The position numbers were made by a program, and so were the translations under genes. DNA of 56,739 nucleotides, the filler included, from Sluysia triapertura (Eukaryota), in NCBI GenBank assembly GCA_046118255.1. It is 4 parts of 4 records of this genome, joined end to end, with 100 filler letters (N's around TTAATTAATTAA, not from the genome) between each part and the next. Parts side by side here need not be neighbours in the genome. Positions count along the whole stretch, not along the records: positions 19,608 to 31,995 come from JBJNIA010114086.1; 3 more parts are not named here. One strand, given 5' to 3'. This document shows, piece after piece, positions 1-56,739 of this stretch. Positions within the stretch are counted from its first letter, which is position 1, and every line of letters begins with the position of its first letter. The notes below the pieces were generated by a model. It saw nothing but the letters and a program-made list of their open reading frames with translations. It had not been told where the DNA came from and made no database searches.

Positions 1-449
1 TAAATAAGATAACTATCAACCGTACACGCATAAAAAGCTTTTCTGACCTTCAGTTTTTTGACAGCTTTAAATCCTACTTAAACGTCCTTCTAGGTAAGAT
101 AAATCGTTTAACGTAGGCGGACCTAACTTATTAAATTTATTTTTATAATTGTTCGAGTAGTAAGAAAACCGAACAATAGTAAATAAAGAAAAATAAAACT
201 TTACTAATCATTATTAATATTAGTTAATATTTCTGTTAAAGAAAAATACAAATAATTAAATTTTTGTTTCTACTTAATAATTTAATCAACAAAATTCATT
301 TTTATTAAAATTTTATAAAAACGGAAATTTAATGATATTTTTTGATACTTGGAAATGATAAAATAATTTATTCAGGGTATACATAATTATAATAAGTTAC
401 AAGCTTTAATATATTATTGATATAATGTTATGTAGAGATAGAACATTAA

Positions 450-450
450 A

Positions 451-515
<65 letters not shown>
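450..515. repeat. (AAT)n microsatellite; further tracts at about 9768-9827, 14898-14939, 17364-17417, 31365-31413, 35953-36005, 42143-42198
   Basis: Perfect trinucleotide runs are directly visible. Confidence 0.97.
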
Positions 516-517
<2 letters not shown>

Positions 518-789
518 TTCTGGTCATGAAAACATTTGATGTGTAATAAAAAATTTTTCATTTTGTAATAATTTAATTTAAATTTTTATTTAATTATTTA
601 AATTATTATTTAAATTAAATTATTATTTATATCGTTTAATTTTAAAAATGTATTTATGACATTTTTTTCCAATTAAATAAGGAGGAATGAATTTTATTTC
701 GCGATTATATATATCAGATACAAAATGTGATTTATGTTTAGACGCATTATCCATAGTGATTATCGTTGGTGTAGTTGGAAATGTTTAAT

Positions 790-3549
790 AAAAGGAACAA
801 CTTTAATTTATATGGAAATAATTTTTTACAACTAACTTTATCTTAATATTTATATTTATTAATATAATATTTATATATAATTTAAATATTTTAGAATCTA
901 ATAAGAAAGATGATTTTATAAGTTTACAAATAAGAACTAATAAATTATAAACACTAAATTTTTTAATGAATATGTATAATTTAAAAATTTGAACAGTAAA
1001 GCAGATAATAATACTCTTCATCAGCCACGTTCCACTATCTAAAAAGGAACCAAAAGTTAAATTATCATTTACATAAATTATTTACTGTATGATTAACCAT
1101 AGGTCCAACGTTGCCGAATATTTCTGAAGCTGATATTCCTATGTATTTAAGTAAATTTGTAAGACTAGACACATGATCTGTGTTAGATATGTATTTTAAT
1201 TTATGATTCGATAACTGATTAACTGTGTGTGCATAAATACAATTAATTCCAAATTTTGTGTATCTACCATTTATGTCACTACTGTATGGATAAAGTGCTG
1301 TTCTAATACATTGATTCGAACCTAATTAATTATTGAAATAGTTGTGAGACAATGAATTGACAGGGACCGATGGAAAGTACATTAAATTCTTGGATGTATA
1401 GCTAAAATGACGACGATTATTAGGAACAGTATAATGATATACAGGAAGTATTTTCAAATCTTCTTTGTACTCGATACTTAACTGGGATGCATTTATTCGT
1501 AAAACTTTATTTGAAATTAATTTTAGGCTTGTATTCATTGTTCATATAATAAAAGATTTGATGATATCTTTATTTAGTAGATTATCTTCTTTACTTCGTA
1601 TGTCTGCTATAAGCATTCTTTTACGTGGGACGGAGTAATCGTAAACTTTGCCAGCAACTATTGGTGAGAACTTTACACTTTGATTCAGATCAATGACATC
1701 AACATGACTAATTATATCTGCTCTTATTCGAAAATTCAGCCTTCGTTGAATCATCTCAAATTTATCTTTATTATTTTCAAGTAATTCGGTACGAATTAGC
1801 ATCACAAATTCATAAAAGGCATGCTCTTTTAAATTTTCATTTGATCTATTCGCTTTTAAAAACGGATAACATTGAGAAAATATACTGACATAATGATCAA
1901 TGTTTGATCTCACATTATTGTCGAAACTAGTGGTGATAATTCTCAAATTACAAATTTCACGTTTCATAACATTGAATATATTTCCATAGCAATTTATAGG
2001 AGTAATAGTCTGCTTTAAATTTTGATTAAAAAATTCTCTTGAAACATTGACATTGAACATAGGATAGAGCGCAGGTAAATAAATATAAATGATAAATTCA
2101 TCATTGTTTTTTGAAATACTAATATATATACATTTTTGTCGTTCCTGAATATCATGTTCTCGATTATAGTTACATGATTTTAATAAAATAGTTTTGTTTG
2201 ATGTATTGGTAAATTGGAGTTCAATTGTTAAAGTCATTATATTCATATTTGTAGGTTTGATTGTTTGAAATCTCAGATTTGCAGTTGATATTCGTTTTAC
2301 GAAACGTTTGTCTATCATTAAATCTAGATAATCCATAGTATTTAACGGTGTCATTATATATAATTCATCATTTATGTTTTTACGATTTGAAACTAAAGCA
2401 TTATTAGCCATTTTAATTTATTTTTTAATTAAATGGAGTCACTATGTTGTTTTGTAGTAGTGTCCACACTGCAATTGGCTGCCCAATCAAAGCGAGTGTA
2501 AGAAATGACATTAATAATAATTTGACTAAGCAGTCAACAAAATGTTTTACAATAAGGACTGATTAGCTGTTTGGCAACAATGTGCTTAACAATACACGAA
2601 ATAAGTTGTCAACACTAACTACTATCAATAGTGACAATGCTGTACATATGAATTAAAAATGTCACCATTGATAGTAGTAGCTACCTAAATAAATAACTTA
2701 TAATTAAAATTTGTGATAATAATAATAATAACAACAAGAATGTTAGTTTGAAACATATTCTTCCTTTATATTCTTTATTTATTCTCAGTATATTTAGATC
2801 TATTTAAAGTAGTTAAATGTCTTTAGATGTCTAAAGGTTAAATGTTATGGTGTTACCAATTAGTGTTACGTGTTTGGAATGAAATTTTACGGTGTGGTTG
2901 TGATTCTAGTGTTATAAGATAATGCGTAAAACGTTTTAAATGAAATTTAAATGTGTATCAGTGATTTTAAATGTTACCTGATGTAATTATGGTAATGAGT
3001 GGAATGTTTTCAATGAATTTTTGATTGTCGGTTGTTCATTTGGTGGTGAATGTGTTTTTAATATTACGAAGGGTTTTCGATTATTTTGAAGGTGCAGTTG
3101 TACTTCTAATCTTGTAAGATAATGGTTAAGTGTTTTAAATGAATTTTTAAGTACTATTTAATGGTTTTAAATGAAGATAAGTTTGGGTGATGAAAACGTA
3201 TGATTTAAGTATTCTAATATAATATAACTGTTTTTTATGAATTTCTAAATATACATTGATGTTTTAAATGAAAGTAATGTTTGTATTTTAAAAGATTGTG
3301 ATTTGCAAATTTATTGAAATAGAGTAGTTTAATGGATGTAAAGAAGATAAATTATGGCCGATGTTTTGGTACATTCTAAAAGGTAATTGTGTAATGTTAA
3401 AAAGGATATGATTTTGGTTATGTTAGTATTGAACTATGATGAATTGTTGAATGTGAATTGTAGATTCTGAGAGTGAATGTGATTCTGTTGTGTTAAAAGG
3501 AAAAATTTTTTTTAAGATTTGTTAAAAGTAATAGGTTGGTTGCCACAAT
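790..3549 (+). mobile_element. Gene-carrying LTR-like cassette, copy A (left boundary uncertain)
   Basis: Antisense ORFs, ATTGG-N4-CCAAT (2474-2487), 19-bp inverted repeat (2618-2678), (AAT)n near 2717, then a G/T-rich tail. The tail aligns with copy H (2891-2950 vs about 31659-31720; 3354-3392 vs about 31830-31869). Confidence 0.6.
1326..2411 (-). pseudogene. Cassette cargo ORF (289 aa plus in-frame 70 aa after one TGA), UEV/RWD-like motif
   Basis: Intronless ORF 2411-1542 continues in the same frame (1538-1326) after a single TGA. It contains IYIYLPALYP, resembling IYLxxLYP in copies D and E. Confidence 0.55.
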
Positions 3550-3560
3550 CGTATTTCATA

Positions 3561-3834
3561 CAGGGTTTTTCAAATAATTTAATTTAATTTGTCAAATAAT
3601 TTAAGCATTATATTAAAACAATTAATAAATTCATTAAATCCTTCTTAACCTAAACCAAATATGCCGAATATAAAAATAGCAAATGAAATTAGACTAGAAA
3701 TTATAAATTACTGAATAATATATAATCATTATATAATTACAATATATTCTAATTAATTTCTAAAACGATTAAATTATATATGACAAAATGTTTAAATTAT
3801 TTGACAAGAGGATTAAATTATATGAAAAACCCTG
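3561..3834. mobile_element. Tc1/mariner-type MITE
   Basis: Terminal inverted repeats CAGGGTTTTTCA(A/T)ATAATTTAAT, flanked by TA on both sides (3559-60, 3835-36). Confidence 0.88.
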
Positions 3835-4292
3835 TATTACATATAATATATATTAAATCATATATTAATGGATATTGGTTCAGCCATATTATAATTTAGA
3901 TGTTGGTTCATGTCTTCACTTCATGTTTTCTATTTTAGTAATATATTGTATGTTTTATCATTCATACGGTGGTTCTGTTTAATTCACTGCACAATCTCTT
4001 TATTTTACTTAAATATATACATTCTTAAAATAAATATATTCAGTGGATCCCCTTATAACGCGATCCCAATAGCGCGAATTCGTATAATACAATGACAAAA
4101 TTGCTAATATTAGACGAAAACTGGAAAAATTGAAAGCCAAAATTAAAGAAACTGAGATTTCCAAAAAGGCAGGAGTTAGCTAGGATAGTGTCAATGATGA
4201 AGCATGAATTAAGTTGTGGTGATCGTTGAAACCCTGATAGAAGTATGGCATCACGATGACGAGATCCGTAACACGAGCCTTTAAGACTCAGG

Positions 4293-4520
4293 AAATTATT
4301 GGATAACAAAGGAGGGCAAACAAAGTACTGATAGAACAGTTTGTACATATTTGATTTGTAGTAAATTGTGCTACCACATTCTGTATGTTTTGGATCTCAG
4401 TATCTTTATCTATTATTTTACTTTCATCAGAATTTTTTTGGAGAAAGTGGTTATTTTCGAACATTTTACATTTTCCTTGGAAAATGTTGAATTATGTCAT
4501 AATATTTTGACCGCCACTGT
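4293..4520 (+). repeat. Dispersed repeat, second copy at about 23400-23605
   Basis: Near-identical blocks AAATTATTGGATAACAA...TTTGTACATATTTGATTT...TTTTGGATCTCAGTAT occur at both loci. Confidence 0.85.
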
Positions 4521-5044
4521 CAATTTACATAGATATGTAAATATTCTTTCACTAAATCTGCATAAATCTCAGTTGATTATTCAAAAAGTACATGATTGTT
4601 AAATAGTCTTCCTGAATAAAAATGAAAATAATTTACATAAAATAAATAAATTATCCATAAAATGTGAAATTCTAAAATTAAAATTTGATTTTTGAAAAAC
4701 AAATTTTACAATAAATAAATAAATAAATAATATTTTATTTTTATTTTATTTTACATTATAGAAATTTCGATATAAATTTAGTAATTTAGTAATTTAATAT
4801 TGATATAATTCATTAAAAATTTATAATAATACATTTTAATTTAAAATTTGAAGTTCCACTTAAAACGTAGTTTGAATTTGACCTATAATAAATATTTTAT
4901 CAATATAATATCGATAAATTTATCTAATAAATTATTTAGTATTACGTTTAATTTACTTTATTTTGAACAGTGAACAATAATTAGTGTGAAATAAATTAAT
5001 AATTTCTCCATTTTTTTGTTTAAATATTCATTTTAACTGTTTTT

Positions 5045-5458
5045 TATGAACAGGAAAATACAAAAATACAACGCTTTCTTCTATCAAAATACAATCTTTC
5101 CTTAGGTTGTACAAATAATCTTATGAAATCTAGAGACTCCATTTTGAAGTCAATTTTGAATACCAAACAGAAAAGATAAACACATTTACATAGTGGATAT
5201 CAAGTTGATGGTTCCAGAGAATATGAAATATCAGTATGAGTTGTAAAATATTGCAACTCTTAGGCATTAGAATTAGCACAGCACTTAGGAAATCATGATT
5301 TTAAAGCATCAAAAGGTTTCTAAGGGCATAAATCAAATAGTAAGTTTTCTAAAGATCGAATTACTATACTCTTGGAAGTAAATATGTTAGGAGTAGAGTT
5401 AAAGCCTTTAGGCAGATCGGAGAAACCTCGTCTTAAAAATTTGCCAATTACAAAATAT
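5045..5458 (+). mobile_element. pogo/Tigger transposase remnant
   Basis: Fragments translate to ALELAQHLGNHDFKASKGF (CENP-B-type HTH) and SKDRITILLEVNMLGVELKPLGRSEKPRLKNLP (start of the DDE region). Confidence 0.75.
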
Positions 5459-5913
5459 TAGGGCTGTTCCAGGTGCACGGTGCACCTGATTTTATCTTAT
5501 GAACATGATCGATAAATAAATGACAGTATAATAGTCTTAAAAATGATGAATTTTCATTATCCTTTTGAGCGTTTTTTGAAATAAAATTCTAGAATATTTA
5601 CAATAAATTTCTAATTTTGTAATCAATGTTTTATAATACAAAACATGTCTCATTTTGGAATAATAGTTGTTCGTAGGTGTTTCATTATATACTATATACT
5701 ATATAGTATAATATATACATCAGGCTCTACCTTTATTTTATTAAAAAGTCATCGAAATTCATAATATTACGTTGTAATTTCATTTTTGTTTTTATTGTTT
5801 TAAATTTAACTGAATAATGCATTATTATTAAATCATTCAATTGGAGTTTAATTATTGAGTAGGGCTGTTTCCGGTGCATCGGTGCAGGAAAATTCTTCAA
5901 AGTTCCAGCCCTA
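5459..5913. mobile_element. hAT-type MITE inserted into the pogo remnant
   Basis: TAGGGCTG...CAGCCCTA termini. Imperfect 8-bp target duplication CAAAATAT / CAAAACAG. Confidence 0.75.
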
Positions 5914-6326
5914 CAAAACAGAAATATTTTAAAACAATACCAACTATAATTCCATTTAAAATGTGTACTTTAATGATGATATTTCAGAAAAGCTCAGTCA
6001 TTTGAATACTTTGTTGTGAAAAAATTTGATTATTTTTATTTTAAACTTAATAAATAATAAGTAATAATTAATAATTTTAATTAATAAAAATTAATGATAG
6101 TTCGAAGATTTATATGATTTCATATGATTATATTTCACCTCATTTCTAATTCTGTCGAAGTAATTGGAAGTACTCAGAGAATTTCGAGAATAATTTGGTC
6201 TGTAACAATTATAATCTGAAATGTTTCTACCAGAATTTGTTATAATATTAACAATGAATTTTATTAAACTTCATAAAATGGAGCAACGTCTGACCATTGA
6301 ACTATCAGCGTCATCTAACAATTTTA

Positions 6327-6544
6327 TTTTATTATAGTCAATTATACTATAATTATTCTAGGTGGCACATTAGGCCTGTACCCCAACATATCTCACCCAT
6401 TCAATTATGTTTAACCTCAAACATCTTGTAAATCATTTAATTCAACATCAGAAGGGTATTCGATATGTGGGTTCACCAAATGTTAGACTTCATAAAATGA
6501 ACTGACCGGGAATCGAACCAGGAACCTCTTGCTCCACAGCTAAT
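6327..6544 (-). mobile_element. tRNA-derived SINE (5'-truncated head)
   Basis: Minus strand has a B box GGTTCGATTCCCGGTCAG followed by TTTTATGAAGTCTAACA, shared with 32145-32182. The 3' tail is shared with 14638-14690. Confidence 0.8.
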
Positions 6545-7673
6545 TTTGATTTGTAATTTAAAATTTCCTAAAATTGTGACTTGATTATCGAATTTGTTGA
6601 TGTTGTTTCGTTGACAACATCTTAATGTCGTAATTACGAAGTTATTTTGTTTGCTTACACTTTAATTCGTATTTTAACATAATAAAAATATTTAAAAAAA
6701 ATAAAAATTATTCTTAAGATAATAAAACTGAAAAACAAAGTTAAACAGAAAATTATAAAAATTTAATTTAATTTATTAATTTTTAAATAATGATCAAATT
6801 ATGTCTAATATAATTGTGTATCATATTATGTACATCAAGATTTATAAAAATATTTTATTGTGTTTTATTTTTCAAACATTGCTGTCTTTTGCACTTTTTC
6901 CAATGGCAAATATTTGATATTTAATTACTTAAGAATTTAAATATCCAATAATTAATTAACATTTAATTAAAAAATATATATTTTTTAAAATTTTATTTCA
7001 AAATAATTAATCAATTTATTTATTATTATTCAAATTTTATTCGGGTTTCCCTTATTATCACTATTAATTGTTTTTACTGATAATTGACACCGACGACTGT
7101 TTTATTCAAACTATTTTGTATTATCTATTATTATTTCATCATCTGTAGTATATTTAATTAATTATTTCGAATTGTTATTCGGTGGGCTTGATTCCAGAAT
7201 GTATCATTTGAAAAGTTATAAACATTTTTTATTAATTTTATTATTGTAATTTAAAATAAATAAACTCTGGATTTTTAAAAGTCCTGTGGTTTTTCTTGAT
7301 ACTAAACCTACGGCAAAACAAAATTGAACATGGTCCAGTTATAGTAAGCATTTTACAACAAGTAGTTGGCACTACTGTAACTTATAAGTCAATAATATTA
7401 CTTATCTTAGTAATAACTCGTATCCTAACAATTTCTGGAAGGTCTCAATTTATCAAAAATAACAAATACTATTGAACTTTTATTAACAAAAATATTGTAA
7501 AATTAAAATAAGATAATTAAAATTAAAATTTCAATGAAATATTTAATTTAGCCAAGAATTTTAATATTATACGGCTCCTCTCATTACATCGAGGGCAATT
7601 TGGATAGTTAAACTCAGAACTCCCATTTAGAGTTTGTAATTCTTGGCATCGATTTAGGGTGTTATGTTTGATA

Positions 7674-8634
7674 TTATGAAATGAGTTTATAAGTTTGTTG
7701 TACTGACTCTGGTTTGAAGATTTTAGTACAAAATTTAAGTAGTTTCATTTCGATTAATTTATAACAAACTATAACTTCATAAATTTTAAATAAATACTTC
7801 CATAAAGAATTTGTGCTGTTAATGGAATAAGAATAGTTCGTTTCTTTTTTCATGTTAAGACTGTGACTAGCCATCGTAGTGTCAAGTAGAACGATCTGAT
7901 TAATCTCAGAACTAATTATGACTGATTTAACCGTTAAACCTACAACGTTTACCAAAATTAAGATAAGTATGTCATTGGAATTAGAATAATCAAGTTGAAA
8001 ATTGATAATTTTAAAAGGAATATACTTTAGACCATGGTTGAAGGTTTCATCAAACCTTGATTTATACTTACAAATTATTTTTTTATGAAAATTTTTAAAA
8101 AGATACAATAATTCTATCTCTGCTGTTATTACTCTTATATTCTCCTTTTTAGCGTTGGATGAATTAAAAACAAATTTGATCGAAAAATTTTTATTTATTA
8201 TAATAGAACACTTAATTTCAAAAACTAAAAATGTTATATGTACATAATTGTCTTCCACTGATCCATACAGCAAGGGTGTTATCTAAAATGTAAATTAACA
8301 TAAATCTAAAATTAGATCCTACAAGATAAAATAATTGAGTTACAGAGAACTCTTTTGAGAAGTACAATGTAAATAACCATGTTTTAACTGCGGATACTAA
8401 TATAAACTGTAGTTGTACTTTTGTGAACAATTTGCCATCATCATCTGACTGGTTACGAATTTCGAAACTCCAATTTCGTCGCATATATGATGAACGATTG
8501 ACACTAATCCTTCTAACAAAGCTTCGTAGATTCATTGCAACCAAAATTGTTTTGATAATCACTAAAGCAGGGAACCCACCTGACATCTTGTTATGAGTTT
8601 TCACTGCATTTTTTAATAATCTCAACAAATACAT
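7674..8634 (-). pseudogene. Cassette B cargo ORFs 2 and 3 (probably one frameshifted gene)
   Basis: Overlapping ORFs 8634-8218 and 8273-7674. Segments resemble copy E (WSFEIRN vs WRSEIRI; DNYVHITF vs NCFVHVIY; RFDETF vs KLDETH) and copy A (RSFVRRIS vs KRFVKRIS). Confidence 0.5.
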
Positions 8635-8750
8635 AACACAAATTTTATCTAAAACTAACGAACTTCCTGACTTAGTAGCAACGTCAATGATACATAGAAG
8701 AGTTGATCATTTATTAATTTCTCGTTCGCCATGAAGTAATGGTTTAATAA

Positions 8751-9443
8751 CTATAAAAATATTCTTTTCTTGTCTTGCAATAAAATCATCTTCTTTTTAT
8801 GTAGTAATATTTTATAGATCATCAACCAAAGGTGTTTTAACACATCAAAACGTTTTGGGTTCATTCTTCTATTAATATAATTTGATATATGAATCTCTAA
8901 AGATTTATAACATATTGATAAACAACGATTAATTTTGTAAGAAATTCGGCCGAGCTCGACAGAAGTATCAAAATAATTTGAGCAAAGGATCATAAGTTTT
9001 ATAATAAAATGAAAAAGATTATCTTTAATATCACTCATAGTATCACTTTCCAACACTAAATTAATGTAGGGTATCAAACAATTTACAATTAAATCGATTA
9101 CGTTCTTTAGTATTAATGTTTCGACATTTGTTTGTCGTGGTTTATCACGAAAAGTAAGTGGAACTTTATAATTTTGAAACATATAACACCGATTGTAAAC
9201 AATCCATAAACTGTTGTGAGAGTCTTTATTATTATAGTTTTCTAAGTCATCTTTAAATAGATTTATATTATCTAAATGTTTAGTTATAATTTTAGAAGTT
9301 CGATCAATTTTCTGTTGAACTTGTTCATCTGTTAACTTTTTTAGATTTGGTTTAGTTGATGACATTGCATTACCGGATGGCGATACCAAATATACAACAC
9401 CTTGTATAGCGTCAAAATTTTTAATCGACGAAGAATAAAACAT
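8751..9443 (-). CDS. Cassette B cargo ORF 1, 230 aa orphan, likely helical
   Basis: Intact intronless ORF starting about 120 bp from the CCAAT pair; no recognisable family. Confidence 0.5.
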   Translation of the reverse strand: MFYSSSIKNFDAIQGVVYLVSPSGNAMSSTKPNLKKLTDEQVQQKIDRTSKIITKHLDNINLFKDDLENYNNKDSHNSLWIVYNRCYMFQNYKVPLTFRDKPRQTNVETLILKNVIDLIVNCLIPYINLVLESDTMSDIKDNLFHFIIKLMILCSNYFDTSVELGRISYKINRCLSICYKSLEIHISNYINRRMNPKRFDVLKHLWLMIYKILLHKKKMILLQDKKRIFL

Positions 9444-9766
9444 AAAATTCTTTTTGTTAATTTGGCAATAAATAATAAGTGCTCATAACAGTACTACAAT
9501 TTTTGATGTTGATTGTGTAATTATGATTCAACAATTTTTTAGTTGATAAACAATAGATTGTGGTTGGCCATCCAATCACGACTTCAAATTGATGATGTTA
9601 GCTATTTCTCACGTGCTTGGGTGGTGGTTAATAGTACAGTTTTGAGATGATGAACCATCATCAATATTGGCACATTAATAAAAATGGTGAACGGTGTCAA
9701 TATTGATGATGGTGGCAACTAATTTGATTTAGATTAAAATGAATTTATAAAGTAATTTAATGATTG

Positions 9767-9830
<64 letters not shown>

Positions 9831-11039
9831 TATTGTTATTATTATTATTATTATTAAATAAAAATATATTGCATGAATCTTTCTTTCAAAATAAATTATA
9901 TACAATCTTCTCTTTCAGAATCTTCTATTTCTCACATATATAAAATAAAAATGAAAAAATAAAAGCAATTGGTATTTTGTGAAGGAACAGCGGTAACGTG
10001 GTATATTATGCTTAAGTTATCGTTGCTGACTTCCACAAAAGAAATGAATTCTTTAAGACGATATTAAATTTATTTTGAATTTTTGAAGATGAAATTGATT
10101 TGAGCTGCAAGTGAAACAAAGAATGTTAGAATAATTCTTGAGATTTATTTAAAGCTTATAGTTGAAAATAAGGTTTATGCATTGAATATAATAGTTTGAA
10201 AAGCTTGTTAAAAGTTTATAGTTTATTTAATTTGAAAAAAAATTACAAAATAAATCTTTGCGTATTTATGGTGTTGTTATAAAATGGTGATAATGATTAT
10301 GTGTAGATGAAATGGGTTTGACTTAGTGTAATTGATTCGAGGTTGTAACGTAAATATTTTCCATGTTTCAGGTACTTGTTAATGTTGTTAAATGGTGTTG
10401 ATGTATTTGTGATTTATATGTTATAAGTTGTGGTAGTGATTTGGCTTAAGAGAATAACCTATTGGATGAATGTTATGGATTGTTCGGTATTAATTATCAA
10501 AATATAGTATAAAGTGAATGATTGGGGTATTAGACGAATTTTTTGAGATGTGTATGTTGTTGGATTATTATAAATGTCGAATATTGTTTATGATGAATAA
10601 GTTAATGTAATTCGATAGTGTGAAATGTGATTGATTTAGATGTTATGTTTTTTATGAACTAGCTTTTGTGATTTGATAATGTTGAGTGTGATTGTGATTT
10701 AGATGTTGTAAGGTTTTAGTGAATTTTGAATTATGAGTGTTGACAACTACAACGTTTTTATACGTTTTTATTCAGTTGATTTTTATATTAACTTAGATAT
10801 TCCAAGAACCAATGTTGGTCTTGATTATTTTTAAAATATTTAGTATTATTTGAAATTAACGACCATTTTTGCCCATTATTGTTAAGTTAAGGCAAAGAGT
10901 ATATTTTGTACGATTAATCTTAATAATTGTTTGCACGTAATTTTACAGCTACGCCATTAATAAGTCGTATACTGTAAACGGACTCAGAATAATAAATTAT
11001 TTTGTTGTATGTTAGGCTCTTTTATTAAGACAACTCCCA

Positions 11040-13200
11040 GCATTATTAACGAATCAGCAACTTTATTTATGTTAAGATAAGTAATAGGTTAAATTATCAA
11101 TAAATTATGATCAGATTCTGTAATACCTGTAACAGTTCGCCACTTCTAAAGCGATGTTTATTTTCACACAAACTATTGCCACTTGAAATACACTTAGAAG
11201 TTGCTACATGCACTTCACAATCTTAGTTTATAATTAGTACAGTAATTAGTATATAATAACAATGAGCTTAAATCACTAAATTTCTTTATACAACACATCC
11301 ACTCAGTGATTCAATAACTTTGGTATAATTTAATATAAAGACATTTTCGAATAGCTTCTAATTAATGAAATATGTTTATTTGTATCTGTAGTGAACTCCA
11401 CATTTCACAACAAAATCACAAATGAACATTTCTTAGACAAACAAAACACTAAATAAATTACTCGATTCATTCAAAAAATAAACATAATCATCATATATAA
11501 TTATCATTAATTATGTTTATTCTTATCATAATTTCTATCACAATAATAATGTAACATTTTTGTAATTCTACCAACATTATTTCATTAAACTACATAATAA
11601 TTCTATTATAATTTTAATCTCACAATTGTTATCATTATAATTTTATTATCATCACTTTTTCACATTCTTCTTGTTTGCATGCGTGTGTATATGTAAATAT
11701 ATCTATGTATGTATAAATGTGTATTTATTTTCTGTATGTATACTTATTTATTTCTGTATGCCTGTATGCATCATAACTTCTACGTCAACCCAGCAAATTA
11801 ATATTACTAGCATAATTATCAATCCAATTAAATGGTCAATAATGATCAGAATCTTCGTCAAATACCAGTTAATTCATATTCAATAATGATGGCGACATTG
11901 AATGTGACGTTTCAATTGGAAAAGTTATGAAATTATGCTCTAAAATATTTTGATTTTTAAATTTATTTAAAGAACTTTCGTGAATTATTTATATTTTTCT
12001 AAACATGAAACACTCTTTGACTTTTACAAATATTGCTACCACATTAGAATAACCAGATGATATTTCTGAAGCATAAAGTTTTAAATCGTTAATATGAAAA
12101 ACGCAGAAGAAATATGTTTTGCAAAATTATGATTCAAAATGATTCAAATAATGTAACCTTTGAATACATTATAATTGGTGGAACTATAGTTGACGTAAAT
12201 TGTAGAATAAATTCTGAAGTTAATTTGAATAATCCCAAACTAGAAGGTATTTATAATTGTAGTATGAAAAGGACTTGTGGTTGTTTTGCTAGAAATACAA
12301 CTGATTTTTAAAAAAATTAGCAGTACAAACTTTAGCTTGTTTAGCTACTAATGCGAAATTTGAAGAAATTACACCATCGTCTTCTAATGAAATAAGTAAA
12401 TCAGTATATACTAAGACAAAACATGCAAGGTCATCTTTAGAAGAACCACTATTTCAACTTAATACGAAAAGAGCTCGTTTAAACTTAAACGAGAATGCTG
12501 CTCAGTCAAATCTAGACAATTTTTCTCATATTGCTACTGCTTCTTTAGATGATTTCGATTTATCTATTCAAAATTATCAAGTTATGTTAATAAAAGTAAT
12601 GGAAATACTCGTGTTTCTTCGTTTACGGTCTCACGATTACTTAATAACATAAATTCAAATGCTACACATTGCAAAATAAGTGGTGATACGATTATACCTA
12701 ATAGGTCTAATATACCTTATATATAGGTTTAATATAGGTCTAGTACCTAATGTACCTAATATACCTAAAAGAAGGTGTCAGTCAGATAATTCACAGAATA
12801 CTAAATTTGTTCTAAGTAGAATAAATGAAAAATATAATAATGTATTTTATATTCCCAAGCAGTCAATTTTTTAAGATTTCAACATAAAGAATGATCCATC
12901 AGACGTACCAAGAAATACAATAGATTTTTCCAGTATAAGTCGGTCTATGTCTTTTAGTTGGCTAAAAATAACGAACTAAAGGATAATTCAAAAAATTGTA
13001 CATGGAAGTTGGATAGTTGTAATCAAACTAATATATTTTCATTTAATTATTGTCCAAATTGTGAATGTGGAAACTTTTTAAAAAAGAAGTCGTCAAATAA
13101 AAGGATGCGAAGCTTTGAACAATATTACTAATTCAAATTGTCAGTGCTGCTTTTTCAAATCTAATAAAACACTATCTTATTCCGTAGTGTAATTAAAATA
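11040..13200 (-). mobile_element. Cassette copy C (second tail subfamily, inverted) with frameshifted cargo on + strand at about 12005-12652
   Basis: 11330-11790 is the reverse complement homologue of 24500-25060 (e.g. CATTCAAAAAATAAACATAATCATCAT vs ATGATAATTATGTTTTTTGAATG). ORF 12114-12311 and a long open frame about 12311-12652 point away from the tail. Confidence 0.55.
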
Positions 13201-13203
13201 TAT

Positions 13204-14244
13204 TGTTGGGATTGTCCAGTTAGTGCAAGAAAGTAGATAAAATGGCAAAAGAATTTATAATATATATAATGAAAAATGATATAAAATATCTGAAATACGT
13301 TAATATAAACATAATTAAATATTCCTAGAGCAAAATAATGAACAAAACATGTTTATAATCATTTTGAAACCGAAGAACACCTTGGAGTTCCAAAGACCTT
13401 TGTAAGGTATTGAGACCATTATGAAGATTTCAATAAGGTTTGGAAAGATGTCTTGAAGTATGAAGATACCTTTGAACTTCTGAACCTTGGAATCACTTAG
13501 ACCTTGATGATATTTTGGAACATTTGAAGACTTTTGAGGCATTAATAAACTTTTGAAACCTTCAAGTAGCTTTGTAAAATCTTTGGAATCTTTAAAATGT
13601 GCAAGAATTAAAATCATGGTTATTAATATTAAAGATAAATTTGAGACATTAATAATTAAATAAAAAATTTAAAAAAGGAATCAGAGTGGTGAAGGTGAAA
13701 ACATATTATATAACAACTTTTTAACTATAACAAAACCTTTAAACTTAGAATAAAATAAGTTAAAATAATTATTTAATTAATTAAAATCTTAATTAATTTA
13801 AGAAAAATTACGTTTGTGTGAATAACTTTTGAATGAGGGGTGCTATGATAAAATTGTAGCTGTACTTGTATGTGTATTAAAGAGATCTTCCAATGAAGAT
13901 AAGGTCTGACCGAGTTCATGCAAAGAAAGCCTCCATATTGAACAAAGTCGAATTTTAATTAATTTTTAATTTAAAATGCAAAAATTTTTCATTTTTAGAA
14001 TGATAAAAAAATGATGAGTTGGGTATGGAGTGGTTGCTATCAAGTTGGAGAATCCGAAAATTGTTGTTTGGGGATGAGAACCTTAAACATTGAGTGTGAG
14101 GAATTGACATTGTCTGGTAACTGGTTGTATATTTTTGAGACATAAACGGTATATAACTTATTATCACTGTGGATTATGTATAGATTATTATTATATCTCA
14201 ATGAAATATTCATCCTGGCTTCCAAATATTATTATTTATAATAC
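13204..14244 (+). mobile_element. Solo LTR, family L1
   Basis: Begins TGTTGGGATTGTCCA and ends ...TATAATACA. Collinear with 27067-28292 (GGAATCAGAGxGGTGAAGGTGAAAACAT; TGACCGAGTTCATGCAA). Confidence 0.75.
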
Positions 14245-14637
14245 ATATTCAGGGCTTTTTTAATGCAAATATTTGTAGATTATTGTCATGATTTTGAATT
14301 CTCCTCTTGCCTTTTATTAGGCGCTAGAGTGTTAATATAGGATTATAATTCAACGAATAAAATGAATTCGAAGGAATACAGGAATCAGCTCTTAAATTGG
14401 CAAGCGATAACTGTCCTTATCATGCATCCAATGAAAATAAAGAACATTTCTTATCATCTATGATAATCAGTGACGGAAAATGTTTTCAGATGCTTTGTAT
14501 ACAAGTGCACATACGGAAAGTATCAGGATCTTCGAAGCCATCTTTACAAGCTAAAAGATACATCGAAAAAGTAATGTTAGACTTCATAAAATGGACTTCT
14601 CGCTTCACACATGTGCAGTTCGATGCTCTGACCACTG

Positions 14638-14690
14638 TTTTATTATAGTCAATTATTCTAAATGGGCACTTTAGGCCTGTTTCCCAACAC
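14638..14690 (-). mobile_element. SINE 3' fragment
   Basis: Matches 6327-6390 (TTATTATAGTCAATTA...TAGGCCTGT..CCCAACA). Confidence 0.7.
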
Positions 14691-14892
14691 AAGATATAGG
14701 TTTCAAAATTTCAAATTCATATTGTCGGCTTATTTAACTGGATGTCTAAGCCCTACACAGTTCGACCAATTAAAATGGCAAATAAATAGTAAAAATGATT
14801 TATTAAAAAATTCCTAAATGCAGCATCATCAATCGAATGGCAATTCAATTTCATCAGCGGCCTCTTTCATTCTATCTGCTTTTTGATGCTTA

Positions 14893-14939
<47 letters not shown>

Positions 14940-15365
14940 TTTATTACTATTATTGATAATATAGTTTTTTACCGAATAATTCAATTACAGAACTTTTCGA
15001 TGAGTTTTATCATTATTAAAAATTACAAACGATTTTAATAAGAAAATAAATGGAGAATGTAATAAAAGTAAAATATACGCAGAATAATTAACTATATTCA
15101 ATTTTATTTATTCAGTCTGATAATCATATGGGCTTATTTTCGAGGTGGAATTAGTTAGTGGGCTCTCATGTCCGAGTACGTTTTTTGTATTTTGAAAAAA
15201 TAATAAATTCCAGGATGATTTATTTATATTTTGTTATAAATTTTGTAAACCAATTTGATATTATATGCGCATAGTATGAAATAATTGCAAAATAATTATT
15301 AAATAAATGTCTTGTGTTTAAAATATCTTATATTCTAGAAATAATACAAAATTTTTAGATTCATA

Positions 15366-15800
15366 ATGGCGAGACGAAGTTATACTGTAAAAGACAAACG
15401 AGAAATTAATCAAAAATTAAGAGAAAACAACGGAAATATCTCAAAAACGGCTCGGGAATGGAGAAGTAATGAAAATATGCTTTTAAAAGTCAACCACAAA
15501 AAATTGGAAGAGCACAATTCTATGAGTTAGAAGAAAGATAAGTTTATAAGCGAATAATTTGTTTAAATAGACTAAGATCGAAAGCTTTGGAGTTACAAAT
15601 AGTAGCAAAAGTAAACAAACGTTTGATTTTAAAAATTATAAACAATTTATCATCGAGACAGATCAAAAGCATTGGTCAAGAGGATAACAAATCCACAGAA
15701 AGCAAAAGGCAAGAATCATCAGAAATTCTGAAAGAAAAGCTAAGATTGGTTCTAGACATGCCACCCGTGTCAGAACCCAGCGAAGAAAAATATAATAAAT
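15366..15800 (+). mobile_element. pogo-like transposase N-terminal HTH remnant
   Basis: MARRSYTVKDKREINQKLRENNGNISKTAREW resembles the Brinker/pogo-type DNA-binding domain. The frame is disrupted downstream. Confidence 0.6.
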
Positions 15801-15959
15801 AAAATGTGTCGTTACATTTGGAATTTTTAAATTTTCCAAAATTTCACTTGTTTGTGCTTTTTTAGGTGGGTCTATATTTTCAAAGTGTAATCGCACAGTA
15901 AACTTTGAGTATGGTTTGATTCGGTGACATGACAAAATTGTCACATGGTGATATGTTTA

Positions 15960-16630
15960 TTTGTAGGTGATGTCTTGTTAAAGGCATAATTTAATTAATT
16001 TCTCTTATACTTGGCACATAATGTGTTGAAAATACATTAAGTAAAATGTATAGCACAAATTATCATTTCCTTCAGATACGCACACACATCTGAAATGTGT
16101 CATGAGAAGTATTCATTTTTAGATTCTTTTTTTTCATAGCAATCATTTCATATTCAATTCATTGTCATTTCATCATTCCAAATTTAAAAAATTTTAGCAT
16201 TTTAAAATGTAAGTTTGTTCAATATTTGGACAAAAGATCGACTTTAAGGTTACAAAGTTTGATTTCTTTTTCTACTTATTATTGTCATTGATTTCATTTC
16301 ACGAATATTTTAAAAATTTCAAATACTTTACAAAGTTATTCAAAGGTCTTAAACGCTTTTCAAGCTTTCAAAGATTCCTAAATGTTGAAAAGAAATTAAA
16401 CGATCTCAAGGTTCGCAAATTCAAAGGTATTTTATGTTTCAAAACGTTTTCAAACCATTCTGAAGTTTTTTTGCAAGGGTCGCAACACCTTACAAAAGTT
16501 TTTGGATCTCCAAGGTATTCCCCAATTCTCATAATGGCTAGAGTGTTTTCATCTTCATATTTTATTATCTTTTCTTTCAACTTAATATCTTCTTCACTTA
16601 CTACTTGTTCAACTCAATACAAAGACAACG
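15960..16630 (-). mobile_element. Solo LTR family L1, internally deleted inverted copy
   Basis: 16135-16230 is the reverse complement homologue of 27760-27860; 16300-16520 is homologous to 13375-13600. Confidence 0.7.
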
Positions 16631-16779
16631 TATCGAAAATAATTTAATTATGTATAAATATTATTGTGGTTTTATTGAGAATTATTAATAACTCATTACA
16701 TGATCTAAAATTTACTTTGTCACTGTTCATCAGAAATATAACGATACGTTACGAAGAAAAACATGCATCCAGTGAAACA

Positions 16780-17010
16780 CTTTAATCAAAATTGATTGAA
16801 AAAGCAGTTTCTGAATAATTGTTAGAGCCCATCAATCATCCATCAAAATTATATTTTTAATAATTTTAGTCAAAGTACAGACACTTTTTGATGGTAGTGT
16901 TAGATGTGCTTAGAGCTTTTGATGCGACAAATCATGATCTATGACTTATGATTTCTGAAGAAGGTATCTCTCTTTTAATGAGATATTTAAAAGAAAGAAC
17001 GCATTATCAA
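16780..17010 (+). mobile_element. LINE (CR1/L2-like) reverse transcriptase remnant
   Basis: Fragments SKLIEKAVSE and MVVLDVLRAFDATNHDL match the LDLSxAFDTVDH motif of non-LTR RT. Confidence 0.6.
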
Positions 17011-17362
17011 TAATTGTTTAAGTAAAAATGAGATCTCAATGACATTGTATCGTTAAGAATTAAAAATCACGATGGTAATCTATAAATTATTGTTACGGAA
17101 GTAAGATGTAACAATTTATACAGAATGCACAATAATAATAATAATGTGTTACATTATAAACCTTAGAAGCGTCCCCATTATAAATCTCCACGACCTTCCC
17201 TATACCCTTTGTTCCACCACTGCTTATGTTTCAAAAATAGACAACCACCTATTAGAAAAAGTCAAAACTAGAAGATTAGGAAATATCTAAGACAAAGTTA
17301 AATTTATTCCAGAAATATGAAATATTGTGATATTTAAGCAGTACTAATTATTATTTACTTTG

Positions 17363-17418
<56 letters not shown>

Positions 17419-17439
17419 TGGCACAACGATACTATTAAT

Positions 17440-19310
17440 AAAAATAATAGTAGTATCTGATTAAATTCATTTCTTAAAACAGATGATGACTTCTGTTAGC
17501 GCATAAGAATACTTATTTATTATTCATACACAGACTAAAAATCATATTTTATAACATCTCATATTTTACTTTTCAAACTCATTCGAGTTTTTAATATTTT
17601 AAAAACAGAATTTAAATTCACAATTTCGCAACATTAAAATCAGAGTCAGCGTCTTAAATTATCAAATGTACATTTTAAAGCTAATTCAAAACATTTCAAT
17701 TTTACAATTCTTCAATATTCATATCAGTAATACCATTGAAAAACACTAAATTCAAATCTTAAAATCAATTATAATATTACAACCAAAATGGAATTTCTGC
17801 TACATCTTTAAGTACACCTTCATTCATCATTCCTTTTTCTATCCTTTTAACTGCGTTGTTATGTTTTAGTCATTACTGCATAAACTTTTACAACAATTTT
17901 ATTTAAATATTTTAAAGAAAGAAAGAAAAGAATTAAAGAGTTTTGTTTATGTATTTATTGTATAAAATTTAATTATCATTATTATTATTATCATTTTATT
18001 TCAATTATTATCACCACTTTTAATTAAAATCCCAATTTATAATATAGCAACTGCCACATTAGACTGAGTAGATGTATCTACACTACTGACAGTCACTATT
18101 AATAGTTCATTACCAACCAACCAATAGGAAGGTCTCATTATAAAGTTGATTAAGCATTTGCTGAAAACAATTAAAAAATAAGATAGTCAGTAAAATAAAA
18201 ATTGTACACTCACAATTGAACAAAAAATTAAAAGTCAACAACTTTTAAAGTAAAAATTATGTAGAATAATTTTTAGCGAGAAAAGATCAATAATTTTATC
18301 AGAATTACTCAAATAAAATTTGATAGTACATCCAACGTTTCTCATAAATTAAATTAACAAAAGGTTGAGTAAAAAATTGTTCTCGATATAATAGTAGTTC
18401 GATCGAGTTTGTCCACGCGTTAATTTCAAGAGTTATATCATATATCACAAGATCGATCATTCATATTAAGTTATTCTAACATTTTCTTTGAAGTTTCTCG
18501 AGATGATCTTAAACATTATAAAGAACCTAATTGTTAATAAAATAAAGAGGAAAGTTATTCAAATGGAGTTTTATCATTTAAACAACTTAAAGATTACTTT
18601 TAGTTTTAATAATGTAAAGATTAGATCTAAATTATGCAGTATTTCAATATCTCGGAATCAAGGAGATTCAAAAAAGGTTACCGAATTTATCAAAGTATGT
18701 CAAATATGGAATCCATAAGTTACAATGTGATTTATCAGTCATCTCGAGAATTTAATCAAGTCAATATAATCGAGTCTATTATGAAGCTTATTCGTCAACA
18801 AATTCATCTTAACATGCCACATGTACTTTATAGAGAGTTTATGCAATCATGGGACGATATGATGGATAAAATTGAAGTCAAATACAGGCAAAATGCTGAT
18901 TTGACCAATTGTAGAAACGATAAAGTCAAATGTGGAATTATTAACTCACGTAGAACCTTGCTTACACACAAGCACACCGCGCAGTGTCCATATTAAGCAG
19001 ATAAATTCGGGATATGTCGTAAATGTGGTGCATCTCTCTACTTTCACAATGTTTCACAAATAAACTATGTTGGCATCAAAAAAGGCATTCTATCAACACG
19101 TCGAAAGTCTAAGCAAATTATTTGTTTGTACAATCAATGATATCAATCACAACCTTCAGACCAACAAATATCAAGGTCAAGCCCTTATCAATATTGGAGA
19201 CAATCACGATGCCGATAATGTAGAATTTGAAGTAATTTACATTTCTTTGTTAAACAAACATGTGATCTTTATTTTCTTTTATTGATACGAGATCCACTGA
19301 CAAGGAAGTC
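17440..19310 (-). mobile_element. Cassette copy G (inverted) with fragmented cargo ORFs on + strand 18488-19285
   Basis: A/C-rich tail (reverse complement similar to the A/H tails), (TTA)n at about 17973-18012, hairpin 18062-18094, CCAAT at 18121, then ORFs. Confidence 0.6.
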
Positions 19311-19314
19311 CATA

Positions 19315-19507
19315 TGTTGCGTCTTTAAAATTTTATTAATTATTGCTACTCAATATTATTATCTTGATTAGCTTAAAAGAATCTTAATAATTTCAATAGT
19401 CAGTATATCAAGTATAATTTAATCTACTCAATCTATTTTTACTTAAATTACTTCTCACATTAAAATAACAATCAACAATACTGTTAATATACATAAAAAT
19501 AATGAAT
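19315..19507 (+). mobile_element. 5' terminus of an H-type element, cut by the contig end
   Basis: Homology to 29586 onward starts sharply at TGTTGCGTCTTT. Confidence 0.7.
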
Positions 19508-19607
19508 NNNNNNNNNNNNNNNNNNNNNNNNNNNNNNNNNNNNNNNNNNNNTTAATTAATTAANNNNNNNNNNNNNNNNNNNNNNNNNNNNNNNNNNNNN
19601 NNNNNNN
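19508..19607. other. Artificial contig linker N44-TTAATTAATTAA-N44
   Basis: Exactly 100 bp with a six-frame stop palindrome; repeated identically three times. Confidence 0.97.
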
Positions 19608-19769
19608 TTCTTTAGCTGTTAAGATCATTATAAATGTTTTCTTTTTCATGATTCTTATTTCAACAATGTTTATAATGTTCAATCATCGCTTAGTATCAAT
19701 TCTTCCTTGATTTTGTAGTTCTATATGTTTCTTGCTCATCTCGTGATCTACAGTTGGGCAATCCCAACA
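19608..19769 (-). mobile_element. LTR family L1 5' end, cut by the contig start
   Basis: Reverse complement begins TGTTGGGATTGCCCAACTGT and aligns to 27067-27212. Confidence 0.8.
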
Positions 19770-20718
19770 AAAGTATAAAAAGTGAAAATTCACAATTTCA
19801 CACAAGATAGGCGAAAGTTTAACATGGATACAAACACATTATAATTTATATTTGGTTACACTTTTTGGCGCATCACAGTTGGATAAATTCTCAATCAAAT
19901 AATTTGTTACTCAAATTATTTGTTAATAAAGCCAGCAAAGCAATCTAAAATTAAGTTCGAACAATCATGTAAATAAAAACACTTGCACTTGATCATGTTG
20001 CAGTATTCTTCTTCATGTCTCAGCACGTTCCTTTTTTGTAAATTTCCTTTTTCAAATAAAATGATTTTATAATATTTCACACTTACAAGTGCACTTTGAA
20101 AATATCATATCTTTGAATAATAACAATAATGATTAAGAAATTGTAGTAAAAAATAATAAAACTCATTTTTTTTCATGATTTAGATTTTACACTTAATATG
20201 TTTTTTGCATTTTTAAATTTAAAATATTAAATTTTACATTTACTAAATTATTATAAATTACAAATTACAAAGAAATAATTTCGAACCATAAATTAAGAAA
20301 TGAACAATTTAGATTATTCACAAAGTAAGAATACATTAAATTTGTATCATTAACGTTTCAAGGGTGCACTAAATTAACATTTTTAATTAGTATATATGCT
20401 TATTCTAGATTATCAATGAAAATATCTAATTTAAAGTTAACATTTTTGTTTTATATTGATATTGAGTACTAGAAAAATTTAATTGTTTTTATTATGTACA
20501 CTTTAACTACTTTCAATAAATAATATTTTAATCTATATAGTAATTTAGCTTACAGTTTATCATTTTAAATAAATTTCATTTTAAAATTAGCATTTTAAAT
20601 AAATTTCATTTTAATAGTATCATTATAAATAAATTTCATTTTAAAATTATTTTAAATTTCTAGTTTTATTTTGTAATTTTATCAATTTGTTTTATCATCT
20701 AATAATAGTTTTCTTATT

Positions 20719-21734
20719 ATGGAAACCGATGATTCTGAAGTACCTGATGTTGAAGGAATTACAAGTGTTAATTATAATGTTACAATTCACCCTATCGTTA
20801 TTATGAGTGTTTCGGATCATTGCATGAAATTTAAATCAGAAAATTCTCAACTAAAAGTGGTAGGAGCTCTTATGGGTACTTATAAAAGTGCTGACATTGA
20901 AGTAATAATATTAATTAATTTAAAGTTGTAAGATTTTGAAAGTTATAGAACTTTTGTATGAGAACAATAAGTTAAATGAAGAATATCTTAATCAAAGGTT
21001 AGATCAAGTTAAGACTGTTGAACCTGATTTGGAATTCATTGGTTGTTACTCAATTGGTGCTAAGTATGATGAAAGTGATATGGCGATTTTTGAGGTGATT
21101 GTTCTTTAAAATGCTATTAATTCATACAGGTTCAAAGAAGATCTGAATGCATACTTTTATTAAAATTTGATATAGAAAAAATAAGCGGAAATGAGCACTT
21201 ACCAATAAAATTATACGAAGCTGCAAATGATTCTACTGGACACTGTATATTCAAACCAATTAATTACATATTTCATTCTGAAGAAGCTGAGGCTATTGGA
21301 ATAAAGCATATATCTGTGAATAAGCTGACTATTAGCAAAAATGTTGCTGTATCTATGGTAATATTTTGTTGTATAATTTATTTCACTAGATACAAGACCA
21401 TCTTCAACCACATCAACAAGCAATAATAATGCTACAAAATCGTATTGATTATTTAGTAAAATACTTAGAAGCAGTTGAAAACAATGAACTTCCAATTGAT
21501 TATTCAATTTTAAAGGAACTAAATACAATAGTCTCATCGCTACCAATGAGGTGTAATTCTGAATTTCAAAATCAAATTTGCAAAGATACTAATGAAATTT
21601 GTTTAACTAGCTTACTTTCATCTATGGCTCAATCGTTGTACGTAATGCAGAGCTTATTAACAAAACAAACTTATATTGAACGTGATATAATGAAAAAAAC
21701 CCCCAATTTACGATATGATAGTATTTATAATTAA
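20719..21734 (+). CDS. COPS6: COP9 signalosome subunit 6 (MPN- domain); exons 20719-20901, 20933-21094, 21130-21357, 21390-21734; 305 aa
   Basis: Motifs VTIHPIVIMSVSDH, VVGALMG, LEFIGCYS, SEEAEAIGIKHI, DHLQPHQQAIIMLQNRI. Three GT-AG introns of 31, 35 and 32 bp splice to one open frame of 918 nt. Confidence 0.92.
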
Positions 21735-22919
21735 AGTTATGCATTTTAAGTTTATATCTACTTAATTGTTTATCAACACATGATGTCATACTTTCTATTA
21801 TTTTCGTATTTAATTTGTTTCGTTTTGTAAGTTCAATTTTAATACTAAAATGAGTAGATTTATTTTCTGAAACAAAGTAATTGGAAAAACGTACATATCA
21901 GATTTTAAAGACAATTTAGCACTTTCGAACTTCAAAAGAAGGTAAATTATAAATTAATCATGCTAGATTACGTAAAATGACGAAGTGCTTATTAGTGAGA
22001 TTACAGTCAGTACTAGGTTGACTTAATGGTGGACCTGCATTTAATCCGTTTAATGTGGGATGAAATCCGTATTAAAAATCTGAAATTAAGAGTATAATAT
22101 TAATCTACAGGCTTAATCTTCACACAAAATTAAAAGTAAATGTTATATGTTAAGCAATGGTGATATTTATATAACTATTGTAAACCAAAAACAATAGTTA
22201 ACAGAAACAAAAGATGTTCTATTCGATTTTGATAAGTTATGTTTAATTTTATTTATTTTTGAATATGTACTAAAAAATTTAAGAATTTAATTAACAAAAA
22301 GCTATCGAACTTTAATTTAAAAATAATTAGTGAAATACAAAGTTTTTTTATCAATGAACTAGGCTTAACGCCTTTACAAAGTAACGAGTTTAATAAAATG
22401 ACAAAATTTGAGAATTTATTTATAGAAAAAAATATATAGCAGTACTCACGTCACTATAAGCATAGAATCTAGAGAATGGAGTTACTAGTGATACGAATAT
22501 CGACAGTACAATACTGTTTCAAAAACGAATAATAAATGACATGAGTAATGGGCAATAGTGTTTTTTAGTCTATCAAAATTAAGATCATGAAACCAATTAA
22601 ACAAAAACTAAACGAAATTGAACAATGATTAGTAACAAAATACTGCAGTAAATCTTTTTTAGTCAATAAAATTCGAAAATGACTAATGAGACTTTCTCCG
22701 AACAAGAAATAATTTGATATGAACAAAACAAGGCAAAGAACGAAATAACTTCAAACCATGGTAACGATAAATATTATAACCGATTTTGTGGAAAACCTTT
22801 ACTTGAATTAACATTACTATTATAATTGAAACTATCGATCCATGTGTAGCAGCAGTTCGTGCAGCTTCAATATTGATTGGTAGCTTTTGGTTGTCTAGAT
22901 TGTGAAGTTTCAAACTTAA

Positions 22920-23310
22920 ATGGAAACTCTTGTTAACATCTACTCAATTCCTTTTAATACTAATGCTACATTTCCTGTAAACGAATTCCATTCTAACAAG
23001 GCTTGAATGTTCATTTTTCCAAATTCATTTCTATAATCGAAATTTTTCTCTATAGTAGCATCACTTGTAGACTTACAAACAACCATTGGTGCTATCAGTG
23101 GATATAAATCTTCCAAATATATTTGTAATTCTAAATTCACAGTTTTATTAGAATTATTGATGGCTAATTTAATTGTTATTTTGATTACTTTATTTTTAGA
23201 TTTGATAAAATCACAGTGATCCATTGATAAATCAGTGATGTTTTAAATATTTGCCAATTTAATTATTTCATCTTTAATTTTTTCTCTATTTGGATAATTG
23301 GTAAAATTAA
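22920..23310 (-). pseudogene. TSG101/Vps23-type UEV domain, intronless, with internal stops
   Basis: NYPNREKIKDEII...VIKITIKLAINNSNKTVNLELQIYLEDLYPLIAPMVVCKSTSDATI...GKMNIQALLEW aligns almost without gaps to the TSG101 UEV as recalled ([31 protein letters not shown]...GKIYLPYLHEW). Confidence 0.75.
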
Positions 23311-23899
23311 GTTAATCAAACATTTGTTAAGTAGCATTATTTCATAGCTTTATTGATTTTTTTAATTTTAATTTATACTTTTTATTTTATTTTACAAGAA
23401 ATTATTGGATAACAAGGAGAGCAGATAAAGTACTGATTTAATAGTTTGTACATATTTGATTTCTAGTAAATTGTGTTATCTCATTCTACATAAATAGAAT
23501 TTCTGTATGTTTTTGGATCTCAGTATTTTTATCTATTATTTTACTTTCACTAGAATTTTGGTGAAAGTAGTTATTTTCTAACACGATAATATTCCGTGAC
23601 AACTGTCGGCAAATGGTATGTATTAAAAAACTTTAATAATCATGTTTGTATGCTATTACTCAGTGTCAATGATTTTATTGGCGCATCATTTGCTTCTTTT
23701 TTGATACATTCTTTTAAAATTTGAGATATTTCTGATTAAGCATTAGTGTTTCTTGATTATTGTCGATAAGTGATTTTGAGCTTTCTTTCAATAAGGGACT
23801 AGTTTTTTCTATTTATAACAAAACCATTCGTATTTATTATATTAGCTCAGTATAAATTACAAGTATTATATTTCTGATTGTTTACTCTATTTCTATTTG

Positions 23900-24447
23900 A
23901 AATATGTAAATTTAGATTAACGGATTATAAATTGTTCTTTATAGATTCTAAAATATTTGTGGTCAATTCGATTTTCAACATCTACTCTTCGCATCTTACG
24001 ATTTATATCGCTAATGAAATCATTTGGGTTTATGCTTAACGGTTTCGGAGGTTCTACACAAAATTTCTACTTTTCCAAGTGTTTTAAGCTTCTACTGTTA
24101 TTAGCGTGCGATTGTTTCAAATCACCTGCATTGTTATTGTTACTTTGATTAACTCCAATGATATTATTATTGTTAACAGTAGTCACTGATGAAGACGTAG
24201 GTAAGACATTATAATGATTTGTAGAGTTACGATAGCACGGTAAAGTGACATCAGTTGTTATAGTGACAATATTATTTGACTCCACAGTTGATAAAGGCAT
24301 GTCTTTACCATTTGATACGAGTGAAATTGAAACTGATAGTGTCGGTGTAAATATTGTTTGATGAGTGTTAGTTAAACTACGACTATTACTAGTATCTAAT
24401 GAAAATGGAAGTGATGATTTGATGATTGTATTATTTGAAACATGCAA
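23900..24447 (-). pseudogene. Ser/Thr/Asn-rich cargo ORF of copy D
   Basis: 126-aa low-complexity ORF (24447-24067); the frame continues after a TAG (KFCVEPPKPLSINPNDFISDINRKMRR). Confidence 0.4.
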
Positions 24448-27066
24448 GGAACCAATTAAATTAATATCTGTGCCCTTACGAGAAACATACTATTATATAA
24501 GACAGTTAGATTGAAATGTTGGAGTTGTTAAAAAATCAAATTCTATAACAGATACTAAATATATACTTTATAGATCGACACATAAACAGATATATACATA
24601 AATATATAAACTGGAAAAAATGAAAGGATAAGAAGAAAGATTAGTAATTAGGATAAAAGAAATAATAATTATAACAATAACGTGGTTATTATGTTTATTA
24701 ATACTGAATTGTTGGTGTTGATATGAAATTTATTATAAAAGTTATTATTTGATAATCATCTTATATAACAATAATGACTATAATTATTATATGTAGTTTA
24801 ATACGCTTTGAATTGTAATAATAATAGCTGTAGTTCATGATAATTATGTTTTTTGAATGAGTTTAGTAATTTGTTTAATAATCTGTGTACATGTGAAATG
24901 TTTTTACATGATGAAGTGTGATGAATTTTATGTGATTTCCCTACAATTGTCTTTAAGGAATCTTATTTTAAAATGACAATTTATTTGATTTCAATTTGAA
25001 TTTATACTAATTCTATTAAATCTCACTTTAAATTGATATAAAGCATTATAATCTTAATGGTGAGATTTTAATTTTATTTTTGAAAATAATTTTATTTTAA
25101 ATGAATTTAAATTAAATGAAAAAAACTTTAAAAATTTGGAAATTTAAAAATAAAAAATGAATGAATATTATGTTACTTATGTTACATAATGATTAAGTTA
25201 AATTAAAAATTAATCAAATTGAAATATTGATAACAATCATCAATAAAACATAGAAGATGCTAATATTCGTGATGTAATTAATTTATGAAAATTGATTAAT
25301 TATAAGGATCCCAATGTAAGTAACATTAGTGTAACGGCGCATTGAGATCTATCCGGAAATTTTCAATTGTTATTTGGTAGATTTCTGAGAAATATGTTTT
25401 AAATTAAATATTTTGTTTAAATATGTTATAAATAATATTTTAAATAAATCAATCTCCGTAAATACAAAATTCTTTCCTTCCGAGCACTTTATTTTTCTAA
25501 AATAGTGACATTTTTATCTTTTAAAGAGATGCACGCTTATTATTTAAGACGTTAACAAACAATAGATTATAATACATGCCATTCGACCAAAAAAACTATT
25601 ATTAATTTAGCAGCCGAATATGTTTGTTACATATTGATAAGTAAATCTTGTATTAGAAAGAAACAGCCGAAAATTACCGAACATTTGTATTTAACGTAAA
25701 ATAATACAAAACTCAAACATAAAGTTTTAAATGATCTAACTATTATCGGTATATCACTTGTGTTAGGTATTTGTTCTGCAATACAGAGAGTGCAATAATT
25801 AAACAATATATTATTCAAATTTATAATTGATAATAACTCAAGTATAAATTTAGAAAAACGCGCTTAAAGTTAGATTAGTCAAATGCAGTGACAACCATAT
25901 TTGAGTAATAACATTGGTTATCATCTGTAATTTTTCCACAATTTAATACATATTTTAAATTTAAATTTACTGAGATGTACTTAAAGAGTTTAAATTCGAT
26001 ATATCATTCATTGAATGCCAGTTTTGCATAATAAGCTTATTTAATTTATAATTTATTTTAAATTACTATCGCATAATGTTTTATTTGTGCTTTTGAGATT
26101 TTGTAGTTAAATATAAAATTGTGAGTAATACAGTTGCATTCATTTTTATTGATATTAATATTATTTTGGGTACAAAGTTAATAATTTAAATTGTCACTTA
26201 ACATTTAGTACCTAATATATTAAAGTTATTTTAGTAATCTTTGAACTACATAAGTTTTAAATGCTTAATATTAAAATAAAATTAATGTCTGATTTTAAAA
26301 TCAAAAATAAATTAGATTGGACATTATAACGTTTTTAAATATTTATTCATGAAAAATAACACTAAAATGCATTGAAAACATGTTTAATAGGTCATTTTTG
26401 AGTATATTATTAATATGTTATAAAAAAATCTTTTTATTAAAAAAATTATTCTTGAAAATTGAATCAATACTCATTTCAATGCGGATTGAAACAATTTGTA
26501 AGGAAACGAGCATAAAAACTATTATTATAAACAATATTGACAGATATTTTTGGTCTTATAGAATTTAATAACTTTAAATTCAAAACTCAGAAAATCGAAA
26601 TAAGATTCAACTGAAATTATGTTTTCTATATCACAATTCATACAATTTATCAATTAACACAATAAAACTTAAATTTCCCAAATAAATGTTAAATTACTAA
26701 TCAAATAACTTCAAATTCACTTTATAGATTACTATTAACATAAAATTACACGAATAAATAAACTAAGGGCGGTACAACTGTAATGAAAATCTGAAGATTA
26801 AAGAAAATTCTTAAGAAAACATTTGAAAAATATAATAATAATAATAATGTAACGACTAACGAATAGTGCTCATTTTCATGTGTTAAAATGTCATGTTTAA
26901 AATAATTTTAAAATCATTATAAAAAATTGTTGAGATTATAAAAATTTTGTATTAATTTAAAGTGAGATTACATAGAAATAATATAATTTCAAAATTTAGT
27001 AACAAATAACAATCAATTTTAAATTGAAAATGTATAAATAATCATTTTAAAGTGATTTTGTATAAA

Positions 27067-28292
27067 TGTTAGGATTGTCCAACTGTCGATTAGGAGATTA
27101 GCAAGAGATATATAGAATCACAAAATGAAGGAACAGTTGATTGAAATTATAAACATTGTTGGAAAAAGAATCAAAAATAAAAACATCTATAATAATTATA
27201 ACAGCTAAAGAATACCTTGACATTCCAAAGACCTATATAAGGTGTCGAAGCTTGAAGAGGACTTAAAAACCTTTGAAAGAATTAGAATATCTTTGAGATC
27301 ATCTGAGACCTTATTAACCTTTAAGTATTCTTGAAACCTTGATAAGCATCTAAGATTTTTCAGTAATTTTATAAATTATAAATTATACCTTTAGAATATT
27401 TGAGAAATAAAAACAATGTTTAAAGTAATAAAGATAAGTTTAGTATAGTAATAATCAACATGAAGAAGTAGGCAAGGAATCAGAGAGGTGAAGGTGAAAA
27501 CATCTAGAGCCTCCTGAATGCCTTATAAACTACTAAATAACTTTAGGACCTTATTAAAACCTTTAAACATAGAATAGATTAAATCTAAAAATAGATTAAT
27601 TAATTAAAATTTTAATTAACTTAATTAAGAAAAAATACGATTTTGTGAATAACTTTTGAATGTAGAAAGCTATGTTGAATTTGAAACTGTATATGTATTT
27701 GTTTTAAAACGACCTTCCGATGAAGATATGGTTTGACCGAGTTCATGCAAGGAAAACCTTAATATTGAGAAAAGTCAATTTTTAATTGTAGAATGTTGAA
27801 ACTTTTTACATTTCGAATGATGAAATATAATGAATTAAACGTGAGATGATTGCTATGAAAGAGGTGAATTTACAGGTGCGTTCGAAATGTTTGTAGAATG
27901 GTTTGTTTGAGAATAAGAACCTTAAAATATTTTTCATTAAAAAATTAGGTGTGAAAAACCGAAAATTAATCAAATCCTAAAAAATGAAATTAAATTCGTT
28001 ATTTTTGTGTATGTTAATAATATTGTTGATTGCTATTTTAATGTGAGAAATAATTTAAGTAAAAATAGATTAAGTAGAGTAAAAGGAAATGATGGCCGCT
28101 AATAAATCAGATTTCTATGTTTGGTACCTAATGATGTTTGACAGACCGTACCATGTAATTGTCAAAGTTGTTATAGTCGGTCTGATTCTCAAAGAGGTTT
28201 GGATGATTTGTGTGAGAGTGTTTGGTTATGAGAATAGGAATTGATTGGATGATCAAAGTGTATAAAATAAAAATTTATATATTTTTACAACA
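27067..28292 (+). mobile_element. Solo LTR, family L1 (about 1.2 kb)
   Basis: TGTTAGGATTGTCCA...TTTTACAACA termini (TGTT/AACA). Purine-rich 5' half and G/T-rich 3' half. No clean target duplication. Confidence 0.78.
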
Positions 28293-28379
28293 CAATAACA
28301 CTGTCATACATTCACACAATCCTACCGGTATTGAAGATCCATGCAGATGGTAATCTTTTTATTTATTTTTACTTTATTG

Positions 28380-29001
28380 TTTTATTATTTTAAATTAAAT
28401 AAAATAAATAAGTTTTTGGGGAGTATCTTAAAAATAATCTTAAGAATAACCAGTTTATTTTATTCTGAATTAATTATTTTATTTTTATTAATTTTAATTT
28501 AACTTTATGGGAGACACTTTACCCAGTTTGCTTTAAAATATTCTAAGTTAATAATTTTTTTAGCTAATTGTTAGATAATTTTGTGGGAGACACACTGTTC
28601 AATTTATTTTTAAAATATTTATTCAGCATTACTATTTTAAACTTTTTGGATATTGAAATTTTTTTTGTGTTTGTTGCGTCACTCCTGATTTTTTCATGTA
28701 GACTGTTATATTCTTGATACTATTATAAACGTTATTGTTATTCATGTAGTTTTTGTCATTTGATGTTGTTTAGTAAAGACTTATAACAGTAATTTGTATT
28801 TGATTTTTTTTTGTAATCATTAAATTATTTAATTGTTTATTTTATTTTAAAAACTTAATCTTTGGGTTGAATAAATAACATCATCAAAATAAGAGAAATT
28901 GTGATAATTTTATATTGAATTTAGTGATTAATTATTGAGATTTTATTAAATGGATTAATCGATATTAATTTGCTATTATTATTAAGTACAAAGACGCAAT
29001 A
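28380..29001 (-). mobile_element. Inverted 5' fragment (J) of an H-type element
   Basis: Reverse complement starts TATTGCGTCTTT and aligns to 29586-30140 (e.g. TGTTGCGTCACTCCT at 28672 vs AGGAGTGGCGCAACA at about 29904). Confidence 0.75.
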
Positions 29002-29140
29002 TAAAGGCAACATGAAATTAAAATTTACAAATATTAACCTTAAAACTATTTATTACCATTTTGTTTGAAAATGAAGAATTTAATGATATTGAAAGTATTA
29101 TAAAAAATATTTAATGTTAAATTAGATAGCATTAAAAAAA

Positions 29141-29278
29141 TTTGTGAATTATTAGATAATTCTATGAAGGTAATTTACAATTTTTGTGAATTATTAGATA
29201 ATTCAATGAAGGTAATTTACAATTTTTGTGAATTATTAGATAATTCAATGAAGGTAATTTACAATTTTTGTGAATTAT
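29141..29278. repeat. 42-bp tandem repeat, about 3.3 copies; 24-bp tandem at about 29350-29413
   Basis: Unit TTTGTGAATTATTAGATAATTC(T/A)ATGAAGGTAATTTACAATT repeated head to tail. Confidence 0.95.
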
Positions 29279-29585
29279 GTTTTGGAAAAAGAGTAATTCA
29301 AAGCAGAAGTTTCTGTAAATGAAAAGTTATTTCTGCTAATAAGTGAATAGAAATAATATAGAAATTACGTAATGAAATAATATAGAAATTACGTAATGAA
29401 ATAATATAGAAATATAAATTAAAACTTTAGATTCATGTTTTCTAGACCTAGCCAAGATGGATTTTCTAAAAAAGTTTTTATTAAAGTCGGATGAAAAATC
29501 AAGAACTATATTTATTTGAATGGTAAAGTATATTTAGGTTTTCGAAGTTGTAAAGTTGAGTCATCATCATATTATTCGATGTTAT

Positions 29586-31365
29586 TGTTGCGTCTTTTAA
29601 AATTACTAGTTATGAAAACTCAATATTAGCTTAAAAAGAATCTTAATAATTTAAATAGTGACTATATCAAATATAGTTTTGCAGCAATTCTCTTACTTAA
29701 TATTAATAACTATTCCCCCAAAATTAAGCTCTTAAAAATCAAATAAAAAATAAGGCAATAATTTACTATTAAACAAAAATCAAATTAGAATTTATTGTTA
29801 TTAGTATGACTTTCCACCAAATAATAACAAAATAACTAAAATGACAAAATTAACAATGGCGTTTATAATAATATTAAGAATACTAGAATATAACTGAAAA
29901 ACTAGGAGTGGCGCAACAATCACTAACAATATCAATATCTAGAAAGTTAATAATAATTATGCTACTTAAGTATTTTTCGTAAACGTAACTGAGAGTAATC
30001 ACGATTATAACAAAAATTTTTGGGCAGAGATCCTTTCTAAAACCTAACAGTAATATTTAAAGTAGAAATATTTAATGTTTCGATAAAATAAATTGCGTAG
30101 GATATTTCCCACAAAACTAGTTTAAAAATGGCTGAAAATAAAATCAAACAACTTACAATAAAATTAGCACAATATTTAACTTATATTAAAATTATCTCTG
30201 CCATATCGGGAACACTCACCATTCTGCATTATTCCAAATAAGCATAAACCATGTTTGTAATATTTGAATTGATGAGCATAAGGTTGTAAATTTTTAGGCG
30301 AAGATATGTTGTCACTATAGTAACGTTTGACATTGTCAGTCTTTGTTTTTACTTTTACCATGTTTTTTACTAATGATCTAATTTTACTTGTGATCACATA
30401 CGAATCGACATCAATAGGGATATGTATACATTTATCTATTTTCATCACGATATACGTTGACGTATTAAGATCGAATCATCTTATTTGAAAATCATGAGAT
30501 ATTTCACTGAATTTTCTTGTTTTGCGTTTGTTTGTCTACTAATTTAACAATGATTTGAAGGCAAAGAGCGAATTTCGATAAGTTTCGGGAATTTCGAATC
30601 TATAATTGATTCTTTAAAGAATTCTAATATTTTAAATTATAATTGATCGAACTGTACGATTAACTCTAATTTTAACGAAATATCATCAAGAAATTCACTT
30701 TTAGATAGCATAGTTTCGATAAACAATTACTTTAAGTGAAAATAGATTCAAAATTGATATAAATTCTTAGAACAATAATTCAGATTTTTGTCACCTTTAA
30801 AATTCTGATAACAAATAATTATCTCGTTTTATACTTTACACTTTTAAGTTTTATTTACTAATAATGATCTTTTCAGTCACTCGTAAGTGTATTGTTTTAT
30901 TTTTACGTCACTTTTAAAATTCTAGTGTATATAATTATAGGAATCGATCAAATGTGCGTTCAATTTATTTTTAACAGTGACTAGTTATAGTATGATGATT
31001 GGTCGTGATTGGATAGCTAGTCAGGTAATCAATATACAAAGAAATTCTCATTCCGCACACTACGCCGCAAATACAAATAATGAAGAACAATTATGTCGAT
31101 GATTGGCGTCCAATTGGATGAGACGTCCAATCAATTGAAGTAAACGACGCTTAGTAACTGTCACCAGTTGACGGTTTGATTTAGTTTAATGCACTGACAA
31201 CTGTGAAGCCAGACTATTTACATTAATCAATAAAAAGATAATAATGTAGTAATAATAATGATAGTAATGAATAATATTAACTAATAATAATTATAATAAT
31301 TGAATTGATAATAAATAATATTAATACTAATAAAGTAGTAATAATGATATATAAAATACAAATAA

Positions 31366-31398
<33 letters not shown>

Positions 31399-31872
31399 TA
31401 ATAATAATAATAATGAAAATTAAAAATAATAAGATAAATACATAAACTTCTTTTATAATCGGTCTTCACGTCATGCAGTCTTATAATTCTTTGAAAATAA
31501 AATTATTTTAATATTTTTAAATAAAGTTATTTTAATTGCAATGTCTAAAATGGTTTAAAAGTGTTAAGTTAATATTTAATATTAGAGACTGAATGTTAAA
31601 AGATTGTAAGCTTGAAATGTTTTTGGATTGATTTTAAGATGAGTGTTCGAAGGTTTAAGGTGTAATTGTGATTTTAATATTATTAGATAATGCGTAAAAT
31701 GTTTTAGCTGAGTTTTAAAATGTAGATTAATAGTTTTGAAAATAATTATGATTTTGTCGTTAACAGATTGTGAATTTAAAATGTTTTGAGATATGAAAAA
31801 TGATTTTAGTGAATTTGAAAGAAATGAAATGTAGCAATGGTTTTGATAGATTCTAAAAGGTAGTTGTGTCTT
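29586..31872 (+). mobile_element. Cassette copy H (3'-truncated) with decayed antisense ORF 30176-30448
   Basis: Starts TGTTGCGTC. ATTGG-N3-CCAAT at 31102-31114, hairpin 31161-31206, (AAT)-rich tract, and a tail homologous to copy A. Confidence 0.62.
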
Positions 31873-31995
31873 TTAATACTTTTATTTTCCCAAATTATTA
31901 AAATCAAAACTCAGTAACTAAATAAACTCAAAACCTCAGTATATTTGTTATATTATCAAAACTACAATCAGAGTATATAAATTATAACAATACGA

Positions 31996-32095
31996 NNNNN
32001 NNNNNNNNNNNNNNNNNNNNNNNNNNNNNNNNNNNNNNNTTAATTAATTAANNNNNNNNNNNNNNNNNNNNNNNNNNNNNNNNNNNNNNNNNNNN
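31996..32095. other. Artificial contig linker
   Basis: N44-TTAATTAATTAA-N44. Confidence 0.97.
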
Positions 32096-32185
32096 GCTGA
32101 TAGCTCAGTGGTAGAGCAGTCGGACTGCGCAGACAATGGTCCCGGGTTCGATCCCCGGTCAGTCCCTTTTACGAAGTCTAACAAT
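32096..32185 (+). mobile_element. tRNA-derived SINE head (Cys-like tRNA ancestry possible)
   Basis: A box TAGCTCAGTGGTAGAGC and B box GGTTCGATCC are present, but the anticodon arm pairs poorly. It is followed by the SINE body TTTTACGAAGTCTAACA also seen at 6481-6502 (minus). Confidence 0.75.
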
Positions 32186-33159
32186 TTTATGCAATAAATT
32201 ATTTTATTATAAAAGTGTAACAAATTATTTTAACATATTTTTATACTAAATATTTATTTTTAAATGTTATTTATACTAAGTAAATCAATTTTGCTTTACT
32301 ACGCCATCTTGGATTTTAATAAAATCAATAATTGGCATTGACAATTTAAGTCTCATAATTAGTAAATCATCGGAATTAGTAAATCAAGAAACACAATTCA
32401 CAAATATGAAGTCACAAGTCAAAGACATGTTATTCGATTCGAGTCCATGATACGCGTAAAACTTAAAATTGAGTTAGTACCATTTTAAAATTTTTCTAAA
32501 ACTGATGATTTATTATTAGAGTGAAACTTCTAATAATTTAATTGTTTATTGATATTATTACACTGAATTGTTGATACCAATTACATTTGTATGTTACATG
32601 TTTCTTATATTTGCAAGTTTATTTAAATAAAGTTTACGTTTATATGTTTGATATATCTCTACGTATTTGTTGTATTTTTAAATTTGTACATTTCCTAAGT
32701 TTGTTATATTTTTACGTTTCATTAAATAAAAATTGTTTTGTTCATTGAGATATCGATAAGTTTTAAAGTAAAAGAAAAGGCATAAATAAATGTTGCTTAC
32801 TGTCGTATTTACAGCTACGCCCTCATTGAGTAGTAAACCACATACTGTAAACGAACCCAGAATATTAAAATTATTTTGATAGGTTAAGGTAAAAGTAAAT
32901 AGAACAAACACAGAAAAATTTGTCGCCCAAATTGGGACCAACGACATTAAGCATCACATACGATTAAGAAATAGTTGTTATTTAAGTTATTTAAGTGAGC
33001 TTCTAAGTAATCATAATTAAGTCTCTTAAGTAGACACATTTTGATTGTGTAAGCTATAGAAGCTATAAGATTAAGTGAGTTATTAATTTTATATTGAAGT
33101 TATTTAATTATTAAGCATAGATAATAAAGAAATTAGAAGTGGTCTTATAAGACATTATT

Positions 33160-33560
33160 CTGCAGAAAATATTACCATTAAAAAGAAGAAGACGATTAAA
33201 AATGAATATAGATATGGTATTAGCCACAGATCTTGCAAAGCATGTCTCTTTATTAGCTGGCTTGAAAACAATGCTTGAGACCAAATCAATATCTGAGTTT
33301 AAACAGTTACAAAGATCGAATATGATATTAAAAGTCTTGTCCGTTACGCCGATATCAGTAACCCGACCAAAGAATTGTTTCTGTATGAAAAAAGGATTGA
33401 TCGTATTACTCAAGAATTTTTTCTTCAAGGTGATAAAGAAAGAGAACTAAAAATAGAAATTACAGCTTTATGTGACAAAGAAACAGCCGTGATACTAGCT
33501 TCTCAGATATCATTCATTAGGAAACATTTATTGAACTCGTTTATGACGAATCAATTGATT
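33160..33560 (+). pseudogene. cAMP phosphodiesterase (PDE4-like) catalytic-domain fragment, frameshifted
   Basis: IDMVLATDLAKHVSLLAGLKTMLETK, then a frameshift to LVRYADISNPTKELFLYEKRIDRITQEFFLQGDKERELKIEITALCDK...SQISFI. Confidence 0.85.
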
Positions 33561-33720
33561 TTGCAGAAATATTAGCAAAAAATTAGGAAAGGTATGACGA
33601 GTTTGAAAAGCAAGATGAAAAAGAAAAACAAATAAAAGAAAGCTGTTTAAACAAAACTGTTGCGACTTCAATTTCTGTTTCAGTGAAATCAGTGACCTGA
33701 AATAATTTAACTTTACGCTA

Positions 33721-35951
33721 TGTTTGATATGTATATTTGTATATTTCAATATTTCAATAACAGATTATAAATTGAAATAAATGATTAATTGGATTAATAT
33801 TTACATCTTATTGAAACTAAAATGATTAATTAGTTAATTACTTTATGAGCTTTTAATATTTACATAAACTAAATTTGTAATATTCAAAATTAAATTGACC
33901 AAATTCACAAATCTACATTTAATTTACAATATTTACAATCCCTTTATCTCGAAGCTGCAATATCCTTTCAGTTACTATTTAATCCGACAACCCTAGCATA
34001 ATGCTGAGTTCTCCAAACAGCGCCTGGTGTTGTATAATGTATTTAATAATATTTAATAATATTTTATGAACAGTTTTAAAGGTGATTCGACATATAAATC
34101 TGAAGTTTTGGCTTGAACTGAAGGCTTATTATTATTATGCAGCTTAAAGTTTGAATTTATTATAGAAAGAGTATACTCAGGATATAAACTTGTTAGATAA
34201 ATACATGTTTCGAGATTTAGTTCACGTTTATAAAGATTATTCATGGTCACGTATAAAATTAGACTTAAAGCCACGAATGTGTTTCATCAAGTTTCATTAA
34301 ATGTTCAAACTTATTTGTTTTAAAGATTTTATAAAATTTTATAAAGTTTCGTCGTTATCGTAAAACTTAGTTTAAACCTATACATCTTGTTTTGGGATAA
34401 ATTCAACAACTTAGTATTAAAAGAGTAAATTACATGTACAAAACAATTATTATAACATTTTATTACATAACTAAAAAATTGGATTGCAAATTTAATTTTT
34501 AATAACACTTTAATCGTATTATTTATTTCTGAAATTCTGATCTCACTTCTCCATTGTTCTTGTTGCATTTGCATGGTCCAGTTGTATTGCTTATCAACTA
34601 AATAATAATCAAATAAATATATATATTTAAAACTAAAAAAGTCATGAAAAAAATCAAGGAAATAAGGAAACTTTATGTTAAAATTTACTTCGTTGTTGAG
34701 TGGCTTCATGTCTTCATAATTGTGTAACAGAGCTGCATTAAATGAATGAGGAACACGGTACGATTCTATACACTGGCAACCATAGTTTTTGAACAATGTT
34801 TGACTTTTATAATCCATAGGAATTTTAATCTTTTCGTTATTAAACATTGAGTTTATTGCATACTGAACGATTATTTTAAACAGTTTTTCTGAAAAGAGCA
34901 TGTTATTTGTGTCATCTTTATTAAAATTTTCGTTAGTATCAGCTGAAAAACTAAAATTGCGTGAATATTCACTTTTATCTATAATCAAAGGTGTATCGTT
35001 GTTCGCTAAAACTTTCAATGTATATGTCATATCAGCATATTCCATATCAAACATTGATTTGTTTGGAAAATTGATTAGTTTCACTTTTGATTTTGATAAC
35101 GTTAATGAGCTCATTTGAATTTGCATTTCTTTTCGAACACTATCATTAATTGATGAACTGCTAATTAAGGTATAATTTGAAAATACATCTAATAGATAAT
35201 ACAAATCATATTGTAATTCATTTTTTTGTAAACGGATACTAAATGGGTGCGATCTAATATGTTTCATTGCAAGTCGTTTATTTGCTTTAAGAACAGTATT
35301 GTTAATCACAAAACAAACTTTAGGAGAATCTAAAATGTCTCGTTTGATTATTCGTTTTAAATCTCTATGGATAAAAATATCATACTGGTTGATCGTCGAA
35401 TCCATACATGTACGTTAGATATATACATCAAATTTGCATCGTTAGTTGGTATTAATGCTAAAATTCCATTTGTTTGACCAATGATTTTGATTAGATTCCA
35501 CATATTGATCAGTGACAGTATGTAGCTTATGTCTTTCCTTTTTAATCCCAATATCAATTACGCAGAGTTGGTTTATAATATTTTTAGATTGTCTCTAAAA
35601 TTTTTAATTGTCTGGAAAAACTTTTTTACTGACCACAAAATTTTTAATTGAGCCTCGTCTGGAATTTTAATTGTCTACTAAATTTTTATTGTCTAGAAAA
35701 TTTTTAATTCTGACAATTTTTAATAGTATCAACGAATTTTATTGGTCATCCAATCGAGAGCGTTAAAATTGTTAAATGCAGAATTTAGTCTCGATTTTAA
35801 TTGAAAAATGATGAGACAAAACTGGTTAGCGACAGCCATCAATGTTGACAGTCTAATGAAAAATGTACATAGACTGTCATCGCTGGTGATGGCAGTAACT
35901 ATATTAATCGGCTTTAATGAAAATTTTTATAATTTTGTGTTAAGGGAATTA

Positions 35952-36008
<57 letters not shown>

Positions 36009-36880
36009 GTAATAATAATAATATTGTTATTACTATTATTAATAATTGAAATTAAAATACCTGAATATCTTTAAACTTATACACGAGCTTTATCTGTCTG
36101 TTTCTTTAATTTCTACATATGAATAAAAGGAAATGAAACTGGTAACATGTTGTGAAGGAACAACGGCAACGAGGTAGGATACGTCTGCGTTTCGTTGTTG
36201 CTTCTTGCTGAGATGGTGAACTGTTTAAAGCTTGATTGTTTATCTTTAAATGAAATGGAAATGAATTGAATAATAATTGAAAAGAAGAATATTAGGAAAG
36301 ACTTATTGAAATTTATTAAAAGTTTGTAATTAAGATAAGATTTGATTCTTGAATATGATAGTTTGAGATGTTTAAAGTTATTTTAGTTTTAAAAGACAAT
36401 TACAAAATAAATCTCAATATATTATAATGTTATTACTAATAAATGTTAACGATGAATATGTATATATGAATTAGATTTAGGTTGGTGGAGTTGGGTAAAG
36501 ATTTTAATGTAAAAGATTTATATTTCTGAGGTGCTTGTTAAGGTTTTTGAATGGTGTTATTGCGTTTATGATTTGTGTATTTTATTGTGATTGTGGTTTG
36601 TTTGTTGGAATATCTTATGAGTGAATGTTGTGGATTATTCGAGACTGAATGTCGGAGTTTGTTGTGCTGTGGATGGTTAAAAGTGTTAGTTGAATTGTTG
36701 ATGTTTAGAAGTTAATAAGATGTTATAAATATGGAGTGTTGTTTATGGTGTTTTTGTTGGTATATTTCGATAGTAAAAAGTGTGATTGTTTTGAAAATTG
36801 AATTTTGTTGAAATTTAATTTGTGAATATTAAAAATGATATTTTGATAAATTTTAAATTATGAGTGTTGACCACTACAAT
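33721..36880 (+). mobile_element. Gene-carrying LTR-like cassette, copy E
   Basis: Possible TGTTTGATATGT start. Antisense ORFs, ATTGG-N4-CCAAT (35741-35754), hairpin (35835-35893), (AAT)n, AATAAA, hairpin (36151-36208). The tail is collinear with B and ends TTATGAGTGTTGACCACTACAAT. Confidence 0.7.
33980..35557 (-). pseudogene. Cassette E cargo gene (about 500 codons, frameshifted), C-terminal UEV-like motif
   Basis: ORFs 35557-35357, 35405-34329 and 34274-34053 are consecutive. A 10-bp duplication TTTATAAAAT near 34330 causes one frameshift. NLETCIYLTSLYP matches NLELQIYLEDLYP of copy D. Confidence 0.6.
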
Positions 36881-38309
36881 TTATACTTTTCTAACGAACA
36901 TTTTAGTCAGGTACCGTAATTTTAAATTAAACTTTTACAAAAATCGATTAAATAGATTAAATCGATTAAATCGATTAATCTCATTATATTTTATTATTAA
37001 CTATTTACCGTTATTGTGTATGCATATTTTTTTAGTATCGATAATATGATTATATTGGAATTTTTGTTTAATCATTGAAAATTTGTTGTAAGGAACACCG
37101 TTTTTAATGCGGACGAAAAATTTTTTCAGAAAAGCTGAGTTTTTAATTATACCGTAGTAAAATCTTACATAAAATACCAAATATTATTAATTAAAGAATC
37201 AATTACAAACAAGTTTAAGATTTTATGGTAAGTCTCCACTGATTATTCTTGCCGATACCTACAAGCTAGCCCTTAAGTGTATAAGTCTAGGATCGTAGGG
37301 TATTCACGAATCATATACTTTAAACTGACAAAATTTTCACTTTATAAAATGATTCGTAAATTCGATAAAAGTCTAAACTTTATAAAACTTTAATTGATCT
37401 CTAAACTACTTTCACTTATTATGCAATATTAAAACTTTATAATTGGTTGCTTTTAAGTGTTTAACTTTTAATTAATCAAATATTTTCTAAACCTAAAATA
37501 AATTATCCTTATATGTCTTTGATGTTAAAAATCGAAGTGAGAAACAAATAATTATATTTTAATAATTATAAAGTTATAATTATAATTTCCAAAGTTATAT
37601 TTTAATATACTGTCAATTTCAATTATTGAGGAAACTAATTTTATTTCTTTAAAATAATTTAGGATATTGTACTTACTCATAATATGTTTATCAATGTTTC
37701 TAGCACAATATTCAAAATAGTTATCAATTTTCTAAACACACATTTAATCAATTTACTGTGATTTACTATGAAACATACCTTTGTATAGACTATTTTTCAT
37801 GAGAATTGTACCACGGCCAAAAGTTCTTAACTATTTTCGTATAATTAAACATCAACTTTACCCTATAATCAAATATAAAAATATAATCCTATTCTATATA
37901 TATTTTGCAATTATACGACCAATTTCTTCTATATTATAACTTTGACTATGTAATTTATTTATATACATATAATTTATTTATTTATGTTTATTATTTATAT
38001 TATATGCGTATGCTATTGTTTATTCTTCATTTCTATTTTTACATATATGTAACATTTTTCTTCAATAAATATATTATTAGTTTACATATATTTTAAATAT
38101 TTGTATTTTTAAGCTTTTCTTGGCAAATTTTATTTAAATTATTCTTTATCTTATTATTATTATTGACAATATGCAATAAAAAATAATAAAATATCAACTG
38201 ATCCATGATAGGTTTGTTGTAAACCAATCATCTGACTTCATTTCATTCAAATAATTTTATTATATAAAAAACATTTATAAAACTAAATTTTCATTTAAAT
38301 TAATTAATA

Positions 38310-39968
38310 ATGTTACTCAGTAGGATAATAATTTTCATTTTATATGTTAAGTATGTTAAATTAAAATCCAATGATTATTTATTTACAATAACTGAAGAAC
38401 AAGAACCGTTTTATTTGATTTCAAAATTTCCACCGAAATCCACCAATCACTTTTTGCCTGACGATAATTATCATTTTTCATTAATTTCCAAACAAAATTC
38501 AGTATTAGATTTGTTACAAATTGGCTCTACAAATGGTCAATTACGTACACGTGAAAAAATCAATCGTGACACACTATGTCAAACAAAACAGCTATGTTGT
38601 TTAACAAATGATATTTGTGAATTGAATTTCCATGTAATTATGAAACATGTCACTAAAACATCGAATATATTTTACTATCGTTGTATGTTAATAATTAAAG
38701 ATATAAATGACAATAAACCTCAATTTTCATCGGATTATTTTTTAGTAAAAATTTCAGAAAATACTAAATTAGGAACACAATATTTATTACCATCGGCAGA
38801 AGATAATGATTTTGGAATTAATTCTATACAAAGTTATCGTTTAGATTTAATTGATAATGAAAACGGTTATGCACGTGCATTTCGATTGGTTCAAAAAATG
38901 ATTAATCATAAATTGCAACCAATGCTAGAAGTTGTATCTGGTACTTTGGATCGTGAATTACAAAGTGAAATTAAATTTAAACTTTGTGCTAAAGATGGCG
39001 GTAATCCAGCATTAGAAAGTTGTACTAAACTTGAAATAAGTTTAGAAGATGTTAATGATAATCGACCAATAATTGAGCGAGCTAGTTTGAATGTACTTTT
39101 AAACAGTTCAGCAAAAAATGGTGATTTTATTGGTCAAATTAAAGCTACGGATGCTGATTTGGGTCAAAATGCGAAATTAAATTATGGATTTAGTGATTTA
39201 GCAACAGAATATCAACGTGGATTAATACACATTAATTCAGAATCTGGTCGTGTTCAGTTAATAAAGAACTTAGTGGATTTAGATGCATCTAGTAACATTT
39301 TAATGATTCCTATTAAGGTTTGGGACTCTGGAGAACCTTCTTTATCCACAAGTACAACTCTGTCTCTTACTATTTTGCAAAGTAACAACTTTCCACCGAC
39401 AATCGATATAAAACCTATCAGTGATGTATCTTCTAAACATCCTCTTGCATCAATTTACGAAAATCGACCTCCAGGTCAAATAATTGGTTTTGTTTTTGTA
39501 GAAGACAAAGATAATCAAGAATTTGGATTATTCGATTGTTATTTGCTTGATGAGAAATATTTCCGTCTCATTTTAGAATACGATAAAGTACATCGCAATC
39601 AAAAGGAATACAAATTGGAATCTGTGGAAAGTTTAGATCGTGAACAAATCGGACCAGTAATACAACTGAAAATAATTTGCAAAGATCGTGGTATACCTGA
39701 AAAAGTTGCCGAAAAAGTTGTTTCAGTTAATATTTTAAATTTAAATGATAATCCACCAATATTTCAAACTAATTCTTTTAATGGACCAATAGAATTTTAC
39801 GTTTCCGAAAGTCATCCTGTAAATACTATGATTGGTCAATTAAATATTACCGATTTAGATGACAAATATGCATCCATTGATGGTAAAAAATCGAAAATTA
39901 AATGCTCCTTAAAAGATAATACCGGGTTATTGTACTATGTATTATTTATAATCATTAAGAAGTTATAA
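38310..39968 (+). CDS. Protocadherin, large first exon (signal peptide plus EC1 to part of EC5); 3' end not found
   Basis: N-terminal hydrophobic leader; repeated cadherin motifs DINDNKPQF, LDRE, DVNDNRP, ATDADLGQN, LNDNPPIF; EC1 motif NRDTLC...C typical of protocadherins. Confidence 0.9.
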   Translation: MLLSRIIIFILYVKYVKLKSNDYLFTITEEQEPFYLISKFPPKSTNHFLPDDNYHFSLISKQNSVLDLLQIGSTNGQLRTREKINRDTLCQTKQLCCLTNDICELNFHVIMKHVTKTSNIFYYRCMLIIKDINDNKPQFSSDYFLVKISENTKLGTQYLLPSAEDNDFGINSIQSYRLDLIDNENGYARAFRLVQKMINHKLQPMLEVVSGTLDRELQSEIKFKLCAKDGGNPALESCTKLEISLEDVNDNRPIIERASLNVLLNSSAKNGDFIGQIKATDADLGQNAKLNYGFSDLATEYQRGLIHINSESGRVQLIKNLVDLDASSNILMIPIKVWDSGEPSLSTSTTLSLTILQSNNFPPTIDIKPISDVSSKHPLASIYENRPPGQIIGFVFVEDKDNQEFGLFDCYLLDEKYFRLILEYDKVHRNQKEYKLESVESLDREQIGPVIQLKIICKDRGIPEKVAEKVVSVNILNLNDNPPIFQTNSFNGPIEFYVSESHPVNTMIGQLNITDLDDKYASIDGKKSKIKCSLKDNTGLLYYVLFIIIKKL

Positions 39969-42140
39969 TAAGGTATCTTATTATAAGGTATCCAAATGTA
40001 CAATTTTTATTTTCTGCAGAAACAAGAGTCAGTAATTGATATTTTTGTTCACCATTGATAACTGAGAGAGAAATAATTGAAGCATTAAGAAATAGAAAGA
40101 ATTATTAAAAAAGATAGTTTAATAAAAGTAATGAGACTATTACTATTATAGTTATATTCAGCTTGACATATTGTTTAATTTGTTTTAATATTACATTTTA
40201 TTTTATAAAACCTTTCAATATCAAATTTGAAATATCAAATTCAGTGATCATTGTTTTTGTGTTACAATGAAGGAAAGAAAAATAAACATGCAAAAAGTTT
40301 GAGCATTAAATACGCATTTGTTTTTAATGAAGACAAGATACAAACCTATGAAAGATTTCATAGAAATAATTGATTTAATATTAAAAATGCATTTTTCTAT
40401 GTTAGGTTTACTATCTAATGAAAATTAATAATGGATATTTTAAGAAGATTAAACAAAACCTTAACACAGAAAAGCTCGTTAATCATTTGAAATTAAAAAT
40501 TGAAAATAAACTAAGCGCTTAAAAAAATTTTTTGCGTAAAAATAATAATCCCAAATATTAATAACTTTTATCTAATTGAAAATATAACAAAAATAACCAA
40601 ATGTATCAAATTTATACTTAAAAATTTCTGAATTATTATAAAATTATTATAAAGCATTGATTCGTTTTCATCTTAGTAGGAGCAAAAAGTTTAATGAATT
40701 GGTTAGATGAATTAGGATTTTACAATTCAAATCGTGTTTTTAATTATTCAGACAGCTAAAACAATTAAATAGGTCATAATAATAATGTTGAACTGAGTAA
40801 GTCCATGATTGTGGAACTATTTTCTCCACTACTTCAATAATTTTATCATTATTCCGCCTAAAAAATTTCACTTTTATCCTATCTAGGATAATTTTAACGG
40901 ATTTAACCTTTTTTATACTATTCTAGCACATGCAGTGCATTGCCCCAACTTGAAATAGGAAATAACTGTCTAAAACTAAATTCTAAACTACATGCAACGG
41001 ACATCAGAATATTTCTAAACTTTTTTAAGATTAAAGCAGTTATAAACTATTTCTGCAGTTTTTAATTGCCTTATACAGTTATCGTGGATATTTGGTGATA
41101 GTAAATTCTTTTTTCATTTTTGAAAATTAAAATTATTTAAATTAATTAATTCATCGTAATTGCTACTCAAAATTACACGTTTACCGTGTTTATCGACCAC
41201 AAGAGTAAGTAATAGATATTATTATACCAATAATTATTAAGTTAGCATTACTATAAAGGAATTTAAGTTTAGTATTTAGAAGAACGGAAAAGTATATTTA
41301 AAGAAAAAGTATATTTAAAACGAAATACAAATAATTATCAACGAGATGATGTTAAGCCACGTCATAATGTTATAAGTAAGGTACTATAGATAATAAATAA
41401 TCTATAATCTATAATCTATAGATAATATCTATAAATAATCTGAAGGATTTTAATGGCATTCAAAATATGGTAAAACCATTTTCATTAAAACTAAGAAAGA
41501 AAGCTCAATTTTTTAAAATTCGAAGATCCAGCTAACGTTTGTTTTGGATAATATTAAAAATTTACGTTTTTAATAAATCATTTAGTACATAATATAATAT
41601 AATAATACAAAATTATGTAATTTCATTAATTAATTTATAAAATTATTTTTTTTAATGTTTTTTATATATGTATTTTCATTTATAATAAGCTTCTTACGCA
41701 TTATTTTCTAATAATTCATAAAGAAATAATAATAATTATAATATTACTAAACTTTACTCGTTTTGATACTTGTTTTAATATATTATTTTTGCAATGTTAG
41801 TAAAATTTTATAAATTATTATTATTTAAAAAAAGAATATCATTTCTTTTACTTAGTACACGACATGGTAGAGTAAAGATAAGAATGTCTTTACTACTAAA
41901 ACATAGTTAAACAAAATTTATTCATCCATTTTATATAGTTTATTCAAGTCTATATATATAAACTAATTCTTATGTTTTATATAAATTTTATAATGTTATC
42001 TATTATTTTTATTTCTGATTATTTACTAAACGTTGTATTTATTCAGTATAAAACCTAATTTATCTCGATGAGTCTGATTACTCTTTATATTTGTAAGTGC
42101 TTTTGCATTCCTATGGAAACACCATTTAAATTTTAAATGT

Positions 42141-42200
<60 letters not shown>

Positions 42201-43042
42201 CCTAAAAAAATTTATTGTTAAGCTGCATATGGCAAATTGTTAATTTTAAATTGCAACAAATTTTCTTTTTATTAAATAATATAGAAAGCAGAAATTTTGT
42301 CAAATCATTGCATTTTGATTTTAATTATACAATTTTAATTTTGAAAAATATCTTCTTTTCCTCTTGAGAAAAATCCAGTTTTTTTTTCCACAATGCAATT
42401 AGATTAATTTTTTCCTTTTTTTTAAATATTTATATACCTTACTATTTTATTGTTACATAAAAGAAGTTATAAATTTTGATGTCACATTATTTTGGTTGGC
42501 AATAAATACGTTGAATGATAGTGTCATTTTCGCAATCAGTAGTTTCGTAAAAGACTAAGAATAAAGTAAATATTTTGCTAGAAAAAGATTGAAGAAAGAA
42601 ATATTTTAAAAATTAAACTTAAATACAATAAAAAGAAATAAAAATAAAATAATAAGAATACAATAATAAATAATAAGACCTTACTGTAATGGCCGAGGCA
42701 TTCGAAAAATTCGAAATTACAATTAAAAGCTTCAAAAAATAATTATAGAAAAACTAGCAGAAAAATAATCTCCTGAAACAAATAAGATACAAAAATTTAA
42801 CAAAAACAAAATGTTTCCGAAATATAGCATTTCCAAAAAATAGTAAACATTTTACAAAAATTATTAAACATTTTACAACCTTATAAAATACGTTTCTAAA
42901 AGAGAGAAAATTTGTTAAGGAATTTCAAAAGTTTCATATAAATAAACAACAAATGTAAAAATTATAAAACATTAAGTTTTATTTATTTTTCAAATACTCT
43001 TCTTTCTAAAGCTAAAGCCACATTCTTCATCATTTCGAAGAC

Positions 43043-43142
43043 NNNNNNNNNNNNNNNNNNNNNNNNNNNNNNNNNNNNNNNNNNNNTTAATTAATTAANN
43101 NNNNNNNNNNNNNNNNNNNNNNNNNNNNNNNNNNNNNNNNNN
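43043..43142. other. Artificial contig linker
   Basis: N44-TTAATTAATTAA-N44. Confidence 0.97.
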
Positions 43143-43219
43143 CTCATCAATTCTTCCTTCATTTGTAATTCTATATATTTTTTACTCGTCTCTTAATCTA
43201 AAGCTGGGCAATCCCAACA
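43143..43219 (-). mobile_element. LTR family L1 5' end
   Basis: Reverse complement begins TGTTGGGATTGCCCAG. Confidence 0.8.
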
Positions 43220-43400
43220 TTATTATCATCAATTTTATTTTCGCCATTTTTTTTCAATTAAAGTATCAAATTATTTGGTAACAACCACTACCAGTGGTAA
43301 CTCATTGATTTACAATTACAGTCAATGTCACCAATTACAGTCAATGTCACCAATTACAGTCAATGTCACCAATTTCAGTCAATGTCACTAAAGTGTGGAG
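43220..43400 (-). mobile_element. Cassette promoter/hairpin remnant (copy I), including a 19-bp tandem repeat x4 at about 43312-43388
   Basis: Reverse complement GTTACCACTGGTAGTGGTTGTTACCAAATAA...GATGATAATAA resembles copy A GTCACCATTGATAGTAGTAGCTACCTAAATAA...GTGATAATAA. Repeat unit CAATTACAGTCAATGTCAC. Confidence 0.5.
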
Positions 43401-43659
43401 GGCCATACATAGCTAATCTTAACTTCTAACATGTAATCATTTAATTTTAAAAAAGTAAATTTAATTAAAATAAAACAACTAGCTAACTTTAATTTTAAAT
43501 TTAACAACAAGGGCTTAAGGCCCGAAATGATTAAAAAGAAACGTATAATTAAAACATTTAAATAAACGACAAGATTTATTAACATGAAATTCAATAAGTA
43601 TATTGGATGTAAAGTTTTTAATAAAAACAAAATAAACAATAAACATTGAACAGACAAGA

Positions 43660-43810
43660 ATAAGTAACCATAATCAACAATCTTAGAGCAAACATAAAAT
43701 GTTAGGAGCATCACAAAAATAGCTACACTTTCATCGTCATAGTTTCCCGATGTACTTCGACTTAAATGCCCAGAGACAAAGAGAATGCAAATTATTGCAA
43801 CGAATTTACT
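43660..43810 (-). pseudogene. STT3 oligosaccharyltransferase fragment
   Basis: LFVSGHLSRSTSGNYDDESVAIFVMLLTFYVCSKIVDYG matches the STT3 motif [27 protein letters not shown] as recalled. The flanking translation is unrelated. Confidence 0.75.
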
Positions 43811-45899
43811 AAGACAATTATCATTATTTGACGTAGTACTGTTACTAAAATTGAATGATTTAATTGAGTATTTTCCCAAATTTCAAAATAATAATGTAAA
43901 ATAATTCAAATAATTCAAAATAATAATGATGTAAATTCAGATAATAATCAATAAATAATCAGTTCATAATTAACAAAGTACACAATTCATTAAATTCAAA
44001 TAATAATCAATAAATAATCAGTTTACAATTCATAACGTACAAAGTATTTACAATAATAATAATAATTTAAATAATATTATATTTAATATAAAATGTAAAT
44101 ATTATTAAATTTAATATAAAATTTCGTATTTTAAATTTTGCATTTGTAAATATTGAATTTTATGTAATATTAAAATTTGTGTTGCAATAATATTGTAAAT
44201 ATTAAAACTAAGAATTTAACATTAGTTAATTATACATAATATTTATTTATGTAAATAATTAATATTTATCTGAAATTTTATAATCTATAAATTTATTCAC
44301 GCGAACCGAATCATAAATAATTAGCGAAAATTGATAATTAAGTAATTAAAATCTATGCGAATCAAATCACTAATAATTCGTAAATATTAATAATTAATTA
44401 ATTACTCAATATATGAGTGACATATTCTCCTTTTATATATAAACTAAATAAACTTTAAAAAGGAACACACGAAAAAGTCATTAAAAACGGTTCTTACACC
44501 TAGAAAGGTTATTCAAAACAAAGCCGCTGAACAACTATACAAAAATTTCTTTGGTAATATACTGCGAATTTTGATTAGAGATTCAACGAAATCAATCAAA
44601 TCTTTCAATTATCAAGACAATTCATTCGTTTATTTGGAATCTTTTATAAATAATGATCCAAAATAAGTAAGCGTGTTATTGATAAGTTTAGAATAGATAT
44701 TTTGCATCAAAATCTGAGCTAAAATCTTTGTGAAATTAAAAAATCCAAGCATTCGCCTGGATCAAAATCACTGTTAAAATAATATTTTATTTTAAGAATA
44801 AGAATAAGTTTCATTTATAATTTTTATTTTACATATTTATTATAAAGAATAAAATCAAATATTTTTAACCTGTAAATAATTTTTAATTTTAATTTTATTT
44901 GTAAATTTGTAGAAATTCTACTTTTTAATAAAATAATTATTTGTAAATTTGTATAATTTAATTCTAATAAGAACTTTCATATTTTATATTTTAAACTTGT
45001 AAAAGAATTGTATTTTAATGGACACATAAAAAAATTCATGTAAATTTAATGCCAGCAAAAATAATAAAATAATTATAAAATAACTATAAAATCTTTTCTC
45101 ATAAAAACAGTTAGCATATATAAAGAGGTTATTGGTATGGAAGTTTGATAATAATCAAGAGCACTATTTTGAAAGTTAATCGAAAGGATATTCATTTAAA
45201 ATTTTTCCTGGAATCCGATCATTGGATATTAATTTAAATTATCGTGGAATCTGATCACTGGATATTGATTTTCATTGGAATCTTTTGGTACATATTTGAT
45301 TAATTGGTATTTCGTAATTCGGAGATATTTAAATTTTTTGGAGTCATTAATCAACGATTGAGAAATTTATAATTTTGGACATATTGAAATATGAGAATAC
45401 GTAAGTTGATAATTAATAGGCTTTCACACTGATAAACTTTGTGTTAAAATCAGACGTAAAATTTTATAAATTTATTGCCAAGTATCATACCTGGATCAAT
45501 TAAATTTATAAATTTTAACATCAAATAAAGCTTAAAATCTTTATTTTTAAAAAAATATTATATTATATATCATTTTTAATTGCATATTATACGTTTAATT
45601 ATTTTTCGTTCGTTTTGTGTAATAAAAATTTAGTGTTTCGTAATTTTGTTTATTTGCAGTATAATCTAAAGAGAGTTAACATTAACAAGAGAGATTTAGC
45701 ATTAAGACTTGAAGTACAAATTTTGAATTAAGTGTATTAAGAATTTAAATATAACTATTTACTTCTTGTTAAAAGGGAAATATCGAGTCAATAGTAAAAT
45801 TTTGAGTACGTTAAAGTAACATTTAAATAATAAGTTAATTGCGAAATTTAAAGATATAAGTAAGATTTCAAAGGAAAAAAAGGTTATTTAAAGGATTCA

Positions 45900-48330
45900 C
45901 TTATTTATAAGATACTGACCCTCGCTGTTCTTTTGATTTTAAGGTACGTTAATTGTCAAATCTGTAGTTGCGTCCTCGCTCAGATATAAAGCGTAATATA
46001 CAGACGAACTCGTTCTTTTTGAAAAATCATAATAGTTAGTTTTTATACAGAAGAAACCTAACATATTTACCAATGTTACGTAGCAAACTTTTATACTAGT
46101 TTAATAAATGCAATAAAGACTCAAAATTTGTTAGGTTTATTGTGATTTTATTTTTATTAACATTATGATCTTTATGTTTGGTAATTAATGAATTGTTATT
46201 ATTACATGTATTATTATTACCTCTATCATTTAGTATATTATAAAAATTCATATAAACTTTTAAACAATTACGATTACAAAAATGGTGCTTAAGGAACGTA
46301 ATAGATATATTGTTAAACAAAATATTTATAATATAATAACACAACATAGATTTATTTATTGTCCACAAAATTGGATTTTTAATCACACATAGTTATAGTA
46401 AGTAATATTAAATAAACAACTTTGACATCCTAGACGATTTGTCGCTCCAAATGGTACATGATTACTAGGCCACAGAATAATATTCAAGTTAGTTGATAAC
46501 ATTTCCTTATGAGTAGATATAACAGCTTTCTGACTGTCCACATGTAGGTGATCCATGGTTCTACAATTCTCTAGTACATATATGTTAATGTTGTCTGAAA
46601 CCATCGCATAAGGAGAAATGTAATTTAAGACTATAACGAGGTTTGTGAAAAATAACTGATAGTAAATATTCAACATAATAAGTATATTGCGTATAACTCA
46701 TAAAAATCAAAGAACATATAACACCTCTAAAACTATTAACATAATTCGAATGAATCTTATTAATTTTATAAAATTTAAAAATTAGCACAATCGTATTACT
46801 TAATTTATCGACATATTCTAATTTTAATTCGATATAAAGACCTTCATAATTCTTAAAGATTAAAATATATTTAAGATTAAAAACTTTAAAATTCAAACTA
46901 AAAACATTAAGCTTTAAAATAAAGTTAAAACTAATAGGTTTTAGAGATTTTAAAATGGTCCATATACTTTGAGATGTAGCATTTTGTATTAAAATTTCGA
47001 GACTTAATATAAAATTAAAAATGACTTTCGGTGAGAACAAAAATTCAAAATCGGTCAATGCATTTTCGAAATTATACAAAACAAAAGTAACAAAATTGTT
47101 ATTCCTAATCTTAGACATAGATTCACAGTTATATCCATTTATATATGTTTGTATCCAAATGTTTTTAACATTAATGTCATTATGAGTACATATGGCATTA
47201 TCAAATAAATAATATATAGTTGACATAATCTGAGATCATCTTTATTAGAGCTACTTCTTTACTTTCACAAGTGCTGTTTTGTTTTAAACAGTTTTCAATG
47301 TAATGATAAATAGAATACCCAAAAGGATATTCTAATTACTTAACAACTGATTGAAATTCAGTCCAAGTTCGGTAATACTGAGAAATGTATGGATGTCTAA
47401 CTTTTGATAACATTTCGATTACCACTTACATCTAAAACATGCATATCATTTTCTTTAAAAGGTAGTTTAAATATAAGCGTACATGTACGAATATTCAGAA
47501 GCAATGAATTACGAATAAAATATGATGAAAATCGTTGAGAATTTTTAAATGTCTGTTGATCAATCTCATCGAAAGTGCTATCTGCATCACTTGAAATTCC
47601 GTTGATTTTACTCGAAGTAGCATCTTTAAAAAATGGTATTTACTTGAACCAGATTCATCTGATGTAAAATTCCATGTTTCATGGATTCCAGGATCATATG
47701 TTATTTTTTCAATCATTTCAAAAATTTTTGAATTTTTTCTTGGCTGAGTATTTTAAAACATATCTTTGGAGTACATCGTTTATTCTAGCTCGTACTGTTT
47801 CCAAGATATGAACAGCGAGATATTTCCGTTCGACTTCCTTCTATAATAACTTGATGCATTATCTTCATTATCATCATCAGCTTATCTGTTTAATATTTCA
47901 AATTGTTCCTAAATATTTTAATTTGTCATCATAAAATACCTAATTAATAACATTTTTATCTAAAGTCAACAATCTCAAAATTTTTTAAATAATGATTTTA
48001 ACACTTAATATTTAAACAAATAGCATCTTTTTGTTAACTACAATAATTTTCATTGGTTTATTTGATATACATTATCACCATTATCATCATAATCATCATC
48101 CTTATCGTCATCACATTTAAATTCACAGATCTTTTCATTGGTCAATAATTCATTTGACAGTGAAATACATTTTTGCAAATAAAATTAACATGAGTCATCT
48201 AATATTTAACTTTAAATCCCATAATGTTTAACAAGTAAAATTACTATTCAAAATGATAAAAGATTTCAAGCCTAAGATGCAAACATTTTCTCTATTAATC
48301 AAGTTTACCGAGATTTTAATGATTTTATAA
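45900..48330 (-). pseudogene. Cluster F of fragmented intronless orphan ORFs, possibly cassette cargo lacking its promoter/tail
   Basis: Consecutive same-strand ORFs 47716-47495, 47226-46585, 46676-46383 and 46386-46096, with Cys pairs near the end. No family recognised. Confidence 0.35.
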
Positions 48331-48602
48331 CGTTTTTCACATATATAACTTATTTAAACATCCAAATAAATTTTGTCTTGTTTATAATATCGGGAATTAA
48401 ATTGTTTTTGGTTGAGATAAGAACTATTCGAATATTGTTTGATTACTTTCAACATTGTAGCAATAACCAGTTCTACAATGGGTGCAAAGCATTGTTACAC
48501 TTATATCTAATCGTTAGTACATTTTGTTTAAATTGTTCTATATTAATCGGAGTTTTTAACGTTATTAATAAATTTTTTATCATAAAAAAGAAAAAGTCCG
48601 CC

Positions 48603-49344
48603 CTACATTATAATATTAATATGTGTAGGTATTTTATACTTAACAATTTTTCCTAACTTTGTACCGGTATAAAGCCATTTGTTGTTATTTGCATAATTTA
48701 TGATGCGGACAGGTATCTTTCCTTCACAATTATTACATACTGCACTTGATATTCCTATATCTAACTTTTTTTGATTATTTTCTGATGCAATAAACATAAT
48801 ACTGCCGGTTAATTTGTTTTAGCTGGAATTATATAATCACTTCTTTTTAATAACCAAAGTGGTTCGTCTATGTATATATCATCATCAATAGTTCTTTTTG
48901 ATCAACTTTCCATCAACCTTACTTGATCAAAATCTAGTGTAATTACTTTTAATTGTGACAATATATCCATTCCCATTACCATTTCTTCTGGACATTTTTT
49001 CATAACTCTGAATTTAATTTCTTAATTATTTTAATTTAGTTTAACTTAATTTAATTTCTAACTATTTTAAAAATAGATTTCATTACACCAATTATATTAA
49101 TCTCACCATCAGTAACTCCCGATAAATGGGACGTGTGACTGGCAAGACTTTTTAATTCGTCTTTAGTTGATAAATTTTCATTAATCAGAGATGCTACTTC
49201 TCCCGTGTCTATTAATGCTGAGACCAATCTATCATTTATTCTGATATTTACCATTGGTCTTTTTGAGTTATTGTAGTTGTTATTTGCACATATCATATTC
49301 ACTACGTGGTGGTAGTGACGTTTGAGTGATAGTATATATTCCAT
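48603..49344 (-). mobile_element. Retroelement aspartic protease and downstream pol linker (degenerate)
   Basis: RPMVNIRINDRLVSALIDTGEVASLINE carries the retropepsin DTG. IPVRIINYANNNKWLYTGTKLG resembles the Ty3/gypsy post-protease linker. No RT is seen. Confidence 0.85.
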
Positions 49345-49408
49345 TTTTCTTTCTTTAGCTATTTGACTTTCTATTACTTTTTGATTTTCTACAATTTCTT
49401 CATTTTCA

Positions 49409-51300
49409 TTATTTTATATTTAATGTAAAGCTATATTTTCTGTTTGTTGTCTCTCTACTGTCCGCTGTCTCTCTTTCCTTAATGCGTTTATTTGTGCATT
49501 TGCATGATGATGCAAGAGATCTTTGGCTAAAAACGTAAAACATGATTATTTTATAAAAAAATTCTGAAATTTTATAGATTCCAATTACTGAAAAAACTTG
49601 AGAAATTATCAACACTATTACTTTAATTATTATATAAATTCCTATCAATACGGATAACACTCGATCCAATATTAAAAGTTTTCCCCATATGTGTTTTCAT
49701 GTATCTCGTATGGGTCTTTTAAAGTGATTAGATGTCAATAATAATTCGAAATTTAGTTTTCCATTCTTATCAACTGTTGCTTTATCTACAATTTCTGTTA
49801 ATATTTTTGATCTTTTTATTGGAAATAATATTTCTCGCCAAGCTGCTTATATATCATCGTTGGTGTAAATACCAGAATTAGGTATACTTTTCATAGCTAG
49901 AAATTTTAATTTTCCTTTTAGTTCGGTTAATCCTATAATTTCTGGAGTTTTCACTTGACTTCTATGTGGTAACAATATCCATAAATTGTCATCTGTTCTA
50001 TATTCTGGTGCCATGACATTAGAGAAATTCATTAATTTTGATTTAACTTTATTATTTGGAAAAATTACTTTAGTTACCGGTTAGAGGTATATTTCTACGT
50101 TACCATATAATATAAGTAATTCATTTGTGCACTCGGTGGTCGACTTTAATTACACTTCTACTTTTTTTCACTTATACGTGTATAATACTTCTTCTATCAA
50201 TCGACCGAATACTTCTTCTTCCAATGGAAGTAATGATGCGACTATATCCCGGTTTTTAATAGCCACTGCTAATTTGTCCGGAAAATTTCCTTATATCCTC
50301 TAAAAATAATTTTATTAATTTTATCTAATGATATTAAACCTAGATGGTATTAAAAAGGTGTTTAATTTTTACATTTTTTGTGTGTACTCCTTTTTTATCT
50401 TATTGTATTGTTTTTTCTGAGGAATAAATTCCTTGATAGTTTGTTTCTGTTATTTCTTTTCCGAAACGAATTACTGTTCCCTTTGAGATAAAAATTAAAC
50501 TATCTTCTTCTCTACTTCCCATTAATATTGTTGGGGTTTCAACTTTTTTGTACATTATCAATATTATTTGTCCCTAACTGATTTTGTTTATTTCATTTAT
50601 TGGATATTTATCTTTATCTTGATATATGAATTCGGATACCATATTAAATTTATTTTAAAAATATTAATTGGCACTGAAATTTGTCCAACTCATAAATAAA
50701 TATCGATTCTCCTATGTCAAAGCTAGTTTGACCAATTTTGCAGTTGATCATGTTATCATTGTTCTTTTTGCCATGTCAAAACTTTCGTTAAATAATTTTA
50801 AACTCATGACATATCTCCTGTGCGACAGCATTAAGGTAAATTTTTCCTTCATATTCTATTGTTCCTTGTTCGCAAATTCCTTCTATTAATACGTTACCTA
50901 CGGTTCTAATGTTGTACATTATTACCTATTTTTAGCTTATCTCCTTTGTACTTTTATATCCTGTTTCAAGTGCATTCCTACATTGTTTAGGTAATATTTT
51001 AAATGGTTTAAGTGCATTTGACAATTCTATTACTGATGAGTGACTATGATGACCACAATATCAAATTTCTAATGATTGTTTTACCATAAATTCTCTAATT
51101 AAAGATGTCACTAAATTTCCCTCTTGATAAACATTCATTAATTTAGTGTCTTTTATGTGTATTCGATTTGGCCTTGACTCACGGGAATCTTCGTGTCCAG
51201 TAACGAAAATTTTCTACCTATTTGCGGTTGGCTGCAATCAAATGCTTTTATTGCATTAGTCCTGTTTAAACCGAACATAGCTAACAGTATTATTCGTTGA
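49409..51300 (-). pseudogene. env: Envelope glycoprotein, chuvirus (Jingchuvirales)-like, degenerate
   Basis: In order: signal peptide plus IKAFDCSQPQIGRKFSLLD; YCGHHSHSSV (51034-51060); KQCRNALETG; SGIYTNDDI*AAWREILFPIKR; HIWGKLL...LIGIYIIIKVIVLII TM region. This matches chuviral-type G motifs as recalled (GYDC..SLLD, YCGMHSH, SGIY...IMFP). Confidence 0.8.
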
Positions 51301-51889
51301 GTTTCCTATTCTTGGTATAGCTGCATATTGCCGCTATTGCCGAATAGTTGTGACATTCGATTAGTCGGCTACTTTGTTTTTTATTTTATTTTCCTTTTAT
51401 TATGTTTCTTCATACCCCTTGTTCTTCAATCCATAATTTAGTTTTCTTATTAACGAAATCTATAACTTTATATATTTTGCTTTTTGTAATCATCCTCTCT
51501 TTACCACATTGATATATAAATTACGCTAAAATTATTTTAAATTTTTCCTAATCTATTACTTTACTAATTTGCTTACTTATTATTAAATTATACTGTCCGG
51601 TTCTATAAAATCACTAATGTCTTTATCTTTACATCTTTCTTCAAACTGCTTTGCTAACCTATTTAAAGACACTATAATCCTTTTATACCTCTGGTAGTAA
51701 CTTCTTATATTTACTAAAAATACTAAATTTGTCTGACAAGAAGATATAAATTACTCACATAGTATCTATTTCAATTTTTTCACCATCATTTCCAAAATCT
51801 ATTTCCGATAAATCGATAGTAATTCTAACAATCGGAAGAGGCGTTGACATTGTATCATTTTCATTTATTACTGGGCGACCAGGCCTTCT

Positions 51890-53683
51890 TTTTGTTGCAT
51901 TCGTTTACCCACTATATTTGTTCGTGTAAACCCTCTAACATTTCCACCTGAATTCATGTAATTTCTTCCTGCATAATTATTTCTTGGTGTAAAATTATTC
52001 GAATTTCTTCTATTATTTCATCGAAAATTATTATTACTGTTGAAACTATTATTCTCAAAAGAATTCTTATACTTATGCTTAAGGGGTTCACCAGAACTAT
52101 TTTCTATATTCTTATTATCATTATATAACTTGTATTATTTCTTTCTTCATTTCCAGTTCGTTAAATACTTCTTAATTTCTTAACTATATCCTTAAATATA
52201 TCAGAATTGGATGTTAGACTTAACTTTTAGACGTAACGCGTAACAATTCCACTTCACATTAACTGAACACATCATATGTAACAAATTTTCTTTTGTAAAT
52301 ATCGTCTGCTATTTTTATTATATTTAATTTTTAAATATTATATTTATTATAATTAAAAATATTACAAATAAATTATTATGATCAAACATATATTATAAAT
52401 AAAAGGAATATATTCTTAAAATTAAAAAAATATAAACAAAAATATTTATTACAAATAAAATGAACTTATTGTTTTAATTGATTAAAATTATAAATATAAA
52501 CAATATGGCGGAATTCACATTATATAATAAATCAAAATTATTGGGATTTACGCAAACGGATTTTCACAAAAGTTCTGTCAACAATAATTCATCGACATAG
52601 GATTTCAATTTTCATGCAGAGGTAAATTTTTTAGTAGGTTTTTGAAGAACTCTAATCTTAATCGCTAGAGTTTATAAAATTGTACTTAAAATCTGATCTT
52701 TTATCTTAGACCGTAACTGGCTAGGTTAACATTTATCTAAACTCTAATTTTAAGAAACAGCTAAGCCTTAAGCTTAAATTTATTATTGTTATTATAATTT
52801 TTATCGATTTCATACGTTTTTTTGTAGATAATGTATCTTTAAATAGTTAGATATGTTCTTAATCAAGCTAATTAAAATATTTATTTAACAGACCGTAAAA
52901 AGGTTGATTCAATATTTAAAATCTTATATCATATTGTCAGACCATACAAAGGCTGACTTAAAATATATAAATAGTAAAAATTAGATAAAAAAAGTGTTAC
53001 ATTTTGAATTCTTTTTAAAGATACAAACGCTTTTACGCATTTATCTTATGCGGAATAGTAAAATTAAGTAAATTTTTACATTGGAAAATTCTAATTAGAA
53101 CGTCTCCGACCAGGTATAAAACATATCTAATTAGTCTAACCGAACCTCTCGATATTTTTGTAAGTAAAAGTTTAAGTTTATAAACAAAATAGCAAATGGC
53201 AGGTTATCAATTAGACTTACATAAATTCGTAATTCGGGACGTAGTCCATTTTTAAACTTATCTATTAATGTAGCTTCATTCTTATCTTCTGAAATTTTAG
53301 CTCTTGTTGCTAAACTTTTAAGTGCGCAAGCATACTCTTAAGCAGTTTCATTAGGTTTCTGTTTCCTTATATTAAGCATTTTTGCATAATATTTACCAAT
53401 ATCTTCTAACGCTATTTCTTCGATAAAGTATTCCAATCTCGTTTTATATTCGTTTCCTATTTCTTTATAAGTCTGTACTGCTACAATGGTCGAATAATAT
53501 CGAATTCTTTTAATTTTATCTAATTCTGTCCAGCCGTTTGCTTCGGCTATATTATCACATTCAAATAAAACGTCACAAAGTTCCTCTTCGGCGCCATTAA
53601 ACTTAGGAATTTCAGCAAGTATCACCATTTGTTTGAGTCAATAGAGACATATAGTCTCTAAATTCATCAAGTGGAACTGTCAT
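51890..53683 (-). mobile_element. gag: Ty3/gypsy-type gag (degenerate), split by a 988-bp insertion
   Basis: IPKFNGAEEELCDVLFECDNIAEANGWTELDK...RKQKPNET...FKNGLRPELRIYVSL, resuming TSNSDIFKDIVKKL after the insertion, then an N/R-rich tail. Confidence 0.85.
52223..53210. mobile_element. Non-coding insertion with 9-bp target-site duplication
   Basis: TTAGACTTA at 52214-52222 and 53211-53219. Removing the insert restores the gag frame. Confidence 0.85.
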
Positions 53684-54049
53684 TTTATATTATTCTAATG
53701 AAGTACTTCTTTAAGTTCTCTTAGGTTTCTTTAGTTTTATCTGTATTATTATTTTTATCTATTCTTAAAACTAAAACATAAATGTTAACAATAAAATTCA
53801 ATTACTTATCGAAATTAATTCAAACTTAAAACTTAAACATAAACTTAACGATAACTTAATTCTATACAATTCAACTTAATTCACAACTAATAAAATCGGT
53901 AAACAAAAAAATCCAACTTTTAACAACTTAAGACTTAAATAAATAACTTAGATAACCAAAAACAAATAAGTTTACCTCAAAAGCTTAAATTAATACATAA
54001 CCTATATTGAAGAGCGATGTTCAAGATAAAAGGTCCACACTCAATAGGC

Positions 54050-55532
54050 ACCTCTTCTTCTGAATCGATATCCACTTCTTCTGCACGTAATTCTTCGTCA
54101 TCTGTTTGTCTGGTTACATCATTTTCTATATCTTGATAATCTCTCTCAATAGATTTCTCCTGTAAATCTTTTTCTAGTGTTTCACTTCTTCTGTGTTACT
54201 CAGTTCACTTTCTTTATCATTCATTTCTTCTTCTGTACCACTCGTTTTTCTGCTTTATTCTGTTTCTGGCTGTCTTTTTCTTCTCTTTCTTCTTGTTTTC
54301 TATCTTTCTTGAATTCACGATATCTGTCATGCATATAACTCATAAAGACTTATTATTGTTTATTTTTGAATCGATTTTTATCACAATCTAATACTGTGAT
54401 ATAGAATTCTCGTAACGTAGCATTCTTTTCTTCATCTGTTATCAATTTTGAGTAGTCAGCATATTCTTCGCTACTAGATTCTTGTCTTCTTTGTTCCTTC
54501 TTATTATTCTTTCTACTTCTGTTAGGTTCTTCTTCGTCTTCGTAATATTCATCTTCATATTGATATTGATCTTCGTTTTCGTTGTACTTTCTTTGATCAC
54601 AATTTATTTGACCCTTCTCATTTTTATTATTACTATTATTAAACCTTACTTTCCTATTAGAGCTTTGATATTTTTTGTTGTTGAGGGCCCTCTACCTTAG
54701 AGAAACCCTGACTAAAAGTATTTTGTTTTAACTTACCACAATTTCTTGTAGACTGCCCATATTTATTACAATTATCACTTCGCATTTCCCCATCAGTATT
54801 GGTTTGTGCCTTATCATTATATCTATTCGGACTTTTATTTCGACCTCGATAATTATTTATATTTGTATTTGGTGGCCATCTTGGTGCTGATCTCTGTTCA
54901 TAATTTGTATACCATTTCGATTTTCTGTGTTATTTTGAAATCTTCTTGACTGAAAATTATTTCCTCTACAATTATTAAAATTTCTTTGATTACGCCTATT
55001 ATTAAAAATAGTAGAAATAATTACTATTATTTCTATTTTAGTTATTACTTCTATTATCATTATATTCGTTATCACTATTATATTCATTATAATTTAAAGA
55101 ATCATTCTTATCATAATTATTACATTGATTATCAGAATTAGCGAATTTATTTTTAGTAAGTTTTGGGCTTTTACTTTCATTATCACTAATATAATTAATA
55201 TTATCTTTATCTTTTTTATCTTTATATAAAGATTTTTCTGCACTTATTAATTTTTTAACTAAATCTTTGAAAGGTACTTCTTTAATTAAAGTAACATGAG
55301 TTCTTAATCCAGGACGTAAACTAATCATTTCTTTTTTATCTTCAGCAATCTTTGCTCTGTTTACTAAATTTTTTAATGCGCATGCAAATTCGTGAACTAT
55401 TTCATTAATTTTTTGCTGTCTTAAATTTAGCATTTTAATATTTTCCATATCATCGAGGGCGATCTCTTCGGTAAATGCATTAGCAAAAGAATTCCAAGTT
55501 GCTTTATCTTGGAATGCGAACAATAACAACAA
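54050..55532 (-). mobile_element. gag: Second gag copy with degenerate CCHC knuckle and acidic downstream region
   Basis: AFTEEIALDD...RQQKINEIVHEFACALKNLVNRAKI...LRPGLRTHV is homologous to the first gag. MRSDNCNKYGQSTRNC at about 54740-54790 is a decayed zinc knuckle. Confidence 0.8.
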
Positions 55533-56023
55533 CAGTAATGTTTCGATATTGAACGATTCGAAGTTTTGATGACTTTTAAGATGATGATTTTTTTAAGTTA
55601 ACTTTTTAAAAGTATTCTTATTATTGTTATTATTGTTATTCTTCTTATTCTTGTTTCTGTAGCTTCAATTATGTCTATAGCTTATGATATGTAAATTTAT
55701 GTGGTAAAGTTTAATTCAAACTGAATCTTACTCAAAATTGCATTAGTGCATGTAAATATGTTTTAGAAAATGTAGAAACAGGTGAGGCAGATGAGGAAGC
55801 CGTTAAAATTATGAGATCATATTACGCGCTCAAATTACTGTACATGTGACTTTACTGATATATCGACATTATTCTCTGAAAAAGATTCATTAGATGGTTT
55901 AATTACAAAAGAAAGTAATTGTAATCAATAAAGAAAGAATATGCAGAAATCGCTCAATATAAAGCTGAAGTATAAATTTGAAAGAAATTAAAATAAATTT
56001 AAAGTAACAAATATAAAGTAATA

Positions 56024-56415
56024 CTGTAAAATCCCGAGCATAAGCTGCAGCTAATATGTGCATAAAGGGAACATTTTTGAATTGCAGCTAATATGATGTG
56101 CAGCTTATACAACTAAAAAACAATTCAATTGAAGTAAGATTATTTATTTATTTCAATTTTCAACATCACACTCCTCAAACCATCACACTTTTCATTGTCA
56201 ATAAAAGTGAAATTTTCTAGTAACTTACAAGGCCATAAAAACTGCAATTTTGGATCAGACTCGTTCATATTCATTTCATTTTCTTCAATTTCAAGAACAT
56301 CAACGCAAATGGTGCAGCTAATACTTGTTGCAGCTTATGCGACTAAAAAATACGCTTCCATAAAAACGTTCTCTGCAGCTAATACGCGCTGCAGCTTATG
56401 CTCGGGATTTTACAG
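56024..56415. mobile_element. pogo/Tc1-type MITE
   Basis: Perfect 28-bp TIR CTGTAAAATCCCGAGCATAAGCTGCAGC, with TA duplications at 56022-23 and 56416-17. Confidence 0.92.
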
Positions 56416-56739
56416 TAATCAAGCCGCAAGAATATTTTTTCAAGTGGGAAGAAGATCTCATGTAACACCTTATCTTATGGAATTACATTGGTTGCCTATA
56501 AAAGCAAGAATAGAATTCAAAATCATGACAATAATTTACAAATGCTTAAATTACGAAGTCCTGGATATCTTTTAGAAATAATATAAAAATTTGGAAACCA
56601 AGAGGAATATTTAATTGAGACATAATAATCCATGCAGAATCCACAGTGACAACAAGCTAGCTGATAGGTTGTATACCGTTTGTCTCAAAAATATACAACC
56701 AGTTACCAGAGAATGTCAAATTACTGGAAGATTATGAAA
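56416..56739 (+). mobile_element. LINE (L2/CR1-like) ORF2 C-terminal remnant
   Basis: NQAARIFFQVGRRSHVTPYLMELHWLPIKARIEFKIMTIIYKCLN; LHWLP is the hallmark motif. Confidence 0.85.

Follow-up and report, generated by a model that had tools for sequence, protein, structure and literature searches.

Decayed modular LTR-like cassettes with antisense open reading frames in Sluysia triapertura

Seven decayed cassettes of 2-3.5 kb (A, B, C, D, E, G, and H) share a modular plan in Sluysia triapertura DNA, in which the open reading frames (ORFs) are directed away from a non-coding tail in 7/7 cases. The observations comprise the modular order, ORFs of coding character with a common direction, right ends that are both sharp and conserved, two short flanking duplications, and a UEV-type motif that recurs across three tail groups. 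We give about an even chance to the reading that these cassettes are old solo long terminal repeats (LTRs), 2-3.4 kb in length, from several related Gypsy-like families with antisense accessory genes in U3. The window, i.e., the whole stretch of DNA analysed (56,739 nucleotides, filler included), consists of four contigs joined by N spacers, and all copy comparisons were made within it. The genome is AT-rich. According to the interval list, cassettes and their pieces occupy 22,667 of the 56,475 called bases (approximately 40% of the stretch). Approximately half of the words sampled from 560-9740 were present in one public run, and no RNA dataset was among the matches listed. A preliminary description had placed seven copies and fragments in all four contigs; contig 4 contributes only a 77-bp X-type terminus (43143-43219, minus strand), recognized by sequence comparison and cut by the contig start.

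Cassette plan and tail groups

Cassette A (767-3547, plus strand) is the best defined copy. It has TG...CA ends and is flanked by the 5-bp duplication ATCGT (762-766 and 3548-3552). Its payload ORF (1542-2411, minus strand) is followed by a palindromic ATTGG-N4-CCAAT box found by motif search (2474-2487), a hairpin region (2560-2685, plus strand; z -3.7), and a C-poor, G/T-rich tail (2750-3547, plus strand). Cassette B (7361-10751, plus strand) contains a payload spread over different frames (7523-9482, minus strand; ORFs of 243, 162, 202, and 73 aa), a CCAAT box with one mismatch at 9563 and a hairpin with a 22-bp stem (9563-9730, plus strand; z -4.4), and a tail (9870-10751, plus strand). 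In cassette E (33721-36878, plus strand), an uninterrupted orphan ORF of 358 aa (34329-35405, minus strand) and a second ORF piece of 76 aa (34053-34283, minus strand) are accompanied by a palindromic CCAAT box and a hairpin (35741-35910, plus strand; z -2.9). The left end of E is uncertain and adjoins a phosphodiesterase gene remnant.

The other four copies are less well delimited. Cassettes C (11040-13203) and G (17420-19314) lie in reverse orientation with undefined ends; an ORF scan located short broken ORFs of C at 12093-12652 (plus strand) and a G ORF of 121 aa at 18631-18996 (plus strand). Cassette D (22141-25064, plus strand) has approximate ends, and a separate terminus at 26930-26993 resembles its final 60 bp. 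A nested repeat lies within D at 23395-23583. Cassette H (29586-31995, plus strand) has an undefined right end, as the contig ends at 31995, and carries a box at 31102. In C, G, and H, the candidate payload ORFs are short and interrupted. The geometry previously claimed for C and D, with ORFs pointing away from the tail, was confirmed. Of the order proposed for A, B, E, G, and H, the ORF direction and tail position held throughout, and the box and hairpin were recovered in A, B, E, and H and not in G.

Exactly three palindromic ATTGG-N3/4-CCAAT boxes are present in the window (A 2474, H 31102, and E 35741); among 50 shuffles, 45 had none and 5 had one. The palindromic box is absent from G, C, and D. 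Another N4 site with one mismatch lies inside the E ORF (34478). The H hairpin reached z -2.9 only when the box region was included (-0.5 without it). No significant hairpin was present in C, in D, or in G, where z was -2.0 and -1.6. TATAWAW was absent between the box and the AAT tract in A, B, and E. The background density of AATAAA across the stretch is 3.2 per kb, which the poly(A) signals of the cassettes do not exceed. Of the succession described earlier as typical of LTRs (CCAAT, TATA, hairpin, and GT-rich tail), the box and hairpin exceed chance and the tail is present in A, B, E, and H, and TATA was not found in place in A, B, and E. The (AAT)n tract does not mark cassettes, with only 4 of 11 plus-strand runs of at least five units located inside them. 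An Rfam search returned 4 matches at E up to 1, of which only a tRNA-like one exceeded its gathering score; microRNA matches on the B hairpin were below threshold and were rejected. Among the 21 promoter pairs, none rose convincingly above shuffles, and the best (B-E, z 2.9) stayed under the shuffle maximum.

C-poor, G/T-rich tails are present where they had been described. The tails of A, B, and E contain approximately 6% C, 20% G, and 41% T, and the skew is confined to the tail, falling off at the right boundary of all three. The B and E tails are homologous (67-69% identity in an alignment of approximately 700-870 bp, with z 62 relative to 60 dinucleotide shuffles), with 93% identity in the last 30 bp vs 67% in the body. 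Homology was also found between the A and H tails (z 16) and between the H and G tails (z 8.6). The C-D similarity is weak (z 4.0; score 55 vs a shuffle maximum of 52). Among the 21 pairs formed by the seven tails, cross-group pairs and the direct A-G comparison remained at shuffle level. The tails thus form three groups that cannot be aligned with one another: B/E, A/H/G, and a weakly related C/D pair. With 4/21 pairs significant, the proposal of a single family did not survive. As a U5, a tail of this size (0.5-0.9 kb) would be long, which counts against the LTR reading.

These groups also bear on the suggestion that the cassettes are integrated segments of a multipartite virus with a common region. 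The joining of differing intronless ORFs to a hairpin-bearing non-coding module is what such segments would look like, but three unalignable tails leave no common region, and neither a replication nor a capsid protein was found. Viral relatives were also lacking: a search of viral contigs with two queries gave 0/104 confirmed candidates and 0/3 pattern matches, and PHROGs gave 1 weak match among 11 proteins, located outside the cassettes. We regard this alternative, for which no support emerged, as very improbable.

Payload ORFs and their domains

Stop-to-stop ORFs of at least 200 aa numbered 5 in contigs 1-3 vs 0 in each of 20 shuffles. Four of the five lie in cassettes (A, 291 aa; B, 243 and 202 aa; E, 361 aa). 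Most payload ORFs are interrupted by stops and frameshifts and are seemingly intronless. The A payload encodes an orphan protein of 289 aa, followed after stops by in-frame pieces of 71 and 86 aa on the minus strand.

The payload of D (22940-23242, minus strand) carries a Tsg101/Vps23-type UEV domain in a broken ORF (PF05743, E 1.8e-08, 34.7 bits against a cut-off of 27), and 7/7 matches in the PDB were TSG101 (E 0.019-0.029). No homologue of the D UEV was found among 194 longer proteins. The motif IYLxxLYP occurs 3 times in the six frames of the window, always in antisense payloads (A at 2084, E at 34202, and D), and 0 times in 100 shuffles; it was picked after being seen. Pairwise comparison related the second ORF piece of E to the D UEV at E 6e-04 and the A piece at E only 0.062. 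Searched alone, the A and E pieces did not match the Pfam UEV, and a profile of the three pieces found nothing in the PDB. A UEV-type motif is common to A, D, and E, which span the three tail groups. A weak Unkempt-type CCCH finger (PF25427) was detected in the last A piece (1180-1325, E 0.0034) and in a 99-aa ORF of H (30176-30475, minus strand; E 0.0011), and a CCCH profile search returned only Unkempt, at E 4. Inspection by eye suggested zinc-ribbon remnants (B, C, and D) and further CCCH remnants (G and E), none of which was supported by Pfam. A freely variable payload, as previously described, is not what we observed. Because the UEV-type motif recurs in A, D, and E and the weak CCCH finger in A and H, the payload looks like a fast-evolving accessory gene set.

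Other searches were largely negative. The A ORF had 0 homologues among 372 candidates, its best ESM Atlas match was 0.82 (lead level only), and E had no usable match there. The single match of the E ORF among 1.84 billion representatives, a bacterial MBG-repeat protein, was rejected; its score is a sum over repeats, with a best pairwise value of 29.6 bits. Exact look-up in a protein collection recovered 0/10 ORFs of the stretch, and the B payload ORFs had no Pfam match of weight. Single-sequence structure models were uninformative (mean pLDDT 36.6 for A and 33.4 for E).

Such orphans could be ordinary fast-evolving host genes that share a common host promoter motif and have unrelated repeats inserted upstream. 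CCAAT boxes are common promoter elements, payload DNA is non-alignable between copies, and the tail groups are unrelated. Even for a host protocadherin, none of the matches listed exceeds 31% identity, so that orphan status is expected in this genome. However, the non-coding tails of B and E are more alike than the adjoining ORFs, the reverse of ordinary paralogues. The geometry is fixed in 7/7 cassettes, and a duplication surrounds A. In addition, most of the ORFs are decaying and seemingly intronless, whereas three tiny introns interrupt the CSN6-like gene of the host. There is accordingly a slim chance that the payloads are plain host genes.

Ends, duplications, and related elements

The left ends of the seven cassettes are mutually non-homologous. 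A sharp start had been described for H and its relatives, and this was borne out: H and a fragment at 19315-19507 (plus strand) both begin with TGTTGCGTC (z 17.6 over the first 100 bp). The next 90 bp of the fragment match the X body, and it ends at a contig edge. This start is common only to H, the fragment, and the end at 29001, which belongs to element Y (27067-29001, minus strand; 1935 bp), an element with an H-type start, an X-type tail, and no long ORF. H shares approximately 350 bp with 28612-28949 (z 51). H, Y, and the fragment thus combine the same start with different payloads and tails; the G/C skew of the Y tail is opposite to that of H despite the common start. Y has a degenerate CCAAT box near 28248. 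To its left lies a D-type terminus in reverse orientation (26928-27023, plus strand), which starts TGTTGAG (z 9.0). A simple insertion of Y into a D-type element is unsupported, because no continuation of that terminus was recovered in the flank on the right side of Y (z -1.1). Further X-type pieces are a truncated repeat starting TGTTGGGATTG (13204-14090, plus strand) and, identified by sequence comparison, a body fragment (16100-16650, minus strand) and a terminus cut by a contig start (19608-19769, minus strand).

At the right ends, the homology of B and E stops sharply at CTACA (10751 and 36878), in agreement with the earlier observation. The left end of B is a candidate only, GTAGTTGG, the inverse of the right-end motif. 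Of the 10 GTAGT(T/G)G sites in the stretch, 4 lie at ends or candidate ends of cassettes: two on the plus strand, at 771 (left end of A) and 7362 (candidate left end of B), and two on the minus strand, one at the right end of B and one at that of E. A metagenome scan with the B/E end motif gave 0 matches. Of the TG...CA termini attributed to the cassettes, both ends are present in A, only the CA end in B and E, and only TG in H. The left end of A reads TGG rather than TGT.

Duplications were found in 2/8 elements and differ in length (A, 5 bp; Y, 4 bp). That of A lies where the tail skew ends, and a duplication plus TG arises with a chance of 0.022 when the left region is shuffled 5000 times. 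That of Y, TAAA, was found at two ends set independently by homology, which read TGTTAG and GCAATA on the plus strand. The right end of Y is TA rather than CA. Duplications of the anticipated 4-6 bp were seen for A and Y, and no convincing one was found for B, C, D, E, G, or H. Candidates in G (AATAT), B (ACTAC, 7376/10745), and D (a 13-mer reached by 32/400 shuffles) were dismissed; ACTAC belongs to the element, because the same letters occur in E.

Terminal direct repeats were sought in A, B, D, and Y. End-to-end scores of 15-27 lay within the shuffle range, and self-BLAST revealed none. Scores for terminal inverted repeats in the same elements were 17-23 vs null means of 20-21. This lack of long inverted or direct terminal repeats fits a lone LTR. 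In a primer-site test, TGG was present within 3 nt after 1/12 ends examined, about the chance rate; solo LTRs are not expected to retain a primer site or a polypurine tract. TRIM/LARD elements were rejected, since terminal direct repeats were not found at both ends of A, B, D, and Y. A Helitron makes no duplication and has a 5' TC and a 3' hairpin plus CTRR end. This assignment was rejected on the A duplication, the TG...CA ends, and the mid-element position of the hairpins.

Non-autonomous DNA transposons of the Ginger or Pack type with short TG...CA ends and captured genes are quite unlikely. The TG...CA ends, the 4-5 bp duplications, the short motif that is inverted between the two ends of B, and the host-derived UEV domain would suit them. 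TIR DNA transposons are bounded by inverted repeats at least tens of bases long, but in A, B, D, and Y no terminal inverted repeat rose above the shuffles. A one-sided promoter-and-tail plan is also unexpected for Ginger- or Pack-type elements, and the payloads lack the 31-35 nt introns of a nearby host gene.

The cassettes could also be truncated pieces of larger LTR elements. Their antisense ORFs would then be internal, outside an adjoining ordinary LTR of 1.1-1.3 kb comprising box, hairpin, and tail. In the plant Retand family, antisense ORFs characteristically occupy the interval from pol to the 3' LTR, according to the accessible part of the source (PMC11963269). The left ends of B, C, E, and G are undefined, left ends are non-alignable, and homology between copies is restricted to the tail side, as truncation would predict. 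Against it, the ORFs of A are enclosed by the duplication, the sharp start of H, Y, and the 19315 fragment lies on the far side of the payload, and no pol remnant adjoins any payload. We judge truncation unlikely.

The solo-LTR reading, in sum, draws on the TG...CA ends of A, the duplications of A and Y, the B/E terminus, the end motif GTAGT(T/G)G, the box and hairpins, the absence of long terminal repeats, the antisense IYLxxLYP motif, and a decayed LTR-element internal region in contig 4. Against it stand the six elements with no convincing duplication, left ends that do not align, TATA and poly(A) signals not above background, the opposite skew of the Y tail, the differing duplication lengths, and the division of the copies into three old, diverged groups; no pair of similar copies around gag/pol was seen within the stretch.

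A candidate partner, known systems, and significance

Contig 4 contains the internal region of a decayed retroelement (49051-55592, minus strand). It comprises two gag-like pieces (55592-55038 and 53637-53200; PF03732, E 0.0024), remnants of a chuvirus-type fusion glycoprotein in profile order (approximately 51090-49780; PF24664, E 6.8e-06 and 1.2e-18), and a retropepsin (49413-49051; PF00077, E 1.6e-05). The fusion glycoprotein lies between gag and protease, all on the minus strand, as in Burro-type elements. A search of contig 4 for remnants of reverse transcriptase (RT) or integrase found neither, and a dUTPase-like stretch noted by eye (48606-48818) was rejected for want of Pfam or PDB support. 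Comparison of the tails with contig 4 yielded only low-complexity or chance-level matches. The remnant is a candidate partner of the cassettes.

The accessible part of the report on Burro, a giant Gypsy-like planarian element, describes a fusion glycoprotein of negative-strand-virus type that lies, as in contig 4, between gag and protease, and a giant polyprotein with RT, RNase H, integrase, and a dUTPase-like domain (PMC6431247). Burro also carries ubiquitination-related accessory domains; unlike the cassettes, it has them in the internal polyprotein or an upstream ORF, and that part of the report mentions no ORFs in its LTRs (PMC6431247). Vertebrate retroviral LTRs are summarized, in the portion of the source available, as TG-CA ends, CCAAT, an R stem-loop, and a T-rich region, and ORFs, some antisense, occur within long LTRs (MMTV sag, lentiviral nef, and HML2/3/4/8) (PMC2664473). 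The likeness extends to a U3 ORF in a long LTR and a T-rich 3' part. By contrast, the cassettes measure 2-3.4 kb, lie in an invertebrate-like genome, and carry several ORFs of up to 358 aa, a captured UEV, and apparently swapped payloads and tails, and they are only putative LTRs. In plants, Retand and Grande Gypsy elements resemble the cassettes in having antisense accessory ORFs beside the 3' LTR, but as far as the source excerpt goes these are internal and mostly TRP28, whereas the ORFs of A lie inside a duplication-bounded unit (PMC11963269). Ogre is similar in its multi-kb LTRs (1.9-6.5 kb) and differs, on the same limited source, in being a plant element with internal extra ORFs (PMC6431247). 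Bdelloid LTR retrotransposons with diverse ORF3 and LTR-mediated retrocopies document that extra ORFs are captured and exchanged by LTR elements in animals and that solo LTRs accumulate through LTR-LTR recombination (PMC5408684, PMC5131818). In the sections of these two sources at hand, the captured ORFs lie between LTRs, unlike those inside one LTR-like unit here (PMC5408684, PMC5131818). In the literature covered, where subscription papers are thinly represented, the ingredients are described separately and the cassette combination was not found.

Under the solo-LTR reading, the left end would be an integrase-type TG end, as in A, followed by a long U3 with antisense accessory genes. The palindromic CCAAT promoter, of the NF-Y type, may fire both ways, with the hairpin near the start of R and then a long T/G-rich R-U5/leader that would close with the CA end. 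Integrase would have made the duplications, and recombination between two LTRs would have removed the internal part. U3 starts, payloads, and tails were probably swapped between families, and the autonomous partner could be an envelope-bearing element like the contig 4 remnant. More speculatively, the UEV module might derive from host Tsg101 and recruit or decoy the ESCRT/ubiquitin budding machinery, and the CCCH finger might bind RNA. The fuller proposal is possible but doubtful: the multi-kb LTRs of envelope-bearing Gypsy-like elements would act as expression cassettes with a bidirectional CCAAT promoter and exchangeable antisense UEV/CCCH accessory genes, each insertion or solo LTR depositing a promoter-equipped gene.

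A retroelement-borne Tsg101-type UEV would be a new twist on the use of host budding machinery by such elements. If the LTR reading is true, protein-coding LTR cargo would be the dominant design here rather than a rarity of a few vertebrate retroviruses, and backward-facing genes in LTRs would be an unusual route for spreading accessory genes. Solo-LTR formation, usually a gene deletion, would then leave genes and a promoter behind, which would provide a testable source of many orphan genes in fast-evolving animals.

Shared plan and coding content of the cassettes

The cassettes, seven LTR-like repeat units designated A to E, G, and H, represent a real, abundant, and unusual repeat design. The preliminary description was partly confirmed as an observation: the common plan, in which ORFs are directed away from a C-poor, G/T-rich tail, is real. 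Five ORFs of at least 200 aa were found in contigs 1-3 versus none in each of 20 shuffles, and four of the five lie within cassettes. The long ORFs show a first-position purine excess resembling that of a host gene. The long cassette ORFs are coding, and the payloads (the antisense ORFs) are mostly in decay. The longest ORFs, of A (289 aa) and E (358 aa), are orphans with no homologue found, and structure models of both were uninformative. It is improbable that the ORFs are simply host orphan genes with repeats upstream.

The palindromic CCAAT box, ATTGG-N3/4-CCAAT, occurs at three sites in the window, all inside cassettes (A, E, and H); B has a one-mismatch version. The proposed placement of box and hairpin between ORFs and tail held for A, B, E, and H. 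Hairpins were significant against chance in A, B, and E; that of H reached significance only once the box region was included, and none was significant in G, C, D, or Y (an ORF-less relative of H). Another proposed mark was not upheld: (AAT)n is a common microsatellite, with 4/11 runs in cassettes. No TATA occupied the expected position in any of A, B, and E. AATAAA was at background level, with no enrichment. Occurrence in all four contigs was also overstated, contig 4 having only a 77-bp terminus.

A UEV domain of the Tsg101 type (Pfam E 1.8e-08) is encoded by a broken ORF in the D payload, and its PDB matches, all weak, were to TSG101 in seven of seven cases. The motif IYLxxLYP, picked from this domain after inspection, was present at three sites in six frames of the window, in the payloads of A, D, and E (0/100 shuffles), and thus ties the three tail groups together. 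Pairwise comparison of the UEV-type pieces yielded E 6e-04 for D-E and E 0.062 for D-A; the A and E pieces have no Pfam UEV match of their own. An Unkempt-type CCCH zinc finger was matched weakly in A (E 0.0034) and H (E 0.0011), both under the cut-off.

Tails, termini, and target duplications

The cassettes had been proposed to form a single family, and this was not sustained. Tail similarity was significant in just 4 of 21 pairs: B-E (z 62), A-H (16), H-G (8.6), and C-D (4.0, weak). The left ends of the seven cassettes showed no mutual alignment, and payload DNA did not align between copies.

Cassette A extends from 767 to 3547, starts with TG, finishes with CA, and has ATCGT on either flank; such a duplication together with a TG start arose in 2.2% of 5000 trials shuffling the left region. 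B and E end at CTACA, with 93% identity in the last 30 bp vs 67% in the body. GTAGT(T/G)G lies on the minus strand at the right ends of B and E and on the plus strand close to the left boundaries of A and of B (4/10 sites), that of B being a candidate. TGG followed 1 of 12 ends examined. Around B, C, D, E, G, and H, no convincing target duplication could be identified, and terminal inverted or direct repeats were absent from A, B, D, and Y. Non-autonomous DNA elements with TG...CA ends, as in A, are an unlikely explanation.

Y (27067-29001), absent from the earlier copy list, has TAAA on both flanks and no long ORF. Its H-type start (about 350 bp, z 51) is fused to a different tail, X, which was located in five further places (13204, 16100-16650, 19418-19507, 19769, and 43219). 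In the fragment at 19315, the first 100 bp of H run straight into the X body. Since both join the start of H to X sequence, starts, payloads, and tails look exchangeable.

A 190-bp interspersed repeat was noted at 4289-4463 and 23395-23583, the latter copy nested within cassette D. A short repeat with a weak hairpin is common to 10942-11004 and 32808-32878 (77%), one copy being at the C tail end.

Host genome and contig 4 retroelement

The window, composed of four contigs and N spacers, has a G+C content of ~25%. A protocadherin ectodomain is a single 552-aa ORF (38310-39968) with at most 31% identity to the 120 best listed relatives, and a CSN6-like JAB/MPN gene (20700-21734) is interrupted by three introns whose lengths were read as 31, 35, and 32 nt. 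Judged from this divergence and these tiny introns, the source is a fast-evolving animal, perhaps an orthonectid or flatworm relative. A frameshifted cyclic-nucleotide phosphodiesterase piece (Pfam PF00233) lies at 33151-33575, immediately left of cassette E. Next to an STT3 oligosaccharyltransferase fragment (43388-43882, minus strand; E 8.6e-05, below cut-off) are an X-type terminus and a short tandem repeat. A tRNA-like sequence (32094-32186; related partial copy, 6478-6526) is probably a tRNA-derived SINE. A 230-bp repeat is common to 14104-14322 and 56494-56719; by eye it resembles a LINE-type 3' fragment.

A decayed retroelement, the candidate partner, occupies 49051-55592 (minus strand). 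It retains two gag-like pieces and a retropepsin, together with what is left of a chuvirus-type fusion glycoprotein, whose PF24664 matches (E 6.8e-06 and 1.2e-18) follow the order of the profile. The glycoprotein separates gag from protease, an order that planarian Burro elements are reported to share (PMC6431247). RT or integrase was not detected in the remnant, and its flanks lack cassette sequence; what the remnant establishes is therefore limited to the presence of envelope-bearing LTR-type elements in this genome. A possible dUTPase-like reading at 48606-48818 was not confirmed. A T/G-rich, C-poor tract (53700-54040, minus strand; C 0.06, T 0.47) precedes one of the gag pieces, upstream of it on the sense strand of gag; its composition is like that of cassette tails, yet it is not alignable to them. 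Orphan ORFs of 216, 104, and 98 aa (46099-47235, minus strand) follow the protease remnant downstream; their surroundings contain neither a cassette tail nor a box.

Proposed interpretation as LTRs

Assessed by the criteria of TRIM/LARD elements, TIR transposons, Helitrons, and multipartite viruses, the cassettes fitted none, and virus segments are a very unlikely source. The cassettes behave like ORF-bearing LTRs and are putative solo LTRs, seen in the window as unpaired units; the LTR interpretation is partly supported. Vertebrate retroviruses have long LTRs with internal ORFs, some antisense (PMC2664473); LTRs, including solo LTRs, serve as two-way promoters (PMC10186651); Ogre LTRs measure 1.9-6.5 kb and Burro elements carry accessory domains (PMC6431247); bdelloid elements capture ORFs (PMC5408684); and retrocopies form via LTRs (PMC5131818). 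Retand antisense ORFs are internal (PMC11963269). A similar arrangement here, with internal antisense ORFs beside an ordinary LTR, is a less probable reading.

The available portions of PMC13524379, PMC13644364, PMC11410931, and bioRxiv 10.64898/2026.02.11.705288 contributed nothing on such a design. The literature search found no report of CCCH fingers encoded by extra ORFs of LTR elements, or of ORFs within LTRs of Gypsy elements. The full combination was not described in the literature searched; the primary Burro paper, supplements, and repeat databases might hold a description. The ingredients are known separately, and their combination in one LTR-like unit appears new within that literature.

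The most likely reading, to which we give an even chance, is that the cassettes are old solo LTRs of Gypsy-like elements, with antisense accessory genes in U3 and a two-way CCAAT promoter. The layout, the coding character of the ORFs, the sharp termini, and the duplications at A and Y are demonstrated; that the units are LTRs, that they are transcribed in both directions, that modules were swapped, and that the contig 4 element is their partner are inferences. The U3 of each LTR would hold the accessory genes on the opposite strand, the promoter would fire both ways and drive them, and recombination between the two LTRs of an element would leave the solo LTR. Speculatively, the accessory proteins might act in ESCRT-dependent budding and RNA binding.

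Follow-up and report, generated by a model that had tools for sequence, protein, structure and literature searches.

Does the DNA at positions 22680..23310 belong to a family of mobile-element cargo genes derived from the UEV domain of TSG101/Vps23? The first-pass annotation had proposed such a family for the element at this site (D) and for two others (A and E). A host UEV domain would have been retro-captured, amplified and diversified inside mobile elements, possibly to act as ESCRT/ubiquitin decoys or adaptors. The window, meaning the whole 56,739-nt stretch of Sluysia triapertura DNA analysed here, consists of four contigs joined at 19508, 31996 and 43043 by linkers of N, TTAATTAATTAA and N, respectively. 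A, D and E each come from a different contig. The labels B, C, F, G and H were assigned in this analysis, as the first-pass annotation gave no coordinates for them. The GC content is about 25%. The surroundings of the three elements are as follows.

20720-21734, plus strand: COPS6 gene with candidate introns of about 24-35 nt (Pfam)
38304-39968, plus strand: protocadherin-like ORF of 554 codons with cadherin repeats (Pfam)
33151-33572, plus strand: fragment of a PDE4-type phosphodiesterase, intron-free and split over two frames
43391-43882, minus strand: isolated fragment of the oligosaccharyltransferase STT3
7674-9482 and 46585-47235, minus strand: long orphan ORFs B1-B3 and H, with no family assigned
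About 48900-55600, minus strand: degraded LTR-retroelement pieces, with an aspartyl protease and two gag-like stretches resembling each other
56138-56739, 14104-14322 and 17227-17418: related repeat pieces, one of them followed by a (TAA)n tract
4041-4490 and 5040-5520, plus strand: remnants that look pogo/Tigger-like by eye
32094-32166, plus strand: degenerate tRNA, with a second, related stretch at 6482-6564 (minus strand)
10942-11004 and 32808-32878, plus strand: common repeat of 60-70 nt, before the leader of C and before the PDE4 fragment

The animal genes present are COPS6 and the protocadherin-like ORF. The intact C-terminus of COPS6 is identical to the human protein at 23/91 positions (about 25%, a hand count from the alignment), and the host evolves fast by this comparison. 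Fast evolution combined with short introns would suit a reduced parasite, for instance an orthonectid or a dicyemid, for which the accessible text of PMC6543705 gives median introns of 57 and 27 bp. The PDE4 fragment matched Pfam in its two frames (E 4.3e-6 and 4.4e-17) and PDE4 in the PDB; the STT3 fragment matched Pfam at E 8.6e-5. The occurrence of an intron-free, frameshifted PDE4 fragment and an STT3 fragment in one window suggests that this genome commonly carries stray pieces of host genes. A C-rich tract lies upstream of the STT3 fragment, which a 19-nt tandem repeat adjoins.

The related repeats at 56138-56739, 14104-14322 and 17227-17418 had no Pfam match; by eye, they resemble the 3' end of an L2/CR1-type LINE. 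The pogo/Tigger-like appearance of 4041-4490 and 5040-5520 was likewise judged by eye, and these remnants had no Pfam match. The single Rfam match in the window was tRNA-like, and the two tRNA-like stretches may represent the head of a tRNA-derived SINE. Among the LTR-element pieces, a weak match to a Monjiviricetes fusion glycoprotein was seen at 49850-50080 (E 0.0011, below the cut-off). A PHROGs search of 11 ORFs gave one marginal match (H, E 0.0085) and none for A, D or E.

A disabled UEV domain of TSG101 type

22915..23323, minus strand: D, a pseudogenised TSG101-type UEV domain with an approximate 3' end, three in-frame stops and a frame change in its last helix
22943..23242, minus strand: stop-free core of D, 100 codons without an intron, colinear with TSG101 residues 48-119

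Several searches agreed that D derives from the TSG101/Vps23 UEV, as had been proposed. Pfam profiles had been suggested as a check, and the UEV family (PF05743) matched 22943-23242 with 34.7 bits (E 1.8e-8), above its cut-off of 27. The matches to RWD (E 0.004) and UBC_like (E 0.027) were both below their cut-offs. Among PDB sequence matches, the best 7 of 11 were TSG101 (E 0.014-0.021). A search of 1.84 billion representatives returned two matches, both TSG101-type UEV proteins; one is a TSG101 that carries two UEVs, the other has four in 1258 aa (P0002, P0003). Their tandem arrangement indicates that UEV duplication occurs in other lineages too. A database UEV profile, consisting of six UEV repeats from two proteins, was run on 1890 six-frame tiles of the window. 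D scored 49.8 bits and the next region, a cadherin stretch, 10.3 bits. In hhalign, D matched the six repeats with a probability of 96%, a score reached by 0/40 shuffles. The identity of D is 13-27% to these repeats and 19/72 to human TSG101 (hand count from the alignment). A word-index homologue search with D, which covered longer proteins only, found none in 194 candidates, and the same search with P0002 returned the query itself alone (45 candidates); both are weak negatives.

The domain described by the first-pass annotation as intronless, stand-alone and UEV-like at 22680..23310 is thus present, intron-free over about 130 codons, but broken and differently bounded: on the minus strand it begins with the ATG at 23323 and ends near 22915, not at 22680. 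In-frame stops occur at 23314, 23245 and 22942. The last helix shifts to another frame near 22950-22930, and allowing this shift raised the score from 50.3 to 56.4 bits. No coiled coil or Vps23 core was found in three frames of 22300-22945, and tblastn of the window gave neither a TSG101 C-terminus nor a Vps23 core. In a simple simulation, three stops corresponded to about 10% neutral divergence, which alters about 22% of residues. Because the host itself is very divergent, as seen in COPS6, the low identity of D is no sign by itself of selection for a new function.

We also weighed whether D could be a functional or recently functional host gene, either TSG101 or a paralogue, with stops that reflect very small introns, a changed genetic code or a mistake in the assembly. 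COPS6 has candidate introns of about 24-35 nt, a 36-nt in-frame GT-AG stretch covers the stop at 23314, and the base pattern of D still looks coding-like (purine 0.68 at position 1). However, excising the 36 nt would cost part of the aligned first helix, and the stop at 23245 lies within no potential GT-AG intron of 24-75 nt, so splicing was rejected as the cause of the stops. The long ORFs of the window (cadherin with 531 codons, A and E1) contain no in-frame stops; the code is therefore standard, stops are not read as sense, and a changed code was rejected as well. No TSG101 C-terminus follows D. A functional gene at this site is thus very improbable, and D is very probably a pseudogene of TSG101 origin.

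Candidate relatives of D among the orphan ORFs

1542..2408, minus strand: A, an intact 288-aa orphan ORF with a predicted helical C-terminal half
34056..34283, minus strand: E2, a stop-free stretch of 76 codons with IYLTSLYP at 34202 and a weak likeness to D
34329..35414, minus strand: E1, a long orphan ORF in the frame of E2, without UEV signal

The core peptides quoted earlier for D, E and A were all present in the window, and they share the motif IYLxxLYP (at 2084 in A and 34202 in E). This motif occurred exactly three times in the six frames of the window, in A, D and E2, compared with a mean of 0.03 in 100 block shuffles. The motif had been chosen post hoc; therefore, all patterns of six fixed letters within eight were tested. 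In 22 hand-chosen candidate ORFs, IYLxxLYP was the sole pattern of this kind common to three elements, and none of 200 shuffles gave any. When all 202 ORFs of at least 50 aa were used, triples made of common letters appeared in 31/40 shuffles, but none was as rare as IYLxxLYP (0/40); the expected number of triples that rare was 0.021. The triple therefore exceeds chance, at about p 0.02 after post-hoc correction. LPxxYP, which had been offered as a signature of the UBC/UEV/RWD fold, is uninformative alone, with one occurrence (in A, absent from D) versus 0.38 expected. Comparison of the window with itself by tblastx gave no A-D-E pair among the matches listed.

A is real coding sequence, because 288 stop-free codons are expected by chance only 1.4e-7 times. 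Over approximately residues 9-150 it aligns with D in five colinear blocks, interrupted by two insertions of about 20 and 29 aa and by one 16-aa deletion. Under cheap gap extension, a setting picked after the likeness had been noticed, the alignment from the first helix to the last had 32 identities in 92 positions, and its score was reached by 4/4000 and 0/4000 shuffles. A was also the best of 13 real ORF pieces against D, scoring 87.8, with the other 12 at 60 at most. When the motif was masked, the score was reached by 39, 6, 18 and 16 of 1500 shuffles at the four gap settings used. For each D block, the best match without gaps fell in order along A (4, 15, 159, 0 and 5 of 400 shuffles for the five blocks, which were themselves picked after the fact and taken from the alignment). 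With standard gaps and the motif unmasked, the likeness was at p 0.03-0.07, and BLASTP of A against D gave an E of 0.20.

Searches beyond the window did not assign A to a family. Against the database UEV columns, 153/300 shuffles were as good as A, and 18/40 shuffles reached its hhalign score. No Pfam family matched A at E<=1, none matched its N-terminal 163 aa at E<=10, and database UEV, RWD and UBC profiles gave no match to A. The word-index search found no homologue in 357 candidates (a weak negative), and the ESM Atlas contained no match at 0.9 or higher. Confidence was low in both AlphaFold models of A (mean pLDDT 47.7 and 41.7), too low for fold searches to speak for or against a UBC-like fold. 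With these models, Foldseek found no match at E<=0.001. VIA gave best Z values of 6.0 (rmsd 3.1, 65 aligned), 5.3 (3.1, 89) and 5.5 (3.8, 89), to unrelated helical or beta-sandwich chains, and no UBC, UEV or RWD fold was among the 50 matches listed for each. A look-alike of the Vps23 core seen by eye in the helical half was rejected, since 314/400 shuffles did as well; neither a coiled coil nor a Vps23 core was found in A.

Because the five colinear blocks match even with the motif masked, A is probably a remodelled relative of D, and we consider homology between the two fairly probable on these comparisons. The proposal that A is a UEV relative thus kept its footing in the likeness to D but gained no UEV, RWD or UBC profile match. 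Since A resembles D and not TSG101 in general, the likeness would point to a lineage-specific ancestor.

The case of E is slighter. Six stops within about 16 codons part E1 from E2, and about 14 open stretches of 76 codons are expected by chance. Against a profile of UEV plus D, E2 had an hhalign probability of 7% (0/40 shuffles); against the database-only UEV profile, 5/40 shuffles reached its score, and its total UEV-column score was reached by 11/300. The likeness of E2 to D consists of the motif with its preceding strand (p 0.013), and nothing remained once the motif was masked (611-981 of 1500 shuffles). A and E2 had no resemblance outside the motif either (595-1267 of 1500 shuffles with the motif masked). 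Database profiles gave no UEV, RWD or UBC match for E2. Other frames did not complete E2 to a full UEV, and none contained the front part that it lacks (best 108/1000). The YPxxxP and terminal GxxxL..EW segments are kept in D and absent from A and E2. Homology of E with D is possible on this evidence, and the earlier assignment of E to the UEV relatives retains the motif and its preceding strand but finds no backing in database UEV profiles.

A profile of D, A and E2 detected no further member: its best score was 6.4 bits, and B, C, F, G and H were all without one. B3 reached p 0.02 against D with standard gaps and p 0.19-0.65 with other gaps, and was dropped as a relative. The view that the cargo is a UEV-derived family therefore narrows to D, probably A and possibly E: a UEV family spanning all cargo genes is not supported, and a small family including A is, on balance, likely.

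Upstream modules and the question of mobility

2460..3560, minus strand: upstream module of A, with a C-rich leader, (ATT)n, a hairpin at 2596-2685 and a GATTGG..CCAAT box at about 2483
35640..36893, minus strand: upstream module of E, with a leader, (ATT)n, a hairpin at 35821-35910 and a CCAAT box at 35750
9470-10770 (minus strand), 30985-31990 (minus strand) and 17440-18200 (plus strand): further dispersed copies of the module; unrelated orphan ORFs follow the box in the dispersed copies, 2460-3560 and 35640-36893 included
24548..25022, minus strand: C-rich leader upstream of D, related to 11308-11757 (C; z 7.3)
24067..24489, minus strand: D0, a 140-codon open frame rich in Ser, Thr and Asn that lies upstream of D
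23395..23606, plus strand: repeat fragment upstream of D, 78% like 4289-4487 and 70 bp from the ATG of D

A, B, E, F and C' have in common a module composed of a C-rich leader, (ATT)n and a hairpin with arms of 20-25 bp; the GATTGG..CCAAT box is clear in A, B, E and F. The sequence of the hairpin arms varies and their pairing is kept. Of the seven 90-nt stretches with the most stable DNA folds in the window, four are hairpin or box regions of the module. The leader of E is 65% like that of B (9893-10770), and leader pairs were related at z 29 (B-E), 8.9 (A-F) and 5.9 (F-C'). When each module core was left out in turn, B was recovered significantly (E 3e-4), A, E and F weakly (E 0.15-1.6) and C' not at all.

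D had been taken for another copy of the element that carries A and E. This could not be confirmed, as D lacks their upstream module: an nhmmer profile of the five module cores had no match near D. Its own leader matched that of G weakly (z 3.1) and those of A (z 0.5), E (z -0.1), B, F and C' not at all. The copy at 4041 of the repeat upstream of D resembles, by eye, the start of a pogo/Tigger DNA transposon, and it had no Pfam match. We found no transposase, termini, target-site duplication or poly(A) tail tying D to a mobile element. The only retrocopy hallmarks at D were an A7 run at 22349 and AT-rich repeats expected by chance, though decay could erase a poly(A) tail or target-site duplication. 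Non-autonomous Helitron/Helentron copies lack Rep/helicase, and Pfam found no Rep/helicase in 20 + 139 ORFs. Transport of the three in one mobile element is unproven. The hairpin-CCAAT modules are possibly an undescribed element family, and possibly of more interest than D itself.

Competing explanations and known systems

Whether D or A could act on ESCRT or ubiquitin depends on the binding sites of the UEV. According to the accessible text of PMC11670305, the PTAP pocket of TSG101 consists of Tyr63, Tyr68, Ile70, Pro139, Phe142 and Ser143; according to that of PMC7073217, M95A impairs PTAP binding and N45A impairs ubiquitin binding. At TSG101 positions 63, 68, 70 and 95, D has Asn, Val, Leu and Ala in the PDB alignment (residues 139-143 lie outside it), changes that are read against human-type TSG101, not that of the host, and may be a family trait or the host norm. 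Some of the PTAP-pocket changes may also postdate the death of D. Residues 34-43 of D, in the region of Asn45, contain no Asn; the printed alignment begins at TSG101 residue 48. In the D-A alignment, A lacks 16 residues matching about 83-98 of TSG101, including the Met95 segment. Because the pocket residues are lost in D and the Met95 segment is absent from A, a PTAP-holding decoy in the style of Tsg-5' is unlikely for both. The ESCRT/ubiquitin decoy role put forward earlier is unlikely, given that D is dead as well, and in its classical form we judge it very improbable from the residues present.

The explanation that we favour, with modest confidence, is that D is a dead TSG101-type UEV copy from a small set of fast-evolving paralogues, of which A is a remodelled member. 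D itself is dead and makes no working protein now; it duplicates, without introns, the front part of a TSG101-lineage gene in which the UEV is encoded. It would have come about when a piece of a host gene was captured through RNA or DNA, as may also hold for the PDE4 and STT3 fragments. The paralogue set would be lineage-specific, with A the sole intact candidate in the window. A would then consist of a D-like N-terminal half, remodelled by the insertions and the deletion, followed by a new helical domain, and the dispersed hairpin-CCAAT module before it would be its probable promoter. If A works, it is most likely a repurposed protein-binding module with a new partner, which would not use the PTAP pocket of TSG101.

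It is possible, though doubtful, that D is simply a lone decayed copy of host TSG101, comparable to the PDE4 fragment, and that the motifs of A and E, as AT-rich orphan genes, reflect chance or the convergence of strand-turn sequences. The missing UEV, RWD and UBC matches of A and E, the missing A/E module at D and the loss from A and E2 of the YPxxxP and GxxxL..EW segments would all fit this reading; the simulated divergence together with the fast host rate can explain the low identity of D, and a processed Tsg101 pseudogene is known in mouse (accessible text of PMC7073217). It is at odds with the improbability of the motif triple (0/200 shuffles; expectation 0.021), with a D-A likeness that survives masking of the motif, and with the order along A of the best ungapped matches of the five D blocks. 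An extended form of the favoured explanation is unlikely: here, dispersed elements with a C-rich leader, microsatellite, hairpin and CCAAT promoter would carry a radiating TSG101-derived family, with A living and D and E2 dead. The UEV fold would have changed so far that profiles no longer recognise it and would have been joined to new domains, and an ESCRT component would have given rise to element-borne adaptors with new surfaces, possibly acting on the ubiquitin/membrane machinery of the organism or its host.

Quite improbable is the original proposal in full, namely a retro-captured UEV amplified in one mobile-element family, with products serving as ESCRT/ubiquitin decoys or adaptors, for example for the budding of enveloped elements. 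A and E do both lie behind a real dispersed module, and stand-alone ESCRT pieces can inhibit, as the accessible texts on Tsg-5' (PMC3766686) and retroCHMP3 (10.1101/2020.08.30.273656) describe. The LTR remnant with its below-cut-off fusion-glycoprotein match (E 0.0011) could also be cited, but it lies on another contig. D, however, is dead and outside the module; the PTAP-pocket residues are replaced in D and a segment is deleted in A, and D residues 34-43 are without Asn. Moreover, B, C, F, G and H contain no members, and no transposase, termini or target-site duplication was found.

The certain part of these results, a dead TSG101 fragment, is an ordinary find and a member of a known domain family. 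If A is UEV-derived and the modules are mobile, a conserved ESCRT domain would have been turned into an element-carried orphan gene family, and this would explain where some orphan genes of a fast-evolving animal come from. We met no such case in the accessible parts of the literature searched, a coverage that leaves out most subscription journals.

Like the TSG101/Vps23 UEV (PF05743; PDB 1KPP, 4ZNY, 3OBQ), D aligns from the first helix to the region of the last strand and keeps the YPxxxP and terminal EW segments. Unlike it, D is interrupted by stops and by a frame change, is not accompanied nearby by a proline-rich region, a coiled coil or a Vps23 core, has replacements of Tyr63, Tyr68 and Met95, and contains no Asn in residues 34-43, the region of Asn45. 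The modules of A, B, E, F and C' resemble non-autonomous Helitrons/Helentrons (DINE-1/HINE), as far as the accessible text of PMC4067079 describes them, in being dispersed, in combining a microsatellite with a stem-loop and in lying beside gene-like cargo. They differ in that their hairpin is internal, has arms of 20-25 bp and precedes a CCAAT box with an ORF after it. The modules show no Rep/helicase, D lies outside them, and the comparison is made on five diverged copies without defined termini, for which reason the modules are not classed as Helentrons here.

The nearest precedents, in the parts of the sources available, are the mouse processed Tsg101 pseudogene and retroCHMP3. Mouse tsg101-ps1 (PMC7073217) is, like D, an intron-free, non-functional TSG101 copy. 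D differs from it in being detectable over the UEV part only, with no poly(A) tail or target-site duplication found, and in probably having a living, much altered relative in A. Copies of retroCHMP3 have target-site duplications and a preserved ORF of about 155 aa (10.1101/2020.08.30.273656), and Tsg-5' works by preventing the interaction of Gag with Tsg101 (PMC3766686). D has no intact ORF, and D and A lack the PTAP pocket; the likeness of D to these two is that all three are truncated, intron-free ESCRT pieces, and retroCHMP3 and Tsg-5' thereby provide the precedent for a decoy reading.

Follow-up and report, generated by a model that had tools for sequence, protein, structure and literature searches.

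Does a chuvirus-like envelope gene between a retroelement gag and its protease represent a native gene order, or did unrelated sequences come to lie side by side? The question is posed by positions 48603 to 53683 of the window, by which we mean the entire 56,739-nucleotide stretch of Sluysia triapertura DNA that was analyzed. Four contigs, separated by N spacers, make up the window, whose G+C content is ~25%; the element lies in the last of them (43143-56739). A previous sequence-only reading had proposed an enveloped Ty3/gypsy lineage with an atypical gene order, perhaps encoding a gag-env-pol polyprotein. The features that we recognize are listed below in the direction of transcription, with the supporting evidence in parentheses.

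48603..53683, minus strand: decayed gag-env-protease element, within one contig (43143-56739)
54040..55510, minus strand: second gag-like fragment with Asn-rich and acidic tracts, upstream of the first gag
53194..53683, minus strand: gag capsid-like core, broken (Pfam Retrotrans_gag, tblastn; a frame change near the start and one stop)
52194..53193, no strand: noncoding insert of 1,000 bases inside gag (joint 52193-53194 skipped in run X1)
51895..52193, minus strand: C-terminal part of gag and Asn-rich spacer (translation)
51872..51892, minus strand: AT-hook-like motif KRRPGRP (PGRP at 51883; no profile hit)
51400..51770, minus strand: probable Bcl-2-like domain in a decayed state, its sequence divided between two frames (profile of relatives; outer limits set by eye)
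49444..51310, minus strand: chuvirus-like (HSV/gB-type) env, broken, with signal-like stretch, ectodomain, transmembrane helix, and cytoplasmic tail (PF24664, frame map, hydropathy)
48947..49260, minus strand: retropepsin with DTG motif, broken (Pfam RVP, tblastn to the proteases of P0276, P0277, and P0274)
48620..48946, minus strand: post-protease spacer, at the place of the dUTPase-like domain of Burro, a label given by position only (collinear with kin)

The other contigs of the window contain a cadherin-repeat exon (Pfam E value of 1e-26), whose best matches, at 22-31% identity, are generic animal cadherins. They also contain a COP9/eIF3-type C-terminal piece (Pfam MitMem_reg, E value of 2e-17). 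These contents mark the host as an animal, one with AT-rich DNA and probably a planarian.

Gag, env, and protease in one contig

Pfam and tblastn to intact relatives bore out the order gag, env, and protease (the start of pol) on the minus strand of a single contig, together with the positions first assigned to them. The gag core (53637-53194) matched Pfam Retrotrans_gag with an E value of 0.0027, below the curated cutoff, and was aligned by tblastn with P0008 (3e-11), P0277 (9e-11), and P0274 (4e-10). It is interrupted by a stop codon at 53340. Gag had been placed at 53683-51890, and a gag is indeed present, but this span includes a 1,000-base insert (52194-53193) that is absent from eight contigs of run X1, in which the joint 52193-53194 skips 1,000 bases. 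Since its pieces show no differences, run X1 probably represents the source sample and is thus not independent. A search for a further long copy of the insert within the window returned none. Once the insert is excluded, ~480 amino acids separate the start of gag from env. The Asn-rich tracts that follow gag resemble, by eye, those of P0008 and P0013. The pattern of an intact CCHC knuckle was not found in the three minus frames of 51200-55700. Interpreting the DNA around 51890 as a zinc knuckle was also considered and dropped, as this requires frame changes and lacks key residues, whereas the AT-hook reading lies in an open frame.

The identification of the next coding segment as a glycoprotein was confirmed by a match to Pfam PF24664 (Monjiviricetes_fusion) with an E value of 7e-28 and 97 bits, against a cutoff of 27. 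Tiles of env are collinear with a profile of 14 intact relatives from position 10 to position 644 of 699; env has a short hydrophobic, signal-like stretch and a transmembrane helix at 49660-49604 (mean hydropathy of 3.0). A phmmer comparison of an env piece with PDB sequences gave nothing under an E value of 0.2. The description of a complete glycoprotein at 51300-49409 stands as to full extent and transmembrane helix but not as to intactness. At least four frame changes occur (near 51190, at 50640-50550, at 50350-50275, and near 49545), and the longest frame, of 245 codons (50275-49541), contains five stops. Because env homology past 49545 runs in the frame of the protease, with two stops ahead of the DTG motif, position 49409 reflects a shifted frame, and env does not truly end there.

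The protease reported behind env was likewise recovered, with LIDTG at 49215, DTG at 49212, and a Pfam RVP match just below the cutoff (E value of 9.5e-4). DTG follows the end of the transmembrane frame after 110 amino acids; in 14 of 22 kin this spacing is 81-175 amino acids. Protease and downstream spacer are collinear with P0276 (joint E value of 5e-18) and P0277 (2e-15), and the spacer has no Pfam dUTPase match. The element ends at about 48600, ahead of the reverse transcriptase (RT), and near 48552 the summed depth of contigs drops from 41,634 to 189. Five pol queries run over the window returned nothing better than an E value of 0.9, neither RNase H nor integrase (IN) was found in the window, and a search of the contig for direct repeats of LTR size found none, this copy being truncated. 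As RT, RNase H, integrase, and an LTR pair are absent from the window, assignment of this element to Ty3/gypsy is an attribution that rests on its kin.

Relatives that carry env ahead of the protease

With one env frame as the query, a full HMMER scan retrieved 271 proteins at an E value of ≤0.001, of which 150 were listed. The best are long polyproteins. The nine best relatives are 35-44% identical, and seven of the nine have a Pfam protease behind env. A word-index search for longer env relatives had produced 1,852 candidates with none at an E value of ≤0.001, although the full HMMER scan did find such proteins. A search of viral contigs gave 13 pattern matches, none of which was confirmed. 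We scanned 28 relatives with Pfam, namely, 17 chosen as long or top ranked among the 150 listed and all 11 that were new from a second search. In one and the same protein, a protease follows env in 21 of the 28 and RT in 13. A Pfam protease was missing from five (P0004, P0008, P0017, P0018, and P0112), although P0008 does have a DTG motif. The nearest kin show the order protease, RT, RNase H, and integrase, and at the DNA level L002 is a single frame of 3,703 codons from gag to integrase, with knuckles, a BH2-like motif, env, protease, RT, and IN. No LTR repeats were found within L001 or L002, contigs whose ends may fall within the element. The relatives thus display what had been proposed, an enveloped Ty3/gypsy lineage encoding a gag-env-pol polyprotein; the polyprotein is shown in those kin and not in this broken copy.

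A tree of env was built from the window env frame together with 60 rows, the top scorers among 135 with good coverage (161 were examined); P0063 and P0282 are not among these 60. The clade that holds the window sequence is starred (100/95) and comprises 26 rows, 19 of which are labeled env-protease by motif. On the other side of the tree, none of the 31 rows bears that label.

These data bear directly on whether the juxtaposition arose by chance, with a solitary EVE of chuvirus-like glycoprotein type, or an env from the 3' end of an element with gag-pol-env order, brought between an unrelated gag and protease by nested insertion or deletion. The contig is admittedly a patchwork, with a second gag fragment upstream, the 1-kb insert, and truncation before RT, and none of the contig pieces listed spans both env and protease. 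Against this, P0274, P0276, and P0277 match the window gag, env, protease, and spacer by tblastn in the identical order, homology to the tail of env carries on in the frame of the protease with kin-like spacing, and summed depth stays high over the junction bin (28,724). The single-frame kin largely refute chance nesting, which we consider highly improbable. The env-protease junction is common to the nearest kin, and the outcome of a unique nested insertion or deletion did not occur. Judged by these comparisons, the gag-env-protease order is native and not a nesting accident.

A second alternative is a BEL/Pao element of the Anakin kind. Anakin, a mosquito BEL/Pao element with a chuvirus glycoprotein, is the best-known capture of a chuvirus env (Dezordi 2020, PMC7642597). 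It resembles the present element in carrying such a glycoprotein inside an LTR retroelement, the env family (PF24664) is shared, and 2 of the 28 relatives scanned are of Pao type (P0282 and P0139). Both, however, have env last and are only distantly related to the window env, scoring 14 and 44 bits, compared with 142-207 bits for the env-first gypsy kin in the top nine. Anakin also has a Pao backbone, whereas the window env precedes the protease and both gag and protease match gypsy-type kin, so that a BEL/Pao origin is scarcely credible. Another element, Troyka, is unrelated, as far as the accessible part of its description goes (PMC12440569).

Two further observations concern the family to which this copy belongs. 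The upstream gag-like fragment (54040..55510) shares 52% identity with the first gag across 81 amino acids (E value of 5e-18), is aligned by tblastn with the gag of P0274 (2e-6), and is probably a remnant of a related element. In run X1, summed contig depth reaches 24,000-100,000 over env and protease, compared with ~200 in the flank; this quantity is not a copy number, as the tool itself warns, but the pattern fits a large, diverged, high-copy family.

A probable Bcl-2-like remnant before env

The interval between gag and env had been described as about 600 bp of decayed coding sequence. Decayed it is, but it holds two features. It starts with the AT-hook-like motif KRRPGRP; a similar motif stands ahead of the Bcl-2-like domain or env in six of 22 kin (P0001, P0003, P0006, P0272, P0275, and P0277). 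The second feature, overlooked before, is a probable Bcl-2-like remnant. A small, homemade profile of the pre-env segments of six relatives, which contains no window sequence, ranked 51637-51416 first among 1,620 six-frame tiles of the window with an E value of 0.0015 (next tile, 0.033). Seven stops lie within 51637-51401, and a BH2-like motif occurs ~60 amino acids ahead of the env AFDC motif, comparable to P0002 (53) and P0017 (51).

Six of the 22 kin have a helical domain directly before env, and in four of these six it matches Pfam Bcl-2 below the cutoff (E values of 2e-5 to 0.06). Predicted structures of two such kin segments were poor (pLDDT of 49 and 56); the rows listed by Foldseek for these models all belong to the Bcl-2 family, at E values of 0.16 or worse. 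A wide structural search with the second Bcl-2-like model retrieved only generic helical hairpins (best Z score of 8.3 over 60 residues) and did not list Bcl-2, an absence that excludes nothing. ESM Atlas, queried with part of P0017, gave a best score of 0.77 and no informative match.

Alternatively, within the same class of element, the gag-env spacer could be an unrelated decayed helical linker that does not derive from Bcl-2. Consistent with this, the E value of 0.0015 comes from a small profile with the next tile at 0.033, an earlier three-row profile gave only 0.047 for the window, the window's own frames have no Pfam Bcl-2 match at an E value of 10, and 16 of the 22 kin are without the domain. 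The top tile nevertheless falls at a place fixed beforehand, the BH2-like motif has kin-like spacing to env, and a BCL2-like motif directly before env is published for Burro (PMC6431247). We regard an unrelated linker as unlikely and the segment as probably a Bcl-2-like remnant, although this call is weak.

Relation to Burro and other enveloped errantiviruses

Taken together, we read the locus as a defunct copy, truncated at its 3' end, of a Burro-like Ty3/gypsy element that is present in high copy number, that is, an errantivirus with an HSV/gB-type, chuvirus-like env (probability of roughly 0.9). Burro or GYPSM1 denotes giant Ty3/gypsy elements of dugesiid planarians, more than 30 kb long with LTRs. 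Arkhipova & Yushenova (2019, PMC6431247, citing Grohme 2018 and Jurka 2007) published their layout as gag-BCL2-env-PR, the env lying in frame after gag and ahead of pol, and note decayed Burro fragments for Dugesia japonica. The window element agrees with Burro in the succession of gag, a probable Bcl-2-like segment, a mononegavirus-like env, protease, and spacer, as well as in high copy number. One of its relatives, P0277, carries the published Burro domain list (ubiquitin/PF11976, Bcl-2-like, env, ankyrin, and protease).

The differences lie mainly upstream of env. From the start of gag to env, the ~480 amino acids of the present copy contrast with 1,228-1,365 amino acids in four long Bcl-2-bearing kin. 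Of 22 kin, 13 possess a ubiquitin-like domain, among them all four of these, but a profile search of the window did not find one (best of 2,268 tiles, E value of 2.1). In contrast to Burro, as judged by its published layout, neither a ubiquitin/SUMO-like domain nor an intact knuckle was found, MATH, BIR, and ankyrin blocks have no room here, and this copy, far shorter than Burro, has no LTRs or pol. Because neither the ubiquitin-like domain nor the long accessory region before BCL2 was found here, we class the element as Burro-like and not as Burro.

A broader precedent is given by errantiviruses of Platyhelminthes, Nematoda, and Bryozoa, for which Chary & Hayashi (eLife 2026, PMC13524379) report only HSV/gB-type ENV and a GAG-ENV-POL order. 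Supplement 1 of that study has nine flatworm elements, six of them in S. mediterranea with 1-215 copies. The window element shares gene order and env type with these elements as described there. By eye, its env also shares the short motifs VYQE, CGxHSHS, and TNYxGI with six S. mediterranea C1a env rows of that study, motifs that are not in the bryozoan or nematode rows shown. The survey retained intact elements only, and the broken window copy, unlike those surveyed, would fail its filters. 'Bcl' was not found in the main text of PMC13524379. The novelty that had been implied for the gene order does not hold, since both sources already report it, for planarian Burro (PMC6431247) and for three phyla (PMC13524379). 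The gag-env-pol order itself is already known.

Proposed mechanism and implications

The native order would be gag, AT-hook and Bcl-2-like segment, env, protease, spacer, RT, RNase H, and integrase. Up to the post-protease spacer, this order is seen in the window; a continuous frame through integrase is seen in intact kin. Drawing on the signal-like stretch, the transmembrane helix, and general knowledge of membrane polyproteins, we propose that gag would be produced in the cytosol, after which an internal signal would thread env into the ER and signal peptidase would cut env free. The env transmembrane helix would then halt transfer, leaving protease-RT-IN cytosolic and tied to the env tail, from which the protease would later release itself and RT-IN. 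Meanwhile, the Bcl-2-like domain might dampen or delay apoptosis of the producing cell. The window copy is dead and performs none of these steps.

Cellular Bcl-2 proteins possess a tail anchor. By our own guess, the cleaved env signal could copy this arrangement and serve as a C-terminal membrane anchor of a Gag-Bcl-2 product. This idea was not found in the literature searched, a search that left Grohme 2018 and Repbase outside its scope. It forms part of a more specific and rather doubtful proposal: a compact, high-copy lineage would be without the ubiquitin, MATH, BIR, and ankyrin cargo of Burro, would keep a Bcl-2-like domain before env, and would anchor Gag-Bcl-2 C-terminally by the cleaved env signal. 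The compactness (~480 amino acids, no ubiquitin-like domain) may mark a small lineage or an internal deletion in this copy, and such a deletion would explain the compact gag-Bcl2-env layout equally well. That layout is the sole feature that could be new, and compact forms may already be described by Sacco 2022 or Grohme 2018.

As the gene order is published, this copy by itself adds little. Should the compact form prove a genuine lineage, the finding would be of modest importance, since a minimal gag-Bcl2-env-pol polyprotein would make it simpler to study two questions posed for Burro: how a single polyprotein becomes partitioned by the ER membrane, and whether the Bcl-2-like domains of retroelements keep host cells from dying. 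A host outside the flatworms would likewise give the finding weight. Should the tail-anchor reading be true, the element would be a retrotransposon that counts a functional, viral-style Bcl-2 among its core modules.

Other repeats and gene pieces of the window

Further features of the window, which also holds the decayed gag-env-protease element:
21390-21731, plus strand: MitMem_reg domain (Pfam), host gene piece
38304-39965, plus strand: cadherin-repeat exon (Pfam), host gene piece
52194-53193: AT-rich insert of 1,000 bases inside gag
53726-53766: T-rich spacer preceding gag (repeat families D15 and D20)
54040-55510, minus strand: second gag-like fragment, by similarity to the element's gag
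56022-56417: inverted repeat with perfect 30-base arms, spanning some 400 bases
56418-56739: repeat of very high depth (756,000) adjoining the inverted repeat

Across 81 amino acids, the second gag-like fragment shares 52% identity with the gag of the element; behind it come Asn-rich and acidic tracts and the T-rich spacer. Its summed depth in contigs of sequencing run X1 is high, and it may be either a separate remnant or an upstream accessory frame. The spacer shares its short repeat family with 23414-23540 and 4309-4428; these repeats are possibly untranslated or LTR remnants. No terminal repeats were noticed for the insert, 33 bases of which are similar to 27600-27631.

The inverted-repeat unit is MITE-like, and the plus-strand frame of the adjoining high-depth repeat closes with an HWLP motif of a kind known from LINE C-termini. 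A related copy lies at 14104-14322. The MitMem_reg piece is presumably COP9 subunit 6-like; several other open frames of the window (160 to 360 amino acids) lacked a Pfam match.

Additional coding regions in kin

Two to several protease-like copies per protein occur in the kin polyproteins P0001, P0006, P0272-P0274, P0278, P0279, and P0281, some of them downstream of integrase. By eye, the C-terminal ends of P0001 and P0007 are long extensions that include a hydrophobic stretch. Both metagenome loci carry additional open frames (222 to 496 codons) downstream of the polyprotein:
L001 10617-12107, plus strand: one frame
L002 11375-12043 and 12085-13473, plus strand: two frames
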